The notes under the pieces were generated by a model that searched no databases, was not told where the DNA came from, and saw only the letters and a list, made by a program, of their open reading frames with translations. Below, in pieces: positions 1 through 64,000 of a stretch of DNA of 64,000 bases. Origin of the DNA: Monoglobaceae bacterium (GTDB taxonomy: Bacteria; Bacillota; Clostridia; Monoglobales; Monoglobaceae); assembly GCA_045120135.1 (NCBI GenBank), contig JBGVEN010000017.1, positions 12,278 to 76,277 of the forward strand. The letters run 5' to 3'. How positions within the stretch are numbered: position 1 is the first letter of the stretch; the number at the start of each line of letters is the position of its first letter. A program made the translations under genes and the position numbers.

Positions 1-1902
1 TCAACAGGCAACCTTGATGGGAAGATTGCGCTCATCACCCGTGGCGGTGCAAGCTTTACCGACAGCTTTAATGCGGCAGAGCAACGGGGAGCTTTGGGGG
101 TAATACTGATAAACTCCAATGATGAATACATTAATGTAGCTGCCGAGGGGTGCAGTATTCCGGCGGCGGTGGTTACGGCAACCGATGGCAAGCTTCTTAA
201 AACGGCTGAGATTAAAAGTGTTACTGTGGGCAGGCGTGAGTATGGAGTAAGTACATTTTCGAGCCGGGGTGCAGCACCGGATTTAAGGATTAAGCCGGAG
301 GTTTCGGCTGTCGGTGAGGCGGTTGTGTCGGCGGCATATAACAACGGATATGCATACAATGCAGGAACTTCCATGGCGACACCACAGTATGCAGGGGCGG
401 TTGCGTCAGTTTTAGATTATATCAATCAGGATATAAATTCCGCTATGTCGAAAAGTGCAAAGCGAGTGCTTGCGACACAGCTTCTTAATTCCACGGCGGT
501 TGTAATTCGGGATTTGTCGGCAAATACGGAGAGTACGCCGGCTTCGCCCCGTGCTCAGGGTGCTGGTGCGATAAGCCTTGAAAATGCCGTTAAATCGCCG
601 GCGGTGGTGGTGAACAGCTATAATGACAAGGTTAAGATTGAGTTAGGTGAAATTTCAAAGGCGGAAGTGGATTTTTCGTTTACCGTTAAAAATATCTCGC
701 TTGAGCCGATTACATATAAGCTTGGGGCAGAGGTTGTGACAGATGGCACGGAGCAGTTAGTTACGGATAGCGGAAAAACTGTAAATGTGGTTTCGGGGAG
801 CCGGATTTTGGATGGAGCGGAGATTACCTTTGATTGTGGGAATTCGGTTACTGTTCCTGTTGGCGGAGCGGTGACGGTTAATGCAAGAATTGACCTTTCG
901 GAAACGGACCTTGCAACCCTTGGTGAGGTGTTTGAAAACGGGTTCTTTGTTGAGGGGTTTGTTTATCTTTTAAACGAAGAGATGCCGCAGCTTTCCATTC
1001 CGTTTATGGGATTTTACGGGGATTGGAGTGCAGTTCCGGCTTTTGACGGAGCGGACTACGGATTGTTAAACGGCTTATGCAGGGCGTTTATAAGGGACGG
1101 AGCATCGTATCTTGCAGGACTTAATTCGGATAGTGATGGAACTATGTTCTTTTCGCCTAAAACAGGGGAATTGGGGTTTGCTGTTCAGAGTGTCAGAAAT
1201 CTTAGACAGATATTATTTATAGTTAACAACAGCGACGGGCAGATGGTTTATGGGATTCAGGGCGAATATATCCGAAAAAATATGGACGCTCAAATCAGTA
1301 TTTTTGCCGGAGGCTTCAACGGGATGACAGGTGACAAGACATTGCCGGACGGTGAATATACAGCGGTTATGATTGCCACTCCCGATTGCAGTGACGGCGC
1401 TGAAAATCCTCAGATTTATCAGTTTAAAATACTGATGGACAGCGGTGTGCCCACCATTTATGATGCTTTTGTCCGGACAGAGACAATTAATGGCAAGAAC
1501 GGAAGATGGTTATGGTTAAAGGCGGCAGATGAGACGTCAGGTGCTCCGTTGGCATACAGCTTTATCGATTCGGCAGGCAAGACAGTATCGCCGCTTTATA
1601 TTTCTAACTCAACCGGACACCGGATGTTTGATGTGACGGGATATTCACTTGCGGACACAAAAATACGGATTTTAGATATGGCGATGAATATTTCGGATTA
1701 TACTGTGAAAGCTGCGGACGGATTTTCGGGATGTTATGACGGCTTAACGCTGAAGTCCCTTAGTCCGTGGAGCGCATTTGTGGCAGGGAATCTTATTCTG
1801 AACAGGTATGATGTTAAGAAAAATGCTGACGGATATATTCAGCGGCTATATGTGTGGGATGATAATTTGAATCCACTGGCTGTGCCGTGTGATGTGGAGT
1901 AA
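1..1902 (+). CDS. Subtilisin-like (S8) serine peptidase, C-terminal part; the 5' end lies upstream of the window
   Basis: Frame 1 is open from base 1 (STGNLDGKIALITRGGASF, PA-domain-like). FSSRGAAPDLRIKPEVSAVG and the catalytic-Ser motif GTSMATPQYAG are typical of S8 peptidases. A long beta-rich C-terminal region follows. Confidence 0.8.
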   Translation, partial: STGNLDGKIALITRGGASFTDSFNAAEQRGALGVILINSNDEYINVAAEGCSIPAAVVTATDGKLLKTAEIKSVTVGRREYGVSTFSSRGAAPDLRIKPEVSAVGEAVVSAAYNNGYAYNAGTSMATPQYAGAVASVLDYINQDINSAMSKSAKRVLATQLLNSTAVVIRDLSANTESTPASPRAQGAGAISLENAVKSPAVVVNSYNDKVKIELGEISKAEVDFSFTVKNISLEPITYKLGAEVVTDGTEQLVTDSGKTVNVVSGSRILDGAEITFDCGNSVTVPVGGAVTVNARIDLSETDLATLGEVFENGFFVEGFVYLLNEEMPQLSIPFMGFYGDWSAVPAFDGADYGLLNGLCRAFIRDGASYLAGLNSDSDGTMFFSPKTGELGFAVQSVRNLRQILFIVNNSDGQMVYGIQGEYIRKNMDAQISIFAGGFNGMTGDKTLPDGEYTAVMIATPDCSDGAENPQIYQFKILMDSGVPTIYDAFVRTETINGKNGRWLWLKAADETSGAPLAYSFIDSAGKTVSPLYISNSTGHRMFDVTGYSLADTKIRILDMAMNISDYTVKAADGFSGCYDGLTLKSLSPWSAFVAGNLILNRYDVKKNADGYIQRLYVWDDNLNPLAVPCDVE

Positions 1903-1905
1903 CAG

Positions 1906-1938
1906 AAAAAGCTCTTTTCTAAACGAAAAGAGCTTTTT
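1906..1938. terminator. Bidirectional intrinsic terminator between the peptidase gene and folC
   Basis: Perfect 13-bp stem aaaagctcttttc / gaaaagagctttt, flanked by A-run and T-run. Confidence 0.7.
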
Positions 1939-1940
1939 GA

Positions 1941-3215
1941 TTATTTAACTTCAGAAAAGTCTTTATACAGATAAAGCGAACCGCAGATTATTGTCGGCTT
2001 GTTTTTTTTGAGAGCCGTGGTGTAGGCGTCCTTTAACTCTTTGTAGGGAGTTGCGGAAATTTTGTAATTATATGCAACTTTACATACGACTTCGGCTTCG
2101 GCGGCGCGGGGGTTATCCTTAACCTTTACGGCAAAGAGCTCGGAAGAATCCATAAGCCCTGAATATTTAAGTGCTGAAAACGAGCCGTCAATATCCTTGT
2201 CGCCCATAAATGCCATAATAAAGGTTGCGCCCTGCCAATCGGGAAAGTAGTGGCGGAGACTTTCTATAAGTGCATTAATACCGTTTTTGTTGTGTGCACC
2301 GTCATAGATTACGATGGGGTCGTTTTGTATTATTTCAAACCTTGCCGGGTTGGTTGCTTTTTTTAGTCCGGAGCGGATAAATTTCTCGTCTATGCCCAAA
2401 GCCAGAGCTGTCTCAACTGCGAGTGCTGCATTTTCGGGCTGATAAAATCCGGTAATTCCGCATTCGAGGGAGTCGAGATTTTTATAATTAAATATCTCGT
2501 GGAAGTTTTGTGAATTGGTTATTTCGGGAGTGTCGGCTATAATCAGGCGGTTATGTCGATTTGCGCATACTTTTGACAGTACGGACATTGCCTCGTTGGA
2601 TTGCAGCGAGGTTATGGTCAGCCCTTCTGCGGTACTTGCGAGCGGAGTTTTGATTATACCGGCTTTTTCGGTTGCAATTTCGGCAAGGGTGTTGCCGAGG
2701 TATTCGGTATGGTCAAGGTCAAGCCGTGTTATAACCGAGGCAAGCGGCGGAGGAATGATATTTGTTGCGTCACGTGTTCCGCCCAGGCCTGTTTCGAGAA
2801 TAACGATGTCACATTTCTTTGCTTTGAAGTAGCAGAGTGCGGCGGCTGTCCATATTTCAAACTGGGTGGGAAGCTCGCCTTGTTCGGCTTTGACTTTTTC
2901 GGCGCTTTTTTCTACCGAGTGGAGGAGTGTGTCGAGTTCTGTATCGTCAATGAGTGTACCATCAATTGAAATTCGTTCTGCGACTTTTATGAGGTTCGGC
3001 GAGGTGTATTTTCCGGTTTTATATCCGGCGTCGGTGAAGATGCATTGCAGAAAGCTGCAGACCGAGCCTTTGCCGTTTGTGCCTGCAATATGAATAAACT
3101 TTAAATCGTTTTGCGGGTTGCCGAGATGGTGGAGAAGTCGCTCGATACTTTCGAGTCGGAGTCTTGCGATTGCCTGAAAGCTGTTGGCGTATTGGGTAAA
3201 GCTTTGGTTGCTCAT
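1941..3215 (-). CDS. folC: Folylpolyglutamate synthase / dihydrofolate synthase
   Basis: 424 aa with the Mur-ligase P-loop HIAGTNGKGS. Lies immediately downstream of the folate transporter gene behind a THF riboswitch. Confidence 0.85.
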   Translation of the reverse strand: MSNQSFTQYANSFQAIARLRLESIERLLHHLGNPQNDLKFIHIAGTNGKGSVCSFLQCIFTDAGYKTGKYTSPNLIKVAERISIDGTLIDDTELDTLLHSVEKSAEKVKAEQGELPTQFEIWTAAALCYFKAKKCDIVILETGLGGTRDATNIIPPPLASVITRLDLDHTEYLGNTLAEIATEKAGIIKTPLASTAEGLTITSLQSNEAMSVLSKVCANRHNRLIIADTPEITNSQNFHEIFNYKNLDSLECGITGFYQPENAALAVETALALGIDEKFIRSGLKKATNPARFEIIQNDPIVIYDGAHNKNGINALIESLRHYFPDWQGATFIMAFMGDKDIDGSFSALKYSGLMDSSELFAVKVKDNPRAAEAEVVCKVAYNYKISATPYKELKDAYTTALKKNKPTIICGSLYLYKDFSEVK

Positions 3216-3216
3216 T

Positions 3217-3771
3217 TTATTTTGATTTCTCCTTTGATTTCAGTTTGTTCATCGTGATTGTCAGCGGAAAGATTGCTATAAGGATAGCTATATGCAAAAC
3301 AAGCTTGATTGTACCGGCAGGGGTTCTGAAAATGAAGCCTGCCAGAAAGGTTGAATACCAGCCCAGCCAAAGCGAAAAGACAGCTGTGGTGATGACCATA
3401 TCTATAAACAGCTGGCAAAAAGCACAGAAGATTACCCGTATGGTATAGTCGGTGCGGCTGAGGTTTTGTTTGAGAAAAAACAGACCAAAGGTGAAGCCGG
3501 AGATAAATTCGATTACTGTAATTTGCGGAATGATAGGACCGCTGGGGGCAAGGATGCAGTTCATAATATCTCCGATGGCTGCAACCAGACCGCCGTATAC
3601 AGGACCATACAGGATAGCGGTTATAAATACCGAAATGAATTTAAGGGGTATTTTGCCTACGGTGCCGAACCTGAATGTGCAGAACACCGAAAGAAGTGTG
3701 GTGATTGCTATAAGCAGACCCAATATACATATGTCTCTGACTTTAAGTGGTGGGAAAAATGGTTTTTGCAT
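3217..3771 (-). CDS. folT: Folate-family ECF transporter S component
   Basis: 184-aa polytopic membrane protein. Sits directly downstream of a THF riboswitch and is translationally coupled to folC. Confidence 0.75.
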   Translation of the reverse strand: MQKPFFPPLKVRDICILGLLIAITTLLSVFCTFRFGTVGKIPLKFISVFITAILYGPVYGGLVAAIGDIMNCILAPSGPIIPQITVIEFISGFTFGLFFLKQNLSRTDYTIRVIFCAFCQLFIDMVITTAVFSLWLGWYSTFLAGFIFRTPAGTIKLVLHIAILIAIFPLTITMNKLKSKEKSK

Positions 3772-3810
3772 AAAAAATTACCCTTTCTGCAGAATCGCTA
3801 CAAAAAGGGT
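3772..3810 (-). terminator. Expression platform of the THF riboswitch: terminator hairpin that also sequesters the RBS
   Basis: Minus strand reads ACCCTTT-loop-AAAGGGT followed by AATTTTTT and then ATG. The 3' arm contains the only Shine-Dalgarno-like AAAGGG. Confidence 0.65.
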
Positions 3811-3830
3811 AATAGAATATACGAATTTTG

Positions 3831-3938
3831 CAGCAACGGAATGCGGAATCAATATCGCAAGCTGAAAGGTCAGCTTTTCGTAAAGACGACAACTTCCCGT
3901 CCGTCCTTCACTTAACGCATTGATTCCTACTTTGCTAT
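3831..3938 (-). promoter_or_regulatory. THF (tetrahydrofolate) riboswitch, THF-I / folT motif
   Basis: Minus strand reads AGCAAAGUAGGAAUCAAUGCGUUAAGUG...ACGGGAAGUUGUCGUC...ACGAA...GCGAUAUUGAUUCCGCAUUCCGUUGCU. This matches the conserved blocks of the folT motif as I recall them (GUAG-UGAUUCGCGUUAAGUG, GGGAUGUCGUC, ACGAA, GAAUCAUUGCAUCCGCU), and it lies upstream of folT. Confidence 0.8.
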
Positions 3939-3963
3939 TTCAAAAATCTTTAGTGGAGTTCTT

Positions 3964-4434
3964 TTACTGTTTGCCGAGCTTGCCTCTGCTGTCCTTAACT
4001 ATTGCAATGCACTGTTCAAGGTCACGGACAGTTTTGAGAACAACAGCTTCAACATTCTCGAGCAGGTAGTCGGAATACTGATAAACAGAATTCTTTTCGG
4101 CATTTGCCTCGGCGTTTGCCTGACCCATAATCTCAGCTGCTGCTGCGGTTGCCTTTTTGGTAATCTCGTTTTCGTCAACCATTCTGATAAGCTGGTCGTT
4201 GGCGTTCTTGATGATTTCCTCAGCTTCCTTACGTGCATCGTTTATGATGTTCTGGCGCTCTGCCTTAATCCATTTTGCCTGTTCTAAGTCTGTGGGCATT
4301 TTGAGACGGATTTCGGAGAGAATTTCAAGAAGCTCTTCCTTATCCAAAAGGCAGCGACCTGTAAAGGGCACAGCAACTCCTTTGTCAATAATGTCCTCCA
4401 ACTCGTTTATTAAACCTAAAGTATCCAGTTCCAT
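3964..4434 (-). CDS. Conserved coiled-coil protein of unknown function (ATPase subunit b/G-like helical region)
   Basis: 156-aa charged helical protein (AERQNIINDARKEAEEIIKNANDQ) immediately downstream of coaD; function not assignable. Confidence 0.5.
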   Translation of the reverse strand: MELDTLGLINELEDIIDKGVAVPFTGRCLLDKEELLEILSEIRLKMPTDLEQAKWIKAERQNIINDARKEAEEIIKNANDQLIRMVDENEITKKATAAAAEIMGQANAEANAEKNSVYQYSDYLLENVEAVVLKTVRDLEQCIAIVKDSRGKLGKQ

Positions 4435-4462
4435 AATGGTACCTCCTTAAAAATTCAAGTTT

Positions 4463-4942
4463 TTAATGACCAAAACGGCGTTTAACTGCGGATTCAATCT
4501 CCGGTGTAACAAGACCATGAAGCTCGCCGTTGTATTTTGCAACTTCCTTTACAATGCTTGAGCTTAAGAACATAAACTCGGCACTGCACGGTATAAATAC
4601 CGTTTCAATTTCGTCAAACAGGGCACGGTTTGTAAGTGCCATCTGAAATTCATACTCGTAATCGGAAACGGCGCGAAGGCCTTTGATGATTATTTTGTAG
4701 CCGTTTTCCTTCATAAATGTTGCAAGAAGACCCGAGAATAAGCACACCTCAACGTTGGGCAGCTCTTTTGTCGCACCTTCAAGCATTGCGACTCTTTCCT
4801 CAAGTGAAAAGAGCGGACTTTTTTTATCATTAATCAGTACTGCAACAACAACCTTATCAAATAGTGCGGAGGCGCGCTTTATAATGTCAAGATGGCCGTT
4901 TGTGCAGGGGTCAAAGCTACCGGGATAAACTGCAGTTTTCAT
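4463..4942 (-). CDS. coaD: Phosphopantetheine adenylyltransferase
   Basis: 159 aa with YPGSFDPCTNGHLDII (nucleotidyltransferase HxGH-type motif). Shows the classic rsmD-coaD pairing. Confidence 0.9.
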   Translation of the reverse strand: MKTAVYPGSFDPCTNGHLDIIKRASALFDKVVVAVLINDKKSPLFSLEERVAMLEGATKELPNVEVCLFSGLLATFMKENGYKIIIKGLRAVSDYEYEFQMALTNRALFDEIETVFIPCSAEFMFLSSSIVKEVAKYNGELHGLVTPEIESAVKRRFGH

Positions 4943-4957
4943 AGCCGTTCACCTTTC

Positions 4958-5506
4958 TCATTTATGTGGGCAAAGGACAAACACTGTGGTTTTGCCATAC
5001 TTTGCACTGCGTTTTATGTCAAATTGGTCAGTTGCGGGAGTTTCGCCCAGATGCTCACTTTCGGCAACGATTATGCCGTTTTCGGTGAGCAGATTATTTT
5101 TATAAATCAAGTCAATTGATTTTGTTAGAAGACCCGTATTATACGGTGGGTCAAGAAATATAATATCAAACTTAAGGCTCGTCCGGTCGAGATACGAAAA
5201 TGCGTCGCCTGGGATAAGCTCTGCTCTTTCGGAAACTTTGGCAAGCTCGAGGTTTTTCCGGATAATGGAAAGTGCGGATTTGTCTTTTTCAACAAAAGCG
5301 CAATGCTTTGAGCCACGGCTGAGTGCCTCGATGCCAAGCCCGCCGCTCCCTGCAAAAAGGTCAAGAACCGAGTCTGCCGGAAGATTTGGAGAAATTATAT
5401 TAAAAATAGATTCCTTGACACGGTCGGTGGTGGGGCGGGTATCATACCCTTCGGGGGCAAGGAGCTTACGCCCTCTTGCAGAACCAGAAATAACACGCAC
5501 CATCAA
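4958..5506 (-). CDS. rsmD: 16S rRNA (guanine966-N2)-methyltransferase
   Basis: 182 aa with the SAM motif LDLFAGSGGLGIEALSRG and DPPY; lies upstream of coaD. Confidence 0.85.
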   Translation of the reverse strand: MMVRVISGSARGRKLLAPEGYDTRPTTDRVKESIFNIISPNLPADSVLDLFAGSGGLGIEALSRGSKHCAFVEKDKSALSIIRKNLELAKVSERAELIPGDAFSYLDRTSLKFDIIFLDPPYNTGLLTKSIDLIYKNNLLTENGIIVAESEHLGETPATDQFDIKRSAKYGKTTVFVLCPHK

Positions 5507-5582
5507 TCACCTCGTTGGCTACCTGACAAAAAGTAGACATATATATACTATTGTATATAATTTATAAATTTTGTCAAGGTTT

Positions 5583-5800
5583 TTGGCAAAAAAAACTCAA
5601 AAAAAATAAACCCCACATATGCCGTATACGGGATAAAGTAAAAACCTGCATGGCAGGTGGGATAAGTCCCGAAGACATTACAAGTCCACTGGCCGCAAAA
5701 AATTGCGGGAGGCATGTGCGCCGCCTATCGGAGATGGATTCCCTTTGATAATTTGTTGGTTTTACATTGATCCGCATCTACGAACACCGCAGGGTGTATT
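5583..5800 (-). promoter_or_regulatory. Candidate structured 5' leader upstream of rsmD-coaD (possibly ylbH-leader-like)
   Basis: GC-rich patch in an otherwise AT-rich 536-bp spacer with several short hairpins (ccgtatacgg, cctgcatggcagg, ccgcaaaaaattgcgg, acaccgcagggtgt). A T-run follows on the minus strand before rsmD. The family assignment is not verified. Confidence 0.3.
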
Positions 5801-6042
5801 TACAAAGTTTAAGTCTTTAAAACCTTTAGTATTAAGTTGTTACAACAAGTATATTAGCACAAATTTATGAGAATTTCAATAGGAAAATACTGTTTTTAAT
5901 ATGGAAAAAAATAAGTCTTTGCAAATCCGACATAATAGTGTATAATAAGACATAAACACATAGGAGAATTGTTTTTATGGTTTTGCCGGAATTTGAGGCG
6001 GAGCAGGAACATATATTTTACACATGACAGGAGGCGAGGTTC

Positions 6043-6666
6043 GTGAGAATTGAACGCATTGATGAAAATAAAATAAAGATTACGGTCAGCGGCGACGATA
6101 TTCGTATGTGGAATGTTGACCTTAAAAATTTTACGGACAACACGCCCGAGGCGCAAGATATGTTTTCGTTTGCGCTTAAGCAGGCGGAGCAGGATGTGAA
6201 TTTTACGGTCGGGAAGTCGCAGCTTTTGGTGGAGACTATGCCTGACGGTGACGAGGGGTATATTCTTGTTATAAGCCGGCTTGAGTCGGAACGTGAGGTT
6301 GCAGAGGCGCTTGTGCGTGCCGGTAAGCAGGCAAAACAGGCGGAATTTCGGGTTAAGCGGAAATCCCGCATGGGTCCCCTTATAAGAATTTATCGGTTTA
6401 CTGATTTTGAGGCGCTTTGCCAGGGTATCTCGGAAATTTATGAGCTGTATATGGGCTCTAGTAGAGTGTTTAAGTATCAGGGTGAGTTTTATCTAGAACT
6501 TGTGCCGATTGATTCTTTCGGGTTTTTTGAGATTGAGAATATTCTCTCAGAGTTTTCACGCAAGGAAAAGAGTGCCGCAACTATGCAGGGAGTGCTGAAC
6601 GAGCACGGACAGCTTCTGATTGAAGAGGATGCGGTACGGAACATTGCAGCTAATTTTTTGAAATAG
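6043..6666 (+). CDS. mecA: Adaptor protein MecA (Clp adaptor)
   Basis: 207 aa with a GTG start after AGGAGG. The N-terminus MRIERIDENKIKITVSGDDI resembles the MecA N-terminus (MEIERINEHTVKF...). Confidence 0.65.
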   Translation: MRIERIDENKIKITVSGDDIRMWNVDLKNFTDNTPEAQDMFSFALKQAEQDVNFTVGKSQLLVETMPDGDEGYILVISRLESEREVAEALVRAGKQAKQAEFRVKRKSRMGPLIRIYRFTDFEALCQGISEIYELYMGSSRVFKYQGEFYLELVPIDSFGFFEIENILSEFSRKEKSAATMQGVLNEHGQLLIEEDAVRNIAANFLK

Positions 6667-6753
6667 TACAGATATGCAGAAACATAAAGTTTCTGCATAT
6701 TTTTTTGTATTTTTTAATATATTTAAGTACATTAAATTAAGGGAGAGTTTTAA

Positions 6754-7017
6754 ATGGAAGAAAAAAAACACGGACTTCAGATGCAGGGCAGAGAAAGACT
6801 TTCTGTTACAGGCGTGGAGGATGTTGACAGCTTTGATGATGACAAGGTGATTGCATATACGACAGAGGGGATAATGACGGTGCGGGGTGCAGAGCTTCGG
6901 ATAAACCGGCTTAATGTTGAAAACGGGGAGCTTGAGATTGAGGGGATTGTTGACGCAATTACATACGAGGACGGGCATAAGTCAAGCGGCGGATTTTTTA
7001 GTAAAATATTCAAGTAG
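6754..7017 (+). CDS. yabP: Sporulation protein YabP
   Basis: 87 aa with the YabP-like pattern ERLSVTGVEDVDSFDDDKVIAYTTEGIMTVRGAELRINRLNVENGEL; followed by yabQ and divIC as in Bacillus. Confidence 0.8.
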   Translation: MEEKKHGLQMQGRERLSVTGVEDVDSFDDDKVIAYTTEGIMTVRGAELRINRLNVENGELEIEGIVDAITYEDGHKSSGGFFSKIFK

Positions 7018-7536
7018 GTGAGTGGTTTGTATTCAACAGTTTCCGGCGAGGCAATATTCTTTTTATTCAGTGCGCTGGCTGGAATATTTGCGATGTTTTT
7101 CTATGACATTCTCAGGATAAGCCGGCGAATTGTGAAAGTTGGAACGTCGGTGGTTACGGTAGAGGACATTCTGTTTTTTGTGCTGGCGGCGCTTATGCTT
7201 TTTTATGCTGCGTATCTCAAAAACAGTGGTGAGGTGCGGTGGCAGGGCTTTATAGGCGGTGCACTTGGCGCGGGAATATATTTTGTTGCCGTAAGAAATC
7301 GGGTTGTTGATGCAGGAACTGCCATTGTTCGTTGGTTTATGAAAGCTTTTGTAGGAGCTGTTCGGATTTGCCTTTTTCCCGTGCGGATTATATTCAAGGC
7401 GCTTAGAAAGCCTATTGCGGTTGTTGCCTGGTATACAGGTAAGGGACTGAGGCGTGCAAAACGGCTTGCAAGGCAGGCTAAGCTTAAGTCGAGAATGCGT
7501 GTTAAAAGTGCGTTTATGATGCTCAGAAAAAAGTAG
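7018..7536 (+). CDS. yabQ: Spore cortex biosynthesis protein YabQ
   Basis: 172-aa membrane protein starting directly at the yabP stop, in conserved gene order. Confidence 0.7.
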   Translation: MSGLYSTVSGEAIFFLFSALAGIFAMFFYDILRISRRIVKVGTSVVTVEDILFFVLAALMLFYAAYLKNSGEVRWQGFIGGALGAGIYFVAVRNRVVDAGTAIVRWFMKAFVGAVRICLFPVRIIFKALRKPIAVVAWYTGKGLRRAKRLARQAKLKSRMRVKSAFMMLRKK

Positions 7537-7637
7537 TTTTCTATTGACAAAAGGTTAGCTCTGGTTTATAATATAACCTAAGAAAGTGTTTTAATGTGGC
7601 GATTTGCCCGAAATTTTACGGCAGGGTGGTGTTTAAG

Positions 7638-7943
7638 ATGCAGCAGACAAAACGAAGAAAAGTTATAAAAGCAAACCTTAAACGACTTGTGCAGGTGGCT
7701 TTAGTTCTGGCTGTTTGCGTATATGTGGCTGTTATTTTAATTCAGCAGAGAGTTACCCTTGCTAAATGTGGAAAGGTTGCGGAGGAATACAAGGACAAGA
7801 TTTCGACGGCACAGCTGGAACAGCAACGGCTTGAGGACGAGCTTAAGCAGGCGGGCACCGACGAGTATCTTGAACGTATTGCCAGAGACAAGCTTGGGCT
7901 TGTAAAGGCAAACGAGCGTGTGTTTATTGATATTACTCAGTAG
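7638..7943 (+). CDS. divIC: Septum formation initiator (FtsB/DivIC family)
   Basis: ATG at 7638 follows a GGTGGTG RBS. It has one TM helix, then a coiled coil and RIARDKLGLVKANERVF. The upstream 14 codons of the tracked ORF are probably not translated. Confidence 0.75.
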   Translation: MQQTKRRKVIKANLKRLVQVALVLAVCVYVAVILIQQRVTLAKCGKVAEEYKDKISTAQLEQQRLEDELKQAGTDEYLERIARDKLGLVKANERVFIDITQ

Positions 7944-8057
7944 CTTTTTCTTAAGCCTTACACGGGGTTAACTCCTGTTGGCTTAAATGTTTCGTTGAAA
8001 TAATTTTTATTTACATATTGTATTGCTTGCAATACTTGAGGAGGATTTTTTTAGGTT

Positions 8058-8504
8058 ATGCAAATTGAGGAAGGCAGCGTACTTCGCGGCAAGGTTACCG
8101 GTATTGCACCGTTTGGTGCTTTTGTTGAGCTTGAGAGTGGAAAGACCGGTCTGGTACATATTTCGGAGGTGTCATCGGAGTACGTGGAGGACATAAGCAA
8201 GCACTTGACTCAGGGTCAGAGTGTTAAGGTAAAGGTTATGTCTGTTGATGAACAGGGCAAAATCAGCCTGTCCATAAAGAGGGCTACGGAAGATGGCACA
8301 AAAAAGAAACGTGAACCTCGTACCCGTACGGGCGGTCTCAAAGGAGCTCCTGAGGTTTTTGAGTTCGGCGGCAGAAGTAATATGGAAGATATGTCATTTG
8401 AGGATAAGCTCCTTAAGTTCAAACAGGACAGTGATGAAAAAATCCAGGACCTTAAGCGTAATACAGAAGGCAAGCGAAACGGTGGCTACAAAAGATCATA
8501 TTAG
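8058..8504 (+). CDS. S1 RNA-binding domain protein (YabR-like)
   Basis: The N-terminal segment GSVLRGKVTGIAPFGAFVELESGKTGLVHISEVS is a canonical S1 domain. It occupies the position after divIC, as in Bacillus. Confidence 0.8.
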   Translation: MQIEEGSVLRGKVTGIAPFGAFVELESGKTGLVHISEVSSEYVEDISKHLTQGQSVKVKVMSVDEQGKISLSIKRATEDGTKKKREPRTRTGGLKGAPEVFEFGGRSNMEDMSFEDKLLKFKQDSDEKIQDLKRNTEGKRNGGYKRSY

Positions 8505-8591
8505 CAATTAAGCGGAACTCTGTGTGGTTCCGTTTGCTGTATGTAAGCTGAATTTTATCCGATGTATAGTGTTGGGATACGAGGTGATAAT

Positions 8592-9032
8592 ATGAACGGG
8601 TATGCAATTTTCTGGCTTGCTTTGGCAATAGTCCTAGGGGTCATAGAAGCATCTACTGCTAATCTGATTACGGTATGGTTTGCAGTATCGGCACTTGTCG
8701 TTTCAATTATTGCGGCGCTTGGTGTAAATGGTGTTGCGCTACCCGTGATTTTTGTTGTGCTCGCAGCAATTCTGGTTGTTGCGACCCGGCCGCTGACCAG
8801 GAGATTTCTCGGTAAAAAGGCGGTTGCGACAAATGCGGACCGTATTATTTCTGCAACGGGTACGGTTATTGTTGACATTGACCCGGTGGAAAATGCAGGT
8901 CAGGTCAAGGTTATGGGCCAGATTTGGTCCGCAAAAACTGTAGACGGAGCACCCCTTGAAACAGGCACGGCTGTTCGCATTGTTGCTCTTGAGGGTGTTC
9001 GTGTTGTGGTTGAACGGATTAATGAAAATTGA
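8592..9032 (+). CDS. NfeD-family membrane protein
   Basis: ATG at 8592 follows GAGGTGA. It has N-terminal TM helices and a C-terminal OB-like region (GTVIVDIDPVENAGQVKVMGQIWSAK), and it precedes the SPFH gene, the usual NfeD partner. Confidence 0.75.
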   Translation: MNGYAIFWLALAIVLGVIEASTANLITVWFAVSALVVSIIAALGVNGVALPVIFVVLAAILVVATRPLTRRFLGKKAVATNADRIISATGTVIVDIDPVENAGQVKVMGQIWSAKTVDGAPLETGTAVRIVALEGVRVVVERINEN

Positions 9033-9051
9033 TAAAAACGGAGGTTAAGTT

Positions 9052-9969
9052 ATGTTTATAGTGTATATTCTGCTTATTCTGATTGTTGTTATTATTGCAA
9101 ACATTAAGATTGTTCCTCAGGCGCATGCCTATGTTATTGAAAGACTCGGAACTTACAGTGGAACCTGGAATGTGGGGCTACATGTGATGATTCCGTTTAT
9201 TGACCGGATTGCAAAAAGAGTTACGCTCAAGGAACAGGTTGTGGATTTTGCACCGCAGCCGGTTATCACCAAGGATAATGTAACTATGCAGATTGACACG
9301 GTGGTGTATTTCCAGATTACCGATCCGAAGCTTTATGCATATGGTGTTGAACTACCTATGTCGGCTATTGAAAATCTGACAGCTACCACGCTTAGAAACA
9401 TTATTGGTGATATGGAGCTTGATGAGAGCTTGACAAGCCGTGACGTTATTAACACAAAGATGCGTTCGATTCTTGACGAGGCGACCGACCCGTGGGGTAT
9501 CAAGGTTAACCGTGTTGAGCTTAAGAATATTATTCCGCCTGCCGGAATTCGCGAGGCGATGGAAAAGCAGATGAAGGCGGAGCGTGAACGCCGTGAGGCC
9601 ATTCTTCGTGCCGAGGGCGAAAAGAAGTCGGCAATTCTGGTTGCTGAGGGCGAAAAGGCGGCTGCAATTCTAGCGGCAGAAGCTGAAAAGGAATCGAGAA
9701 TTCTCAAGGCTGAAGCGGAAAAGGAATCGGCTATACGCATTGCTGAGGGTGAGGCACAGGCGATACTCAGTGTTCAAGAGGCTACGGCAAGCGGTATAAA
9801 AATGCTTAATGAAGCTGCGCCTCAGACTGCGGTTCTTACACTTAAGAGCCTTGAGGCGTTCCAGAAAGCGGCAGACGGCAAGGCTACAAAGATTATTATT
9901 CCGTCGGAAATTCAGGGCATTGCGGGACTTGCTGCTGGCCTTAAAGAGATTATTGAGGAGAACAAATAG
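9052..9969 (+). CDS. SPFH/Band-7 (stomatin/prohibitin-like) protein
   Basis: 305 aa with an N-terminal TM helix, an SPFH core and an Ala/Glu-rich coiled coil (AEGEKKSAILVAEGEKAAAILAAEAEKE). Confidence 0.85.
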   Translation: MFIVYILLILIVVIIANIKIVPQAHAYVIERLGTYSGTWNVGLHVMIPFIDRIAKRVTLKEQVVDFAPQPVITKDNVTMQIDTVVYFQITDPKLYAYGVELPMSAIENLTATTLRNIIGDMELDESLTSRDVINTKMRSILDEATDPWGIKVNRVELKNIIPPAGIREAMEKQMKAERERREAILRAEGEKKSAILVAEGEKAAAILAAEAEKESRILKAEAEKESAIRIAEGEAQAILSVQEATASGIKMLNEAAPQTAVLTLKSLEAFQKAADGKATKIIIPSEIQGIAGLAAGLKEIIEENK

Positions 9970-10014
9970 TTCTGCTAAAGATAAAATTCAGACAAAAGTT
10001 GGAGGAAGTAAAGT

Positions 10015-10761
10015 ATGTCAGGACATTCCAAATGGGCGACAATTAAGAGAAAGAAAGGCGCGCTCGACGCAAAAAGAGGCAAGCTTTTCACAAAGATAGG
10101 TCGTGAACTTGTGGTTGCGGTTAAGGAGGGCGGTCCCGACCCGGACAGCAACTCAAAGCTTCGTGATGCAATTGCAAAGGCAAAAGCAAACAATATGCCC
10201 AACGATACTATTCAGAGAAGTATCAAAAAGGCAGCAGGTGAGGACAGCGCAAAGGAATACTTTGAACTTGTATACGAGGGATATGGTCCCAGCGGTGTTG
10301 CGTTTATGGTTGAAACACTCAGCGACAACAAAAATCGTACAGCAGGTGATTTAAGACATTATTTCGACAAGTACGGCGGCAATCTCGGTCAGACGGGAAG
10401 CGTTGGATTTATGTTTGACCGCAAGGGTCAGCTTGTAATTGCCAAGGCTGACGGTATTGATGAGGATACCCTTATGATGGATGCTCTTGATGCAGGTGCA
10501 GAGGACTTCTCTGCTGAGGACGAGTGCTATGAGGTAACTTCAGCCCCTGAGGACTTCAGTAAGGTTCGTGAGGCATTGGAGGCAAAGGGTTATGAGTTTG
10601 AACAGGCGGAAATCAGCTATATTCCTCAAACCCTCACTCAGGTAGACGATGCCGATGCAGTTAAGAATCTTGAAAAGCTTATAGATATGCTTGAAGATAA
10701 CGACGATGTTCAGAACGTGTACCACACCTGGGATATGCCTGAGGATGATGAGGGAGAGTAG
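10015..10761 (+). CDS. yebC: YebC/PmpR-family transcriptional regulator
   Basis: 248 aa starting [27 protein letters not shown], the diagnostic N-terminus of the family. Confidence 0.9.
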
Positions 10762-10776
10762 ATTGAACAATTTCAA

Positions 10777-10808
10777 AGGACCAATCCGCAGAGGATTGGT
10801 CCTTTTTT
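10777..10808. terminator. Bidirectional intrinsic terminator
   Basis: Stem aggaccaatcc / ggattggtcct, loop gcag, then a T-run. Confidence 0.7.
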
Positions 10809-10811
10809 GCT

Positions 10812-11156
10812 TTATTCTACCGGTATAAGTGACGGGGCAGAGGTTTGTTTAGATGTGGAGTCGGAGACGGTATTGGAATTGGGTTGCTCAGGCTTTTTAG
10901 GTTGTGCATCTGTTTTTGGAGTTGTATTTGGTATTTGCATTCCGGCGTTATCGACGGTAAAGTTTTCTTTATAAATTAGTTGAGAGACCGGCACGATTTT
11001 ATAGCCGTCTTTTTGCAGGCTTTCGATTATGGACGGCAGGGCTTCGGGGGTATGCTTTGCGGCGTTGTGGAACAGGATAATTGAACCGGGTTTTACCTTT
11101 TTTAATACACGGTCGGTGATTTCGGTAGCGGTTAAATCCTTCCAATCGAGACTGTC
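10812..11156 (-). pseudogene. Polysaccharide deacetylase (NodB family), C-terminal 115 codons, separated from its 5' part by the island
   Basis: The minus frame reads (G)DSLDWKDLTATEITDRVLKKVKPGSIILFHNAAKHTPEALPSIIESLQKDGYKIVPVSQL...stop. These are NodB motifs DxxDW and LxH. There is no start codon or N-terminal catalytic motifs here. Confidence 0.85.
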
Positions 11157-11207
11157 CCCGATGGCAACAGCTTCAAGTGGTATTTTTGAAACAAAAAAAT
11201 AAAACTA

Positions 11208-11236
11208 TTGACAAAAAATAGTTTTTTGGATATACT
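11208..11236 (+). promoter_or_regulatory. Putative sigma-A promoter at the left edge of the island
   Basis: TTGACA, 17 nt, TATACT. Confidence 0.4.
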
Positions 11237-11242
11237 GATACA

Positions 11243-11258
11243 AATTGATACTAAAATA
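11243..11258 (+). repeat. 16-nt motif AATTGATACTAAAATA, copy 1, in the leader of the barnase gene
   Basis: Identical 16-mer at 12313-12328. The surrounding ~38 nt also share TGGATA and ATCAG blocks. Confidence 0.6.
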
Positions 11259-11376
11259 TATCAGAAAAATTAAGTAAAAATGAGTATTTGAATTTTTAAT
11301 ATAAATTTTTAAAAGTTGTCCGTTTTGTTCTTTTTGTTCGTGTATAATTATAATAAAAGAGAAACGGAGTGATTAA

Positions 11377-11961
11377 ATGGAATTTAATTTAGACCTAGAA
11401 ATAATAAAAATAAAAATGCAAATGTTATACGGAAAAAGATTCGATCCCGTAGTACAAGACAGTATTAAGTGGCATATGTGGAAGACAATAATAACTAACA
11501 CAACTTGTGCGGTTTGCTATGAAAAAAGCGGAACTATTTTCAATGAGGAGTATATGCTCGATGAATTTCCTCCATTGCATGAAAAATGTAGGTGCTTTAT
11601 TGTAAAAGCAAAGTCCATTTGTGCAGGAACAGCAACTATTGAGGGCTTATTAGGTGCTGATTACACAGTAAAAAATAGAAAAAAATTACCACAAAACTAC
11701 ATATCTAAAAAGGAAGCTAAAGCAAAAGGTTGGAAGTCATTACTTGGAAACTTGCGTATAGCTTTGCCGAAGGCAACAATTGGTGGTGATGTATATCAGA
11801 ATAAAGAGGGAAAACTACCACAAAAAGTAGGTAGAGTGTGGTATGAAGCGGATGTTAACTATTTGGGAGGATATAGGAATTCGCATCGTTTGATTTATTC
11901 AAATGATGGCTTGATATTTATTACATATGACCATTATCTTACATTTTATGAGATTATTTAA
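11377..11961 (+). CDS. Barnase-type ribonuclease toxin fused to the tail end of a phage MuF/SPP1-gp7-like domain
   Basis: The C-terminus YISKKEAKAKGW...GGDVYQNKEGKLPQKVGRVWYEADVNYLGGYRNSHRLIYSNDGLIFITYDHYLTFYEII aligns with barnase. Equivalents of K27, E73, R83, R87 and H102 are conserved. The N-terminus has the CxxC...HxxCRC end of MuF head-morphogenesis domains. Confidence 0.85.
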   Translation: MEFNLDLEIIKIKMQMLYGKRFDPVVQDSIKWHMWKTIITNTTCAVCYEKSGTIFNEEYMLDEFPPLHEKCRCFIVKAKSICAGTATIEGLLGADYTVKNRKKLPQNYISKKEAKAKGWKSLLGNLRIALPKATIGGDVYQNKEGKLPQKVGRVWYEADVNYLGGYRNSHRLIYSNDGLIFITYDHYLTFYEII

Positions 11962-11975
11962 AAGGAGTGAAAACA

Positions 11976-12275
11976 ATGGCGAAATACAAAATAAACCTGT
12001 CGGGGGCAAAGTCTGTATATGATATACATGAAAAAATACAAGAGGGCTTAAAATTTCCGGATTATTATGGAAAAAATCTTGATGCGTTATGGGATTGTCT
12101 TACCGATATGGACGCTCCTGTTGAAATCTATATATATGGAGCTGAGACGCTTGGAAAGGGAATGAGTGAACTTTTTACAGAGAGCATTATAAAAATATTT
12201 GATGAGGTAAAAGAATGGTTTGATGAAACCGGAGAAAAATTTGAATTCACGATATGTGAAGAAAAATATAATTAA
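11976..12275 (+). CDS. Barstar-family immunity protein
   Basis: FPDYYGKNLDALWDCLTD matches the barstar inhibitory helix (YYGENLDALWDCLTG). ATG at 11976 lies 8 nt after AGGAG, directly downstream of the barnase gene. Confidence 0.85.
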   Translation: MAKYKINLSGAKSVYDIHEKIQEGLKFPDYYGKNLDALWDCLTDMDAPVEIYIYGAETLGKGMSELFTESIIKIFDEVKEWFDETGEKFEFTICEEKYN

Positions 12276-12312
12276 GCTTATTAAAAAAATAATTTGGATA
12301 CAACTGCATCCG

Positions 12313-12328
12313 AATTGATACTAAAATA
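12313..12328 (+). repeat. 16-nt motif AATTGATACTAAAATA, copy 2, in the leader of the fic gene
   Basis: Identical to 11243-11258; lies 15 nt upstream of the fic start. Confidence 0.6.
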
Positions 12329-12342
12329 ATCAGGTGATTTAA

Positions 12343-13500
12343 ATGGAAATCAAAATATTTACAAAAATACTGAAAGATAAGTCCTTTGTTGATTACAAAA
12401 AAATGAAATATAAATATAGTGTGGAATTTGATGCATTTCTCAAAAACCTTGAGGAATTGTATTATAAGGAATTGCCTATTTTGGATTTTGACGACGAGAA
12501 TGTGGTTTTTATTGAAAATCATGCAAGGGTGAGCCAAAATACTGTAAAGCTGCTTTTGAGGGAGCAAAAACAAAATTACGGAATAAAGGCTGCAGAGGAA
12601 GAAATTATTGCAACATCGGCAATTGAAAGTATTGACTTCAGCCGTGACAGTGTGCGGAATATACTTAAAGGAATGGCGCCAAAGGATGAGAACGAAACTC
12701 GAATAATGGGACTTAAAAAGGGCCTCGAATTTATTGCAGACACGGACAATAAAATCAGTGAAGAAAACCTTTATAAGCTTTATATGATGACGGTGGGTGA
12801 TTTTCTAGAAAATCAGGATAGTTTGCCAAAAGGTAGCTTTTATAGGAATGATGCGGTTTATGTTGTGGGCGATAGTGTTGAGCATACAGGGCTTAGTGCG
12901 AAAAAAGTGCCGGAATTTATGAAAGCACTTATAGAATTTACAAATGCTGAGGATGACATAAACGAGCTTATAAAAGCGGCAATAATTCATTTTTATCTTG
13001 CATTTGTGCATCCGTATTTTGATGGCAACGGAAGAATGGCAAGGCTTTTACATTTATGGTTTTTGATTCAAAAGGGGTATCGGTCTGCCTTGTTTATTCC
13101 GTTTTCAAGCAGAATAGAAAAAAGCCGAAAGGCATATTATGATGCTTATATCCTTATTGAAGAGAACAAAAAGTATAGCGGCAAAATCGATGTTACTCCC
13201 TTTGTTTTGTATTTCATAGAAAATGTTTATGATAAAATGGGTGAGGGTAGTTCATCAACTGAAACCTTTGAGATATACGAAGGTGCATTAAAACAAGGCA
13301 AAATAACCGAAAAGGAAGCAAAGCTTTGGAAGTTTGTATTGTCGTATTACGGCACAGACGAATTTTCTACAAAACAGCTTGAGAAGGATTTTGGAAATGC
13401 AGCTTATGCCACCATTCGCAGTTTTGTTTTGAAATTTGAAGAGCTTGGGTTGCTGACTTCAACTAAATACGGAGCGAGAATTAAATACAGGATTTTATAA
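12343..13500 (+). CDS. Fic/DOC-family protein (probable AMPylase) with a C-terminal winged-helix-like region
   Basis: Canonical Fic motif HPYFDGNGRMARLL. Confidence 0.85.
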   Translation: MEIKIFTKILKDKSFVDYKKMKYKYSVEFDAFLKNLEELYYKELPILDFDDENVVFIENHARVSQNTVKLLLREQKQNYGIKAAEEEIIATSAIESIDFSRDSVRNILKGMAPKDENETRIMGLKKGLEFIADTDNKISEENLYKLYMMTVGDFLENQDSLPKGSFYRNDAVYVVGDSVEHTGLSAKKVPEFMKALIEFTNAEDDINELIKAAIIHFYLAFVHPYFDGNGRMARLLHLWFLIQKGYRSALFIPFSSRIEKSRKAYYDAYILIEENKKYSGKIDVTPFVLYFIENVYDKMGEGSSSTETFEIYEGALKQGKITEKEAKLWKFVLSYYGTDEFSTKQLEKDFGNAAYATIRSFVLKFEELGLLTSTKYGARIKYRIL

Positions 13501-13545
13501 TGCAATATAAAACAGGCTGCCTCAATAACGAGGCAGCCTGTTATG

Positions 13546-15207
13546 TTATGCGAGGGTTACATACAACACCAATTCCGTCATTGAGTCTATAAAGTCAAAA
13601 AAGTCCTTATCTTGGGATTTGATTTTGTCTTTTTCGCTTATAAACTTCAATAGTTTTTCTTCGGAAACATCGATATCAATAAAGCATTTTTTGTTGTTGG
13701 CTTTTCTAAGAACGGATGTTGGTATGCCTACATCTTCAATCTTTTTAGCAAGTTTTGTGGGTTTTGACAGCAATTCAATATTATCTGATCCCATAGTGGC
13801 AGCGTAGCTTTTTAACGCTTTGCCGAATTTTTTTGTTTCTATGTAATTGCCTTGTTCTTTGTCGCAGCAATCGCGAATAAAATTATGTATCAATTCGTCG
13901 AGTACGATTTCGTTATCCACATTCTGCTTTTCGCCGTGTATTATATGTAGACCATTTGCTGTTAAGCATAATTTTAGCCAGCCTATGTCTTCGGCGGTTA
14001 AAACTTTCAAGTCAAAATTTTCAATAGTGACGGTTTTGCAGGTTAAATTTTTGAAAAATTCATCCAGCTCCGTTTCATACTGAACAAGGGCAATCAAAGG
14101 ACTATACTCACCATTTGTATAAGGAATAAAGGGGTCTTCTTTTTCGGTTACCTTTCTTCCTTGCATAAGCTTTTTTACAGCGGAGTGGTTGATTTCTGAA
14201 AAATGCCTTTTGCTTACCATAACACTGTTTATTTGAAGAAGTGAATGGCTTGCATGGTCCAAGGTCAGACTTTCAATGAGCTTTTTCCCCTTTTTCTCAT
14301 AGATACTTGCAGAAGTTCTGTTATCGCAAAGTATTGATAACAGCTTTGCAAAATTTTGTTTCCCTTTACCGCATATATTCCATATGCATTTTGAGGATAA
14401 TTTTTCCACCAGCATTCTTGCAATAAGCTCGGAAATAAAGCTTAATGTATCAACTGAACCGCCTGTCATATCATGAAGAGCTTTCTTTATATTGTCTGAG
14501 GGCGCATGTGAGAAATATCCAAGACTAATGTATGAGTTGTATGATAATTCTTTTGTTGCATTTGAGTCGAATTTTGCAGTTCCCATAGCGGGGAGGTAGG
14601 ATAGTTTACCTTCGGCAAAATTAACCGAATATTCGTCAGCTTCAGTATCTGTTTGGGATTTACCCAATAGGCTTAAAAGCTCTTTTGCAAGGCTTGACTT
14701 TGCGGATTCACTTGCTACATAATGTCCTCTATTGTCCAAAACCAGGGATTCCATAAATTTATCAGTAAGAAGTTTTTGTCCAACATATATTCTTTTATCA
14801 TGGACGGATATGTTTTGTATATCGTCAAAAAACGGTAATAAAAATAAACCACACTGCCATTTGAAATTAAACAAAGCTTTGTAATATGGTGTGATTTCCA
14901 GTTGTGATAAATAAAGATACAGATTTTTGATTATACCTTCAATCAGGCCTTCTTGAAATGGAAGTCCCCCAAAGTATGCTTCGTGAAATCGTGACATGAT
15001 TTTGGTGGACATTTCCTCTGTGTCAATTTCAATATTTGTTCCCAAGCATCTTAGATTGTCACCCACCACATAAAAATATCTTTCGGGAGAATAAAGATAT
15101 GAATTCTGATTCCCGATATATTGATGCAGACAGTTTTGATAATTTGCAAGAGCATTTTTGATTGATATTCTGCGTGCTGTATCTAACATGTTTTCCTTTT
15201 GAAACAT
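13546..15207 (-). CDS. Hypothetical 553-aa protein; the C-terminal part loosely resembles phage/plasmid primase-helicase C-terminal regions, without an intact P-loop
   Basis: Long ORF convergent with fic. NICGKGKQNFAKLL occupies the place of a Walker A motif but is degenerate, and the tail NFIRDCCDKEQGNYIETKKFGKALKSYAA is reminiscent of P4/D5-type primase C-termini. The resemblance is weak. Confidence 0.3.
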   Translation of the reverse strand: MFQKENMLDTARRISIKNALANYQNCLHQYIGNQNSYLYSPERYFYVVGDNLRCLGTNIEIDTEEMSTKIMSRFHEAYFGGLPFQEGLIEGIIKNLYLYLSQLEITPYYKALFNFKWQCGLFLLPFFDDIQNISVHDKRIYVGQKLLTDKFMESLVLDNRGHYVASESAKSSLAKELLSLLGKSQTDTEADEYSVNFAEGKLSYLPAMGTAKFDSNATKELSYNSYISLGYFSHAPSDNIKKALHDMTGGSVDTLSFISELIARMLVEKLSSKCIWNICGKGKQNFAKLLSILCDNRTSASIYEKKGKKLIESLTLDHASHSLLQINSVMVSKRHFSEINHSAVKKLMQGRKVTEKEDPFIPYTNGEYSPLIALVQYETELDEFFKNLTCKTVTIENFDLKVLTAEDIGWLKLCLTANGLHIIHGEKQNVDNEIVLDELIHNFIRDCCDKEQGNYIETKKFGKALKSYAATMGSDNIELLSKPTKLAKKIEDVGIPTSVLRKANNKKCFIDIDVSEEKLLKFISEKDKIKSQDKDFFDFIDSMTELVLYVTLA

Positions 15208-15558
15208 ATAATCACCTTCCTTTTTGAGTATATCACATCCCTTGCCAAAAGTGTAGGAAAATTTGAAATATAGGAAAAATTTCTGTTTTCTATTGTAGAA
15301 TAGGCATAGATATATACAATATACTATTTAAAAAATATCCGTATATCTAGGAGTACTATAAGATATCATATATCACTTTCAAATAATGTGTAATGTTTTA
15401 CAATCACACTTACATATTATTAAAATGAAGGAGGTGATATATGTGGTTGTAACAAACACCTACATATCAAAAAACAAAAAAGACTACGAGCAAAAACGTA
15501 ATCTTATACATAGAAGATGCGTGCTGATACTTCGCTCAAGAAATGAGGGTAAGTAGTT

Positions 15559-17010
15559 ATGGACGCAATATACGCAAGACAGAGCCTTAATAAAAAAGAC
15601 AGCTTATCCATTGAAGGTCAAATTGACCTTTGCAAGAAACTTGCCGGAGAGGATGCGATTGTATTTAAGGACAAGGGTTTCTCCGGCAAGAACACAAAGA
15701 GACCTGCGTTTATGGAACTTATGGAGGCGGTTGAGGCAGGACAGGTGGAAAAGATTTATGTTTATCGCCTTGATCGATTCAGCCGCTCCATTTCGGATTT
15801 CAGCAGAATATGGGAGTTGCTTGAGAAGAATGGTACCCAGTTTCAGTCTGTTACCGAACAGTTTGATACATCAACGCCAATAGGAAGGGCGATGCTTAAT
15901 ATCGTTATGACCTTTGCGCAGCTTGAACGCGAGACAACGGCAGATCGTGTAAAGGATAATTATATACATCGTTTTGATTTGGGGGCGTGGCCGGGAGGCC
16001 CTGCACCCTATGGTTTTGACCTTAATAAAATAACAGATGCTTTTGGAAAGTCAGCATCTTCACTTTCAATAAATGCAGATGAAGCTGATGTAGTAAGGAG
16101 AATTTTTGAGCGGTATGCTGAAACCGGAACATCACTTCGCAGCGTCGCAAAAGAACTGATGGATGACAAAATCCATGGCCCAAAAAGAGAGGCATGGGAC
16201 AATGTGACCCTTTCAAGACTTTTGCACAGCCCCGTATACGTGAAAGCGAATGAGGATGTATATTGGCACTATATTTCCTTGGGACTTAATATTTCAAATG
16301 ACATATCAGCCTTCGATGGGATTCATGGATGCAATATTATGGGACAACGGGACAGGACAAGGAATAAGTATAATTCACTTGAAAACCAACGACTTGCCGT
16401 GGCGAACCATGAGGGATTTATAGATGCAAAGTTATGGCTTAATGTTCAGGAAAAGCTTTCTTCCAACAAGCAGATTTCTCTTGATAATGCCGGCAAATAC
16501 AGTTGGCTTACGGGGCTTTTAAAGTGTAAATGCTGTGGGTATGCGGTGAAAATAAATCACAGCAAGTCTGAAAATCGGATATATCTTATCTGTTCGGGCA
16601 AGTCAAATCTCAAGATATGCAACACAAAGATAAGTGTTGATATAAGAGAACTTGAAGCAACGGTTGAAAAGGAAATTGTAAAAGTTATAGATGAATGTTC
16701 TTTTGAAGATGCCGTAAACATGGATGCGGAAAGAGCAAGAGGAGTTCTTGATATAGAGCAAAGGATTGACCGCCTTGTAAATGCCTTGTCTGAGAGCAGT
16801 GAGGTGTCTGCCGCTTACATATCAAAGCAGATTGACAGACTTCACAAGGAACGGGAGAGTTTGCTGTCAGAAAAGGCACCAAAGCAAGGGGGAATTAAAA
16901 AGATAGATTTCCCCAAAGCGTCTTTTGAGGATAAAAAGCTTATAGCAGCCCAATTCATTGAAAAGATTTTGCTTGATGGCGAAAACGCAGAAATTATTTG
17001 GAAAATATAG
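15559..17010 (+). CDS. Large serine recombinase (LSR-1)
   Basis: 483 aa with the N-terminal resolvase catalytic domain (AIYARQSLNKKDSLSIEGQ, YVYRLDRFSRS), a recombinase domain, a Cys-rich zinc ribbon (CKCCGYAV...CSGK...C) and a coiled coil. Confidence 0.9.
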   Translation: MDAIYARQSLNKKDSLSIEGQIDLCKKLAGEDAIVFKDKGFSGKNTKRPAFMELMEAVEAGQVEKIYVYRLDRFSRSISDFSRIWELLEKNGTQFQSVTEQFDTSTPIGRAMLNIVMTFAQLERETTADRVKDNYIHRFDLGAWPGGPAPYGFDLNKITDAFGKSASSLSINADEADVVRRIFERYAETGTSLRSVAKELMDDKIHGPKREAWDNVTLSRLLHSPVYVKANEDVYWHYISLGLNISNDISAFDGIHGCNIMGQRDRTRNKYNSLENQRLAVANHEGFIDAKLWLNVQEKLSSNKQISLDNAGKYSWLTGLLKCKCCGYAVKINHSKSENRIYLICSGKSNLKICNTKISVDIRELEATVEKEIVKVIDECSFEDAVNMDAERARGVLDIEQRIDRLVNALSESSEVSAAYISKQIDRLHKERESLLSEKAPKQGGIKKIDFPKASFEDKKLIAAQFIEKILLDGENAEIIWKI

Positions 17011-17172
17011 CCTGATGATACTTAACGGTATCTGATGGCTTTATTTTTTATTCATTAACAAACGATATAACAATATAGTAAAATACAGGGCCCCGTGGGG
17101 AAGGATGTTGAATGCATTCTTCCCCGACTTGCGACCATAAATGGATAAATAATATATACAGGAGATGATAAA

Positions 17173-17661
17173 ATGGCAATATTAAAGATAGTAAACACTA
17201 AAGGTAAATACTATGATGAGTGTTCAAGGGAACAGGTTTTGGGATATATATTAAATCCTTATAAGACACCCAGTGGATATATTGGAAGCATAGAGATAAC
17301 AGGAGATAATTATGCTCAGGAAATGAATGATGTATCGGTAAGCTTTGGAAAGGTTGATGGAGTACAGCTGAGACATTTTATAATATCCTTTGAAAATTGG
17401 GAGGTAAAAGACCCAAAGATTGCGTATATGATAGGTCTTGATATAGCAAGATTCTTAGGTAGAGAATATCAGGCTGTGTTCAGTGTGCACGAAGATTCCG
17501 AGCAACTGCATATTCATTTGGTGATAAATTCTGTAAGTTTTATAGACGGACATAGGTACAGGGGGACAAGAGCAGAGTTTTATGGACTTAAAAATTATAT
17601 TAATGTGGTTATTGGCAGATTTGGTATTGCTCCGGTAAGGTATATATCAGATAAAGCATAA
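17173..17661 (+). CDS. Relaxase/mobilisation nuclease domain protein (short, domain only)
   Basis: HFIISFENWE ... YQAVFSVHEDSEQLHIHLVINSVSFIDGHRY matches the MobA/VirD2-type relaxase pattern with the HxH metal motif. Confidence 0.6.
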   Translation: MAILKIVNTKGKYYDECSREQVLGYILNPYKTPSGYIGSIEITGDNYAQEMNDVSVSFGKVDGVQLRHFIISFENWEVKDPKIAYMIGLDIARFLGREYQAVFSVHEDSEQLHIHLVINSVSFIDGHRYRGTRAEFYGLKNYINVVIGRFGIAPVRYISDKA

Positions 17662-17705
17662 TTTGTTTTTTACTTTCTTAACACAGAAATAAGGAGGTAT
17701 GCATT

Positions 17706-17888
17706 ATGCAATCAGAATATATCGAATTAATCACAATAGACGAGCTTTGTGAGCTTTTGATGATAGGTCGCACAACAGCATATAAGCTTTTGCAGTCACA
17801 TGAACTGAAAGCATTCAAAATAGGCAAGGTGTGGAAGATATCAAAAGCATCTGTGGAGGAGTACATAAAAATACGCAGTAACCTGTAG
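17706..17888 (+). CDS. Excisionase-family / MerR-like HTH DNA-binding protein
   Basis: 60 aa; ITIDELCELLMIGRTTAYKLLQSHELKAFKIGKVWKISKASVEEYI is the typical Xis-type HTH. Confidence 0.7.
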   Translation: MQSEYIELITIDELCELLMIGRTTAYKLLQSHELKAFKIGKVWKISKASVEEYIKIRSNL

Positions 17889-18012
17889 TGGGTTACTGCG
17901 TGTTGCGTTTATGCAATATTTCTCAAATTCACTTATATATTATCATTTTGTGTACATATACTGTGCATCCGATTTCAATCGGCAAATAGATAAAATATAG
18001 GAGGAAATTTAA

Positions 18013-19119
18013 GTGAAAGAAGAAAAATGCAGGTACTGCGGAAAGGTGTTAACGAAAGAGGAACAATGCGAATTTGATGGAAAAGTTATGTGCAAGTCTT
18101 GTCTTGAAGAAATGACATCAATTTGCGCACATTGCGGTGAAAGATTGTGGAACGATGAAAACAGCGGCTCGGACAATTTTGTATTATGTCAAAGATGTTA
18201 TGATAATCATTATACCACTTGCGAACGGTGCGGACACATAATACACTATGATGCTGCGCTGTATTTTGATGATGAGGATTATCCATATTGCAGCAGCTGT
18301 TATGATGTTTTGGCAAAAAATGAGATAATACATGACTATAACTATAAGCCGGAACCAGTATTTTATGGTAAGGACGATATGTATTTAGGGGCAGAACTTG
18401 AAATTGACCGTGGTGGCGAAAGTTCTGATAATGCACAGAGGATTCTTGACATTGCAAACTCTCAGTCAGAGCACATGTACATAAAGCACGACGGAAGCAT
18501 AGAGGATGGATTTGAAATGGTTACACATCCAATGGGACTTGAATATCACAAATCTGAAATGCCCTGGCAAAAGATATTTGATAAAGCGCTTGACATGGGT
18601 TACCGCTCCCATAAAACTTCTACCTGCGGATTACATATTCATGTAAGCCGTGATGCATTAGGTCCTGACCATGATGCACAGGAAGAAACAATAGCAAGAA
18701 TAGTGTATTTTGTAGAAGCTCATTGGAATGAGCTTCTTAAATTTTCCAGACGGACAGAGGCAAATATAATGCGTTGGGCATCAAGATACGGTATCGCAGA
18801 GGATACAAAAGCTACATATGACAAAGCCAAGAAAGGCAGCTTTAACAGATATGTATGCGTGAACCTGCAAAACTACAATACGGTAGAATTCAGAATTTTC
18901 AGAGGCACACTCAAATATGAAACCTTTATGGCAACACTTCAGCTTGTGCATGAGATATGCGATAAAGCAATATCCGCAACAGATAAAGACTTTGAATCAA
19001 TGTGCTGGAGTGATTTTGTAAAAGGTATAAGTAAAGAGGACAAGCCTGAGCTTATCAATTACCTTAAATCAAAAGAACTCTATATCAATGAGCCAATAAC
19101 AGAAACGGAGGAGGTATAG
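18013..19119 (+). CDS. Amidoligase-family (glutamine synthetase-like COOH-NH2 ligase) protein with an N-terminal multi-CxxC zinc-ribbon region
   Basis: About 100 aa with eight CxxC pairs, then GAELEIDRGG...KHDGSIEDGFEMVTHP...CGLHIHVS, which is typical of the Amidoligase_2 family. Confidence 0.65.
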   Translation: MKEEKCRYCGKVLTKEEQCEFDGKVMCKSCLEEMTSICAHCGERLWNDENSGSDNFVLCQRCYDNHYTTCERCGHIIHYDAALYFDDEDYPYCSSCYDVLAKNEIIHDYNYKPEPVFYGKDDMYLGAELEIDRGGESSDNAQRILDIANSQSEHMYIKHDGSIEDGFEMVTHPMGLEYHKSEMPWQKIFDKALDMGYRSHKTSTCGLHIHVSRDALGPDHDAQEETIARIVYFVEAHWNELLKFSRRTEANIMRWASRYGIAEDTKATYDKAKKGSFNRYVCVNLQNYNTVEFRIFRGTLKYETFMATLQLVHEICDKAISATDKDFESMCWSDFVKGISKEDKPELINYLKSKELYINEPITETEEV

Positions 19120-19120
19120 T

Positions 19121-20035
19121 ATGTGTTGTTTGTTTGGAATATATAATTACAGCGGAAGTGAAATAAAAGGACTTGCAAAACTTACAAATTTTCTTGCAAG
19201 AGAAGCAACGACAAGGGGTATGGATGCAACAGGTATAGCATATAACCACAAAGGTAATTTGCTTATACATAAAGAACCCAAATCTGCATACAGCATTACA
19301 TTCAGACACCCTGAAGATGTAACGGCAATAATGGGACATACAAGGCATACAACCCAGGGTAATGAAAAGCATAACTTCAATAATCATCCTTTCCCGGGAA
19401 CTTGCAAAAATTTGAAATTTGCCCTTGCACATAACGGAATACTTATAAATGATAAATCGTTAAGACGGAATTTAAAACTGCCAAAGACCAAAATAGAAAC
19501 CGATAGTTTTATTGCGGTACAAATTCTTGAACACCAAAAGCAACTCAATGATGAAAGCATAAAGTACATGGCGGAAAAGGTGGATGGTAGCTTTTCATTT
19601 ACTATTCTTGATTCAAGTGACACCTTATGGTTTGTAAAAGGCGATAGTCCGCTGTCTATCATCCATTTCCCAAAGCAAAAGGTATATGTTTATGCATCAA
19701 CGGACGAGATTTTATACAAAGCACTTGTGGGAACGGAGTTCTTTAAGGAAATCAAAAACAGTGAATTTGAAGAGATAGACATACAAGAAGGTCAGATAAT
19801 GAATATATTACCTGACGGCACAATTGTAACGAGCAGATTTAATTACATAAACGACTACTATGGTGACTATTGTTGGTGGCGATACGGAAGCGGCATGTTA
19901 GGTGAGAGTACATACCTTGACGATTTAAAAAACATAGCTAAAGGTTATGGATATGATTCTGAAACAATAGATGAACTTTTAAATTCCGGTTTTACCACAG
20001 ATGAGATTGAGGAATATATTTATTGCTGTGAATAA
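19121..20035 (+). CDS. Class-II (Ntn) glutamine amidotransferase-like protein
   Basis: Starts MCCLFGIYNY (N-terminal nucleophile Cys). HTRHTTQG and NNHPF blocks are present. It starts 1 nt after the amidoligase stop. Confidence 0.7.
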   Translation: MCCLFGIYNYSGSEIKGLAKLTNFLAREATTRGMDATGIAYNHKGNLLIHKEPKSAYSITFRHPEDVTAIMGHTRHTTQGNEKHNFNNHPFPGTCKNLKFALAHNGILINDKSLRRNLKLPKTKIETDSFIAVQILEHQKQLNDESIKYMAEKVDGSFSFTILDSSDTLWFVKGDSPLSIIHFPKQKVYVYASTDEILYKALVGTEFFKEIKNSEFEEIDIQEGQIMNILPDGTIVTSRFNYINDYYGDYCWWRYGSGMLGESTYLDDLKNIAKGYGYDSETIDELLNSGFTTDEIEEYIYCCE

Positions 20036-20110
20036 ATGGAATTTTATAAGGAAGAATGCATTTTACTATACATTGCAAAAAGTATATAATCTAGACAGAT
20101 TTTTCTGGAG

Positions 20111-20371
20111 GTGATATTGATTGGCGTAAAAAATATCAATGCTTTAAATGAAGTGTATAGGGAAATGGTGGACCTCGTTGGCTATGACAATACCATGCTT
20201 ATTTATACACACTTTAAAGGGCAGCAGGTGACCTTTCCAATAAAGCTTTATAATTCGGAATACATAAAGAAACTACTAAAGGAGCAGTATGACGGAACAA
20301 ATGTTAAGGCTTTAGCGCGAAGGTACAATTATTCAGAACGGTGGATAAAAGAATTACTAAAGAAAGGGTAG
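20111..20371 (+). CDS. Mor-family / CD3324-like small transcriptional activator
   Basis: 86 aa; the C-terminal ALARRYNYSERWIKELLKK HTH and the upstream FKGQQVTFPIKL resemble Mor-like activators. Confidence 0.45.
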   Translation: MILIGVKNINALNEVYREMVDLVGYDNTMLIYTHFKGQQVTFPIKLYNSEYIKKLLKEQYDGTNVKALARRYNYSERWIKELLKKG

Positions 20372-20380
20372 AATTTAAAA

Positions 20381-20959
20381 ATGAAAGCATCAAAAAGAAT
20401 TATTATAGCAATAGTAGTTTCATTGATTGTATTTTTGCTTTATCAATGCACAAAGCAGGAGGAAAATGTAGAGCCTGCAAAAAGTCCGGCTGAAATTGTG
20501 ACATCAGCGGAATCTGTTTGTGATGCATTAAAGGGATTGGAAAAAGCAGGTGTTGAATTTGAAATGACAGAAACCGCTGAAAGGATGTTTAAGGAGCATC
20601 CGGGGTACTATGACGGAAGTGATTCTGAAAATTCCGTAATGGACAGAATGGATTTTGCGCTGGCTTATGATGAGGTTGCAAATAACCTTGAAGAAAATGG
20701 CGACAAACTTATCCTTCTCCCAAATGTTTCGGTAATTTCAATAAGCAGAAGCGAAACTGAAAATGGAATGACAATGGTTGAACTTCTGGATGATGATTGG
20801 AATTATTATTTGATGGTATCGGCAGATAGATTCGAGAATGTAGAAGAGGGCGAATACATTGGCGGCTTTTATACCCCTGCAGGTAAGATGACCTTTGTCA
20901 ATAAGCAGGGCGAGGTAAGCAAGGGTATAGTCGGAGCAACGGTGTTGCTTGGAGAATAA
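20381..20959 (+). CDS. Hypothetical membrane-anchored or lipoprotein-like protein
   Basis: N-terminal hydrophobic helix ending LYQC; acidic extracytoplasmic region; no recognisable motif. Confidence 0.4.
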   Translation: MKASKRIIIAIVVSLIVFLLYQCTKQEENVEPAKSPAEIVTSAESVCDALKGLEKAGVEFEMTETAERMFKEHPGYYDGSDSENSVMDRMDFALAYDEVANNLEENGDKLILLPNVSVISISRSETENGMTMVELLDDDWNYYLMVSADRFENVEEGEYIGGFYTPAGKMTFVNKQGEVSKGIVGATVLLGE

Positions 20960-20977
20960 CGAAGGAGGGAATTTGCA

Positions 20978-21148
20978 ATGAGTATCAAAATATGGTGCAT
21001 AATAGGAATGATTGTATCGGCGGTTGTGGGTTTTCTCAGAACAAGAGGTCGTGAGGGTGCAGGAAAAACTGCAATAATAATATTACATACAATAGCGTTT
21101 GTTATATTTCTCTTGGGAGCAATAGTATTAAACAATCAGGGAATGTAA
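20978..21148 (+). CDS. Small two-TM membrane protein (56 aa)
   Basis: ATG lies 8 nt after GAAGGAGGG. Two hydrophobic helices are separated by RTRGREGAGK. It is below the ORF-track length cut-off. Confidence 0.4.
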   Translation: MSIKIWCIIGMIVSAVVGFLRTRGREGAGKTAIIILHTIAFVIFLLGAIVLNNQGM

Positions 21149-21276
21149 TGAATAATAAGAACCAATAGGGTATACCCTGATGGGATGCTGGGGATGCGTT
21201 TCAATAAAGTCAAATTCGACTTTTTGGAACGCTCCTTTTATTTTTGTCACCCTATTGGGACGAAGGGAGGATTTTT

Positions 21277-21837
21277 ATGCGTATTGGTTATATAAGAGTA
21301 AGTACCGCAGAGCAAAACACAGCACGGCAGGAGGCTTTGATGCAGGAACTTGGTGTGGATGAGATATACATTGACAAAACAAGCGGAAAGAATAAGGAAA
21401 GACCGGAGCTTCAAAAGATGATTGATTATGTTCGCAGGGGTGATACGGTAATTGTGGCGTCAATCAGCCGTTTTGCAAGAAATACCAAAGATTTACTTGA
21501 GCTTATAGAAAAACTTTCTGAAAAGGAAGTTGAGTTTGTGTCAAAAAAAGAGGCAATAGATACATCAACGCCGACCGGGAAGTTCATGCTGACGGTTTTT
21601 GGTGCTGTTGCGGAGCTTGAAAGGGAATATATATTGTCACGGCAAAAAGAGGGAATAGAGATTGCTAAAGCGGACGGCAAATATAAAGGCAGAAAGCCCA
21701 AAGAGCTTTCTGCGGATTTTGAATTTGTAATAAAGAAATGGCAAAATGGTGAGATAACTGCAGTCAAAGCAATGAAAAGGCTTGGAGTAAGCAAAAGCAC
21801 ATTCTATAGATTGGTTAAGAAAAAAACGACCCCGTAA
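21277..21837 (+). CDS. Small serine recombinase (resolvase/invertase, Hin/Pin-like)
   Basis: MRIGYIRVSTAEQNTARQ catalytic N-terminus, VASISRFARN, and a C-terminal HTH (LGVSKSTFYRLVKK). ATG at 21277 follows GGGAGGA. Confidence 0.9.
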   Translation: MRIGYIRVSTAEQNTARQEALMQELGVDEIYIDKTSGKNKERPELQKMIDYVRRGDTVIVASISRFARNTKDLLELIEKLSEKEVEFVSKKEAIDTSTPTGKFMLTVFGAVAELEREYILSRQKEGIEIAKADGKYKGRKPKELSADFEFVIKKWQNGEITAVKAMKRLGVSKSTFYRLVKKKTTP

Positions 21838-22274
21838 CTCGTTTTCTGTGAAATGGACTTTTAGTAGTTGAAATCTTAAAAAGGTTTTAAGGTTGATATG
21901 TAATCATTTGCGAAAAGCTGATCGTGTTGACTAGAAACATTAAAAATGATAATATAATTACAAGGAAACGCTGACGAGCTTTTATAATTGTCGATTATAG
22001 GTGAGTATTTTTACCGAAAAATTTTCCAACCGCAAATTCTTATTGATTTTATCCCTTAAAAACCATAGTATTTTTAAAAATTAAAGCAGCATAAAAGGAT
22101 AAATAGTCAGAAGTGTTGTTTTATCCTTCGGGATATCCACCAGAAGAAGATAACCACAACAGGGCACTATGCTGAAAATGCATAAAACTATTGACGCGAG
22201 TATCAATAGGTGGTATAAGTCATATATAGAGAACTTAACAAAATAGTACATAACAACCCCCAAAGGATTTAACT

Positions 22275-22706
22275 ATGAGAGATAAAATTATTAGAATAAA
22301 CTGGAACAAGGCATTACTCCTTGAAGAAGCAATAGCGAGTGATTTATCAAACACTCAAGGATTATATTATATAAGCAGAGTTTTTGGAAATAAGGAAACA
22401 AGCTTATATTTAGGAATTGCAACACAACATAATACCATAAGAAACAGATTAAAAAACCACAGTGAACATTGGCTTAATCTATACAGAGGTAAGATTTATG
22501 TAAGATTAGGACACATTATATATCCCAGAAATCCCGACGCAAGTATAATTGACCATGCTGAGAGCGCTATTTTATATGAACAAAAGGAAGTGTTTTTTGA
22601 AAACACAAGCAAAACAAAAACCTATTCATATACAGATTTATACAGGATTGAAAATGAGGGGGATATTTTTGAGTTAAAGCCGAAGATTAGAATGCACGAA
22701 CAATGA
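22275..22706 (+). CDS. Hypothetical protein, possible GIY-YIG-like nuclease fold
   Basis: GLYYISRVFGNKETSLYLGIATQHNTIRNRLKNH resembles GIY-(10)-YIG...R spacing; weak. Confidence 0.3.
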   Translation: MRDKIIRINWNKALLLEEAIASDLSNTQGLYYISRVFGNKETSLYLGIATQHNTIRNRLKNHSEHWLNLYRGKIYVRLGHIIYPRNPDASIIDHAESAILYEQKEVFFENTSKTKTYSYTDLYRIENEGDIFELKPKIRMHEQ

Positions 22707-23062
22707 AAGGAGTACAGTATGGATAAGAATAATTGGAAGGATAAGCCGAACTCTCTTATAAATAGGTGGTTGAATGACCCAAATCCTGTTAGAGTATATG
22801 GTAAGGGAAATCCAAAAGGTAAAAAGATTGAAATTAAAGTAGTAGATAACATTGAAGAAATACTTAAAAAGAAATCTTAATTTTTGTAAAAATATGATGG
22901 CATAGTTTTGAACTTTGCCTGTTTTTTTATTTTCAAAAGTCGGTTTCTATACGAAATCTCAGCAATAAAATTACTCCACACAAAATAAAGTTATAGGAAA
23001 ACAAAAAAATATTGAGAAAGCTATTCAGATAATGTATAATGAGAAAACAGGAGGGATAGTCA

Positions 23063-23539
23063 ATGAGAGTACAGCTTTTACAGTGTAAAATGAAGGAAAA
23101 AGATTTTGACCCACAAATGCCGATTCAGGCGGTGGGAAAGGATGAAAATGGCGAAGAATATGATATTGAAATTATTGATGAGAAATTTGCTAAAGTATCA
23201 AATGTAATAGACAATTTTTTTGCAGGAGAAGTAGCCAAAGACAGTAAACGACTTGTTATATCTTTTGATAAGGAAGAAGTTTCAAAATCGTTGATTGCAA
23301 GAAGAATTGGAGAAAGTATTGCAGCATATATTGATATGCAGTACAAAACATCAACTTCAGTAAAGAGAAAGGACGATTATTTTGAAATAAATATTGGGAT
23401 ATATGCACGAAGTGTGATTGATGGTCAAACTTTTTCTGACGAAGACTTGGATAAGTTAAGAGAATATATTAATTATACGGTAATGGAATATAGAGTTGCC
23501 CCGATAACTTATATTGAAGAAGGGTATTTAGAGTATTAA
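23063..23539 (+). CDS. Hypothetical protein resembling a relaxase domain that lacks the HxH motif
   Basis: Size and layout are similar to 17173-17661 (LVISFDKEE vs HFIISFENWE; FEINIGIYARSVIDGQTF vs LHIHLVINSVSFIDGHRY), but the histidines are replaced. Confidence 0.35.
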   Translation: MRVQLLQCKMKEKDFDPQMPIQAVGKDENGEEYDIEIIDEKFAKVSNVIDNFFAGEVAKDSKRLVISFDKEEVSKSLIARRIGESIAAYIDMQYKTSTSVKRKDDYFEINIGIYARSVIDGQTFSDEDLDKLREYINYTVMEYRVAPITYIEEGYLEY

Positions 23540-23544
23540 TTTAA

Positions 23545-23583
23545 AAATAACTATTGTAGCATCCTACAATAGTTATTTTTTTA
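23545..23583 (+). terminator. Intrinsic terminator
   Basis: 14-bp stem aataactattgtag / ctacaatagttatt followed by a T-run. Confidence 0.75.
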
Positions 23584-23614
23584 TGTCGGCTAATGTGGCA
23601 GAATATTTTTAATA

Positions 23615-23642
23615 TTGACAAAATATTATAATATGTTATAAT
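23615..23642 (+). promoter_or_regulatory. Putative sigma-A promoter of the RHS operon
   Basis: TTGACA, 16 nt, TATAAT. Confidence 0.45.
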
Positions 23643-23796
23643 AAAAGACAATATAATACACAAACATAAAAAAATATACAACAAAATAATAACAGGGGGA
23701 GGCGGGAGTACCTGGAGTTGTTTGAGTTAAGTGCTAGCAGATGGGGATGCTGCAGAATAAATGCTTATCCAACTCCTAATTTGATATGCTTTGTGT

Positions 23797-23838
23797 GGGA
23801 ACATATATCGTGGTAGATTATGTTCCCCTTTTTGTTTT
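23797..23838 (+). terminator. Leader terminator/attenuator upstream of the first RHS-operon gene
   Basis: GGGAACATA-13 nt-TATGTTCCC followed by CTTTTTGTTTT, ending 29 nt before the 23867 start and downstream of the 23615 promoter. Confidence 0.55.
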
Positions 23839-23866
23839 AATCATATTTAGAAAGAAGTGAGCTTAT

Positions 23867-26161
23867 ATGAGGAAGATTGTTGGATTAATTGGCATTTTGA
23901 TACTAATTTTAGTATCAACGGTTGTATTTGCGGAAAATAATATATCCAGCACAGCAGTTGTCAATGGAGAACATATAACTATTACCGGACAGTTTGTAAA
24001 TATCACTAAGAGCATTCCGGTAACATTGAGAGTTGGCAGTTTAGAAAACATTTTATATGTTTGGCAAACCATGACTACGGAAGACGGAAGTTTTAGTTTT
24101 GGCTTTGAAATGCCTGACAATACCCCAAGCGGAGAGTATGAATATCGGGTTGCATCCGATTCTGCTGCTACGGGGTATACGGGAACTATTATATATAATT
24201 ATACGCAGCCTCAGCATCAAAATATAGAATGTGTTGCCAGCACAAACGGACAAGCTGTAAATATTACCGGTACAGTTTTGAATGCAAATCAATGTATTCC
24301 GGTAACGCTTGTAGTAGGGGATGCTGACCATGTATTTTATTTGTGGCAGACAAACACCGAGACGGACGGAAGTTTTGATTTTAACTTTGAAATGCCAGAT
24401 TCGGCATCAAGCGGGATTTATAGGTATCAGATAAGAGCTTTGAACCAGGAAGAATTATATGTAAGCTCGTTTAATTACATAACGGCAAGCAGAATAGTAT
24501 GCAAGGCGAAAATTGACGGATATGAAGTTAATATTTCTGGGACTGTTGTAAATGCAACCGAGTCAAACAATGTGTCTCTTACATTTGGTGATAGTGATAA
24601 ACCTATATATACGGCGGAGACAGCATGCGGTGAGGACGGAAAGTTTACATTTGTTTTTACTATGCCGAACGAGGTGCAGGACGGTGAGTATAGCTGGGTT
24701 ATAAATACGTATTTTGAAAATTTGTCGTATGGTGGGATAGTATCATATACAAGACCAACTTATCAAATAGGATGCGAGGTTTCAGTTGTTGAAGCAGCGG
24801 TAGATGTTTATGTTTACCTTGTAGGTGAACCGGAAATACCAGCGTTTTTTGAACTTGAAATGAGGAAAGACGGAGAAATAATACATACGGATACCAGCGC
24901 AGGCGGCATTTACGGAAATGGCACAAATATTTTATTTATGATGCCGGAGACAGCAGACAGCGGTGAATATGAGATGATTATTAAGGAAACTCTTAATAAT
25001 ACAGAGCCTTATTATGGTATATTGGATTATGTTAATCCCTATATTTCTTATATAGAATGTGAAGCAGAGGTCTATGGAAAGGTGGTAAACATATCAGGAC
25101 AAACAATTAATACCAAAAGTAATGCTCAAGTATCTATTGTTGTCAGTAAAAACGGAAATAGAGTATATACGCAAGATACATTAAGTGCGGATGACGGAAC
25201 ATTCAGCTTTAGCTTTACTATGCCGGATACCGCAACCTGGGGTAACTATACCTTTACTATTGATACCGATACGGAGATTGATACATATACGGGAAGTTTT
25301 TTGTATGAAGTGTATGTAGAACGGCAATTTGTAAATGGCAATGTTAATGTAACTTTAAAGAACTATGTTCCCACAATAAGTGGAACGATAAATTGTATAA
25401 AAGGAAAAACATTAATATTTTCAGTTCTTAATAAATCTGACAACACAGTTATTATTGAAGATACAATAACTTCTGCAAATGGAAATTACAGCTTGTTATA
25501 TACTCTGCCAAGTTTGATTACAGGAAAAGATTATACTGTGACGGTAAGTTGTACGGAAAATAATAGTACACTATTTAGTATAAGCGCCGAAATTAACTCA
25601 TCAATCATAATTATATCAGTCGATGGGGATATTCAGTTAGCGGATAATGTAAAGCTTGATGTGTGTGCCCAAACAGAAAATTCTGATATTATTAACAAAA
25701 GTACTAGCTTTACTGCAGATAAATCACTCTCGATAACAATCCCAAATCTTGTAGCTAATATGTCATGTGATATCAGTTTGCAGGGGTATGAGATGATGCC
25801 AAAAAAACTGGCAGTTGATTTGTTTACAAAACTTGAGAATTTTAAAATAGAATGGCTTTATACAGTAGAGGTTGAAAACTTTTATTCTGCAGGCGGAAAC
25901 TTATATTCATATATAAATGATTCAGAGTTAAAACTTTCTGATGATATAGAAGCTAAATTTATTGTAAGTCACGGTGATTATGTGTATTTTAGCAATATGC
26001 GTGAAAATGGAAGAATTTATCGATGTAAAAAAGATGGAAGTAGTCTACTTTTAGTTTCACAAGATAGTGCCTCATGGCTATATATTAAGGATGAAAAATT
26101 ATATTATAAGGATAACGGTAACAACCGTAAAGAAAAATATATAAATATATCCGCAGAATAA
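23867..26161 (+). CDS. Secreted protein with about seven tandem Ig-like/beta-sandwich repeats and a C-terminal beta-propeller-like (DUF5050-like) region
   Basis: Signal peptide (IGILILILVSTVVFA). Recurring ~95-aa unit (xVNITGTVxNA...IPVTLxVGD...YxWQTxTxxDGSFxFxFxMPDxAxSGxYxY). C-terminal HGDYVYFSNMRENGRIYRCKKDGS...KLYYKD. Confidence 0.6.
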   Translation: MRKIVGLIGILILILVSTVVFAENNISSTAVVNGEHITITGQFVNITKSIPVTLRVGSLENILYVWQTMTTEDGSFSFGFEMPDNTPSGEYEYRVASDSAATGYTGTIIYNYTQPQHQNIECVASTNGQAVNITGTVLNANQCIPVTLVVGDADHVFYLWQTNTETDGSFDFNFEMPDSASSGIYRYQIRALNQEELYVSSFNYITASRIVCKAKIDGYEVNISGTVVNATESNNVSLTFGDSDKPIYTAETACGEDGKFTFVFTMPNEVQDGEYSWVINTYFENLSYGGIVSYTRPTYQIGCEVSVVEAAVDVYVYLVGEPEIPAFFELEMRKDGEIIHTDTSAGGIYGNGTNILFMMPETADSGEYEMIIKETLNNTEPYYGILDYVNPYISYIECEAEVYGKVVNISGQTINTKSNAQVSIVVSKNGNRVYTQDTLSADDGTFSFSFTMPDTATWGNYTFTIDTDTEIDTYTGSFLYEVYVERQFVNGNVNVTLKNYVPTISGTINCIKGKTLIFSVLNKSDNTVIIEDTITSANGNYSLLYTLPSLITGKDYTVTVSCTENNSTLFSISAEINSSIIIISVDGDIQLADNVKLDVCAQTENSDIINKSTSFTADKSLSITIPNLVANMSCDISLQGYEMMPKKLAVDLFTKLENFKIEWLYTVEVENFYSAGGNLYSYINDSELKLSDDIEAKFIVSHGDYVYFSNMRENGRIYRCKKDGSSLLLVSQDSASWLYIKDEKLYYKDNGNNRKEKYINISAE
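23954..25562 (+). repeat. Intragenic tandem repeats of about 285 nt, diverged, encoding the Ig-like modules
   Basis: The periodicity is seen in the translation; the copies are diverged at the DNA level. Confidence 0.55.
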
Positions 26162-26181
26162 ACTGAGGGGATGAAGAATAA

Positions 26182-27066
26182 ATGAAAAAGAAAATAGTAA
26201 TTTTAGTATGTGTGATATCTATGGTTGCGACAGTGTGTGTTTTTGCTGCGTTACATATATCGGAAGAAGTAAAGTTCAACAAAATGAGCAAGTTTGACCA
26301 GATGGTTTACGTTATGAACGAAACCATAGAAAATAATTTTGATTTCAATAATGTGCTGATAAACTATAAATATTTTGAAGACGGCTTAAATGTCTCAGCT
26401 GATAATATGGATTATTTAGCGGACCTTATAATTGACGGATATAATGGACAGGATGTGTTAAAATGTGCGTCATTTTGGCTTGATACAAACGAGAGTGTAT
26501 CAATTGTAAAAGATATGTGTGATTGGAAGAAAAAAAACTCAGACCAAGTAGATGGCACAACCGATTTTTGGATAGAAAATGCTTTTAATGCCGTTACAAA
26601 TGATAAATGTGGTGTTTTAACCTTTGAGGATATTGAAAAGTATGAAAAGATGGGTATATCGGATGAGGATATTATGATAGCAAATCGCCTTTGCCGCAAA
26701 GGAGTGTATACCATACAGGAAATCCTTGCAAAACTTGAATCAGGGATTTCAATGGTAGATATAGCTATTGATATTGAAGGCAATGCCCCCATGACGGCAC
26801 ATACAGATGTTGAGGAGGTGCAAGTGTATTCAATTCGTGAAGCAAAATATCCTAAGGCAGAGGCGGACATGCTTTTTGAAAGCAGACAATTGGCAATGCT
26901 GAAAAAAACACCCAATCAAATATATTATGACACGACAGATGTTGAAACGGATATAGAGACAGAACTCGATCAGATAGTTGGAATGATTTCGGACTCAATA
27001 ATTGATGAGCTAAAGTCGGGAAATTATTTAAGAAGAAATGGAACAGAGGTGGAAGAAAATGAATAA
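26182..27066 (+). CDS. Hypothetical membrane-anchored protein (294 aa) between the repeat protein and the RHS gene
   Basis: N-terminal TM/signal helix. No recognisable motif. Its stop overlaps the RHS start region. Confidence 0.45.
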   Translation: MKKKIVILVCVISMVATVCVFAALHISEEVKFNKMSKFDQMVYVMNETIENNFDFNNVLINYKYFEDGLNVSADNMDYLADLIIDGYNGQDVLKCASFWLDTNESVSIVKDMCDWKKKNSDQVDGTTDFWIENAFNAVTNDKCGVLTFEDIEKYEKMGISDEDIMIANRLCRKGVYTIQEILAKLESGISMVDIAIDIEGNAPMTAHTDVEEVQVYSIREAKYPKAEADMLFESRQLAMLKKTPNQIYYDTTDVETDIETELDQIVGMISDSIIDELKSGNYLRRNGTEVEENE

Positions 27067-30000
27067 AATAAAATATTGCGTGCTTAAATCTTCACAAAAC
27101 AAGGCTGCTTTAATATTTGTGTCAATATTTGTCACTCTTGCAGCAATTTTATTACCTAATGTATGTGTTCACGCAAGCACAAGTGACCATCTCTATGCTA
27201 AAAGCCATATTGAGGCAAATCGTGACTTGTATGGTGAAAAATATACACCGGCACAAAAGCTTAGTAGCGGCGAAATAGACCATAGTACAGGGGAAGTAAG
27301 AGTAGATGAGGTTGATATAAGCCTGCCAGGGAAAAATGGTCTTGACCTAAATATACATAGAATATATGGCAGTCAAGAGCCGCAATACAGACCTAAATAT
27401 ATAAAGGATGACTATTATGTGGAGTATGTGACAGAAAAGGCATATACATATACCGCAATGGATGGCAGTGGCACTCAGCTTTATGTATCCTTTGAAAAAG
27501 AGGAAGATATGGTGGACTCGTTTTATACAACTCCAAGAGCTCTTTCGGGTAACAGAAACGAGGATGTGTTTGGAGTAGAATATGAAGAGTATACTTCCAT
27601 AAAATCCTCAACTGGCGAAATACTTCTTGAACGCGACAAAACCAATGGGGTGAAAAGAATATATTTATCCTCACGAACAGGTATGGACACCGTAGGCAAA
27701 AAGGAAGGAAATGTATATATAAATTCAGCAAGATCACATTGGAAGCTTGTAATGCCGTATGTTTCGCGCACAACCTGTATTTCTGAAAATACAAGAAGAG
27801 TATATTATTATCGATTTAGTAACGAAAACGGAGAAATTTACGATCTAAGATTTTATGTGACGACAGACGATTCTACCCCTCATATAGTGACAAAGTTTTA
27901 TGGCAGCGCATTCAGCGTGGAATTGGCAGAAGATTCAGAGCTTAAATCATATACACTTATTCTGACCGATAAGACGGGTAAGATATATAAATTTAATCTC
28001 GGCACATTTGCTGAAATGGATTCGCAAACGGTTGTGACAGATTGTACCGTTAGTGACAGGTTTGGAAATACAATAATATATAACGGCAATGAAATCACAG
28101 ACAGTTATGGCAGAAAACTGCGTATAACTGCAAACGGGATTGAACTTTATAACGGCAACAACTATAAGTATATAGTAAAATATGGGATAAGTGAAATATA
28201 TGACCAGGACAGAGACCCATACGGAAAACTTACAATATTTACAAAACATAAACTTACTGTCTCGCGCAGTACTTCTTCCCTTGATAGCCCAAATGAAAGT
28301 TTTGAGGAAACAATATATATAACTCAGGCAAAGGAAACAGACTGCTCGATATCCAAGTATGATCATGTTCCTGTCTATTTACTAAGAGAGGTAGTTCATC
28401 CTCAGGGGCTTAAAGTGATATACGATTATGAAACAAAGTGCAATGAGGAAAAAACTCCGATTTCAAGTTATAATGGCACAATAAAGAAGTACTATGTCCC
28501 GAGGGTTGCATCAAGGACAGAATATATAAAAACAAGCGATGATGTATATACTAGGAAAAACCATAGTAGCTACAGTTACAACACATACACTGTATCATTT
28601 TTGTTTGATGACAAAAAATCAGTAGATGAATTTGTTTATATAGGCGGTGTAGAGTACAAAATAATAACTCGCAGATATGATGATTTTGGCAGAATATTAA
28701 GGATAATTGAAAGTGACGGCACAGACACAAAAGATGAAGAATATCTTTATGAGTATAGTGAAAGTGACAACAGAATAACATCATTGGAGACACTAGATTA
28801 TCCGATAATCAGACAGAAACCCATTAAGGTAATTAAAACTACAGTAAACGGTGTCTTGACCGATGCTGTGATGACAAACTATACAAGGGACCGCAAGCCC
28901 ACACTTGTGCAAAAAGGATTACAGAAAACAACATATACATATGACGATACATACGGATTCTTAATAGAGAGCACGCAAACATCAGACTTTGACCGTTCAA
29001 TCAAGACTGTGGGAACAAAAACCAAGGACGGAAAAAACATAGCTAAAACCGAAATCTTTGATGTTGTTGGCGACGCCGAAACCCTGCAGGGCGTGACCGA
29101 ATATACCTACAATGCAGATGGTACGATGGCAAGTAAAACGGTATGGCAAACCTTGAACGGTGATACTATACAGACTGTCTATACATATAATTACAGCCTG
29201 TTTACAAATCTGCAGGGTGGGGAGCACAGCGTAACTTCAACTATCACTACAACAGACGCATCGGGAAATATATACACCGAAACTACAGCTATTGAATACG
29301 ACCTTTTGGGTAATGTAATAAAAGAAACCTTTGCAGACGGCACAGCCACATCCTATAAATATGACCTTATGAGGAGAGTGACTGAAGAGTTTTATCCCGA
29401 TGGGACAAAAAACAGTATAGCATATAGCAACAATTATCAGGGAAGCACCGTTTCTGTTACCCGCCCTGATGGCAGTGTTTTGACTTATCAGTATGACCCC
29501 AATGGGAATTATCTGAGTGCAAGTCTGGACGAAATGCTTTTGATTTCAAACACTTACGATGCCCTTAACCGCAAAATAAAAACAACCTCATACAATGACG
29601 ATGATACCGCTCTGGTTGAAAGATACAGTTATGACGCCCTTGATAGAGTTACGGCTCAAACAACAGCTGGCGAAACTGTAAACTATATGTTTGATGGAAC
29701 CGAGAATGTTTTTAATGTTAAAAATAACTCTTCGTATATAAGTGGTAGCACCGATTTAAATGGTCAGTATGTGGCAGCCCTAATTATTACAAACTCAACT
29801 ACTAGATCCTCTGTGTCATGGTCTGCAAGCGTGGATGTAATCGTAGATGACGAAAAAGTATGTGATGTGGGAGTGTTTTTTGACACTATAGAATATGCTG
29901 TGATAGATTTGCGTGGCAAAAATACCCTTGAGTTTGATGGTAGAATGAACGGGACAATTTGTGTCCGACTTATAAAGCTCGAAGACCTTGGTACAGGCAC

Positions 30001-32788
30001 GCTTGGCGCAAGTACGGTTGTAACAGCTACAACAACAGGCGACCAAAGTTTTACTCCGCCTAAAATTGTGACAACCTATGATGGCATAGGCAAAGTAATC
30101 TCAGAGGAAAAACGCAACAATATCACCGATGCAGTGCTGACGAGGGACGAGTATAGCTATGACTTTTTGGGTAATGTCAAGGAGTATAGGGACAGCCGTG
30201 TAAACCTTGACGGAGTGGGAACGTTCACAACCCAAACAGAGTATAACTGGCAGGGACTTCCCGTTAAAGAGACAAATGCTGTCGGCGACGCAAAGCTCTA
30301 TGCCTATGACTTGCTTGGTAGACTTGTGGAGGCACAGGACGAAACAGGGTCAAAAACTATGTTTACATATGACCAGCTTGGCAGAGAAATCGTTGCGGAA
30401 AGTGAGATAACCGATACCGAAACCGCACGGACGGAAAAATATTACGATTTGAGCGGTAATGTGGTGAAAGAGAGAACCAAGAACAACAAAGCTGGACAGT
30501 CGACTGCTTACCGCGAGGTATGCTATGAGTATGACAGTATGCATCGCCCGACGGTTATCAAGACCAATGATGGCACAAGGGATATCTATACTCAGTATGC
30601 TTATGACAGCATGGGCAATGTTACAAAGGTTGTTACGGGTCAGACCCAAAAGCTTGATATGAGCGGTGAAATTCCACAAACCGCCAATGTTACACTGTAT
30701 GAGTATGACCGTTTTGGAAATGTAACAAAAACAACCGATGCAAACGGACTTTTCGAGACGGCGGAATATAACTATATAGGTTTGCCAATCACAACCACCG
30801 ACAAAAAAGGCGGGACAACTGCATATACATATAATGTCTACGGCAGTCGGCTGACTGCTTCGACAGCAGGGGTTGATACCATCAGCTATACCTACAATGT
30901 CAATAATATGCCGATTTCTGTGACACAAGGTGCAAATACCACGATTTATGAATATGACGCCCTTGGCAGATTGACAAAAGAGACAGAAAATGGTATAGTA
31001 AAGACATACAGTATGGATAAGCTTGGCAACCTCATATCGTCAAATGTGGGCGGTGTTGAAACCGCTTATAGCTATGATTTGCTCAATCGCTTAACAGGCG
31101 TAATCTTTGACGGCGGAAGTGCAGGCTATACCTATGACAAGATGGGCAGAATCATAGGCGAGACAAAAGGCGGTATTGAAACAAGCTATACCTACAACAA
31201 GGCAGGCTGGCTGACAAATAAGACAAATACCAAAGACAATGCAACAACTGCCTATGCCTTGACCTATTCCAATGACGGAAATATTGTAACAAGAACCGAA
31301 AACGGCGAGGTTACAAACTATACCTACGATAATTTAGGTCAGCTTGTTGCGGAAGATAACACCTTGTACGAATATGACACAAGGGGCAACCGCACAAAGA
31401 TGACCAAAGACGGAATTGTGACCGAGTATCGTTATGACCGTACAAACAAGCTTATGACCGAAAATACAAATGGCGTGTGGACGGCTTATGCCTATGACCA
31501 AAATGGCAATAATACATTAAGAGAAGTGTACGAGATAACAGCTGATGGAATGCAGGATGAGCTTTACTATCTTATTTTGAAGTATGACCCCCTTAATCGC
31601 CTGACAAAAGTACAAAAGGATGGTATGACTGCTGAATATATCTATGGCGTTGACAATATGCGTAAAAGCAAGACGGTGAATGGCGAAACGGAAAAGTATA
31701 TTTGGGATGGCGCGAATATAGTCGGTATTACTGATAATGAGGGTGTAATAACAAACAGATACTACCGAGGTGTAGGCTTAATCGCATCAAAAGAGAATGA
31801 TGTATTGAGTTATTATCAAACCAACGACCACGGCGATGTATCGGCTTGGGGTGGAGTATCATACAATTATGATGCGTTTGGTAATCAAAAAGACCAAAGT
31901 GATGATGGCAATCCGTTTAGATTTTGCGGAGAATATGCCGACGTTGAGAGCGGACTGATTTATCTCCGAAATCGGTATTATGACCCACAATTGGGACGGT
32001 TTATCAATGAAGACCCGATTAGGGATGGGCTTAATTGGTATGTTTATTGTGAAAATAATCCTGTTATGTTTGTTGACCCAACGGGATTACATTACGAGGA
32101 TGTTATAGCTGATTTAAGCACAATAGTAAGCGCCAAAGCACGAATGTTGTCTGCCCCAAGGTACAGCACCGAGTATAGGCTTGCATACCAAAACGCTATG
32201 CAAGCAAAAGAAAGTATAAGTAACGATGTAATATACATTGAAAATCTCGACGGGTTACGGTCGGTTTTGTCACCAATTGTAGAGGGTGATAACAACTCAT
32301 TGGAAAGTTTAAAGGGCGCTAGAAGTAGCGTTGAAACAGCGCTGAATGACTATAACAGAGGGCGGATTATAGATGATATTGTTACAACTGGGTTGTTGAC
32401 AGCTGGTGGAGCTGTTGCTATAAAAGCGGGAGTAGGAGCTTTAGCGGGGAAAATTGCTACAAAGGTAGCACCTGCTGCTTCTGTGGGATTTCCAACATTT
32501 AATAAGCTTAAAGAATATCTAGGTAGCCCGGGAAGTGGTAATCATTGGCACCACATAGTTGAACAATGCCAAATTGTGAAATCAGGATTTTCGGAATTTA
32601 CTATTCATGCGACCAATAATATATACGCTGTTAATGCTGACATACATGCTAAAATAACAGGATATTATGGCTCCATACAATCTTTTACAGATGGTATGAA
32701 GGTTAGAGATTGGTTAGCGGGGCAAAGCTTTGAAGCACAATATCAATTTGGAATAAATGTTTTAAAACAGTTTGGGGTTATAAAATAA
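27059..32788 (+). CDS. RHS/YD-repeat polymorphic toxin with an N-terminal signal/anchor and a C-terminal HNH/EndoVII-like (WHH/AHH-type) toxin domain
   Basis: Dozens of YD repeats (YxYDxxGN/R...). The Rhs core end reads RYYDPQLGRFINEDPIRDGLNWYVYCENNPVMFVDPTGL, followed by a ~230-aa tail ending GNHWHHIVEQ...NNIYAV...HAKI. The likely start is ATG 27059 (GAGGTGG RBS); the track ORF starts at 27038. Confidence 0.9.
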   Translation: MNKIKYCVLKSSQNKAALIFVSIFVTLAAILLPNVCVHASTSDHLYAKSHIEANRDLYGEKYTPAQKLSSGEIDHSTGEVRVDEVDISLPGKNGLDLNIHRIYGSQEPQYRPKYIKDDYYVEYVTEKAYTYTAMDGSGTQLYVSFEKEEDMVDSFYTTPRALSGNRNEDVFGVEYEEYTSIKSSTGEILLERDKTNGVKRIYLSSRTGMDTVGKKEGNVYINSARSHWKLVMPYVSRTTCISENTRRVYYYRFSNENGEIYDLRFYVTTDDSTPHIVTKFYGSAFSVELAEDSELKSYTLILTDKTGKIYKFNLGTFAEMDSQTVVTDCTVSDRFGNTIIYNGNEITDSYGRKLRITANGIELYNGNNYKYIVKYGISEIYDQDRDPYGKLTIFTKHKLTVSRSTSSLDSPNESFEETIYITQAKETDCSISKYDHVPVYLLREVVHPQGLKVIYDYETKCNEEKTPISSYNGTIKKYYVPRVASRTEYIKTSDDVYTRKNHSSYSYNTYTVSFLFDDKKSVDEFVYIGGVEYKIITRRYDDFGRILRIIESDGTDTKDEEYLYEYSESDNRITSLETLDYPIIRQKPIKVIKTTVNGVLTDAVMTNYTRDRKPTLVQKGLQKTTYTYDDTYGFLIESTQTSDFDRSIKTVGTKTKDGKNIAKTEIFDVVGDAETLQGVTEYTYNADGTMASKTVWQTLNGDTIQTVYTYNYSLFTNLQGGEHSVTSTITTTDASGNIYTETTAIEYDLLGNVIKETFADGTATSYKYDLMRRVTEEFYPDGTKNSIAYSNNYQGSTVSVTRPDGSVLTYQYDPNGNYLSASLDEMLLISNTYDALNRKIKTTSYNDDDTALVERYSYDALDRVTAQTTAGETVNYMFDGTENVFNVKNNSSYISGSTDLNGQYVAALIITNSTTRSSVSWSASVDVIVDDEKVCDVGVFFDTIEYAVIDLRGKNTLEFDGRMNGTICVRLIKLEDLGTGTLGASTVVTATTTGDQSFTPPKIVTTYDGIGKVISEEKRNNITDAVLTRDEYSYDFLGNVKEYRDSRVNLDGVGTFTTQTEYNWQGLPVKETNAVGDAKLYAYDLLGRLVEAQDETGSKTMFTYDQLGREIVAESEITDTETARTEKYYDLSGNVVKERTKNNKAGQSTAYREVCYEYDSMHRPTVIKTNDGTRDIYTQYAYDSMGNVTKVVTGQTQKLDMSGEIPQTANVTLYEYDRFGNVTKTTDANGLFETAEYNYIGLPITTTDKKGGTTAYTYNVYGSRLTASTAGVDTISYTYNVNNMPISVTQGANTTIYEYDALGRLTKETENGIVKTYSMDKLGNLISSNVGGVETAYSYDLLNRLTGVIFDGGSAGYTYDKMGRIIGETKGGIETSYTYNKAGWLTNKTNTKDNATTAYALTYSNDGNIVTRTENGEVTNYTYDNLGQLVAEDNTLYEYDTRGNRTKMTKDGIVTEYRYDRTNKLMTENTNGVWTAYAYDQNGNNTLREVYEITADGMQDELYYLILKYDPLNRLTKVQKDGMTAEYIYGVDNMRKSKTVNGETEKYIWDGANIVGITDNEGVITNRYYRGVGLIASKENDVLSYYQTNDHGDVSAWGGVSYNYDAFGNQKDQSDDGNPFRFCGEYADVESGLIYLRNRYYDPQLGRFINEDPIRDGLNWYVYCENNPVMFVDPTGLHYEDVIADLSTIVSAKARMLSAPRYSTEYRLAYQNAMQAKESISNDVIYIENLDGLRSVLSPIVEGDNNSLESLKGARSSVETALNDYNRGRIIDDIVTTGLLTAGGAVAIKAGVGALAGKIATKVAPAASVGFPTFNKLKEYLGSPGSGNHWHHIVEQCQIVKSGFSEFTIHATNNIYAVNADIHAKITGYYGSIQSFTDGMKVRDWLAGQSFEAQYQFGINVLKQFGVIK
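31928..32016 (+). repeat. 89-bp repeat, copy A, at the end of the RHS core (encodes GEYADVESGLIYLRNRYYDPQLGRFINEDP)
   Basis: Base-for-base identical to the reverse complement of 35439-35527; flanking bases differ on both sides. Confidence 0.95.
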
Positions 32789-33108
32789 TGAAAGAAGAGT
32801 TTTTATATAATTCAAATAAATTTTATGAATACCATAATAATAATCAAATAGACAATGCAAATGAACATGCAAAGAGAATGAATTTAATCTTAAAAGATAT
32901 TGTTAATGAAGATTCATTTGACACTTTTTGTGATGATATTTTACTGTCCCAAAATTCAATTGCGATAATTTGGGTTTGTGGGTTATGTATCGATTATAAC
33001 TATAGACGAGATGATGCCATTGAGATTCTAAAAGAGTTATCTTATAATGAAGATGAAATAATTTCTCGTGATGCAAGTATGTTATTGTTTGTGAAACTAA
33101 GGGAATAA
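32788..33108 (+). CDS. Putative cognate immunity protein of the RHS C-terminal toxin
   Basis: 106 aa. The start overlaps the RHS stop (TAATG). Assignment rests on position only. Confidence 0.55.
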   Translation: MKEEFLYNSNKFYEYHNNNQIDNANEHAKRMNLILKDIVNEDSFDTFCDDILLSQNSIAIIWVCGLCIDYNYRRDDAIEILKELSYNEDEIISRDASMLLFVKLRE

Positions 33109-33116
33109 CATTGTCG

Positions 33117-34127
33117 TTTGGGGACGTACATTTTTGGGAATATTGGGGACGGGGAATATTGGGGACGTGCCTGATTTTGCACATTTTAATTGACTAATCA
33201 AAACAAATATGGTATAATTCGGTAAAGGGAAGTGATAAAGGTGAGTAGACCGCCACGAGTTCTCAGCGAAACCGGATTATACCATATTATTTTTAGAGGC
33301 CTTAATCGACAGAATTTATTTGAAGAAGACGAAGACTATATAAAACTGCTTGAAATAATAAATGACGTAAAAAATATATTTGAAATACAGATATACGCTT
33401 ATTGTCTAATGACAAATCACGTACACTTGTTTTTAAGAGAAAAGGAGTCGGGAGATATTAAGACAATAATGCATAAGTTGCTGACTCGGTATGTCATGTG
33501 GTACAACCGAAAATATCAGCGTAGTGGAAGCTTGATAGGAAATCGTTATAAGAGCGAGCCTATAGAAGACGAAACATATTATCTCACTTTGATGAGGTAT
33601 ATACATCAGAATCCTGTGAAAGCAGGTATGGTTGATAAACCGGAAGAGTATATCTGGAGTAGTTATAATGATTACATAAACTTAAAAAATGAATTAACAG
33701 ATATAGAATTTGGTTTATCGATTTTGTCAGGGAATGAAGAGCAGGCATTAAAAGAATTCAAAGAATTTCATGAAACCATGGAAGATACTGATTTTTCAAT
33801 ATCAAACACAAAAAAACTTACGGACGAACAATTAAAACGAAGAATTATAAAAATAACTGGCGGAATTAGACCGGATGAAATAGCACTAAGAGCAAAGGCG
33901 GACAGAGACTATATAATTACATTGTTAAGGAATGAAGGGTTTACGATAGGACAATTAGAAAGAGTCACGGGAATATCACGAGGTATTATAACAAGGGCAA
34001 ACGTGCAAAAATAGGCACGTCCCCAATATTAATATTCAAGTTTAAAGGGACAGTTCGACCGAACTGTCCCTTTTGACTTATAGTGTTAGTATGTGCCAAA
34101 AAATGTACGTCCCCAAATGGCTCATTT
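33117..34127. mobile_element. RayT/IS200-like Y1 transposase unit bounded by nested inverted repeats
   Basis: Outer inverted repeat: tttggggacgtacatttttgg (33117-33138) vs ccaaaaaatgtacgtccccaaa (34106-34127). Inner inverted repeat: aatattggggacgtgcct (33155-33172) vs aggcacgtccccaatatt (34023-34040). There is an extra direct copy of aatattggggacg. Confidence 0.6.
33232..34014 (+). CDS. IS200/RayT-like HUH (Y1) transposase with a C-terminal HTH
   Basis: LYHIIFRGLNRQNLF, HUH motif NHVHLFL, YIHQNPVKAG with the catalytic Tyr region, and the C-terminal HTH GFTIGQLERVTGISRGIITRA. Confidence 0.75.
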   Translation: MIKVSRPPRVLSETGLYHIIFRGLNRQNLFEEDEDYIKLLEIINDVKNIFEIQIYAYCLMTNHVHLFLREKESGDIKTIMHKLLTRYVMWYNRKYQRSGSLIGNRYKSEPIEDETYYLTLMRYIHQNPVKAGMVDKPEEYIWSSYNDYINLKNELTDIEFGLSILSGNEEQALKEFKEFHETMEDTDFSISNTKKLTDEQLKRRIIKITGGIRPDEIALRAKADRDYIITLLRNEGFTIGQLERVTGISRGIITRANVQK

Positions 34128-34814
34128 GATATTCAATCGCTGTCTATTTCTGTTTTCATTCAACATCAACCATTCTTGAATAAGATTATAATCTTCATCT
34201 TCTATCAACTTTAGTAAGCTTTGCTTTTCAGAAATCTTTTTCTTCATTTTTTGAATATATTCTTGGGTGATTTTTTCTCCTAACATCTCCCTGTTTCTTT
34301 CAAAAACATATTCACTATGCGCGATTATATTTATAACATGTTGTTTACCATAAAGATACTGTTTATTTTTTAAAGCCATAATCATCTTTGGGTATTCATT
34401 ATAAAAAACAGCTCCATCAACATCAAATACTTTTAATGCTTCGTATGCGTCAATACAATTTGTAGCTTTTTGAAAGAATGGCATTAAATATTTTTCCATA
34501 TAATAGAGCATCTGCCCTATGCAAATATTTATACTATTTTCATCTTTAGTTATATAGGAAAACCAATCTGCGCTGTTTTCAAATCTTTTTAAATGTGTTG
34601 CTCCACACGTTGATTTATCTATTTTATACTCTTGTGATAATGGTAAAACACAAAACTCTACAGTTGCATCGGTTTGGTAATGTGAACGGTGAAGACAGAA
34701 ACTTTGAAAAACATCATTGACAACCCTATAATGATAATTACGATATGTTTTAAATCCATATTCATTGAATTCTTCTTTGCATCGTTTTTTGTATTCTTTC
34801 AAAAAATAATCCAT
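34122..34814 (-). CDS. Putative immunity protein of the orphan toxin cassette (DUF4304-like)
   Basis: 230 aa. ATG lies 8 nt after the toxin stop with an overlapping AGGAG. The N-terminus EFNEYGFKTYRNYHYRVVNDVFQSFCL resembles DUF4304-type immunity proteins. The family call is weak. Confidence 0.5.
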   Translation of the reverse strand: MDYFLKEYKKRCKEEFNEYGFKTYRNYHYRVVNDVFQSFCLHRSHYQTDATVEFCVLPLSQEYKIDKSTCGATHLKRFENSADWFSYITKDENSINICIGQMLYYMEKYLMPFFQKATNCIDAYEALKVFDVDGAVFYNEYPKMIMALKNKQYLYGKQHVINIIAHSEYVFERNREMLGEKITQEYIQKMKKKISEKQSLLKLIEDEDYNLIQEWLMLNENRNRQRLNIK

Positions 34815-34822
34815 AATTTCTC

Positions 34823-35527
34823 CTATTGTATCGTTTGAAGTCTAATCTTATTTAAAGAAAATAACGACATAAAGGCACCGAGTACGGTCATTTCCTTTTC
34901 AATGGCATAAGCCTTCACAGTATCCCAATTTGTTATTTTATAGTAATCGTAAGCTATAACACCATCACCAGCATACCTATATGAAATGTAATATGCATCT
35001 ATATTTATGTTTTGAACAAAGCTACCCGGTGCTATCTCACCACCTACATACAAATCCGTATCTGAGTGGTCTTTCCATTCATTAGCAACATATTTTTGTA
35101 CCTGTGTAACACCTTTTGCAATTTGATTGGGTTTATCTCTCTTAACATCCCATACAGCACCATCATTACTGATAAGATCTGCACGTCCCCAACCAAAATC
35201 ATAATATATTGTTTGTTCAGTATTCAAATCATATATCGAAGCTACTTTTTTCACAACGAGATTGTGAATTTGTCCTGGATATGCGAGCATCCCCGTAGAA
35301 TCAATATATTTTAAAGGATTATTCATACAATAAACATACAAGTTACTGCTTTGCATTATTGCATTTATGTCAGGAATTTTTGTTTCTCCGTCCTTATACT
35401 CTTTATCCCCATAAACCATATTGTTAGTATTCCAATATGGGTCTTCATTGATAAACCGTCCCAATTGTGGGTCATAATACCGATTTCGGAGATAAATCAG
35501 TCCGCTCTCAACGTCGGCATATTCTCC
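34823..35527 (-). other. Orphan RHS C-terminal toxin cassette (no start codon of its own), possible PD-(D/E)xK nuclease tip
   Basis: It begins with the 89-bp RHS-core repeat just after an in-frame TGA. It continues ...NLYVYCMNNPLKYIDSTGM (core-end motif), then a unique ~160-aa tail with GWGRADLISNDGAVWDVKRDK (D...D-x-K pattern). Confidence 0.75.
35439..35527 (-). repeat. 89-bp repeat, copy B, inverted, at the 5' end of the orphan cassette
   Basis: Perfect reverse complement of 31928-32016. Confidence 0.95.
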
Positions 35528-35557
35528 TGAGTATCATAACGTGTGCTGTAATTGATT

Positions 35558-37123
35558 TTACGGCATTTCACCTACATAGAGAAAGTGTATTTTAATTTTA
35601 ACTTCCCTTTTTCCTGCAATTATTTCCTCGCTTATTAATATTGTATCTATAAGGTCTGTCAAAATATCTCGGTTCAGGTCGGATATGTTGCAATATTTTT
35701 TTATTGTATTTATCCATTTTACGGAATCGGAAGTATAGTTTTTTATTGACTGCATTCGGTCACTTGCTGATTTAAGGTTGGATTCCACTTCTAATTGTTC
35801 AGCCTCGTATTCACTTAAAAGCGTGGAGAAAACTTTATCGGATATTTTTTGGTTTACGTTATCTTCGTAAAGTTGTTTCATTAAAATTTTTATTTCGTTA
35901 TTACGTGAAGTCAGGGATGATAAGCGTGAGTTTAAAGAAGCTAACTCGTCTTTATAACGAGACTCTAACAGCGCTTCAAGTTCGCTGCGTTTTCTTTTTG
36001 CCATAGTGGCATATTTTTTTATTTCGCTAACAACATACTGCTTAAGTTCGTCTTTTCGTATATAATGGCTGCTACATTTTTCGTTGCCGTATCTTCTGTA
36101 TTGGGCACATGAATAGTATTCAACCATATGTGATGCGGAAAAAGAAACAGCATAACCGCATTCGTTACAGTTCAGAAACCCGGAAAAAAGGTGAGGTTTT
36201 TGACTGCGATTTACTTTGTGGTGTTCAGCAATAATCTGTTGAACTTTTTCCCAAGTATCGAGTGAGACAATTGGTTCGTGAGTGTTGGGCGTTATTAACC
36301 AATCATCTTTGGGTTTTCGCTTTGATGGGGAGCGTTTAAACTGAGAGCAATCATATAATCCTTGCACCATATCACCGACATATATGCGGTTTTTTAATAT
36401 AGTAAGTATTGCTGCTGCGCCCCATTCTTTTTGATAGTTGGGTTGTTGACCCAAACGCATTTTCCTGTATTCAAGAGGCGGAAGAATTTTGTCACGGTTT
36501 AGACTTTTTGCTATTTTTACGCTGCCTATACCGGAAAGCGCCATTTCAAAGATATTTTTTACTATTGGAGCTGAAAACTCATCAATAATAAGCTTATTTT
36601 TGTTATCTGGATTTTTCTTATATCCATAAGGTGCGTAATTGCTTAAAAATTCGCCTTTTTCTTTTCTGGTCTTCACCGCTGAACGAATCTTTTTTGAGAT
36701 ATCCTTAGCGTACATTTCGTTAAGGATGTTTTTGAAGGGGGCAATATCGTTGTTGTTATTCAGGGTATCAATACCATCGTCAAGGGCTATAAAACGCACA
36801 TTTTTGGCGGGGAAAAATATTTCGGTATAGTGACCGGTAAGTATGTAATTTCTGCCAAGTCGAGACAGGTCTTTTACCAAAACGGTGTTAATCTTCCCAT
36901 TCTCTATATCAACGAGAAGTCTTTGGAATTCGGGACGGTTGAAGTTAGTTCCGCTCCAACCATCGTCTATGTAATAGTCGTGGATAAGCCAATGATGTTC
37001 TTTAGCATATTTTTCAAGCATTATTTTTTGGGTCAAAATACTTGAACTTTCTGCATTTGCTGCAATATCGTCTTTGGATAGCCTGCAGTAGATTGCGACA
37101 AGGCATTTGTTTGTGTTGTTCAT
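35558..37123 (-). CDS. Large serine recombinase (LSR-2), probable integrase of the island
   Basis: 521 aa with VAIYCRLSKDD catalytic N-terminus, VKDLSRLGRN, a recombinase domain, a zinc ribbon (CNECGYAV...CAQYRRYGNEKC) and a coiled coil. It is the last gene of an immR-immA-int arrangement next to the right junction. Confidence 0.9.
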   Translation of the reverse strand: MNNTNKCLVAIYCRLSKDDIAANAESSSILTQKIMLEKYAKEHHWLIHDYYIDDGWSGTNFNRPEFQRLLVDIENGKINTVLVKDLSRLGRNYILTGHYTEIFFPAKNVRFIALDDGIDTLNNNNDIAPFKNILNEMYAKDISKKIRSAVKTRKEKGEFLSNYAPYGYKKNPDNKNKLIIDEFSAPIVKNIFEMALSGIGSVKIAKSLNRDKILPPLEYRKMRLGQQPNYQKEWGAAAILTILKNRIYVGDMVQGLYDCSQFKRSPSKRKPKDDWLITPNTHEPIVSLDTWEKVQQIIAEHHKVNRSQKPHLFSGFLNCNECGYAVSFSASHMVEYYSCAQYRRYGNEKCSSHYIRKDELKQYVVSEIKKYATMAKRKRSELEALLESRYKDELASLNSRLSSLTSRNNEIKILMKQLYEDNVNQKISDKVFSTLLSEYEAEQLEVESNLKSASDRMQSIKNYTSDSVKWINTIKKYCNISDLNRDILTDLIDTILISEEIIAGKREVKIKIHFLYVGEMP

Positions 37124-37159
37124 TTAAATTCCTCTTGAACATTATAATTATTGTCGAGG

Positions 37160-37311
37160 AAACGGCGAAACGCCGTTTTTAGCGGAACAAGTTCCGCAAC
37201 TATCAAGCAATGGGCTTGAAAGCCTCACATAATTGCAATAATGTCGGTCTATGAAAACAGAGTTTTCATAGGGGTTTGCGATATGGCGCAAACAAAAACG
37301 CATATGCGTTT
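37160..37311. repeat. Array of six unrelated short hairpins/palindromes in the immA-LSR spacer
   Basis: aaacggcg-aaa-cgccgttt; gcggaac-aa-gttccgc; ggctt-ga-aagcc; ctatgaaaac-aga-gttttcatag; tttgcg-atatgg-cgcaaa; aaacgcatatgcgttt. Confidence 0.6.
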
Positions 37312-37367
37312 TACCGACTATTATTATAACACAATACAAATAAAGTTGCAACAATGAGTTTGGTGGG

Positions 37368-38066
37368 TTATTCTCCAATGCAATCAAGACAGGGGGTGTA
37401 GCCCTTGGATATAGCCTTGTCTATTGTCATTTGGGTTGTATTTGTTTTATATTTTACGTGTTTGCAAAAGTCTCTGTGGTAGCGTATGCCCGTGGTTGTA
37501 ACATAGTAGGGTTGGGTTAAAGCTGTGGATTGATGTATTGAAAATACAGCTTTAACCTGAGGTGTGTTTGTTATGCAGATACCGCCGGCGGCAAGAAGAA
37601 GTAACACAAAAATCAGAATACAGACAAGCTTTCGCCTTAAAAATATTGAGATTATTTTTGTCAGCAGAGACGGGTGTTCAAGGTAATGAGCAAATTCGTT
37701 TGCGAAGGCTTCTTGCTCGATTTTGGAGTATATGTGATTTGGTGCATCAAGGCGTTTGTCACATATATGGCCAAGCTCGTGGCAGAGAAGCGTTATCTTT
37801 TCGGATTCCTTTAAATCAGAATTAATAAAAAGGAATTTTATGTTGCCGTCCACATAGACAAAGCTATTTTCTGTGGAAATTCTGTATTCAAGCCTGAGAG
37901 TTTGGATTAATTCATTGACCTCAGATGTGTTGTTGTATTTGTTATATTCAATTATTGTAAAACCGTTGTTTTGGATAAGTTCTTCCAAAGTTTTAAGGCT
38001 CGGTGCTACACTCAATCGGTTTTTACGCATTAGTTTTTGAGAAAGTTTTTTGGGAGAATCAGTCAT
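37368..38066 (-). CDS. ImmA/IrrE-family metallopeptidase with a TM helix and a C-terminal Ada-like zinc-binding motif
   Basis: HExxH in LLCHELGHICD, then EQEAFANEFA. A hydrophobic helix follows (LVCILIFVLLLLAAGGICI). The C-terminus reads YYVTTTGIRYHRDFCKHV...GYTPCLDC. Confidence 0.75.
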   Translation of the reverse strand: MTDSPKKLSQKLMRKNRLSVAPSLKTLEELIQNNGFTIIEYNKYNNTSEVNELIQTLRLEYRISTENSFVYVDGNIKFLFINSDLKESEKITLLCHELGHICDKRLDAPNHIYSKIEQEAFANEFAHYLEHPSLLTKIISIFLRRKLVCILIFVLLLLAAGGICITNTPQVKAVFSIHQSTALTQPYYVTTTGIRYHRDFCKHVKYKTNTTQMTIDKAISKGYTPCLDCIGE

Positions 38067-38490
38067 TGTTTGTTTTGTCCTTTATCTTTTGCGCAAGGGT
38101 AAGAATGAGTTTTTCCTCATCGGTAAGGGGAGTATCGGAAGTAAGGCTGCCGTAAGCTGCGATGGTGGGCGCTGCTTGTGTTGCTGTGATTCTTCGATAC
38201 TCGGTTTCGGCAACGGAGCAGACGGTATGTTTGCCCAAATCATCCAATACGGTATATTTTTCGATAAGCTCGGTTAGTTGTTTGTCGTTAACAACCGGTA
38301 TATTGTTTGCGTGTGATATGTCAAGGGTGTCGAAAATTTTCATTACCATATTATAATTTGATGCACCAACGCCGTTTTTGAGAATAAAGTTTACAGTTGT
38401 TCGGGGGATGCCGATATATTGTGCAAAGTTTTCAATGGTTTTGAATTTTTCTTTGATTCTTTTTCTTATAAGCTCTTTGTATAAATCCAT
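38059..38490 (-). CDS. XRE-family HTH regulator (ImmR-like)
   Basis: ATG at 38490 follows GAGGTGA. The HTH is FKTIENFAQYIGIPRTTVNFILKNG. Its stop overlaps the immA start by 8 nt. Confidence 0.75.
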   Translation of the reverse strand: MDLYKELIRKRIKEKFKTIENFAQYIGIPRTTVNFILKNGVGASNYNMVMKIFDTLDISHANNIPVVNDKQLTELIEKYTVLDDLGKHTVCSVAETEYRRITATQAAPTIAAYGSLTSDTPLTDEEKLILTLAQKIKDKTNND

Positions 38491-38687
38491 TTTTATCACC
38501 TCTGTTTGTATTATATAGTATATAAAAGAACATGTCAAGACGGTGTGATGAATAAAGAGTTAATTTATCATATAATATTTATAGGCAAGATGTTGACCAT
38601 ACAAAAGCGGCTGATTTATCAAAAATCAGTCGCTTTTATATCTCCCAACCTCTTGCGCGCCAAGGGGTTCCAACTGTTGCCAGTATT

Positions 38688-39217
38688 TCGACATCCCATT
38701 GGATTGTGAAGTGGCCGGTGTCACGCATTGCGCCGACAACTGCATTGTTGTAGTCGCCATAGGGGGCACGGAAGAGGTTGGGTTTTATGCCGGTTATTTT
38801 TTCGATTTTTTGGTCGCAGCTCTGGACTTCTTCTTTCATTTTTTCTGTTGTAAGCTGGGTCATATGGGGATGGGTGTCTGAATGATTCATAATTTCGTGA
38901 CCTGCGTCGGATAGTTGTTTTACCGATTCGGGGAATTTATCAACCCAACCGCCAACCACAAAAAATGTGGTTTTAACATTATATTTATTCATTATTTCGA
39001 TTAACTGTCCGGTGTCTTCGTTGCCCCAGGCGGCATCAAAACTCATTGCAACAACCTTGTCATCTTCGGCTTTTTGAACGCAGTAGATGGGCAAATCTCG
39101 TTTCCCACCCGATACAGGCAGTACATCACTTTTTCCTATGTAAACCAGAGAAAATGCAAGCAGGACAACAAGCGAAAGCATTATTCCCGTGCGTTTGGTT
39201 ATTACGAAAATCTTCAT
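38688..39217 (-). pseudogene. Polysaccharide deacetylase (NodB family), N-terminal 176 codons; read-through into island DNA adds 17 unrelated codons (the tracked ORF ends at 38636)
   Basis: TM helix, then VVAMSFDAAWGNEDT (motif 1), GHEIMNHSDTHPH (motif 2) and LFRAPYG (motif 3), ending HFTIQWDV and then EILATVGTPWRARGWEI-stop. Confidence 0.85.
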
Positions 39218-39342
39218 ATTGTCAAATCCTTTCAAAATAATTCCTTTGATTAAATATATTCATTCAAATATGATTTAGACTAAATTGGAGAAAAGTTGAT
39301 ATAATGAGAATCATAAATGCAATAACACAAAGCTGTGTGCGA

Positions 39343-39371
39343 TTGACAAGACTGGTAAAATAAGATATACT
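39343..39371 (+). promoter_or_regulatory. Putative sigma-A promoter of the malic enzyme gene
   Basis: TTGACA, 17 nt, TATACT. Confidence 0.5.
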
Positions 39372-39404
39372 GGACGTATTGATTTGTCAAAGGAGCGACA
39401 GAAA

Positions 39405-40577
39405 ATGGATATAAAAAAACTTGCACTTGAGAAGCATTATGACTGGAAGGGCAAAATTGAGGTTGTGTCACGGACTAAGGTGGAGAATAGCCTGGATTTA
39501 TCCACGGCTTACACTCCCGGAGTGGCTGAGCCGTGTCTTGTTATAAAGGATGACAAAGATAAGTCTTACGAGCTTACACGCCGGCATAATTTGGTTGCGG
39601 TAATTACTGACGGCTCGGCGGTTCTTGGACTTGGGGACATTGGCCCTGAGGCAGGTATGCCTGTTATGGAGGGCAAGTGTGTTTTATTTAAGGAGTTTGC
39701 TGATGTTGATGCGTTCCCCCTTTGCATAAAGACCAAGGATGTGGAAGAGCTGGTGCAGACCATATATAACATTTCAGGCTCGTTTGGTGGAATAAATCTT
39801 GAGGATATTGCAGCGCCCCGTTGCTTTGAGGTTGAACGAAGACTCAAGGAGATGTGTGATATTCCGGTGTTCCACGATGACCAGCACGGAACGGCGATTG
39901 TTGTTGCGGCGGCGCTTCTTAACGCTTTGCGTGTAGTTAACAAAAAGATTGACGAGATTAAGCTTGTTATAAACGGGGCAGGCAGTGCAGGCACGGCTAT
40001 TGCAAATCATTTGCTACGGCTGGGAGTGAAAAATCTTATTCTTTGTGATAAGTGTGGTATAATTTGTGAAGGAATGGACGGACTCAGCGAGGCACATGCG
40101 GAAATGAGCCGGAAAACCAATCCTGAGAAGATGATGGGAAGTCTTTCGGATGCACTTTGCGGCGCTGATGTGTTCATTGGTGTTTCCGCTCCTAATATTG
40201 TTTCGGCTGAAAATATTAAGTCAATGGCAGAGGGTGCGATTGTGTTCCCGATGGCAAATCCTGTGCCGGAGATTATGCCCGATTTAGCTCTTGAGGCAGG
40301 TGCGGCTGTTGTGGGAACGGGCCGGTCTGATTTCGCCAATCAGATAAACAATGTTTTGGCTTTTCCCGGAATATTCCGAGGTGCGCTTGATGTGAGGGCT
40401 TCGGACATAAATGAGAAAATGAAGATGGCGGCATCCTATGCGATTGCCGGACTTGTTGCGGATGATGAGCTGAGTTCGGAGTACATAATTCCCAAGGCCT
40501 TTGACCCGAGAGTGGGCAAGGCGGTTGCCGAGGCGGTGGCTAAGGCGGCGGTTGAGTCAGGAGTTGCAAGAATTTAG
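39405..40577 (+). CDS. NAD(P)-dependent malic enzyme (short bacterial type)
   Basis: LSTAYTPGVAEPC, VITDGSAVLGLGDIGPEAGMPVMEGK, INGAGSAGTAI Rossmann motif. ATG at 39405 follows AAGGAG. Confidence 0.9.
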   Translation: MDIKKLALEKHYDWKGKIEVVSRTKVENSLDLSTAYTPGVAEPCLVIKDDKDKSYELTRRHNLVAVITDGSAVLGLGDIGPEAGMPVMEGKCVLFKEFADVDAFPLCIKTKDVEELVQTIYNISGSFGGINLEDIAAPRCFEVERRLKEMCDIPVFHDDQHGTAIVVAAALLNALRVVNKKIDEIKLVINGAGSAGTAIANHLLRLGVKNLILCDKCGIICEGMDGLSEAHAEMSRKTNPEKMMGSLSDALCGADVFIGVSAPNIVSAENIKSMAEGAIVFPMANPVPEIMPDLALEAGAAVVGTGRSDFANQINNVLAFPGIFRGALDVRASDINEKMKMAASYAIAGLVADDELSSEYIIPKAFDPRVGKAVAEAVAKAAVESGVARI

Positions 40578-40874
40578 AATTAAAAAGCAGGACAGTTCTT
40601 TATGAACTGTCCTGCTCAGCGTGTCGCTAAACTCGACACGCTGAGCAGATGCCGAAAAACGCCCGTATATTTTGTGAAATTGTTTTCGTCGGCGTACTGG
40701 TGTACGGTAGAGAACAATTTCGCAAAAAGCAAGCAATGGTGCGGTTTTCTCGATGAGAACCGCACCATTTTTTTGTTTTTCGGTATGTCGTAAATGCCAT
40801 ACCCTACGTTTATTTTGTTTTAAGTTGCTTGCGATAGACCAAGTTTTTCGACAGTTTGAAGCATAGGGGGATAA

Positions 40875-42242
40875 TTAGAAACCAAAATAATTTCTTGCGT
40901 TTTTGTAGCAGACACCCTCGACAATTACTTTGAGTGAGTCAAGGTCGTCAGGATATTCGCCTTCCTCGACCCAGCGGCCGATGAGATTGCAGAATATGCG
41001 CCTGAAATACTCATGGCGTGGATATGAAACAAAGCTTCGGGAGTCGGTGAGCATTCCTATAAAATTACCCAAAATACCCAGGTTGGCAAGGGCTTTCATT
41101 TGTTCCTCCATACCGTCACGGTTGTCGTTGAACCACCATCCTGAACCGAATTGAATTTTACCGGCAATGGGGCCCTTCTGGAAGTTACCCAGCATTGTTC
41201 CCAAAACATAGTTGTCCTTGGGGTTCAGGGTGTAAAGAATGGTTTTTGGCAATATATTGCTTTTGTTCAGATAATTCATAAATGCAGAGAGCTTTTCGGC
41301 AATACAGAGGTCATTTATTGAGTCGAAGCCGGTGTCAGGCCCCAATGATTTAAACATTTTGCTGTTGTTATTGCGGAGGGCACCGATATGTAACTGCATT
41401 GCCCAGTTTAAGGCTGTATAATGTTTTGCACATTCTGCCATAATTGCAGTTTTGAAGGTGTCGATTTCCTCAATTGTAAGGTCGCATCCATTGAGCTTTT
41501 TCTCAAACACGGCCTTTGCGTCACCGAGTGCAAAGGGGACATATTCGAGAGCGTGGTCTGACAGGCGGCAACCGTTTTCGTGGAAAAGGTTTATTTTATC
41601 GCCTACCCAATTAATTATTTTTTCAAAGCTGTCAAGCCCATTTGTTTTGATGTAGGGCAGAAATTCTGGTTTTTCGATATTAACAAGCTTGTCGGGGCGG
41701 AAGGTGGGAAGAATTGAAGTTTTAAAACCTTCGTCCTTCAGTTGCCTGTGGTATCTCAAATCATCGGCCGGGTCATCGGTGGTGCAGATGATTTCGACAT
41801 TTGAGCGTTTGATTAAGTTCTTTGCCGAGTAGTCGTCACGGGAAAGGAGCTCGTTGCATTTGTCCCAGATTTCTTTTGCGGTTGACTCGCAAAGAGGGGT
41901 GTCAATGTTGAAGTATCGCTTCAACTCAAGGCTTGTCCAGTGGTAGATGGGATTTCCGATGAGCAACGGGAAGGTTCGTGCAAAGCAGAGCCATTTCTCA
42001 TACTCGTTGCCGTTTCCGGTAATCATTTCTTCGTCAATGCCGTTGGAGCGCATCTGACGCCACTTGTAATGGTCGCCGCCAAGAAACAAATCATAGGCGT
42101 TTTTGAATTTATAGTCTTCGGCAATCATTTGTGGTGAAAGATGACAATGATAGTCGATGATTGGTAAGTCCTTTGCAAATTCTGTATAGAGTTTTTGCGC
42201 GGTTTTGTTTTTTAACATAAAGTTATCGTTAATAATTCCCAT
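40875..42242 (-). CDS. uxaC: Glucuronate isomerase
   Basis: 455 aa with N-terminal FMLKNKTAQKLY...LPIIDYHCHL; sits in a uxa cluster. Confidence 0.85.
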   Translation of the reverse strand: MGIINDNFMLKNKTAQKLYTEFAKDLPIIDYHCHLSPQMIAEDYKFKNAYDLFLGGDHYKWRQMRSNGIDEEMITGNGNEYEKWLCFARTFPLLIGNPIYHWTSLELKRYFNIDTPLCESTAKEIWDKCNELLSRDDYSAKNLIKRSNVEIICTTDDPADDLRYHRQLKDEGFKTSILPTFRPDKLVNIEKPEFLPYIKTNGLDSFEKIINWVGDKINLFHENGCRLSDHALEYVPFALGDAKAVFEKKLNGCDLTIEEIDTFKTAIMAECAKHYTALNWAMQLHIGALRNNNSKMFKSLGPDTGFDSINDLCIAEKLSAFMNYLNKSNILPKTILYTLNPKDNYVLGTMLGNFQKGPIAGKIQFGSGWWFNDNRDGMEEQMKALANLGILGNFIGMLTDSRSFVSYPRHEYFRRIFCNLIGRWVEEGEYPDDLDSLKVIVEGVCYKNARNYFGF

Positions 42243-42328
42243 ATGAAAATCTCCTTTTGTGTATTGATAAGGTGTGTAAGATTTTTCGCCTGCGGCTTAG
42301 AATGACAAAGAATAGCAGTAGAGAATGG

Positions 42329-43981
42329 TTATTCCTCGCTGAACAGTTTTTTAACTTCGTTAAAGGCGAGCTTTGGTCTGCGATAAAGGTCTACTACGCC
42401 TTTATTGTTCTGAGTTTTGGGGCGATTGCCGTAGAGACGCTGTTCGTCTACCCGACAGTCGGCAAACAGCCAGATGAAAAGTCCGGTCAGTTTGTCGTTA
42501 TTCAGGTATGCTCTGATATTGCTTGTGAGAATTTCCGCCTGGCGTTCCTCGCTCCATTTAACCTTTGTTATGTCACGATAGCCATAAATACCGCCGGCAC
42601 CAAATTCGCTGATAATCATTGGCTTATTCTTGCCGTCAGTTTCATTTTGAATCCATTTGTGAAGCTTGTCGAGTTCTTCTTTTTCGTCCAGATTGAAGTA
42701 CCAACCATTGTAAATGTTATAGGAGACAATATCAGGGTAGCTGAGGGTTTTGTCGGTGTAGTATTTGTTTGATGCAGATGTGGTGGGGCGTGAGGGGTCA
42801 AGCGCTTTTATCTGTTCGTACTGTCTGTGGTATATCTCTGCGCCCTCCGGCGTGTCAGCTGCACATTCGTTCAGAATTCCCCAGATGACAATGGAGGGGT
42901 GGTTGAAGTGGTTTTCAATCATTTCGTCAATACAGACTTTGCATTGCCTTTCAAAGTTGGGGTTTTGCATCTGGCTTAGCTCGTGACCTCTGGCGTGGTT
43001 TTCCTCCCACACGAAAATTCCACGTTCGTCGCACATATCCAGAAATCTTTCGTCGTTGGGATAATGGCTTGTTCGTACGGCATTTGCCCCCAGCTCCTCG
43101 AATAAGTCAAGGTCAAAGGATAAAAGCTGCGGAGGGATTGCACAGCCTACTGTGGCATAGTCTTCGTGTCGGTTGAGACCTTTCAGAAATACCGGTTCGC
43201 CGTTAACCATAAGATGGGTTTTGTCAAAGGTGACTGTTCGGAAACCGACTCTTTCAATCAGGTCATCGCCATCGATTTCAGCTTTTAACAGGTAGAGGTT
43301 AGGGGTTTTATTGCTCCAAGCCTGTGCGTCGGGGTAGTTTTGTTCAAACATATAGCACTTTTCGGCGTTTGCCGGAACGATAACGCATTCCTTGTGGTTT
43401 ATACCTGCAAGATTTGTTTTCAGGGTTACTGTTTTTTCGGTATCCGAAAGGTTTGAAAGGCAAACCTCGGTTTTGCCGCTCCACACGCCGTTTGTATATT
43501 TGGGGGTAAAGTGGATGTATCTGATATAGACGTCGGGGATATATTCCATTGTTATGGGACGGATAATTCCGCCGTAGGTATAGTAGTCATTTGGAATATG
43601 CAATGCCGAAGCTTCACTGAAACGGTTGTCAACTTCGATTGTCAGTTCGTGTTCACCGGCTGAGACGTTTTTAAGGACTAGCGAAAACGGGGTAAAGGCA
43701 TTGTAGTGATTACCGATTTTTTCACCGTCAAAATACACATCTGCGGTGTGACTGATGCCCTTGAACTCAAGGCGGATGTTACTGTTTTCCATTATGGTTA
43801 CTGTTCGGCTGTATGTGCCTTTGCCTTGGTGAGTTGTAAAGTGGGGATGCTGTTCCCAGCATGCTGGGACGGGCATTTTATAGGTTTTGTCAAAACCATC
43901 CATTTTAAAATTCCATACACCGTCCAGACTTTTTTCGTTACGGATAATATGTGTATCAAAGCTTCTGTTCATAATGACCAT
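42329..43981 (-). CDS. GH2-family glycoside hydrolase, probably a beta-glucuronidase
   Basis: Sugar-binding, Ig-like and TIM-barrel order. NAVRTSHYP, WEENHARG and WGILNECA (acid/base Glu region) are present. It lies in a hexuronate context. Confidence 0.7.
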   Translation of the reverse strand: MVIMNRSFDTHIIRNEKSLDGVWNFKMDGFDKTYKMPVPACWEQHPHFTTHQGKGTYSRTVTIMENSNIRLEFKGISHTADVYFDGEKIGNHYNAFTPFSLVLKNVSAGEHELTIEVDNRFSEASALHIPNDYYTYGGIIRPITMEYIPDVYIRYIHFTPKYTNGVWSGKTEVCLSNLSDTEKTVTLKTNLAGINHKECVIVPANAEKCYMFEQNYPDAQAWSNKTPNLYLLKAEIDGDDLIERVGFRTVTFDKTHLMVNGEPVFLKGLNRHEDYATVGCAIPPQLLSFDLDLFEELGANAVRTSHYPNDERFLDMCDERGIFVWEENHARGHELSQMQNPNFERQCKVCIDEMIENHFNHPSIVIWGILNECAADTPEGAEIYHRQYEQIKALDPSRPTTSASNKYYTDKTLSYPDIVSYNIYNGWYFNLDEKEELDKLHKWIQNETDGKNKPMIISEFGAGGIYGYRDITKVKWSEERQAEILTSNIRAYLNNDKLTGLFIWLFADCRVDEQRLYGNRPKTQNNKGVVDLYRRPKLAFNEVKKLFSEE

Positions 43982-44024
43982 TCCTTTGCATAAATTTGGT
44001 GTTTAAAAATAACTGAAAAATAAT

Positions 44025-45410
44025 TTAAAGAACAACTCCGTCCTTGAAAATTGATATTTCACGATAATTATTTTTTTCGTTGTGGGTTTCGGTGCCTGAC
44101 GCAACAGAGGTTATGTAGTCAAATAATTCATCAGTCAGGTCGTTGCCGGTGAGGGTGGGAGACGCATCAAAGTCGATCCAGTTTTTCTTTTTATCTGCTA
44201 AAGCTTTGTTGGTGGAGATTTTGACTGTTGGTACGGGTCCGCCTACGGGAGTTCCTCTGCCGGTGGTAAATAGTATAAGGTGTACCCCTGCTGCAGTAAG
44301 GTTGGTTATGGCAACTATATCGTTGCCCGGGCCGTCAAGGAGAGAAAGACCGTTTTGGGTGAGCCTATCACCTATTTTGAGTACATCGACAATCTCGCTT
44401 TTACCGCCTTTTTGGATACAGCCGAGGGATTTTTCTTCCAGCGTAGTGATGCCGCCGTCTTTGTTGCCGGGTGAAGGGTTTTCGTATATCACCTGATTGT
44501 GACGGGTGAAGTAGTCTTTAAAGTCGTTGATAAGTTCAACGGTTTTGTCAAAGACTTTGCGATTTACGCCGCGCTTCATCAAAAGGTGTTCTGCACCAAA
44601 CATTTCGGGGACTTCGGTAAGCACACAGCTACCGCCGAGAGAAATCAGTTTATCGGAAAATCTGCCGACAAGGGGGTTTGCGGTTATACCGCTTAACCCG
44701 TCGCTACCGCCGCATTTGAGTCCCACACGAAGCCGCGAGATAGAAACCGGGGTGGGCTTAAAGGTTTTTGCGTAGGACTTCAGTTTGTCAATCAGGGCAA
44801 CACCTTCGGCGATTTCGTCCTCGCAGTCCTGACAGTTCAGAAACTTAACCCGGTTTGGGTTGTATTCGCCCAAAAACTTCTTAAATTCAGGGATATTGTT
44901 GTTTTCACAGCCAAGACCCAGAACCAAAACACCGCCGGCGTTGGGGTGGTTGACAAGTCCACGGAGTATACTTTGCGTATATTTGTGGTCAGCACCCAAC
45001 TGGGAGCAGCCAAAGGGGTGTTCAAAGCAATATGCGCCGGTCATTTCTGCAAGTTTTTTTGCCACCTTGTTGACACAACCCACGGTGGTAATTATCCATA
45101 TCTCGTTGCGAATTCCCACATCCCCGTTTTCTCGGATATAGCCCATAAAGGTTTTATTCGTTTTTTCTCTTTTGATGGGTGTAAAGTCGGGAGTGTAGGT
45201 ATATTCAAGAATGCTGTACAGATTGGTTTTTATATTGTGGGTGTGGACGTGGTCGCCCTTTTTTATATCCTCGGTTGCATAACCTATGGGGTTGCCATAC
45301 TTAATGATGTTTTCTCCTGCGCAGATATTGCGTATGGCGTATTTGTGGCCGTTTTCCAAATTTACTTCCACATTGTCCAGCTTATTTATTAACATATTTT
45401 TCAACCTCAT
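44025..45410 (-). CDS. uxaA: Altronate dehydratase (UxaA family)
   Basis: N-terminal SAF domain (NICAGENIIKYGNPIGYATEDIKKGDHVHTHN) plus the large UxaA C-terminal domain. The start may be the downstream ATG at 45395. It overlaps the uxaB end. Confidence 0.8.
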   Translation of the reverse strand: MRLKNMLINKLDNVEVNLENGHKYAIRNICAGENIIKYGNPIGYATEDIKKGDHVHTHNIKTNLYSILEYTYTPDFTPIKREKTNKTFMGYIRENGDVGIRNEIWIITTVGCVNKVAKKLAEMTGAYCFEHPFGCSQLGADHKYTQSILRGLVNHPNAGGVLVLGLGCENNNIPEFKKFLGEYNPNRVKFLNCQDCEDEIAEGVALIDKLKSYAKTFKPTPVSISRLRVGLKCGGSDGLSGITANPLVGRFSDKLISLGGSCVLTEVPEMFGAEHLLMKRGVNRKVFDKTVELINDFKDYFTRHNQVIYENPSPGNKDGGITTLEEKSLGCIQKGGKSEIVDVLKIGDRLTQNGLSLLDGPGNDIVAITNLTAAGVHLILFTTGRGTPVGGPVPTVKISTNKALADKKKNWIDFDASPTLTGNDLTDELFDYITSVASGTETHNEKNNYREISIFKDGVVL

Positions 45411-46677
45411 CTGAAAGCTTGCTTAAATCCTCACCCCACAATTTTTCATTGGCAAGAATTGTTTTAACGTCTGAGTTTTTCATAAATTCACAAATTTCCT
45501 TATCGTCGTTGGGTATATCGGTTTTGTAGAACTCGATAAGCTTTGCAAAGGAAAACAGCAGGTGCTGAGGAAATTTATTATAGCGTTTTATGTATTCGAG
45601 AATTGAGGGAAGAACCCTTACCTTGAATTTGCTGACCGAATTAAGTGAGATAGATGAGCAAAGATGCTTGATGTAGGGGTTACGAAATCTTTCAAAAACA
45701 TCATTTGCGTAGGATAAAAGCTCTTCCTCGGGGAGGTCGAGAGTAGGGTTAATTTCCTCGAAAACACAGGCTTTGACAAAATCAAAGAGCTCCGTGTTGT
45801 CCATACAATCCTTGACAGTTTCCACGCCTTTCAGCATTGCATAGGGTATCATTGAGGTGTGTGCGCCGTTGAGTATACGAACCTTTCGGGTACGGTAGTT
45901 TTCGAGGCTTTCGGTGAATATTATATTGAGACCGGTTTTGTCCAGGGGAAGCTCGCTTGTGATGCTTTCAGGACCCTCGATAACCCAGAGGTGGAACAAC
46001 TCGCTGGTATTAAGCATATTGTCCTCGTAGCCGAGATTAATTTCCTCATCTTTTGGGTAGCCGGTTACAATGCGGTCAACCAAGGTATTGCAGAATATAT
46101 TTTTTGCTTCAAGCCAGTTTTTAAATTCGCAGCCCAGCTGCCAGTCATCAGCATATTTTGAGATTATTTCTTTTAGTGTGCTGCCGTTTTTGTCAATAAG
46201 TTCGCAGGGGAGAAAGATAAATCCGTCAAGCCCGAGCAAAAAACGTTTGTGGAGAAGTGCGGTAACTTTGGCGGGGAAGGATTTGGGCGGCGTATCGGTC
46301 AATTTGTCCGTCTCAATATATTCAATTCCTGCTTCGGTGGTATTGGAAAAAATAAATCTGAGGTCGGGGTTTTCGGCAAGGGCAAGGTAACTGTTCCAGT
46401 TGTCATATGGTTTTACACATCTGGAAATTACATCAATAACCTTGTTTTCCACGGTGGGAGTGCCGTTTTGCATACCTCGCATAATATGGGTGTAGGTGCA
46501 GTTTTGTTCTTCCAGCTTGTCGCAAAGACCTGTGGCTATGGGCTGGACAACCACAACGCTGCCGTTAAAGTCTGTTTTTTCGTTGGTAATCTGAAGTATC
46601 CAGTCGACAAAGCCACGCAAAAAGCCGCCTTCACCAAACTGAATAGCTCTTTCGGGTCTGTTTTTTTTGCTGAGCAA
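45382..46677 (-). CDS. uxaB: Tagaturonate reductase / altronate oxidoreductase (mannitol dehydrogenase family)
   Basis: 431 aa. The N-terminus reads IQFGEGGFLRGFVDW; NGAHT is present. It lies in a uxa context. Confidence 0.75.
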   Translation of the reverse strand: MLSKKNRPERAIQFGEGGFLRGFVDWILQITNEKTDFNGSVVVVQPIATGLCDKLEEQNCTYTHIMRGMQNGTPTVENKVIDVISRCVKPYDNWNSYLALAENPDLRFIFSNTTEAGIEYIETDKLTDTPPKSFPAKVTALLHKRFLLGLDGFIFLPCELIDKNGSTLKEIISKYADDWQLGCEFKNWLEAKNIFCNTLVDRIVTGYPKDEEINLGYEDNMLNTSELFHLWVIEGPESITSELPLDKTGLNIIFTESLENYRTRKVRILNGAHTSMIPYAMLKGVETVKDCMDNTELFDFVKACVFEEINPTLDLPEEELLSYANDVFERFRNPYIKHLCSSISLNSVSKFKVRVLPSILEYIKRYNKFPQHLLFSFAKLIEFYKTDIPNDDKEICEFMKNSDVKTILANEKLWGEDLSKLSDEVEKYVNK

Positions 46678-46824
46678 TTCTATCGCCTCCGTATATTTAT
46701 TATATCTTCATATTAAAACAAATTTATTTTGATTTCCTTGAAAATATTGCTTGATTTAATAAAAAATACAAAAATTTTGTTGACATATAGCGGAGATTGG
46801 GCTAAACTGAAAAAGGTGATTTGT

Positions 46825-47631
46825 ATGGCGGTATTCAGTAACGAAAATTCATGTTTCTTTGAACGGAAAAGACATATCAAGCCTATGACCATGCCGAGCG
46901 CTCATTATCACGATACGCACGAGTTGTATTTTTTGGAAAAGGGACAGACTAAGTATTTTATCGGTAATGAGATTTATATGCTTCAGCCGGGAGATATGGT
47001 GTTTATACCTAAATTTGTGTTTCATAAAACTGATAACGGTCAAAATCGGGTTGAAAGACTGAGGTTTTCCTTTGATGACAATTTTGCGGGCAGCGATTGT
47101 CAAAGGTATATTGACGAGTTGAAGGAGAAGAGATTTATCAGAATACCTGAGGCACGACTTGATGACTTTAAAAGTATTATTGAAAGGTTAGAGAAAGAGA
47201 ATGTTCAAAAGAAAAAGGGCTATGAGGATATGCAGAGCCTTTGTTTTATGCAGATGCTTATTTTGATTTCACGGTACTGCACGGCGTCAGGGACTAATTT
47301 AGGCAAGACCGAACAGACAGCGCAAAGTATTGCCAAGTATATAAGCGAAAATTTCAGTAGTGACTTGAGTCTTGAGGTACTTGCAGAAAAGTATTCAATG
47401 AGTCCGTGTCACTTATCAAGAATGTTCAAAAAGGCTGTCGGGATAAGCCTTTGCGAGTATATAAATATATCGAGGATTACTGCGGCTGAAAGATTGCTCC
47501 GCAATATGGATATGACGGTAACGCAGATTGCAACCGAGTGCGGCTTTAATGACAGCAACTATTTTGCGACGGTTTTTAAGCGGCTTAAAGGGGTTACACC
47601 CAAAAAATATTCGTTGGAGAGAAGAGGATGA
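46825..47631 (+). CDS. AraC-family transcriptional regulator (cupin plus double HTH)
   Basis: The C-terminal LSLEVLAEKYSMSPCHLSRMFKK...ECGFNDSNYFATVFKRLKGVTPKKY is canonical AraC. ATG at 46825 follows AAGGTGA. It is divergent from the uxa operon. Confidence 0.85.
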   Translation: MAVFSNENSCFFERKRHIKPMTMPSAHYHDTHELYFLEKGQTKYFIGNEIYMLQPGDMVFIPKFVFHKTDNGQNRVERLRFSFDDNFAGSDCQRYIDELKEKRFIRIPEARLDDFKSIIERLEKENVQKKKGYEDMQSLCFMQMLILISRYCTASGTNLGKTEQTAQSIAKYISENFSSDLSLEVLAEKYSMSPCHLSRMFKKAVGISLCEYINISRITAAERLLRNMDMTVTQIATECGFNDSNYFATVFKRLKGVTPKKYSLERRG

Positions 47632-47753
47632 AAAACACCCTTGCAAACAATCGTTTGCAAGGGTGCTGCTATTTGTAAAGTGTTTTTTCTAAGATTTTTC
47701 ACTGTGCTCAGAATGACATAAGGGAGTCAAAGTGACAAGCGGAAATGTTGGGG

Positions 47754-48719
47754 TTAGCAGTCTTTAAATCTCAGGAAAATTTTTAATGTTTTGCTTTCGC
47801 CGGGGGCAAGGAATTTGAGAATTTCCTTTTCGCGCATTATATTTCTGCCGTCGGGGTAGCAGTTGGCAGGTTCTAAGCCCAGAACATATTCGTATTCGCC
47901 CATCATTTTCCATTCGGTGAAGCAATCGAGGGTGCTCTGGTCAAAGGTCATTTCCAGCTCTGCGCCGATTTCGGGGTTTTTAAGGGAGATGTATGGGTCG
48001 GTATCAAATGTGTGATAGTAGCATTGCTCTACAAAATCGTCGGTGGGAACAAGCATTTTGTCCCAAGTGTCGATATCTTCGGCTGCGTGGTCATCTCTTG
48101 GCTCGACTTTGACGGATGAGATTGTGAGAATAGATTTTTCGCTGAGCAGAGGATAACCCATATTGCAATGATACATAAGCATAAACGGGGTTTCACGACA
48201 GCTAATGTTTGTGATTTTGTCGGTTATGGTAAGGGTGTTTTCGTGAAGTCCGCAAAGATATTCACGTTCAAAAAGGAATTGGTGTCCCCCCAGCGAGCCG
48301 TCACGCATTGTGGCGGTAATTTTTATATATTTATCGTCTGTCGAATATGAAAAACTTTCACAGGGGATATGCGAGATATTGCCGTGAAGGGGGAGTTCTT
48401 CGCCACAGTCCGTGCAAGGCTCGCCAACAGCGGTAAGTCCGCAAGTAGTGAGAAAACCGGTGGTGAATGATTTTAAAAATCCGTCACCTTTATTGTCATA
48501 GTACTGGGGTGCGACAAGACCGCAAGGGGCAATGTATGCCATACTGTTGCCTTTGTAGAAAAGGTAGGGGATATCTGCGCATCTGTCCAGAGATACTGTG
48601 AAGTCGAGGCCTTTGCCGTTGCGAACCTCCAAAAGGCGCATTCCGTCGGCTTTGCCACCGACCATTCGGGTTTCGCGCACACCACAGATTTGTGATGGGT
48701 GGCCTATATATTTGTTCAT
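47754..48719 (-). CDS. Aldose 1-epimerase-like (DUF4432-type) protein
   Basis: About 321 aa of beta-rich sequence. The N-terminus GVRETRMVGGKADGMRLLEVRNGKGLDFTV is typical of DUF4432/mutarotase-fold proteins. Moderate confidence. Confidence 0.5.
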   Translation of the reverse strand: MNKYIGHPSQICGVRETRMVGGKADGMRLLEVRNGKGLDFTVSLDRCADIPYLFYKGNSMAYIAPCGLVAPQYYDNKGDGFLKSFTTGFLTTCGLTAVGEPCTDCGEELPLHGNISHIPCESFSYSTDDKYIKITATMRDGSLGGHQFLFEREYLCGLHENTLTITDKITNISCRETPFMLMYHCNMGYPLLSEKSILTISSVKVEPRDDHAAEDIDTWDKMLVPTDDFVEQCYYHTFDTDPYISLKNPEIGAELEMTFDQSTLDCFTEWKMMGEYEYVLGLEPANCYPDGRNIMREKEILKFLAPGESKTLKIFLRFKDC

Positions 48720-48858
48720 CATATTTAATCACTCCAAATATCAGTATATATTTATATTAACAAAAAGTGGGAAGAATTTCAATGGGAAATTGAAAAACTG
48801 TTGACACGGGCAGAGGAGTGGGATATAATTTATGTAATGATGTTTGGAGGAGATTGCA

Positions 48859-50064
48859 ATGCTTCAAATTGAAAAAATCCTTGATATTGTAAAAAGCCTT
48901 GAACCAAAGCTCATCGAAGAACGCCGCAGATTTCACGAAAACGCCGAGCTTTCGGGTGTTGAATTTGAGACAATGGTGTACATACTGGACGAGATGACCA
49001 AGCTTGGACTTGAGCCGGTGTGGATAAGGGAGCCTGTTTCGGCATATTTTGTGTTTGATACCGGGAAGCCGGGCAAAACTCTGGCGCTCCGTGCGGATAT
49101 TGATGCTTTGCCAATTGATGAAGATGAGTATAATCTTAAGCAGAAAAAGGCGGTTGTTTCAAAAAATGCAGGGGCATGTCACGCCTGCGGCCACGATGGA
49201 CACGCGGCAATGCTGATGTCAATTGCCCGTGCGGTTGTTGCGAACAAGGACGAGCTTTGCGGCAGGTTTATATTCTTTTTTGAATCGGCAGAGGAGGGGG
49301 AAGCGGAGTTTGACTGCGCTGAGCTGTTTTGCGATGTGTTGAAAACGCTCAAGCCCGATGCGGTTTGGGGTATGCATATATGCGGATTTATGGATTGCGG
49401 AAAGATTTCTGTTCAGGCGGGGCCGAGAATGGCATCGCCCGGTTGTTTTGAAATCAAAATTATTGGTCGTGGAGGACACGGATCAAAACCATACCAGTCA
49501 ATCAATCCCTTGAACACTGCGGCAGAACTTGTGACAAAACTGCAGACTATTATTTCTACCAAAATCCCAACGGACGAGATTGCGACTCTTGCGGTTACGG
49601 CAATTAATGGTGGGGACACATGGAATATTATTCCCGATACCTGTACTGTTCTTGGCAACTTCCGTTGTTGCAGTCAGAAGATATATAATCTGATTGGAGA
49701 ACAGATACGATTGATTACAGAATCGGTATGTGCGGCAAACAGCTGTTCGTTTGAATATATAAAAATGCCGAATGGTGAAGTTATCAGACCGGTTGTGAAT
49801 GATCCGGAAATTTCTGCGATTGCGGAGGCGGCACTTGATAAAATTCTTCCCGGGGCAAGAATTCAGGAGCCTATCTGGATGGGCTCTGAGTCGTTTGGCT
49901 CGTATCAGAGAGTTGTGCCCGGGGTATTTGCTTTTATTGGTGTGAGAAACGAGGAGCTGGGCAGCGGAGCGGCACATCACAATGCAAAGTTTGACATGGA
50001 TGAGCGTGGTCTTGCTCTTGGCGTTGCGACAACACTTCAGTTTGTTTCGGATTTTATGGGGTAG
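48859..50064 (+). CDS. M20-family amidohydrolase (M20D, hippurate-hydrolase-like)
   Basis: RRRFHENAELSGVEFET, LALRADIDALP, HACGHDGH metal-binding block. ATG at 48859 follows GGAGGAG. Confidence 0.8.
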   Translation: MLQIEKILDIVKSLEPKLIEERRRFHENAELSGVEFETMVYILDEMTKLGLEPVWIREPVSAYFVFDTGKPGKTLALRADIDALPIDEDEYNLKQKKAVVSKNAGACHACGHDGHAAMLMSIARAVVANKDELCGRFIFFFESAEEGEAEFDCAELFCDVLKTLKPDAVWGMHICGFMDCGKISVQAGPRMASPGCFEIKIIGRGGHGSKPYQSINPLNTAAELVTKLQTIISTKIPTDEIATLAVTAINGGDTWNIIPDTCTVLGNFRCCSQKIYNLIGEQIRLITESVCAANSCSFEYIKMPNGEVIRPVVNDPEISAIAEAALDKILPGARIQEPIWMGSESFGSYQRVVPGVFAFIGVRNEELGSGAAHHNAKFDMDERGLALGVATTLQFVSDFMG

Positions 50065-50332
50065 GGGTGCAATCACTTGCGAAATATGCCTCAATATGTG
50101 CGTCCACGAATGATCTTATATCATTAAATTTACCAAGACAATAGAACCGTCCCTCTGTGTTTGCCCACCCCTGTGTTTAGTCAGTTGCTTTCAGAGCCAA
50201 GTGTAGGGTTAAAAAACCTACACTTGGTTTTTGTATAGCGAAAACCACGCAATAGTTTGAACGTTAGAAAGTATTGAATTTAAAAATATTGTATGATATA
50301 GTATTTTATATCAAAACAAGAATAGGAGTTTA

Positions 50333-50521
50333 ATGCAAATGATAGAGTTTGAATACTTAGTCGAGGATATGGAGCTTGTCGAAGACTGGATCGGTATGAA
50401 TGAGTTGGGTAATCTCGGTTGGGAATTGGTTTGTTGCATTGAGTCGCAAGGAAAATTGATTTTTAAAAGACTTGTTGATGAAGCAAGGTTTTTTGAAGAT
50501 ATGGAATATGATAAAGATTAA
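50333..50521 (+). CDS. Small DUF4177-like protein
   Basis: 62 aa; the NELGNLGWELVC...GKLIFKR pattern resembles DUF4177. Weak. Confidence 0.4.
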   Translation: MQMIEFEYLVEDMELVEDWIGMNELGNLGWELVCCIESQGKLIFKRLVDEARFFEDMEYDKD

Positions 50522-50588
50522 GCATAAGGTCGTTTGCGAAAGACAGGGGGACGGTTCTCCTGTCTCCCTGCCTTGCATGTCGTTATAC

Positions 50589-50628
50589 AAAAAAAGCAGA
50601 AACGGAAATTTTCCGTTTCTGCTTTTTG
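50589..50628. terminator. Bidirectional intrinsic terminator after clpC
   Basis: 14-bp stem agcagaaacggaaa / tttccgtttctgct, flanked by A-run and T-run. Confidence 0.75.
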
Positions 50629-53094
50629 TTATTTTGTGATGTCGAATTTATCGTCTTTAAACTCTACTGTTATGGTGTCGCCATTCTTCACTGTGCCGTC
50701 GAGCATTTTTTCGGCAAGCATATCCTCAATATCGGACTGAATTGCACGGCGGAGCGGTCTTGCACCGTAGGTGGGGTCAAAGCCGACATCTGCAATTCTG
50801 TCGATTGCGCTATCCGCAAATGTCGCTGTTATACCATTTGCGGCAAGTCTTTCGTTAAGGGTGGCAAGCATTTTTGTTGCGATTTCCTTAATGTGGTCAC
50901 GGCTGAGCTGGGTGAAGATAATTATATCATCAATTCGGTTAAGAAATTCCGGCTTGAATGCCCGTCTCAGTTCTCCCATTACATCCGACTTGATTTTTGC
51001 GTGGTCACGCTCGGCGTTGCTTTCGCCTGCTGAGAAGCCTAGACTTTTGTTTTCGGTAATCATTCGGGCACCTAAGTTAGAGGTCATAATGATTACTGTG
51101 TTGCGAAAGTCCACCCGTCTGCCCTGAGAATCGGTGAGAATTCCGTCCTCTAAAATCTGGAGAAGAATGTTAAATACATCGGGATGAGCTTTTTCGATCT
51201 CGTCGAAGAGTATTACCGAATACGGCTTTCTGCGGACTTTTTCGGTCAGCTGACCGCCCTCATCATAGCCTACATAGCCGGGGGGTGAGCCTACCATACG
51301 GGATACGGCGTGCTTTTCCATATATTCGGACATATCGACACGGATGAGTGCTTCCTCGTCGCCGAACATTGCCTCGGAGAGTGCCTTTGAAAGCTCGGTT
51401 TTACCTACACCGGTAGGACCGAGGAAGATAAACGAGCCAATTGGGCGTTTGGGGTCTTTGAGACCGACTCTGCCGCGACGTACGGCTTTGGCAACTGAGG
51501 TAACTGCTTCGCTTTGACCGATAACCCTTTTATGAAGAACTTCTTCAAGCTTCAAAAGACGTGCACTTTCATCGTCTTCAAGGGATTTTACGGGGATACC
51601 CGTCCATGACGAAACGATTTCGGCAATTTCGGCTTCGGTGACTTCTACATTCCCTGTGCGGCTTTCGTCTGCCCAGCTTTCCTTTTGCTTTTTCAGACCT
51701 TCGGTCAGTTCACGCTCATCATCACGGAGCTTTGCGGCCTTTTCGTATTCCTGCGCGGCAATTGCGGCTTCCTTTTCGTTACGGATATGCTCGATTTTGT
51801 CTTCAAGCTCCTTTACGTCGGGCGGTGCGGTCATTGCTTTAAGACGAATTCTTGATGCCGCTTCGTCAATCAAATCTATTGCTTTGTCGGGCAGAAATCT
51901 GTCGGGGATATATCTGACCGACATTTTAACTGCGGCTTCCAATGCACTGTCGGTAATTTTCACTCTGTGGTGTGCCTCGTATTTATCGCGGATGCCTTTT
52001 AAGATTTCGATGCTTTCGTCATGGGTCGGCTCGTCAAGGATAATGGACTGGAAGCGTCTTTCGAGTGCGGCGTCCTTTTCGATATGCTTGCGGTATTCCT
52101 CAAGTGTGGTTGCACCGACAATCTGGATTTCGCCACGGGCAAGTGCCGGTTTGAGAATGTTTGCGGCATCTATTGCGCCCTCCGCTGCACCTGCACCGAT
52201 TATGGTGTGAATTTCGTCAATGAACAGAATTATGTTGCCTGCCTTGCGGATTTCTTCCATTGCAGTTTTGAGGCGTTCTTCAAATTCACCACGGTATTTT
52301 GCACCGGCTATCATTGACGAGAGGTCTAAAGTGATTACCTTTTTGTCTTTGAGGATTTCGGGAATCTGACCCTGAACAATCTTTTGGGCAAGTCCCTCGG
52401 CCACTGCTGTTTTTCCTACACCCGGCTCGCCTATAAGGCAGGGGTTATTTTTGGTGCGGCGGCTGAGTATCTGGATGACTCTTTCGATTACCTTGTCACG
52501 ACCGATTATGGGGTCGAGCTTCAGCTCTGCCGCCATTTTGGTCAGGTCTCTGCCGTATTTATCAAGTGTAGGGGTTTTTTCTCCGTTTTTCTGTCTTGCG
52601 CTGGAGTGGCGGAGAGGCTCGGTTGCCGGATTGTTGTCGGGAATGTCGTTAAAGTTATTTTCACTCATAAGCTTTATTATGTCGTTATAAACTTTTTGGA
52701 TATTTACCTCGATGTCATTTAAAATTCTTACGGCAAGGCTCTCGCTTTCACGGAGAAGTGAAATTAAGATATGCTCAGTGCCGATGTAGTTGTGGCCCAG
52801 CTTCCGTGCCTCGCTGTAGCTGTGCTGGAGAATGCTTTTTGAACGGGGAGTAAAGCCAATGCTTGGGTTATTGAGGGGCAGGTCGAGACCTACCAGAAAA
52901 TCAATTTTGTCGACTAACTTTTTGTCGGTTACACCGTGTTCGCCAAGAACCTTTGCGGCAACGCCGCCGCCCTCACGGACGAGTCCTACGAGAAGGTGTT
53001 CGGTGCCAATGTAATTGTGACCCATTTCCATTGCCGCCTGTCCGGCAAGGTTGAGTGCGGATTTTGCACGTTCGGTAAGTTTTTGTTCAATCAT
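50629..53094 (-). CDS. clpC: ATP-dependent Clp protease ATP-binding subunit ClpC
   Basis: 821 aa with Clp_N repeats, two AAA+ modules (GEPGVGKTA; GPTGVGKTE), a UVR-like linker, and operon context with ctsR, mcsA and mcsB. Confidence 0.95.
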
Positions 53095-53116
53095 TTGGTT
53101 CAGTCCTTTCTGTATT

Positions 53117-54112
53117 TTAATTCTTTAAAGCTTTGCAGAAAAGCTCGGCGCGCTTCAGGTCGCGCTCGGTTGCATTTTGCGTGTTGTGGTTTTTGGTTAT
53201 GCTTGCAGGTAGGGTGCTGTACCACACTTCGCTGAGAGTTTCAAGGTTTATATTTTTTATTATACCCAGATTTACGCCCCATCTGACATCTGAAACAAGA
53301 TTCATTGTCTCGTCTGAGGAAAGGAGCCGGGCGTTTGTAAGTGTGCCGTAGGCTCTTAGGAGTCTGTCTTCGAGTCGGAATGTGTTTTTGGAATACAGCT
53401 CACGGCTGATGCTGCGTTCCTTTTCGATTATATCATTTATGACACGCTCAAGCTTTTCGACGGTTTCTTCTTCGGTCACGCCAAGGGTTATCTGGTTTGA
53501 AATCTGGTAGATGTTGCCGAGTGCCTGACTTCCCTCACCGTAAATACCACGGGCGGTAAGACCCAGCTTGGAGAGGGAACGGATAATGCGTTCCATATTG
53601 CCGGTTTCGGTGAGTGCCGGAAGATGCAGCATTGCTGAAATGCGGAGGCCTGTTCCCACATTGGTTGGACAGCAGGTCAGGTAGCCGAGCTTTTCGTCGA
53701 ACGCAATGTCGAGGCTTTCCTCTAATTTGTCGTCGATTTGGTTTGCTTTATCGAGACAGGCGTGCAGGTCTAACCCTGCACACATTGCCTGGATACGGAT
53801 ATGGTCTTCCTCGTTAAGCATAACCGAAGCTGTACAATCGCGGCTTACAAGAATTCCGCATTGGTGGCGGTTATGAACCATTTCGGAACTGACGAGGTGG
53901 GTTTCTGCAAGTGCCTGCTTTTCGGTATCGGTCATAACCGAGAAGTCGATATATTTCAGGTCGGGGAGAGCTTTGCGGCACTCGTCTATAACTTTTGTCT
54001 CGGCGTCTTTGGCCATTTTTATGCCAAATGGTATTTTTGCTATGTTTCGTGCAAGGCGTACCCGTGAAGATAAAACTACATCACCGGATTGCCCGAATTT
54101 TGTGTACCACAT
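53117..54112 (-). CDS. mcsB: Protein arginine kinase McsB
   Basis: VVLSSRVRLARNI..., the phosphagen-kinase block CPTNVGTGLR, and the start MWYTKF at 54112 after GGGGG. The 37-codon upstream extension of the tracked ORF overlaps mcsA and is discounted. Confidence 0.9.
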   Translation of the reverse strand: MWYTKFGQSGDVVLSSRVRLARNIAKIPFGIKMAKDAETKVIDECRKALPDLKYIDFSVMTDTEKQALAETHLVSSEMVHNRHQCGILVSRDCTASVMLNEEDHIRIQAMCAGLDLHACLDKANQIDDKLEESLDIAFDEKLGYLTCCPTNVGTGLRISAMLHLPALTETGNMERIIRSLSKLGLTARGIYGEGSQALGNIYQISNQITLGVTEEETVEKLERVINDIIEKERSISRELYSKNTFRLEDRLLRAYGTLTNARLLSSDETMNLVSDVRWGVNLGIIKNINLETLSEVWYSTLPASITKNHNTQNATERDLKRAELFCKALKN

Positions 54113-54116
54113 ATTC

Positions 54117-54623
54117 TTACCCCCTTTGCTGTTCCAGTTCTTTAATTTTGTCACGCAGCTCTGCCGCTTTTTCGAAGTTCTGGTCAAGAACTGCACGGCT
54201 AAGCTCGTCTTTAAGTTTGTCAATTTCGTGATTCAGATGCATACCCTTTGCTGAACTTTTTGGGAGCTTGCCCGTGTGGGTACAGCTTCCGTGGATTTCC
54301 TTTAACGGTCTTTGGAGAATCCGTTCAAACACCGAATAGCAATCGCTGCAGCCAAGCTTGCCGCTACTTTGGATATCGCGAAGTGTTGTACCGCAAGTTT
54401 TGCAGATGCTCTCGTTTGGTGTTTGCTTTAATGCAGGGGCTGATGTTCCCCACAGATTTGAAAAGAAGTTTTCAAAATCATAGTCGTTTGTCTGCTTAAA
54501 AGCTGAAAGGGCGTTTTCTTCGCCGGCACACTTATGGCAGAGCCAGACCTCAGATTTGTGGCCGTTAATTATTTGTTTGATATGTGTTGTTGCTTCGTTG
54601 ATACCGCATTTTTGACATTTCAT
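54117..54623 (-). CDS. mcsA: McsA (zinc-finger and UVR-domain activator of McsB)
   Basis: MKCQKCGINEAT...CHKC, CKTCG...CSDCY zinc fingers, and a C-terminal UVR motif (LSRAVLDQNFEKAAELRDKIKELE). Confidence 0.9.
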   Translation of the reverse strand: MKCQKCGINEATTHIKQIINGHKSEVWLCHKCAGEENALSAFKQTNDYDFENFFSNLWGTSAPALKQTPNESICKTCGTTLRDIQSSGKLGCSDCYSVFERILQRPLKEIHGSCTHTGKLPKSSAKGMHLNHEIDKLKDELSRAVLDQNFEKAAELRDKIKELEQQRG

Positions 54624-54762
54624 AGCTTTTACCTCCTTTGAGTGGATGACAATCCCTCAGTCACTTCGTGACAGTTTCTCGGCTCTCACCTCGGTCGGTG
54701 CTAAACGATTGCCACCGGCAATCAGCACCCCTTTACACAAGGGAGCCGTAAAGTCGTGCTTA

Positions 54763-55206
54763 TTAAACAAGATTGACCAGTATATTTTTCAGCATTTTGG
54801 CACGGATAATACCCTTTTCGGGGTAGCTGACGGGAATGGAGTTGTCGCTGAGTGCTGCAAGAATTATCGAAGCTTCGCGCTGATTAATTATTCCGCAGCT
54901 GAACATATCCCGTATAAGTGCCGTTGTGCTTGCAGAGGAAATTGAATTACCAATAGCATTTACTGCGTGAAAGACATAGCTTTTGTCTTTTGGTGCAGTC
55001 CTTGTTATCCTTATATAACCGCCGCCGCCACGTCTGCTCTCTACACTATAACCCCTTTCGGGTGAAAATCTTGTTGAAATAACATAGTTAATTTGTGAGG
55101 GCACACAATTGAACCTGCTTGCAAGCTCGTTGCGTTGCAGCTCAACCTCCTGACTTTCCTCAAGCATTTCCTTGATAAATTCTTCTATTATATTACTAAG
55201 CTTCAT
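54763..55206 (-). CDS. ctsR: Class III stress-gene repressor CtsR
   Basis: 147 aa; LASRFNCVPSQINYVISTRFSPERGYSVESRRGGGGYIRI is the diagnostic CtsR wing/HTH with the glycine loop. Confidence 0.95.
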   Translation of the reverse strand: MKLSNIIEEFIKEMLEESQEVELQRNELASRFNCVPSQINYVISTRFSPERGYSVESRRGGGGYIRITRTAPKDKSYVFHAVNAIGNSISSASTTALIRDMFSCGIINQREASIILAALSDNSIPVSYPEKGIIRAKMLKNILVNLV

Positions 55207-55220
55207 TTTGGTGCTCCTTT

Positions 55221-55243
55221 TTTGACTTTGACTTTCTTTGACC
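55221..55243 (-). promoter_or_regulatory. CtsR operator (heptad direct repeats) overlapping the ctsR operon promoter
   Basis: The minus strand reads GGTCAAAGAAAGTCAAAGTCAAA, matching (A/G)GTCAAA-NAN-(A/G)GTCAAA plus a third heptad. TATAAT lies just upstream (55254-55259). Confidence 0.8.
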
Positions 55244-55404
55244 TTTTGATTACATTATAGCATTGAAACATAAAAAGTCAATAGGGAAATTGTAAAGAAT
55301 TTATGAATTGGAAAATAATACGAAAAATTTTCTGTTTTATGTTTAAATGTTGACACGAAAGAATTTGAGTGATAAAATTTAGGTAGGTAAAGGGGGCGTT
55401 AAAA

Positions 55405-56358
55405 ATGATTTCGTGTACTGAATTTATTCCAATGTACAGTGAATTTTTTAAGTTTCTTGAAAAGAAGGGCGGAGGTTATGATGCTGTTCTTAAATATTGG
55501 TATCATATTTCCGATACAAGCCTTGGCGATTTGACCAATCCGCACAGTATGGCTTCGTTCTGCGAAAAGTACGGCGGTTACGACGGCGCAAAGAAGTACT
55601 GGGGGCATACCACCTCGGAGGAGGCATGTGATACATATTCGGTTTCTGACCCGGTAAAAAGGTATTCGTACTCGGAAATGAGATATTGCCCGTCAAGGGC
55701 AATGCTTAATTCAATTGAGCATATTGAGCCTTATGAAAATTACTGCGAGCATTGTAAGATAATTTACAGCCGTGTTCTTGAAAAATACGGGGTTGTTTAT
55801 GAAAGAGACCATTCTCATGTGGATGAGGCTCGTTGTTCTTCGGTTCTTTATGAAAAGGGTAATAAGCCGACAGGAAATTATACGGAGCCGGGCGAGGGCA
55901 GGATTGTTGGCGGATGTAAGCGTGAGGGCAAGAAGTATCTGCACCGCGACTTTCATTTGCTTGGCGACAATGCGCTTAAGTACTGCGGCGAAGTTTTTGG
56001 CGACGATGCAGTTGTTGAATTCCTTACCGATTATGCAAAGACCTTTTTTGCACCGCAGATTGAAGAAGTGAAAAAGCACGGTATGATTGTGCTTAAAGAC
56101 TGGCTCGACAGACTTTACCGTGTTGAGGAGGCGTCAGAGGTTTTGCATACAGAGCTTGTGGACGATGTTTTGACCGTGACAGTTGATAAGAGCCCGGTTA
56201 TTGAATATATGCGTAGTCTTAATCAGGAGCCCAGCAAGTATTACATTGAAGAGACCCGTACCCTTTACAAGGCAATTGCAGATGAATGTGGTCTTGAATT
56301 TAAGCTGGAGTACTACAATGAAGACGGCGGAACAAAGTTTGTATTTACAAAAAAATAA
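55405..56358 (+). CDS. Uncharacterised Cys-containing protein, tandem paralogue A (317 aa)
   Basis: MISCTEFIPMYSEFFKFLEKKGG...; conserved Cys positions (MRYCPS, YCEHCKIIY, ARCSS); no family recognised. Confidence 0.6.
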   Translation: MISCTEFIPMYSEFFKFLEKKGGGYDAVLKYWYHISDTSLGDLTNPHSMASFCEKYGGYDGAKKYWGHTTSEEACDTYSVSDPVKRYSYSEMRYCPSRAMLNSIEHIEPYENYCEHCKIIYSRVLEKYGVVYERDHSHVDEARCSSVLYEKGNKPTGNYTEPGEGRIVGGCKREGKKYLHRDFHLLGDNALKYCGEVFGDDAVVEFLTDYAKTFFAPQIEEVKKHGMIVLKDWLDRLYRVEEASEVLHTELVDDVLTVTVDKSPVIEYMRSLNQEPSKYYIEETRTLYKAIADECGLEFKLEYYNEDGGTKFVFTKK

Positions 56359-56382
56359 TATAAAAAAGGATGTGTAGTTAGA

Positions 56383-57339
56383 ATGATTTCATGTACAGAA
56401 TTTATACCTCTTTACAGCGAGTTTTTCTCGTTCTTAGAGTCTAAGGGCGGTCATGATGCGGTGCTTCGTTACTGGTACCATATCTCGGATACAAGCATTG
56501 GTGATAAAACTAATCCAAACAGCCTTATTTCAAAGTGTGAGAAGTTTGGAGGGTTTGACGGAGCTCTTGCATATTGGGGGCATACTCTCAGTGAGGAAGC
56601 TTGCGATGTGTATAAAGTTGTTGACCCGGTAAGAAGATATACATACAGCCATATGCGTTACTGTCCGTCAAAGGGTATGCTTAATTCTCTGGAGCATATT
56701 GAACCGTATTATGACTATTGCGAGCATTGTAAAATTATTTACAGTCGTGTGCTTGAAAAATACGGTGTTGTTTTTGAAAGAGACCATTCGAAAATTGACC
56801 AGGCAGAATGTTCATCACTGCTTTACGAAGTGGGTAACCGTCCGGACTTTGATTATAAAGTGCCAGGTGAGCATGCGATTGTGTCGGATATGAAGAAGGA
56901 GGACAATAAGTATCTTCATCGTGATTTTCATCTCTTGGGTGATAATGCACTCAAGTACTGCGGTGAAAACTTTGGTGATAACTGTGTTGTTGATTTCCTT
57001 GCGACTTATGCGAAGCATTATTATTCACCCCAAATTGAGGACATCAAAAACCGCGGTCTTATTGCAATTAAGGAGTGGATTGAGAGGATTTATGAGGTTG
57101 AGGAGGCGTCAGAGGTTCTGCATACAGAGCTTGACGGCGAGGTGTTGACGGTGACTATTGATAAGAGTCCGGTTATTGAGTATATGCATTCTCTCAACCA
57201 AAAACCCAGCAGATATTACATAGAAGAGACCAGAACACTCTATTCGGCTATTGCTGATTCCTGCAATCTTGGCTTTACTTTGGAATACTACAATGAGGAC
57301 GGCGGAACAAGTTTTAAGTTTTTTAAAAGAAGTTTCTAG
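56383..57339 (+). CDS. Uncharacterised Cys-containing protein, tandem paralogue B (318 aa)
   Basis: Collinear with paralogue A over the full length, with the same Cys positions; 24-nt spacer. Confidence 0.6.
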   Translation: MISCTEFIPLYSEFFSFLESKGGHDAVLRYWYHISDTSIGDKTNPNSLISKCEKFGGFDGALAYWGHTLSEEACDVYKVVDPVRRYTYSHMRYCPSKGMLNSLEHIEPYYDYCEHCKIIYSRVLEKYGVVFERDHSKIDQAECSSLLYEVGNRPDFDYKVPGEHAIVSDMKKEDNKYLHRDFHLLGDNALKYCGENFGDNCVVDFLATYAKHYYSPQIEDIKNRGLIAIKEWIERIYEVEEASEVLHTELDGEVLTVTIDKSPVIEYMHSLNQKPSRYYIEETRTLYSAIADSCNLGFTLEYYNEDGGTSFKFFKRSF

Positions 57340-57483
57340 TTAAATAGCATTAAAGACTCCTGCTTTTGCAGGAGTCTTTCTGTTGGACTGTCGGGGTTAG
57401 ATATAAAAACTAATTCTTTACAAAAACAAAAGGGTGTAGTATAATAAAATAAATACAAACAAGTTACGAAAGAGGTTTTGTTT

Positions 57484-58110
57484 ATGAGTAAAGTGACCGT
57501 GCTTAATCACAGCTTGCTGACACACAAGCTTACATTATTAAGAGATAAAAATACAAGTGTAAAGGACTTTAGAGACTTGGTTTATGAAATCGGTAAGCTG
57601 ATTGCATACGAGGCAACAAAGATACTGCCCCTTGATGAGGTTACAGTTGAAACGCCTATCTGTGAGACGAAGGGCGGACTGCTCAAAAAACAGCCGGTGC
57701 TTGTACCGATTCTTCGTGCAGGGCTTGGTATGGTTGAGCCTTTTCTTGAAATTATTCCTGCGGCAAAGGTTGGGCATATCGGTCTTGAACGAGACCACGA
57801 TACGCATCTGCCCAAAGAGTATTACTGCAAGCTTCCGTCAGATATTGCAGAGCGTGAGGTTATAGTTCTTGACCCGATGCTTGCAACGGGCGGCAGTGCA
57901 AGTGCGGCAATTGAATTTATTAAAAAACGTGGTGCAAAGAATATCCGTTTTGCCTGTACCATTGCGGCACCTGAGGGCGTTGCAGTTCTTGAAAAGGACC
58001 ATCCTGATGTTGATGTGTTTGTAGGCGTGCTTGATGAATGTCTTAACGAGAATGCATATATTGTTCCGGGTCTTGGCGATGCCGGAGACAGATTGTTTGG
58101 AACATTATAA
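57484..58110 (+). CDS. upp: Uracil phosphoribosyltransferase
   Basis: ILRAGLGM, the PRPP-binding [12 protein letters not shown], and the C-terminal [16 protein letters not shown]. Confidence 0.95.
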
Positions 58111-58170
58111 TAATATTGATGATGTTTAGTTTAAAAGACCTTGCTTGATACCAAGCAAGGTCTTTTTGTA

Positions 58171-58824
58171 TTAGTCTTTAAATTCGCGGATAAGAAGTTT
58201 GGGGACGCCGAGGACTCGGCAATGCTCCAGTTCTTCGTTTTCAATTTTTACGGTTGGGTGGTTGGGGTTTATGGGGACTAATCTAAGCCAGTTTTCGCCG
58301 TATTTATATTCTACCTTTTTAAGAGTGGCGTTTTCGTCACCGTAAATTATTACGCCAATCTGGCCGCTGTAGTCCATTGTTGACTGCTTTAGCACCAGAA
58401 CCTTATCCCCGTCCTGATAGTGGGGGTACATACTGTCGCCTTTTACACGCAGCACAAAGTAATTGTCCTTGCCTCTGCCCGAAATATATTCGGCAGGAAT
58501 TTTGATTTTGTCGCCCTCCCAATCCTCAACTGCTATATGCTCGTAGCCTGCAGCTACCTCGCCGATTACAGGTAATTCAACATAATCCGTTGTAATTTCG
58601 GGAGTTGGAAGTTTTTTGTATACGTGCTCCATTCCGCAAAGTGTTCCCTGCGGAACATTGAGCACTCGTTCAATTGTTGGCACTGTGTTTGGGAGGAATT
58701 TTTTTGTCTCGCCGTTTTCGTATCGGTGCAGAGTCGATTTGGCGATACCGGTCAGCTCCGAAAGCTTTGCAAGACTTATTCCCTTTTCCTTTCGTATTTT
58801 TTTTAATAATTCATTTTTTAACAT
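58171..58824 (-). CDS. Phage CI/LexA-like repressor (XRE HTH plus S24 peptidase domain)
   Basis: N-terminal HTH (IRKEKGISLAKLSELTGIAKSTLHRYENGE) and C-terminal S24 (VKGDSMYPHYQDGDKVLV...K). Confidence 0.85.
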   Translation of the reverse strand: MLKNELLKKIRKEKGISLAKLSELTGIAKSTLHRYENGETKKFLPNTVPTIERVLNVPQGTLCGMEHVYKKLPTPEITTDYVELPVIGEVAAGYEHIAVEDWEGDKIKIPAEYISGRGKDNYFVLRVKGDSMYPHYQDGDKVLVLKQSTMDYSGQIGVIIYGDENATLKKVEYKYGENWLRLVPINPNHPTVKIENEELEHCRVLGVPKLLIREFKD

Positions 58825-58892
58825 GTTGGGTTCACCGCCTTGTTTCTTAGTATATCATACTCGTCCCAGTTTTGCAACAAAAAATAAAAAAA

Positions 58893-59024
58893 TTTCCCAA
58901 AAGTGGGTTGACAAAGCAGGAAAAATATGGTAGGATAATGCTTGTCCCAGTAATGGGACGATAAAAATAGGGCATAGAGGGGGTTAGGTATATTTTTTTA
59001 AGCATAACGTCCCAAAAGTGGGAC
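58893..59024. promoter_or_regulatory. Operator region: palindromes GTCCCA-N4-TGGGAC
   Basis: Perfect copies gtcccagtaatgggac (58944-58959) and gtcccaaaagtgggac (59009-59024), a degenerate copy tttcccaaaagtgggtt (58893-58909) overlapping a TTGACA box, and the half site gtccca at 58864. Confidence 0.55.
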
Positions 59025-59037
59025 GAAATAAAGGGGC

Positions 59038-59241
59038 GTGGTAGGGATTACAGATTATGAAATATTGATTACCGAGAGATATGGGAGCAGGGCAGACGAT
59101 GAGAGGAAGACAGAGTTTTGCGAGGAATGTAAGACGGAGATTGATTTTGTTGATGATGAGCCGTGTCGGGATAAAATGGGGAGAATATTTTGTTCGGCGG
59201 AGTGTTTTTTGAAGTTTTATGGTTGGAAAAAGATGGATTGA
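59038..59241 (+). CDS. Small zinc-ribbon protein (hypothetical)
   Basis: 67 aa, GTG start, FCEECK...C...FCSAEC. Confidence 0.35.
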   Translation: MVGITDYEILITERYGSRADDERKTEFCEECKTEIDFVDDEPCRDKMGRIFCSAECFLKFYGWKKMD

Positions 59242-59289
59242 TAATTGAATAATAATTGAAGCGGGTAAAAATTTTTTGGAGGAATACAA

Positions 59290-59676
59290 ATGACAAGAGA
59301 AAAGTTAAGACAGCTTTATTATTTAAACAGAGAGATTATAAATGATACAGAGGAGCTTGTTGAGCTTAAGATTAAGGCGAGGAAAAGTAGAAAGGCAGAG
59401 GTAAATGCTGAAAAGGAGAAGTTGGTTGCTGAGTTTGAGGCAAGGCTTGTGGAAAAGGTCAGGAGGTGCAAGGGCCTTAGAAAAGAGATAAATGAATTTA
59501 TTGACGGTATTGAGGATAGTCTTTTACGACAGATTTTTTATTATCGGTATGAAAAGTGTATGAGCTGGAGAAAAGTTGCGTTTATGGTTGGCGGCAGTAA
59601 TACAGAAGATGGTGTTAGGATGTTGACATACAGATATTTAAAAAAAATTGAGGCAAAACAGAAAGTGGTTCGGTAA
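59290..59676 (+). CDS. Phage sigma-70 region-4-like late activator (DUF1492/Xpf/ArpU-like)
   Basis: LRQLYYLNREI... coiled region, then LRQIFYYRYEKCMSWRKVAFMVGGSNTEDGVRMLTYRYLKK (HTH). Confidence 0.55.
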   Translation: MTREKLRQLYYLNREIINDTEELVELKIKARKSRKAEVNAEKEKLVAEFEARLVEKVRRCKGLRKEINEFIDGIEDSLLRQIFYYRYEKCMSWRKVAFMVGGSNTEDGVRMLTYRYLKKIEAKQKVVR

Positions 59677-59722
59677 GTTCGGAATGTTCTGATACAATAA
59701 GAATTAAGAAAGGGGCGAGGTA

Positions 59723-59986
59723 ATGGCGACAGCGAAAAAGAGTTCGGCAAAGGCGGTGGACGGGCTTATTACAGAATACATACTTTCAAAAAAGGAAGCC
59801 GCGTGCAGTATTGTTGACTTTATACTGGAAGAGTTCAAGAATCCGGTGCGAATTAAGGATGCACCGCTCAATCAGCTTTCGTCGGTAATGGGGATTTTGC
59901 TTGACAAGTTTGGTGCAGATGAAAAGGAAAAAGCATCTGATGGGCAGCTTGCAGAAATTTTTGGGGATTTTGAAGAGGTGAGGTAG
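59723..59986 (+). CDS. Hypothetical protein in the small-terminase position
   Basis: 87 aa, immediately upstream of and abutting terL; no motif. Confidence 0.3.
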   Translation: MATAKKSSAKAVDGLITEYILSKKEAACSIVDFILEEFKNPVRIKDAPLNQLSSVMGILLDKFGADEKEKASDGQLAEIFGDFEEVR

Positions 59987-59987
59987 T

Positions 59988-61190
59988 GTGAAGAAATATA
60001 AAAATCTCACCGACAGGCAAAATGAACTGATGGAGGTTGCCAAGGGTGGACTCAGGCGGATTAATATTCTTCACGGGAGTGTCAGGTCGGGCAAGACCTG
60101 GATAAGCTTGGTGCTTTGGTGTATCTGGATAAGGAATATGCCTGCCGATAAGGCGTATATTATGACAGCGAAGACTCTCACTACATTAAAGAGGAACTGT
60201 CTTGATTTGCTTGAGGTGTTGGCGGGGAAAAAGAATTTTCGGTACTCGCTTTCCAAGAAAGAGGGAGAATTATTTGGTAGAAAGATTTACCTTGAGGGGG
60301 TTAATGATGCCGGCGCGGAGAGTAAAATCCGCGGTATGACGCTTCAGGGGGCGTACTGTGATGAGGTTACGCTGTTTAATGAGGAGTTTTTCAATATGCT
60401 TTTATCCAGGCTTTCAGAGCCGGAGGCAAAGCTATTCGGCACGACCAATCCGGACAACCCCAACCACTGGTTTAAGGTGAATTACATAGACCGGCGGGAC
60501 GAGCTTGACTTTTTTATGATGGAGTTTTTGATTGACGATAACACTTTTCTTGATAAAAAATATGTTGAGGAGCTTAAAAAGGAGTACACGGGGGTTTTTT
60601 ACCGAAGATTTATTCTGGGTGAGTGGTGCAGTGCAGAGGGGCTTGTTTACCCGATGTTTGATAAAGAGAGGCACGTTGTTCGTGAAGTTCCACCGCCTGA
60701 GGGATATGCGGAATACTATATTTCTATTGACTACGGGACCCTTAATCCGTGCAGTATGGGACTTTGGAGACTTGATGACCGCGGTGCGGTGAGATTGCGT
60801 GAATGGTATTATTCGGGCAAGCAGCAAAGAGCTTTGCTCACGGATGAGGAGTATTACGAGAGGCTGGAGGCTTTGGCGGAGGGGGTTTTGGTTAAGAGTG
60901 TAATTATTGACCCCTCCGCTGCCAGCTTCATTGCGACAATCAGGCGACACGGAAAATTTTCGGTGAGAAAGGCAAACAACTCGGTTCTTGACGGAATCAG
61001 GTTGACGGGGACACTTCTTCAGGGGGACAAGCTGTTATTCCACGAGAGCTGCGAGGACAGTATAAGAGAGTTTGGTGTATATTCCTGGGACGAGGGGTGT
61101 GCCGAGGACCGTGTGGTTAAGGAGTTTGACCACGCAATGGATGATATGAGGTATTTTTGTGCTACGGTGGCGGCGAAAAGGCTGCTGTAA
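59988..61190 (+). CDS. Terminase large subunit (PBSX-type)
   Basis: Walker A HGSVRSGKTW and Walker B AYCDEV. C-terminal nuclease region with IDPSAASF and FDHAMDDMRY. Confidence 0.85.
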   Translation: MKKYKNLTDRQNELMEVAKGGLRRINILHGSVRSGKTWISLVLWCIWIRNMPADKAYIMTAKTLTTLKRNCLDLLEVLAGKKNFRYSLSKKEGELFGRKIYLEGVNDAGAESKIRGMTLQGAYCDEVTLFNEEFFNMLLSRLSEPEAKLFGTTNPDNPNHWFKVNYIDRRDELDFFMMEFLIDDNTFLDKKYVEELKKEYTGVFYRRFILGEWCSAEGLVYPMFDKERHVVREVPPPEGYAEYYISIDYGTLNPCSMGLWRLDDRGAVRLREWYYSGKQQRALLTDEEYYERLEALAEGVLVKSVIIDPSAASFIATIRRHGKFSVRKANNSVLDGIRLTGTLLQGDKLLFHESCEDSIREFGVYSWDEGCAEDRVVKEFDHAMDDMRYFCATVAAKRLL

Positions 61191-61212
61191 GAAATTTGTG
61201 AGGGGTGCATTT

Positions 61213-62553
61213 ATGTTTGATGGAATTAAAAGTTTTTTTGGAAGGAGAGGCAAAGAGATGTATGACAGTGGTATGTTAAAAAATGTTCTAAAGCGGGATA
61301 TTGCTATTTCACCGGAGATGGCACAGCTTCAGAATGTGTGGCGTGAAATGTATGAGGATAGTTCGGGGCTTCATTTGGCGGCGGCGATTTCCTTTGAGAT
61401 GGCGAGGATGGTTACGCTGGAGCTTAGCTCGAAGATTACGGGGAGCAAGAGAGCCGAGTTCCTTGATGAGGCGTATCAGAGGGTGATTGATAATATTCGT
61501 ATCCCAGTAGAGCACGGCTGTGCCAAGGGTGGACTTGTTATGAAACCGTATATTACAGACGGTGAGATACGTGTGGATTTTATTCACGCAGACGGTTTTT
61601 TCCCCACGGCATTTGATGAGTCGGGACGGATTACGGGAGCAATATTTATTCAGCCCCTTGTAAGGGATGGAAAATTCTACACAAGGGTTGAGGAACACAA
61701 GCTTGTGGGAGACCGTTATGAGATTTCGAACCGTGTGTTTAAAAGCTACAGTAGGGGAAATATTGGCCGTGAGGTGCCGATTTCCTCGGTTAAGGAATGG
61801 GCAAATCTTGCGGAGAACTGTGTAATAGGGAATATCAAGAGACCGCTTTTTGGTTACTTCAAGCCGGCGGTTGCAAACACAGTTGAGCCGGGGTCTCCTG
61901 TTGGGGTTTCGGTTTTTGCCAATGCGGTCAACTTAATTCGGGATGCGGACAAGCAGTACGAGCGGTTCTTGTGGGAATTTGAGAGCGGCGAGCGTGCACT
62001 TATCGCCAACACTATGGCGTTTAAACGCGACAAGGACGGCAGACCCAGACTTCCTGACAAACGACTGTATAAGACTTTGGATGTTGAGGATGTTGACTTT
62101 TTCCGCGAGTGGTCGCCACAGATTCGTGAAGAGGAGTTCTCCAGCGGCTTTGACAAAATATTCAGACAGATTGAGTTCAACTGCGGGTTTGCTTACGGTA
62201 CTATTTCGGCATTTAATGATACTGATAAGACGGCAGAAGAAATTCGGACATCACGGCAGCGCAGTTATACTACCATTACTGATAATCAAAAGGCACTACG
62301 AAATGCGCTTAATGATTTGGTTTATGCAATGGATGTGTGGTGTTCGCTTTATAAGCTTGCGCCTGCGGGAGGGTACAGCGTTGAGTTTGATTTTGACGAC
62401 AGCATTGCGGCGGACCGCAAAACCGAGTTTGAGGAGAAGAAAAAGTTGGTTGAGAGTGGAATTATGATGCCGTGGGAATTCCGTATGTGGTATTTTGGCG
62501 AGGATGAGGAGACTGCCAAGAGGTGTGTCGGGGAGACCCTCTCCGGCATCTAA
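61213..62553 (+). CDS. Phage portal protein (SPP1 gp6-like)
   Basis: About 446 aa directly after terL. ATG at 61213 follows GAGGGGTG. Assignment rests on position and size. Confidence 0.65.
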   Translation: MFDGIKSFFGRRGKEMYDSGMLKNVLKRDIAISPEMAQLQNVWREMYEDSSGLHLAAAISFEMARMVTLELSSKITGSKRAEFLDEAYQRVIDNIRIPVEHGCAKGGLVMKPYITDGEIRVDFIHADGFFPTAFDESGRITGAIFIQPLVRDGKFYTRVEEHKLVGDRYEISNRVFKSYSRGNIGREVPISSVKEWANLAENCVIGNIKRPLFGYFKPAVANTVEPGSPVGVSVFANAVNLIRDADKQYERFLWEFESGERALIANTMAFKRDKDGRPRLPDKRLYKTLDVEDVDFFREWSPQIREEEFSSGFDKIFRQIEFNCGFAYGTISAFNDTDKTAEEIRTSRQRSYTTITDNQKALRNALNDLVYAMDVWCSLYKLAPAGGYSVEFDFDDSIAADRKTEFEEKKKLVESGIMMPWEFRMWYFGEDEETAKRCVGETLSGI

Positions 62554-62701
62554 AGATGCCACCTCTCCCATAGGGAGAGGCAATTCTCAAAAGACAGTAG
62601 GGAGAAAATTTGTCCGGAATGACGATAAACTATCACGCAAAATGCAGACGGAAACTGCGATAACAAACCGTATTTGCAAAAATGAAAGGAGTTATAAGCT
62701 T

Positions 62702-63253
62702 ATGACAAGAGACGATTTGAGAGAGATTATTGAAGGAATTACTGACGAGCAGTTAAAGCAAATTCTGAATTTACATTCTCAGGGAGTCGGAAAGGCGAAG
62801 GGGGAGGTTGATGCGTTAAAGCTTCAGCTTTCCGAGACAGAGGCAAAGCTTGCAGGTTACGAAGAGGCTACAAAGTGTCTTGAGGAGAGTCAATGTGAGG
62901 CAGAAAAAATGAGGATTAAGATTGAAGAGCTGCAAAAAGTCATTGACGAAGCTTCGGCACAAAAGAGCCGTGAGGCACTTATAGATAGATTTGAGGGTGT
63001 GGCAGGCGATGCAAAGTTTTTGAACGATTTTACACGAAACGGTCTTTTGACCGAGTTTCTGAATGCGGTTCAGGACGAAAAGAATGTTGGCAGGTCTGAC
63101 GCTGAAATTTACGGCGGACTTGTTGAGGGCAGGGAGAACATTTTTGTTCCCGACGAAAGTGTTCCCACGGTGATTGCGTCCACTATGGGTTTTGGCGGAC
63201 ATATTACCGAAAATGATATTCGGGAGATTATGGGGCTTGCACCTCAGATATAA
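62702..63253 (+). CDS. Phage scaffolding protein (GP20-like)
   Basis: Acidic coiled coil (LKLQLSETEAKLAGYEEATKCLEESQCEAEKMRIKIEELQKVIDE). Lies between portal and capsid. ATG at 62702 follows AAAGGAG. Confidence 0.6.
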   Translation: MTRDDLREIIEGITDEQLKQILNLHSQGVGKAKGEVDALKLQLSETEAKLAGYEEATKCLEESQCEAEKMRIKIEELQKVIDEASAQKSREALIDRFEGVAGDAKFLNDFTRNGLLTEFLNAVQDEKNVGRSDAEIYGGLVEGRENIFVPDESVPTVIASTMGFGGHITENDIREIMGLAPQI

Positions 63254-63280
63254 AATTTAAGAAAGTAGAGGAAATTTTTA

Positions 63281-64000
63281 ATGTCTAATACAATTGAGAA
63301 ATTTAAACAGTACATAAATGTACTTGATGAGGTTTACAAGGTTGCGTCTGTGACTGCGGTTCTTGACGGCAATAACCGTCTTGTGAGAATGGGTGCAAAC
63401 GCAAACGAAATTATTATTCCCAAGATGTCAATGGATGGTCTTGCGGATTACAGCCGTGAAAACGGTTATGTGGGTGGTGATGTTACACTCACAAATGAAA
63501 CGGTTACATTTAACTACGAAAGAGGTCGTTCATTCACCATTGATGCGATGGACGACGAAGAAACAGCAGGTGTGGCTTTCGGTCAGCTTTCGGGCGAGTT
63601 TATCCGTACAAAGGCGGCACCTGAAATTGATGCGTTCCGTTTTGCACAGTATGCGTCTGTTGACGGCATCGGTATGGCAAGCGGTGACCTTTCGGATGCC
63701 AATGACACTCTTGCGGCACTTATTGCGGCACAGAATGCGATGGACGAGGCTGAAGTTCCTGCAGAGAGCAGAATTTTGTTTATTACACCCACACTTTACA
63801 ACGGTGTAATGAATATTGATACCACAAAATCAAAGGCAGTTCTTGATTCCTTCTGTCAGATTGTTAAGGTTCCACAGAGCAGATTCTACACTGCAATCGA
63901 CCTTTATGACGGTTCTACCGACGGCGAGACTGCAGGTCATTTTGTAAAGAATGCAAACGGCAAAAAGATTAACTTTATGGTGGTTGAGAAGTCAGCGGCT
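63281..64000 (+). CDS. Major capsid protein (3' end beyond the window)
   Basis: ATG at 63281, and the frame stays open to base 64000 (MSNTIEKFKQYINVLDEVYKV...ILFITPTLYNGVMNIDTTKSK...). It lies after the scaffold gene and is not in the ORF track because it is open-ended. Confidence 0.6.
   Translation, partial: MSNTIEKFKQYINVLDEVYKVASVTAVLDGNNRLVRMGANANEIIIPKMSMDGLADYSRENGYVGGDVTLTNETVTFNYERGRSFTIDAMDDEETAGVAFGQLSGEFIRTKAAPEIDAFRFAQYASVDGIGMASGDLSDANDTLAALIAAQNAMDEAEVPAESRILFITPTLYNGVMNIDTTKSKAVLDSFCQIVKVPQSRFYTAIDLYDGSTDGETAGHFVKNANGKKINFMVVEKSAA

Follow-up and report, generated by a model that had tools for sequence, protein, structure and literature searches.

The window analysed here, to whose 64 kb all coordinates below refer, comes from a gut Clostridia bacterium and contains a 27.5-kb island (11157-38687) lying inside a gene for a sporulation-type cell-wall deacetylase (pda). 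An earlier reading of the letters without database searches (the sequence-only reading) had taken the host for a spore former on the strength of yabP and yabQ; both were confirmed, and divIC is encoded as well. The AT-rich interior that it described is borne out by GC values of 0.31-0.39 over most of the island, rising to 0.43 only across the RHS gene, against about 0.45 in the flanks. The host genes and the two parts of pda are located as follows:

6754-7017: yabP
7018-7536: yabQ
10812-11156, minus strand: pda 3′ half, codons 177-290 and stop, with the crossover dinucleotide TC at 11155-56
38690-39217, minus strand: pda 5′ half, codons 1-176

The minus-strand ORF that starts at 39217 encodes a NodB deacetylase for 176 codons, as far as ...HFTIQWDV, and then runs through 20 unrelated codons to a stop at 38636, while the 3′ frame, ending at 10812, reads DSLDWKDL...GSIILFHNAAKHT...stop. 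When 10812-11156 and 38690-39217 are fused in silico at the TC common to both ends (11155-56 / 38688-89), the result is an unbroken in-frame ORF of 873 nt and 290 aa with QWDV-DSLDW across the join, in agreement with intact orthologues; the in-frame join proposed by the sequence-only reading is thus confirmed to the base. The joined protein matches Polysacc_deac_1 in Pfam (2e-37). In the classification by HMM that the earlier reading had recommended, PdaB (TIGR02764) is the best NCBIfam match, yet its 219 bits fall under the curated cutoff of 237, and we refer to the predicted product as a PdaB-like NodB deacetylase.

For comparison, we used related loci and contigs (L-numbers), mostly MAG contigs. 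In the related genome L001, the same site is uninterrupted and collinear with window positions 4758-11156 and then 38688-39290, at about 90% nucleotide identity; this is the intact gene, with its attB, that the sequence-only reading had suggested looking for. The QWDV|DSLDW motif is intact in 40 related species and broken at the same dinucleotide in 12, and none of the 14 split pda halves is degraded by frameshifts or stops. A chimeric assembly, or fragments of different paralogues that seem to fit, might produce a similar picture, the comparison contigs being mostly MAG and the arrangements of L043 and L039 being odd. Nevertheless, both flanks are collinear with one uninterrupted gene in L001, the same two junction types, with conserved att arms, are found again in more than 20 independent assemblies produced by different studies, and the in-frame join re-creates an invariant motif; we consider the probability of such an artefact negligible.

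The sites at the island ends, and a terminator beside one of them, are:

about 11130-11154: B′ half-site
11157-11206: P arm of attP, type A (...CCACTTGAAGCTGTTGCCATCGGG beside the core), at the left end of the island
38603-38640, minus strand: terminator hairpin just inside the right end (-25.1 kcal/mol, z = -3.85)
38645-38689: P′ arm of attP with the crossover TC (38688-89); on the gene strand, GA-AATACTGGCAACAGTTGGAACCCCTTGG...
38690 to about 38715: B half-site

The crossover is a non-palindromic 2-bp core, GA on the gene strand (TC on the forward strand), around which attP and attB are both pseudo-palindromic, attL and attR being exact hybrids of the two. Both sites had been rebuilt correctly in the sequence-only reading, as attested by the empty site in L001 and by the attP junction found intact in L039, which agrees with the reconstruction. 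About 45 bp of the P′ arm are conserved in nine other species, and the type-A P arm in L060, L067, L082 and the L039 attP; type-B attP is almost palindromic (TTTCCAACYGYTGCCA...TGGCAACAGTTGGAAA), and the P-arm type covaries with the subtype of the recombinase LSR2 (see below). The motif TTGGAA occupies positions 15-20 in both the P′ arm and the type-B P arm, where the window's own type-A P arm has a degenerate CTTCAA, and positions 10-15 from the centre in the B′ half-site, the B half-site having TTGGAT. This offset is the 5-bp shift expected of large serine recombinase (LSR) sites, in which the distal (zinc-ribbon-domain) motif lies 5 bp nearer the centre in attB than in attP (Rutherford et al., PMC3783163). 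A hairpin of different sequence takes the place of the terminator in most of the other elements shown.

Two large serine recombinases are encoded in the island:

15559-17010, plus strand: LSR2, 483 aa (Pfam Resolvase 5.7e-35, Recombinase 3.8e-18, Zn_ribbon_recom 3.3e-10)
35558-37123, minus strand: LSR1, 521 aa, with DUF4368; full length, all domains present
37368-38066, minus strand: ImmA
38059-38538, minus strand: ImmR
35558-38538, minus strand: ImmR-ImmA-orf79-LSR1, a secondary module with no tie to the pda site

LSR2, the second recombinase listed by the sequence-only reading, travels with the pda att site: each of the 13 LSR2-family loci sampled has as its neighbour a pda half broken at residue 177, and the LSR2-family genes beside pda halves (L060, L065, L067, L071, L072, L073, L079, L081 and L082-87) share 63-95% identity. 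This association makes LSR2 very probably the enzyme that catalyses integration there. That reading had instead implied such a role for the immR-immA-LSR module; it does adjoin the right junction as described, but the implied role did not stand, the module being absent at the same site in other species. A position beside the P′ arm is the classic one for an integrase module, LSR1 lacks none of its domains, and ImmR-ImmA also neighbours P′-arm sequences in L039 and L043. Yet in other species no homologue of LSR1 lies within 6 kb of the same junction, L039 carries attP-ImmR-ImmA without LSR1, L041 is without both, and the relatives of LSR1 (L074 and L075 at 87-90%; L076 at 56%) lie elsewhere, without a pda fragment or P′ arm, surrounded by RHS/polymorphic-toxin cassettes. 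That the island owes its integration and regulation to ImmR-ImmA-LSR1, with LSR1 as the author of the insertion, is accordingly most improbable; the comparison indicates a window-specific insertion unrelated to the pda site.

Other genes accompany LSR2 in related elements and appear to form, with it, an ancestral backbone of about 11 kb that resembles a mobilizable element:

13546-15207, minus strand: conserved backbone protein, 553 aa
17173-17661, plus strand: MobA/VirD2-like relaxase-domain protein, 162 aa (PF03432, 8e-20)
17706-17888, plus strand: HTH_17 excisionase-like protein, 60 aa
18013-19119, plus strand: amidoligase_2
19121-20035, plus strand: GATase
20111-20371, plus strand: Mor-like activator
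between the Mor-like activator and the small resolvase, within 18013-21837, plus strand: 192-aa protein
21244-21837, plus strand: small resolvase

As judged from the conserved arrangement, the parts of this backbone are the D5-like (553-aa) protein, a micro-ORF described below, LSR2, the small relaxase, HTH_17, amidoligase and GATase, Mor and the small resolvase. The 553-aa protein adjoins LSR2 in L060, L067, L072 and L082-L087 (sequence match or equal length), and proteins of similar size take its position in L065, L071, L073 and L081. It has no match in Pfam, NCBIfam or PHROG; its AF2 model is poor (pLDDT 58) and the top Foldseek matches are all primase-helicases at a TM of only about 0.2, from which we tentatively propose a D5/SF3-like primase-helicase or replication initiator. 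The relaxase and HTH_17 genes keep their length and order in L071, L073, L081 and L082, while L072 has a 163-aa relaxase followed by the contig end; the order of the genes at 18013-21837 is conserved in L071 and L082. Pfam gave no match to T4SS families in the island, and no capsid, portal, terminase or tail genes were found there with Pfam or among ten backbone-region proteins with PHROGs.

Beyond the backbone, whose cargo varies widely among elements, the island in this genome has taken up toxin and conflict cargo amounting to about 17 kb, together with the second, unrelated ImmR-ImmA-LSR1 module:

11377-11961, plus strand: barnase-like RNase toxin with MuF-like N-terminus (Pfam)
11967-12275, plus strand: barstar immunity gene (Pfam)
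12343-13500, plus strand: Fic/DOC family protein (Pfam), accessory, absent from L082
23867-26161, plus strand: MG2/Ig-repeat surface protein (Pfam)
between the MG2/Ig-repeat and RHS genes, within 23867-33108, plus strand: 294-aa protein
27038-32788, plus strand: RHS toxin, 1916 aa (Pfam)
32788-33108, plus strand: putative immunity gene, 106 aa
33232-34014, plus strand: IS200-like Y1 transposase with inverted repeats on both sides
34122-34814, minus strand: DUF4304 putative immunity gene
34823-35464, minus strand: orphan RHS C-terminal toxin

The expectation of toxin cargo instead of a phage was correct, RHS with immunity, barnase/barstar and Fic all being present. The barnase/barstar cassette is accessory (absent from L060 and L082), and an 89-bp perfect inverted repeat links the orphan RHS C-terminal cassette (34122-35464) to the RHS core.

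At least 12 of about 52 related species (about 23%) carry an element at the pda site, and LSR2 homologues number in the thousands. Comparison of these loci indicates that the island belongs to a large, undescribed LSR-integrated family that uses the pda site in gut Oscillospirales and related Clostridia. Between hosts with flanks of only 76-78% identity, the DNA of the elements themselves matches at 91%, and LSR2 identity is incongruent with host relatedness; elements more alike than their hosts reveal horizontal movement. In L072 the insertion polarity is flipped, and L079 has the pda 3′ half and LSR2 without the 5′ half within 10 kb, and may be a non-restorable copy. The cargo of other elements includes sugar utilisation genes and a KAP NTPase.

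Three features bear on the expression of LSR2 and of pda:

15391-15420, plus strand: sigmaE-like promoter TAATGTT-N15-CATATTAT, upstream of micro-ORF-LSR2
15443-15556, plus strand: micro-ORF, 37 aa (MVVTNTYISKNKKDYEQKRNLIHRRCVLILRSRNEGK), with a strong RBS; its stop is 2 nt ahead of the LSR2 ATG
39253-39279, minus strand: conserved pda promoter TCTAAA-N12-GAATATATT, found in at least 26 species

A sigmaE-like promoter precedes all 11 LSR2 copies examined, the call using B. subtilis and C. difficile consensus sequences, which may not be those of this clade. The pattern kmATAww-N15-CATAyxxT has one match in the 64-kb window, upstream of LSR2, where 0.64 are expected. In the window, this promoter is overlapped by a sigma70-like TTTACA-N18-TAAAAT that is not conserved in other LSR2 subtypes. 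In the same 11 copies, a micro-ORF of 37-40 aa abuts the recombinase start, its stop lying -1 to +3 nt from that start; it is conserved at the protein level, and in L081 it is called as a 37-aa gene. The micro-ORF is a candidate recombination directionality factor, an assignment that we consider less likely than not. As for pda itself, distant orthologues have ATTCTAA...CATATAAT/CATATAGT as promoter, with ATTCTAA as the putative -35 and a -10 of CATA type, and the L045 pda promoter has a canonical sigmaE-like motif; a sigmaA-like reading is possible. In C. difficile, three polysaccharide deacetylases are sigmaE-controlled (PMC3789822). Expression of pda in the forespore would make the developmental-excision model fail.

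Our preferred explanation is that of a composite island (11157-38687), integrated by LSR2 and resembling integrative mobilizable elements, the excision of which in the mother cell would rebuild pda. On this view, LSR2 joined the element's attP (about 50 bp) to an attB (about 40 bp) on the QWDV|DSLDW-coding motif and so divided pda into a 5′ half that is terminated and a 3′ half that is silent. During sporulation, the conserved sigmaE-type promoter would drive the micro-ORF-LSR2 operon in the mother cell, the micro-ORF product (or HTH_17) would act as the directionality factor for excision, and recombination of attL with attR would rebuild the exact 290-aa gene, while the forespore would retain the island. 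We put the probability of this whole explanation at roughly 0.5. Skin-like excision is newly supported by the sigmaE-like promoter and micro-ORF found before every LSR2 copy examined (n=11), which leave this developmental component, taken separately, with about an even chance.

The recombination module would equally be accounted for by excision for transfer alone, given horizontal spread and a relaxase. The element would then be an ordinary integrative mobilizable island without a developmental role, the conserved motif serving as a reliable landing site and the deacetylase being a dispensable paralogue that stays inactive, with excision rare. A backbone with a relaxase-domain protein, an HTH_17 excisionase-like gene and a possible replication protein fits this account, as do the clear interspecies transfer, the diverse adaptive cargo (toxins, sugar utilisation, KAP NTPase), the flipped polarity of L072 and the possibly non-restorable L079. 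So do the searches for excision products: a collection of 15 billion proteins does not contain the exact joined pda protein, the attP pattern has no real match in JGI metagenome contigs or IMG/VR, neither an excised circle nor a strain-level repaired gene was found in the public assemblies searched, and among seven contigs retrieved with a close LSR2 variant the element is integrated wherever the left end is covered. Moreover, if LSR2 and a directionality factor were always co-transcribed, integration into new hosts would be left unexplained, which counts against the developmental model. An ordinary island, however, does not explain why a sigmaE-type rather than a vegetative promoter is conserved before every LSR2 operon examined (63-95% divergence), nor a recombinase-abutting micro-ORF that mirrors skr-spoIVCA, nor why about 23% of the sampled species are interrupted and yet 0/14 gene halves are degraded. 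We place this alternative somewhat below even odds.

The explanation involving mother-cell excision has precedents. The skin elements in sigK (B. subtilis SpoIVCA/Skr; C. difficile CD1231/CD1234) are, like the island, LSR elements that interrupt the coding sequence of a sporulation gene, and their precise excision restores the frame, as that of the island does in silico. In both, a small ORF abuts or overlaps the recombinase start; in skin this is skr, the directionality factor, which overlaps spoIVCA and is under sigmaE control (PMC6957869). The C. difficile directionality factor gene CD1234 is transcribed from a sigmaE promoter, the TSS lying 14 bp from its start codon (PMC5025042); the small gene of the island has a sigmaE-like promoter about 15-20 nt from its own start codon. 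The likeness is one of layout, and excision of the island is a prediction from sequence. Unlike skin, a defective prophage in a sigma factor gene, the island has a mobilizable-element-like backbone (relaxase, possible replication protein), sits in a PdaB-like deacetylase gene and belongs to a family that clearly still moves between species.

SPbeta in spsM (SprA/SprB) and phi3T in kamA are active LSR mobile elements whose excision rejoins the gene (PMC4191935, PMC5499854, PMC6957869), and the island is likewise both a mobile element and a candidate developmental intervening element. SPbeta, however, is a 134-kb functional phage, whereas the island has no capsid, terminase or tail genes and its att patterns are absent from IMG/VR; furthermore, the regulated gene in SPbeta is that of the directionality factor SprB, not the integrase. 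Two further elements are similar in part: gin in gerE (B. cereus) is an intervening element but no prophage, and yin, an LSR element of clostridia, interrupts the sporulation gene yabG of C. botulinum at a conserved attB (PMC5595907, PMC10747680). Both have been reported from single strains or narrow groups, in contrast to the many species in which the present family occupies its site. With serine-recombinase integrative mobilizable elements (PMC5704250), the island shares an integrase, a relaxase-domain protein, variable cargo and the lack of conjugation pore genes, and its family the small size (about 11 kb) and the signatures of horizontal spread. It differs from them in a putative relaxase of only 162 aa, a length conserved across the family, in its location inside a sporulation-type gene, and in the predicted sporulation-type promoter of its integrase operon.

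In its fullest form, the proposal is that a horizontally mobile family of gut Oscillospirales doubles as a developmental DNA switch, in which a spore-cortex deacetylase gene would be freed by a two-gene sigmaE operon, with removal in the mother cell only and a micro-protein as directionality factor; we regard this combination as possible but doubtful. If true, it would be the first intervening element of mobilizable-element type in Clostridia spanning many species, the 37-40-aa micro-protein would be a new, minimal directionality factor for a large serine recombinase, and it would explain how toxin, defence and sugar-utilisation cargo can reside inside a sporulation gene at no cost.

The sequence-only reading had a 27.5-kb island splitting a NodB deacetylase gene (here called pda), and this description holds. 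The minus-strand reading frame starts at position 39217 and runs for 176 residues to ...GHFTIQWDV, beyond which it enters unrelated DNA for 20 codons before a stop; the missing residues (DSLDWKDL...LFHNAAKHT...stop) are encoded at 11156–10812, also on the minus strand. The principal features are the following.

10812–11156, minus strand: 3′ half of pda
11157–38687: island
13546–21837: element backbone
15391–15420: sigmaE-like promoter
15443–15556: micro-ORF preceding LSR2
15559–17010: LSR2, a large serine recombinase (LSR) in the backbone
21244–21837: small resolvase
35558–37123: LSR1, a large serine recombinase with DUF4368
38690–39217, minus strand: 5′ half of pda

Both junctions share the dinucleotide TC (11155–56 and 38688–89), and joining the halves there gives 873 nt with an open frame of 290 aa that reads QWDV-DSLDW across the join. 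The joined protein matches Polysacc_deac_1 in Pfam (2e-37); in NCBIfam, its best match is the sporulation protein PdaB (TIGR02764; 219 bits, cutoff 237), followed by ylxY and pdaA. The island was rightly said to be richer in AT than its flanks: its GC content is mostly 0.31–0.39, with 0.43 over the RHS gene, compared to ~0.45 outside. Sporulation-type neighbours are likewise present, yabP and yabQ (plus divIC) occurring within 6754–7943. The 14 pda halves of carrier species are all free of frameshifts and stops. Judged by its sequence, the target looks like a sporulation gene.

The reconstructed attB is CAATCGAGACTG-TC-GACATCCCATTGG and the reconstructed attP is CTGTTGCCAGTATT-TC-CCCGATGGCAACAG. 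A homologue scan with one genome per species returned 70 loci. The uninterrupted site expected in relatives was found in locus L001 (~90% nucleotide identity to the flanks), which is collinear with 4758–11156 and then continues directly with 38688–39290. In the same scan, the intact motif ...CAATGGGATGTN-GA-CAGYCTNGAYTGG... occurred in 40 species; 12 further species have pda halves only, every break falling at the same GA. These comprise nine 5′ halves (L032, L036, L037, L038, L039, L041, L042, L043 and L050) and five 3′ halves, two of which share genomes with 5′ halves. The predicted attP exists in L039: barnase end and ImmR end meet there at the crossover dinucleotide. Inside the right end, ~45 bp are conserved in all nine 5′-half loci, followed in most of them by a terminator hairpin of variable sequence (in the window, −25.1 kcal/mol, z = −3.85).

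The P (left) arm of attP comes in two types, each tracking the LSR2 subtype. In type-B attP, both arms have GGCA at positions 7–10 and TTGGAA at 15–20 (numbered from the crossover outward), while the type-A P arm of the window retains GGCAACAG at 7–14 but has CTTCAA at 15–20. At attB positions 10–15, the B′ half-site has TTGGAA and the B half-site TTGGAT. In LSR systems, the motif of the zinc-ribbon domain lies 5 bp further inward in attB than in attP (PMC3783163); the same shift here marks the pda site as a genuine LSR attB/attP pair and no chance dyad. In Christensenellaceae loci L059 (~4729), L061 and L062 (both ~6555), unrelated DNA likewise breaks a distant pda orthologue (38% identity), ~8 bp downstream of the motif that spans the pda crossover (IQWDIDT|...). 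No serine recombinase is encoded within 6 kb of it; apparently, different elements have converged on this conserved motif.

Excised forms were sought in several collections. Two attP patterns gave a single chance match among JGI metagenome contigs, in a contig of 61% GC; one attP pattern and one attR-junction pattern had no match in IMG/VR, and the exact joined 290-aa protein is absent from a collection of 15 billion proteins. Of seven contigs of a close LSR2 variant, every one that reaches the left end has the element integrated.

The island encodes three serine recombinases, of which LSR1 abuts the right junction behind ImmR-ImmA. The role as integration module that this position had implied did not survive comparison: a homologue of LSR1 is found within 6 kb at none of nine other right junctions. 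In L041, the P′ (right) arm leads straight into a Y1 transposase and RHS, and in L039, attP-ImmR-ImmA is followed after ~850 bp by a Y1 transposase. The relatives of LSR1 in L074–L076 (90%, 87% and 56% identity) sit at other locations, without a pda fragment or a P′ arm, and LSR1 was rejected as the integrase. LSR2-family genes, on the other hand, adjoin the pda half broken at residue 177 in 13 of 13 sampled loci; LSR2 identity is 63–72% in one class (L065, L071, L072, L073, L079 and L081) and 90–95% in another (L060, L067 and L082–87). We infer that LSR2 is the cognate integrase of the pda site because loci of its family always lie beside a broken pda half, whereas relatives of LSR1 never do. 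LSR1, together with orf79 and the orphan toxin pair, was concluded to be a later acquisition. At E < 1e-30, the LSR2 family exceeds 2800 members, and the phage and plasmid collections searched contain no relative above 38% identity. In L067 (3–2876), an LSR2 copy is 95% identical over residues 1–371 and then runs into a 701-aa ORF; an adjoining second copy, of type B, has its own sigmaE-like promoter and micro-ORF, and the two may represent tandem or nested elements.

A complete family member of 11.1 kb, L071, gives the basic gene order: pda 3′ half, 575-aa protein, micro-ORF, LSR, 163-aa relaxase-domain protein, HTH_17, amidoligase_2, GATase, kinase, Mor, small resolvase, P′ arm and pda 5′ half. 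The window backbone is the same, plus additions. Barnase/barstar and Fic are insertions that separate the P arm from the backbone; L060 lacks barnase/barstar, and L082 lacks both. The extra cargo of the window (~17 kb) encodes an MG2/Ig-repeat protein, a Y1 transposase and two RHS sets: a 1916-aa toxin with a putative immunity gene, and an orphan tip with a DUF4304 gene. The LSR1 module belongs to this cargo as well. In other members, the cargo includes MFS-melibiase-esterase genes, a Pol III alpha-like protein, a KAP NTPase or a rhamnosidase. The view that the cargo is toxin rather than phage stands, barnase and RHS toxins being found and structural phage genes not; neither phage structural genes nor conjugative pore genes were detected in the island (Pfam, with PHROG on backbone-region proteins). 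A prophage was rejected on the lack of structural genes in the island and of att-pattern matches in IMG/VR. Rfam and tRNA scans of the island returned nothing.

Family searches gave no match for the 553-aa backbone protein. Its AF2 model (10-sequence alignment) has a pLDDT of 58, and Foldseek consistently returned primase-helicase/replication-initiator folds, but at a TM of ~0.2; its positional counterpart in L065 matches Pox_D5 weakly. Tentatively, the 553-aa protein is possibly a D5-like replication protein. A 158-aa ORF at 23063–23539 is weakly similar (7.7e-07) to the 162-aa relaxase-domain family of the backbone and may be a second, diverged copy.

The RHS region contains a perfect 89-bp inverted repeat. 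One arm (31927–32015) is at the end of the RHS core, inside the RHS gene; the other (35440–35528) is at the start of the orphan RHS C-terminal toxin, with the LSR1 stop codon 30 bp away. If the 3.4 kb between the arms (32016–35439) inverted, the RHS core would gain the other toxin tip in place of its own, along with a different immunity gene, and the repeats may thus form an invertible toxin-tip switch. Relatives of LSR1 are embedded among orphan toxin-immunity cassettes, with orphan pairs following in L075 and L076; in L076, a toxin-Imm32-LSR unit stands between direct core-end repeats. The IS200-like Y1 transposase (33232–34014) has flanking inverted repeats TTGGGGACGTRC... (33117–33189 and 33999–34117). 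Beside it, 86 bp with a hairpin (34038–34123) are 98.8% identical to 2175–2260 of L002, a different species, where the match adjoins a Y1 transposase homologue.

Between the window and L060, L067 and L082, the backbone is 91% identical in nucleotides and the host flanks 76–78%; the host of L065 is nearer to that of the window (YebC 93% aa), yet its LSR2 is only 64–65% identical. Judged by these sequence comparisons, the element moves horizontally. Some copies are arranged otherwise. L039 (1895–6487) has, in tandem, the pda 5′ half, the P′ arm, Fic-barstar-barnase, an intact attP and ImmR-ImmA; a recombinase-less mini-element appears to be joined to a full element via an internal attP. In L043 (4662–7654), the pda promoter and 5′ half come straight after ImmR-ImmA; the P′ arm and then barstar-barnase are next, and no P arm closes the series, which reflects either rearrangement or misassembly. 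The pda 5′ half and P′ arm of L072 (7343–11452) adjoin the side of the 556-aa protein and LSR, so that, compared to the window, attP points the other way with respect to the interior genes. In L079 (6702–11449), the pda 3′ half and an LSR2-family gene occur, but the next 10 kb downstream have neither relaxase nor 5′ half, and the genes there (PFK, SodC and an SLH protein) look host-like; this may be a decayed, non-restorable copy that has lost its 5′ half.

Upstream of LSR2, the subtypes diverge freely except for two blocks, T[AC]AT[GA]TT and, 15 nt on, CATAT[TAC]AT, which lie ~7 nt before a strong RBS. The blocks match the B. subtilis mother-cell sigmaE consensus, kmATAww-N14-CATACAhT, which comes from outside the host clade. 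The C. difficile sigmaE promoter has an ATA −35 and a CATA-type −10 (PMC3789822). In the 64-kb window, the pattern has a single occurrence (0.64 expected), right before micro-ORF-LSR2, and a sigmaE-like promoter precedes every LSR2 copy examined, with an outright pattern match in nine; the variant in L079 is TTATATT-N15-CATATCCT. A sigma70-like TTTACA-N18-TAAAAT overlaps it in the window and is not conserved in other subtypes. Matches elsewhere in the loci compared have no recognisable downstream genes, except for the pda orthologue of L045. The putative sigmaE-like promoter would drive the conserved micro-ORF (37–40 aa; ..TNT[YF].[ST]K....[EQ][KR]..L...[IV]HRRC.L.L..), the stop of which falls at −1 to +3 nt relative to the LSR2 start and which is annotated as a gene in L081. 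This layout mirrors that of skin, where the directionality factor gene skr overlaps the 5′ end of spoIVCA and is sigmaE-controlled (PMC6957869), and that of CD1234 in C. difficile, where a sigmaE promoter serves a directionality factor of 72 aa, with transcription starting 14 bp from the start codon (PMC5025042).

At least 26 species share a strongly conserved pda promoter, TCTAAA-N12/13-GAATATAYT. Orthologues of 36–45% identity have ATTCTAA-N16-CATATAAT/CATATAGT, with a CATA-type −10, and L045 has the canonical TCATATT-N15-CATATTCT. The −35 ATTCTAA is not known to fit any consensus for sigma A, E, F, G, H or K; in the close group, a sigmaA-like reading (TTCTAA-N17-TATAYT) is possible. Upstream of yabP (6684–6730) lies GCATATT-N14-AATATATT, with a perfect sigmaE-type −35 and, as in the pda promoter, an A-for-C variant in the −10; in B. 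subtilis, yabP is sigmaE-dependent. Three polysaccharide deacetylases of C. difficile are sigmaE-controlled (PMC3789822). Developmental, skin-like excision of the island is a reading to which we assign a probability of about 0.5: the LSR2 promoter, the micro-ORF and the sporulation-like target lend it indirect support. Against it count the unmatched −35 of the pda promoter, the origin of the promoter consensus sequences in other organisms, the probable non-restorable state of L079 if its 5′ half is indeed lost, and the fact that a mobilizable element requires excision anyway. That a sigmaE-driven micro-ORF-LSR operon makes the whole mobile island family a developmental switch we consider less likely than not.

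Standard attP × attB integration is common to the pda island and known LSR systems, and the island is a candidate intervening element alongside skin, SPbeta, vfbin, vrin, gin, phi3T and yin. In the literature searched on such elements, the targets are sigK, spoVFB, spoVR, spsM, gerE, kamA and yabG, never a deacetylase. The pda island thus differs in its target gene, in a backbone like that of a mobilizable element rather than a prophage, and in the occupation of the same site in many uncultured gut Clostridia species. An LSR system is hereby defined completely at the sequence level, with integrase family, attP, attB, crossover dinucleotide and candidate directionality factors; being far from the phage and plasmid collections searched (under 38% identity), it could serve as a new integration tool. 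Among uncultured gut Clostridia, genes for toxins, defence and carbohydrate utilisation travel by way of pda, which is a recurrent landing site. If excision is indeed linked to sporulation, a cell-wall deacetylase would join the rearranged sporulation genes, and mobilizable islands, beyond prophages, would be able to hide the cost of their insertion by way of the terminal mother cell.

Follow-up and report, generated by a model that had tools for sequence, protein, structure and literature searches.

What do a carboxylate–amine ligase and a glutamine amidotransferase-like protein do together when a mobile element encodes them side by side? The pair considered here lies in a 64,000-nucleotide stretch of DNA from a Monoglobaceae bacterium (the window), and attention was drawn to it by an annotation made from the letters alone, which we call the original prediction. 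Pairs of this kind—an Amidoligase_2 protein with a class-II amidotransferase or, alternatively, an AIG2/GGCT protein, carried on phages and mobile elements—are reported to have been predicted by Iyer, Abhiman, Burroughs and Aravind (Mol Biosyst 2009). In a 2023 paper the function of the amidoligase pair is still described as unexplored, papers up to 2025 repeat only the 2009 prediction and, in keeping with the original prediction, we found no substrate or role reported, papers citing only that comparative-genomics proposal. The window pair is a new member of a predicted, still uncharacterised system. Knowing its substrate would allow phage and mobile-element genes to be annotated in their thousands, and might bring to light a new covalent modification that serves in the conflicts of mobile elements with their hosts.

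The first gene (18013..19119, forward strand; 368 aa) has a GTG start, 8 nt downstream of a ribosome-binding site, AGGAGG (17999..18004, forward strand), and encodes a zinc-finger array followed by a GS/GCS2-like carboxylate–amine ligase domain. Residues 154–313 match Amidoligase_2 in Pfam (PF12224; 31.9 bits against a cut-off of 22, E 1.6e-7), phrog_16683 matches over the full length (1.1e-91), phrog_2443, annotated 'amidoligase enzyme', also matches (2.5e-13) and the NCBIfam model TIGR02050 does so weakly. A sequence search of the PDB returned nothing significant. The best PDB fold matches of the AlphaFold model (pLDDT 86.6) are YbdK (1r8g; E 1.8e-4, probability 1.00) and Dop, as ranked by Foldseek; TM-scores are low (about 0.3, that to YbdK being 0.33), so the assignment of the ligase fold rests on the Foldseek probability together with Pfam. 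The catalytic core (approximately residues 120–340; 18370..19032, forward strand) is delimited by that Pfam match, the YbdK/GCS2 fold match and the columns that are invariant in 33 homologues, comprising E128, E130, D132, K158, D160, S162, E168, H200, H208, H210, R213, R246, R247, N284, N287, E292 and R294. The strings GAELEIDRGG, HDGSI and GLHIHVS quoted in the original prediction all occur in this protein, and its two family calls, a GS-like ligase and an Ntn amidotransferase, are borne out by Pfam, NCBIfam and Foldseek.

Among solved structures, YbdK and its GCS2 relatives (1r8g, 1tt4) match the catalytic domain best. This family uses ATP- and Mg-dependent acyl-phosphate chemistry, which is taken as common to the amidoligase, whereas YbdK shares only 14% identity with it and has no zinc-finger array, amidotransferase partner or link to mobile elements. 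On the basis of the Amidoligase_2 match, the YbdK/Dop fold and the invariant acidic, basic and histidine residues, we propose that the amidoligase is an ATP-dependent carboxylate–amine ligase of the GS/GCS2 fold that would act through an acyl-phosphate intermediate.

Ahead of this core, residues 6–96 (18028..18300, forward strand) make up the zinc-finger array, recognized by its motif count, conserved cysteines and match to the LIM fold. Where eight CxxC pairs had been claimed, we count six (C6/9, C27/30, C38/41, C59/62, C70/73 and C93/96), plus a lone C19; their spacings of 17/7/17/7/19 correspond to three LIM-like zinc modules of the form CxxC-x17/19-CxxC, joined by 7-residue linkers. All twelve CxxC cysteines are invariant or nearly so among the 33 homologues, and this part of the model (pLDDT 85–96) resembles the LIM domains of PINCH1, FHL2 and LMO2 (Foldseek probability 0.97–0.99). 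PF00412 (LIM) does not match the window protein at E ≤ 0.01, although it does match some homologues, and the modelled array is best described as LIM-like, with a predicted resemblance at the level of fold only, rather than as a member of the LIM-domain family. Eukaryotic LIM domains are likewise tandem, Cys-rich double zinc modules, but their consensus, CX2C-X16-23-(H/C)X2C-X2-CX2C-X16-21-CX2(C/H/D), has a linker of 2 in place of 7, whereas the ligands in the amidoligase array are all cysteines and the protein is bacterial or phage-encoded and fused to an enzyme.

Nor is this N terminus 'unusual', as it had been called: nearly all close homologues possess the array, as does phrog_16683, and 6–16 CxxC motifs occur in the family. 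The commonest counts among the 150 best cluster representatives are 8, 6 or 10, and the copy number of LIM-like units ranges from 3 to 8. Two amidoligase representatives carry, in addition, a C-terminal BspA-type leucine-rich repeat. Used alone as a query of the protein database, the zinc-finger domain (residues 1–105) recovered a single fragment and no fusion to another enzyme, and an HMM of the domain matched only amidoligase ORFs across 169 loci. This separable domain offers an experimental handle, as it could be used as bait.

What would such an array grip? The ligase possesses not a small-molecule pocket alone but a variable LIM-like array and, in the two representatives, leucine-rich repeats, which argues for a macromolecular substrate, most likely held by the array and probably a protein. 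Against a protein target, zinc fingers in a tandem array of variable length could have nucleic acid as their ligand, and the original prediction had offered DNA modification as one option. In such a DNA or nucleotide hypermodification, the pair would attach a side chain to a modified base, or amidate such a chain, shielding the DNA of the element from nucleases, and thymidine-hypermodification genes are indeed accompanied by Pfam domains of both amidoligase and amidotransferase in some viral metagenome contigs. We consider this very unlikely. Pfam scans of the island genes around the pair revealed no hydroxymethylase, 5-HMUDK kinase, aGPT-Pplase or TET/JBP enzyme, leaving no enzyme nearby to supply a modifiable base, and base-modifying enzymes are absent from the common neighbours in 72 genome loci and in the viral loci; moreover, canonical DNA has no carboxylate for a glutamine-synthetase-type ligase, and an integrated element replicates along with the host chromosome.

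The second gene (19121..20035, forward strand) encodes a stand-alone class-II (Ntn) glutamine amidotransferase-like protein of 304 aa, identified by Pfam (GATase_6, 1.9e-10; GATase_7, 7.5e-8; GATase_4, 1.3e-4), by alignment to PurF and by fold. It begins, as noted originally, with MCCLFG, and the putative nucleophile Cys2 is invariant in 34 sequences, together with R32, G33, D35, R75, N105, G106 and D128. Within this set, C2, R32, R75, N105-G106 and D128 align to PurF Cys1, Arg26, Arg73, Asn101-Gly102 and Asp127. The model (pLDDT 85.4) has an Ntn domain at approximately residues 2–240, a disordered linker (255–262) and a family-specific three-helix C-terminal extension (262–302); Foldseek matches the Ntn fold to PurF (1gph; E 1.2e-13, TM 0.63) as well as to GlmS and GFAT. 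The glutaminase domains of PurF and GlmS are therefore the best matches in both sequence and structure, with all catalytic residues kept, but in those enzymes the glutaminase is fused to a synthase domain, whereas the window protein has neither a phosphoribosyltransferase nor an isomerase domain. No fused synthase (acceptor) domain is found in the 304 aa; the NCBIfam models for glmS, purF and asnB score 58–66 bits against cut-offs of 350–418 and are matched only over positions 24–225 of about 600. Consisting of a glutaminase domain and a 40-residue helical tail, the protein is thus not a canonical amidotransferase.

At the junction of the two genes (19107..19123, forward strand), GGAGGAGG at 19107-19114 falls within the 3′ end of the amidoligase gene, the stop codon TAG occupies 19117-19119 and, after one base, the ATG of the amidotransferase gene follows at 19121. 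The one-base gap and GGAGGAGG inside the first gene fit the translational coupling asserted in the original prediction; the coupling itself is something that we infer. The junction is as tight in most related loci.

Full-length homologues number more than 3,900 for the amidoligase and more than 5,200 for the amidotransferase, far beyond chance; both genes are real. The amidotransferase lies directly downstream of the amidoligase in about 73 of 80 species-level Clostridia genome loci and in 79 of 88 loci overall, with 2 further loci lacking room at the contig end; it also follows directly in most of 68 viral contigs, at 28–50% identity, and a Cys...R...N signature is common to at least 90% of the 68 ORFs downstream of the amidoligase on those contigs. 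An apparent absence of the partner from distant viral contigs proved to be an artefact of an HMM built on close homologues, as a Pfam scan of the downstream ORFs found the partners. Within the zinc-finger subfamily, the partner found is always of the amidotransferase type. The linkage of the pair is obligate, tight and ancient. We read the two genes as one enzyme module, carried in the backbone of a serine-recombinase mobile element.

The family to which the amidoligase belongs is very large, comprising 14,185 clusters at 50% identity in a profile search (4,137 of them below 1e-30), with at least 493 relatives in IMG/VR and at least 594 stretches of species-representative genomes encoding one, and it extends across Clostridia, actinophages and proteobacterial phages. 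Mycobacteriophage Marvin, a T7-like podovirus and a Mycobacteroides plasmid also carry the pair. A neighbourhood census upheld both the preferential linkage and the mobile location proposed at the outset, with relatives in IMG/VR contigs, phages and plasmids, so that the pair is confined almost exclusively to phages, plasmids and integrative elements. Pairs of the type predicted in 2009 (Marvin gp105/gp106, OM43 phages MEP401/402 and LUZ24-like phages) share the same two families, their order, tight linkage and residence on mobile DNA; Marvin gp105 aligns from residue 38, so the shared region includes zinc-finger modules. The Pfam-scanned flanking and island genes include none of the ATP-grasp, COOH-NH2 ligase or cyclotransferase genes of the LUZ24-type cluster. 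In contrast to that full cluster, the window holds a minimal two-gene version and, unlike other carriers of such pairs, its host is a serine-recombinase island of gut Clostridia. Its compactness, the good structural models and the predicted catalytic-dead mutants C2A and E128A/E130A provide further handles for experiment.

How might the two proteins divide the work? Our preferred reading, which we advance tentatively and at rather less than even chance, is that the zinc fingers direct the ligase to a macromolecule, on which it makes an amide bond of the gamma-glutamyl type, and that this bond is primed or trimmed by the stand-alone Ntn enzyme. Once the array had gripped its substrate, the ligase would form a gamma-glutamyl-type (isopeptide or amide) bond on it; the Cys-Ntn enzyme would recognise a glutamine or gamma-glutamyl moiety and hydrolyse the amide bond, either priming the donor by deamidation (Gln to Glu) or trimming or reversing the linkage. 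This proposal draws on the Ntn fold of the partner, on its retention of every glutamine- and gamma-glutamyl-binding residue and on its being a separate 304-aa protein with no synthase domain. To our knowledge, those stand-alone class-II-like proteins that have been characterised, EgtC and Dug3, act as gamma-glutamyl amidohydrolases, and the characterised split amidotransferases have class-I subunits. Sister Amidoligase_2 genes on mobile elements carry an AIG2/gamma-glutamyl cyclotransferase in the same downstream slot, reported cases being Tn6164 Orf22/23, C. clostridioforme prophages and LUZ24-like phages. The alternative partners share only gamma-glutamyl amide cleavage, and a cyclotransferase cannot supply ammonia, which further argues for the gamma-glutamyl reading. 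This alternation is, however, confined to sister subfamilies without zinc fingers.

The same residues, however, are equally those of an ammonia-donating glutaminase, and the best predicted folds of the partner are the glutaminase domains of PurF and GlmS, which are real amidotransferases. The main rival is accordingly a split glutamine-dependent amidotransferase, in which the ligase phosphorylates a carboxylate and the Ntn subunit hydrolyses glutamine and passes on ammonia to yield a carboxamide; we regard this as possible, although on the unlikely side. The near-overlapping genes, with their one-base junction kept across loci, and the conserved three-helix extension, which could dock on the ligase, would also be compatible with a stoichiometric complex through which ammonia is tunnelled. 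Cytoplasmic peptidoglycan precursors are candidates for the substrate, the carboxylate being that of D-iso-Glu or diaminopimelate. Neither protein has a signal peptide and the ligase is Cys-rich, so both should be cytoplasmic, which fits action on precursors, and related phage clusters have been called 'peptidoglycan modification modules' in the literature. MurT/GatD sets a precedent for a ligase with a separate amidotransferase acting on peptidoglycan: here, as in AsnB/LtsA, a glutamine amidotransferase works with an ATP-dependent ligase or synthetase to amidate a stem-peptide carboxylate, and MurT and GatD are likewise described as two co-transcribed proteins. MurT, however, is folded like a Mur ligase, GatD belongs to the class-I amidotransferases, AsnB and LtsA are single fused proteins, and none of these is encoded on a mobile element.

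We know of no characterised two-polypeptide amidotransferase with a class-II subunit. Further against the split arrangement, none of 10 long family members is an amidotransferase–ligase fusion, these representatives bearing instead extra zinc fingers, unknown extensions or leucine-rich repeats; the sister subfamilies swap the partner for a cyclotransferase, which brings no ammonia supply; and tandem modules of a protein-binding type are unexpected for a small soluble precursor. Were peptidoglycan precursors nevertheless amidated in this way, the cell wall would be changed, and superinfection or lysins could be blocked.

The ligase-plus-hydrolase logic of the gamma-glutamyl reading would have parallels in Dop/PafA pupylation, EgtA/EgtC and Dug3. 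PafA and Dop share the glutamine-synthetase-like fold (Dop Foldseek E ~7e-3) and pair deamidation or amide hydrolysis with ligation of a glutamyl gamma-carboxylate to a protein amine. In pupylation, however, both enzymes have the ligase fold, whereas the hydrolase in the window is of the Ntn amidotransferase type, and the window lacks a Pup-like tag gene and a proteasome context: at the locus there is no Pup-ligase Pfam match and no Pup or proteasome neighbour gene, and the Dop fold match is weak. A conjugation system resembling pupylation, in which the array would select a host protein, for instance one of immunity or transcription, the ligase would attach a glutamyl or short peptide tag by isopeptide linkage and the Ntn enzyme would serve either to activate the donor or to remove the tag again, is in our judgement unlikely. 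If it exists, phages and integrative elements would reprogramme or disarm their hosts by this means across several bacterial phyla.

EgtA/EgtC, Dug2-Dug3 and PuuA/PuuD each pair a GS/GCS-type ligase with an amidotransferase-like gamma-glutamyl-X hydrolase, EgtC and Dug3 being stand-alone class-II-like proteins. These pathways are chromosomal, act on small molecules and place further enzymes between ligase and hydrolase, whereas the window has no further pathway genes and its ligase bears modules of a macromolecule-binding type. Pathways run by such pairs, PuuA/PuuD and EgtA/EgtC among them, nonetheless raise the idea of ordinary or auxiliary metabolism (gamma-glutamylation-dependent amine catabolism or synthesis of a glutathione-like thiol) that came to lie on the island by chance, and one paper counts the pair among auxiliary metabolic genes. 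We judge this most improbable and rejected it on the basis of equivalog scores, mobile-element neighbours and the zinc-finger array. Profile searches place neither gene in a housekeeping equivalog, with scores far under the cut-offs; the neighbours are recombinases, Xis, relaxase, Mor and DUF960 rather than transporters or pathway enzymes; the array is atypical of a metabolic ligase; and many matches fall at contig ends or close to them, which is what repeated mobile DNA would be expected to show.

The setting in the window bears on what the element might gain. The pair lies in an island of low GC content, whose Pfam-scanned genes include two large serine recombinases together with a relaxase domain, Xis and Mor. 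Upstream, all on the forward strand, are a large serine recombinase of 483 aa (15559..17010; Resolvase, Recombinase and Zn_ribbon_recom domains), a 162-aa mini-relaxase consisting of the MobA/VirD2 nuclease domain only (17173..17661; PF03432, 8.1e-20) and a 60-aa Xis-like gene of the HTH_17/excisionase family (17706..17888; PF12728, 6.3e-15; TIGR01764, 1.2e-13). A terminator-like hairpin of 11–12 bp at the 3′ end of the latter (17873..17901, no strand assigned) separates it from the amidoligase gene and dominates the predicted fold of 17860-18015 (z = −5.8); no consensus promoter was found between the hairpin and 18013. Downstream, again on the forward strand, lie a Mor-family transcription activator of 86 aa (20111..20371; PF08765, 3.9e-8) and a small serine recombinase of the resolvase/invertase type (21244..21837; 197 aa; PF00239, 1e-45). 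The Xis-like, Mor-like and large serine recombinase neighbours named in the original prediction are thus confirmed by domain matches, and the early or establishment region to which it assigned the pair is a placing that we infer from these neighbours. A 553-aa neighbour protein has no Pfam match.

A further proposal, put forward in the original prediction, concerns role rather than chemistry and is compatible with either the gamma-glutamyl or the split-amidotransferase reading: an anti-restriction or anti-defence module, expressed at entry or induction, that would chemically inactivate or mask a component or signalling molecule of host immunity. We hold it to be doubtful. It would account for the near-confinement of the pair to mobile DNA, where it occupies non-structural, mostly unannotated regions, precedes the RNA polymerase gene in the T7-like podovirus and, on viral contigs, neighbours WhiB and other small genes but never adjoins structural genes. 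The pair is also conserved backbone rather than cargo, and the DUF960 gene that adjoins it in relatives adjoins a SAUGI-domain protein in staphylococcal SCC, SAUGI being a uracil-DNA-glycosylase inhibitor. Set against this, no literature match links the amidotransferase with phage anti-defence, amidoligases go unmentioned in papers on plasmid leading regions and no host defence system consistently co-occurs; PADLOC, which covers defence systems only, gave no match for the pair. Genes 3′ of a relaxase may, furthermore, enter last. In F-like arrangements oriT lies upstream of the relaxase, and if this held for the mini-relaxase, the pair would, by analogy, reach the recipient late rather than first.

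In Clostridia, the module runs in the order DUF960, amidoligase, amidotransferase and small resolvase, a conserved context that is itself a handle for further work. In about half of 72 genome loci, one of the two genes immediately following the amidotransferase encodes a resolvase domain, and a Mor gene lies downstream of it in 5 related loci from the same survey. In one relative (L085), the order is DUF960, the pair, resolvase, D5_N primase and recombinase. Relatives recall the ccr complex of staphylococcal SCC elements, to which DUF960 belongs, in that beside the pair they have a large serine recombinase and a D5_N-type primase-helicase as well as DUF960; SCC elements, however, do not carry the pair, and in the window DUF960 and a recognisable helicase are absent, the recombinase being the only recognisable member of the SCC-like trio.

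No convincing flanking direct repeats were found as ends of the element, and homology to the nearest relative (locus L001) spans only 12283-21823 of the window, with the small serine recombinase marking the end of the conserved backbone segment. With its two large serine recombinases, the island appears to be composite; the window copy of the pair is otherwise an ordinary member of its family.

The region contains two adjacent plus-strand open reading frames where the original prediction had placed them, an amidoligase gene (18013-19119; 368 amino acids, GTG start, with AGGAGG 8 nt before it) and an amidotransferase gene (19121-20035; 304 amino acids, ATG start), and every peptide string quoted in that prediction occurs in the window translation. 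In the window sequence, a single base separates the TAG stop of the amidoligase from the ATG of the amidotransferase, and GGAGGAGG lies inside the 3′ end of the amidoligase gene, before the amidotransferase start. Pfam places the first product in Amidoligase_2 (31.9 bits; cut-off 22) and the second in the class-II amidotransferase families GATase_6, GATase_7 and GATase_4, strongly supporting the predicted family of each gene. The earlier observation was thus essentially right, save for its count of CxxC motifs and its view of the N terminus as unusual.

The window encodes an intact GS/GCS2-type ligase. In a 33-sequence alignment, the catalytic half is invariant at E128, E130, D132, K158, D160, S162, E168, H200 and H208, and further at H210, R213, R246, R247, N284, N287, E292 and R294. 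Searched by sequence alone, the amidoligase has no match in the PDB; the catalytic part of its AlphaFold model (pLDDT 86.6, pTM 0.73) matches the fold of the YbdK/GCS2 carboxylate-amine ligase 1r8g (E = 1.8e-4) and that of the depupylase Dop.

The N-terminal part carries six CxxC motifs (C6/9, C27/30, C38/41, C59/62, C70/73 and C93/96, spaced 17/7/17/7/19), not the eight originally counted. All 12 zinc-finger cysteines are invariant or nearly so in the same alignment, and the modelled array matches the tandem LIM domains of PINCH1, FHL2 and LMO2. The array, predicted to be unusual, is typical of the family: among the matches listed for more than 3,900 homologues, nearly all are about 368 amino acids long with 97-100% query coverage, and phrog_16683 spans the whole protein (1.1e-91). 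Searched with a profile, 1.84 billion cluster representatives yielded 14,185 clusters at E ≤ 1e-3, of which 4,137 reach E ≤ 1e-30. Of the best 150 representatives, 37 have 8 CxxC motifs before the catalytic domain, 27 have 6, 22 have 10 and 11 have 12; the largest number is 16. Because this count differs among them, we regard the array as a tandem module of variable copy number. A C-terminal BspA-type leucine-rich repeat is present in two long representatives, and none of the ten long forms examined is fused to an amidotransferase.

The partner gene encodes an intact Cys-Ntn glutamine or γ-glutamyl amidohydrolase. It can be aligned to the PurF glutaminase domain and retains the nucleophile Cys2 with the equivalents of PurF Arg26, Arg73, Asn101-Gly102 and Asp127, all invariant across 34 sequences. 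Its model (pLDDT 85.4) comprises an Ntn domain joined by a disordered linker to a conserved tail of three helices, with fold matches to PurF (E = 1.2e-13), GlmS and GFAT. The protein has no synthase domain. In the profile check for ordinary metabolic families that had been proposed at the outset, its scores with the NCBIfam equivalog models for glmS, purF and asnB were 58-66 bits, where the cut-offs are 350-418; on this evidence the protein is no housekeeping enzyme.

The two genes are obligately linked. With each species represented by a single genome, a scan gave at least 594 encoded amidoligase relatives; the best 80 all come from Clostridia (Oscillospiraceae, Ruminococcus and relatives), mostly animal gut metagenome-assembled genomes, and in about 73 of them the amidotransferase lies directly 3′. 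A wider set gives 79 of 88 loci, with two more reaching a contig end, and the linkage persists at partner identities as low as 39-45%. At least 493 IMG/VR contigs carry an amidoligase relative (28-55% identity), and at least 90% of 68 viral ORFs directly downstream bear the Cys...R...N signature (GATase_4 in 36, GATase_6 in 20), bearing out the preferential linkage first proposed. The pair is gp105/gp106 in mycobacteriophage Marvin and its cluster, lies between integrase and RNA polymerase in a T7-like podovirus (in which the 304-amino-acid gene after the amidoligase is annotated hypothetical) and is carried by a Mycobacteroides abscessus linear plasmid; together with the serine-recombinase island described below, these occurrences strongly support the predicted association with mobile elements. 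The closest relative lacking zinc fingers is encoded on a C. difficile phage-plasmid and has no amidotransferase beside it.

Some related loci are rearranged. In L002 (1379-3016), the amidoligase is cut at about codon 346 and joined to the equivalent of window position 23046, with loss of the amidotransferase; L055 (53-982) has the amidoligase, to residue 319, fused in-frame with the amidotransferase tail; and L072 (2241-7528) holds the pair as an inverted duplication.

In the window, the pair sits in the backbone of a mobile element. The surrounding island is about 27 kb long and low in GC (31-39% at roughly 11.3-38.5 kb, versus 41-48% in the flanks). Housekeeping genes border it: YebC to the left; polysaccharide deacetylase, malic enzyme and UxaC to the right. 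Along it run barnase/barstar genes (11377-11961 and 11967-12275; a cassette of about 1 kb), a SoFic-like Fic gene (12343-13500; PADLOC SoFic defence model, 1.2e-36), a large serine recombinase (15559-17010), a 162-amino-acid relaxase consisting of the MobA/VirD2 nuclease domain alone (17173-17661), the Xis-like gene (17706-17888), the pair, the Mor gene (20111-20371) and a small resolvase/invertase-type serine recombinase (21244-21837), so that the neighbours named in the original prediction are all present. Surface proteins, an RHS toxin, an IS200-type transposase, an IrrE-like peptidase and a second large serine recombinase (35558-37123, minus strand) lie further along. Homology to the closest relative, L001 (91% identical), covers exactly window 12283-21823, from the Fic gene at its left edge to the end of the small resolvase; the pair, being inside this shared segment, is conserved backbone. 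Beyond the resolvase, homology stops and variable cargo begins. Given this boundary position and its recurrence after the amidotransferase, in about half of related genome loci, the small resolvase may mediate cargo exchange or inversion.

The barnase/barstar cassette has no counterpart in L001, which is otherwise collinear, and 21-nt direct repeats (11238-11258 and 12308-12328, 90% identical) delimit it. A 553-amino-acid protein without a family match (13546-15207, minus strand) travels with the large serine recombinase, is 85-86% identical in L001 and L011, another related locus, and could be the element's replication protein. At the position equivalent to the mini-relaxase, ORF calling in L001 gives only a 79-amino-acid relaxase fragment. 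Judged by sequence, a 158-amino-acid ORF (23063-23539) is possibly a distant paralogue of the mini-relaxase; both queries give weak tblastn matches (26-28% identity) to overlapping regions of L002 and L003.

A census of 72 Clostridial loci contradicts a role in ordinary metabolism, which we consider highly improbable. Among the commonest neighbours are DUF960, directly upstream of the amidoligase (36 ORFs), and a resolvase-domain gene just downstream of the pair (38 ORFs); HTH_17 genes (17), Tn916-Xis genes (8) and Mor (5) also occur near it. In one well-resolved relative, the order is DUF960, pair, resolvase, a 405-amino-acid protein, D5_N primase, large serine recombinase and host genes. In staphylococci, DUF960 belongs to the ccr gene complex of SCC elements, so the Clostridial islands that carry it appear SCC-like. 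The DUF960 gene encodes about 95 amino acids on the amidoligase strand (L008, L022, L026, L028, L085 and others); it is absent from the window. On viral contigs, the pair is surrounded mostly by WhiB and small proteins lacking annotation; virion structural genes are absent from these neighbourhoods, and DNA packaging is represented by one match (GP3_package).

Going beyond folds, linkage and location, we tentatively favour a ligate-and-process mechanism, for which Dop/PafA, EgtA/EgtC and Dug3 provide the model. The zinc-finger array would dock a macromolecule, the ligase would make a γ-glutamyl-type amide bond, and the Ntn enzyme would either deamidate the donor as priming or trim or reverse that bond. 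This is favoured because the amidotransferase partner stands alone: to our knowledge, split amidotransferases use class-I subunits, and stand-alone class-II-like proteins are γ-glutamyl hydrolases. It is favoured also because the nearest solved ligases work on glutamyl γ-carboxylates and because the ligase bears protein-binding-type modules. Sister Amidoligase_2 genes of Tn6164, C. clostridioforme prophages and LUZ24-like phages have an AIG2/γ-glutamyl cyclotransferase in the amidotransferase's position, and this alternative partner, which cleaves γ-glutamyl amides yet cannot supply ammonia, points the same way. The main rival, somewhat unlikely in our estimation, is a split glutamine-dependent amidotransferase resembling MurT/GatD or AsnB/LtsA, which could target cytoplasmic peptidoglycan precursors; the PurF/GlmS-like fold of the amidotransferase, its conserved C-terminal tail and the one-base gene junction speak for it, and the same conserved residues fit both schemes, so sequence cannot separate them. 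An anti-defence role, raised in the original prediction, is suggested solely by location; it would be compatible with either chemistry and is rather unlikely.

Full-text literature searches found no experimental characterisation of the pair, in agreement with the earlier statement that no substrate or role had been shown, and nothing combining amidotransferase, anti-defense and phage. The papers retrieved do no more than annotate the genes, in part by repeating a prediction from 2009 that they modify the cell wall or make secondary metabolites; one from 2023 says that the functions 'remain to be explored'. Some papers record co-occurrence of these genes with thymidine-hypermodification genes; no base-activating enzyme is co-located with the pair, which makes DNA hypermodification very unlikely. 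The pair belongs to an already known, predicted and biochemically uncharacterised system, of which the window copy is a new and, within the family, ordinary member. That family is very large, shows deep conservation on mobile DNA and lends itself to experiment.

Further along the island, part of the RHS-repeat toxin gene (27038-32788; 1916 amino acids) has an inverted copy: 31914-32016 recurs at 35439-35541 (103 nt, 94% identical), just upstream of a 213-amino-acid ORF (34823-35464, minus strand) and a DUF4304 gene (34122-34814, minus strand). Lying next to the second large serine recombinase, the segment 34122-35541 has the look of an orphan toxin-tip and immunity cassette in inverted orientation, which an inversion could swap in. 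Inverted repeats of 27-32 nt, at 33117-33186 and 33999-34117, flank an IS200-type Y1 transposase gene (33232-34014).
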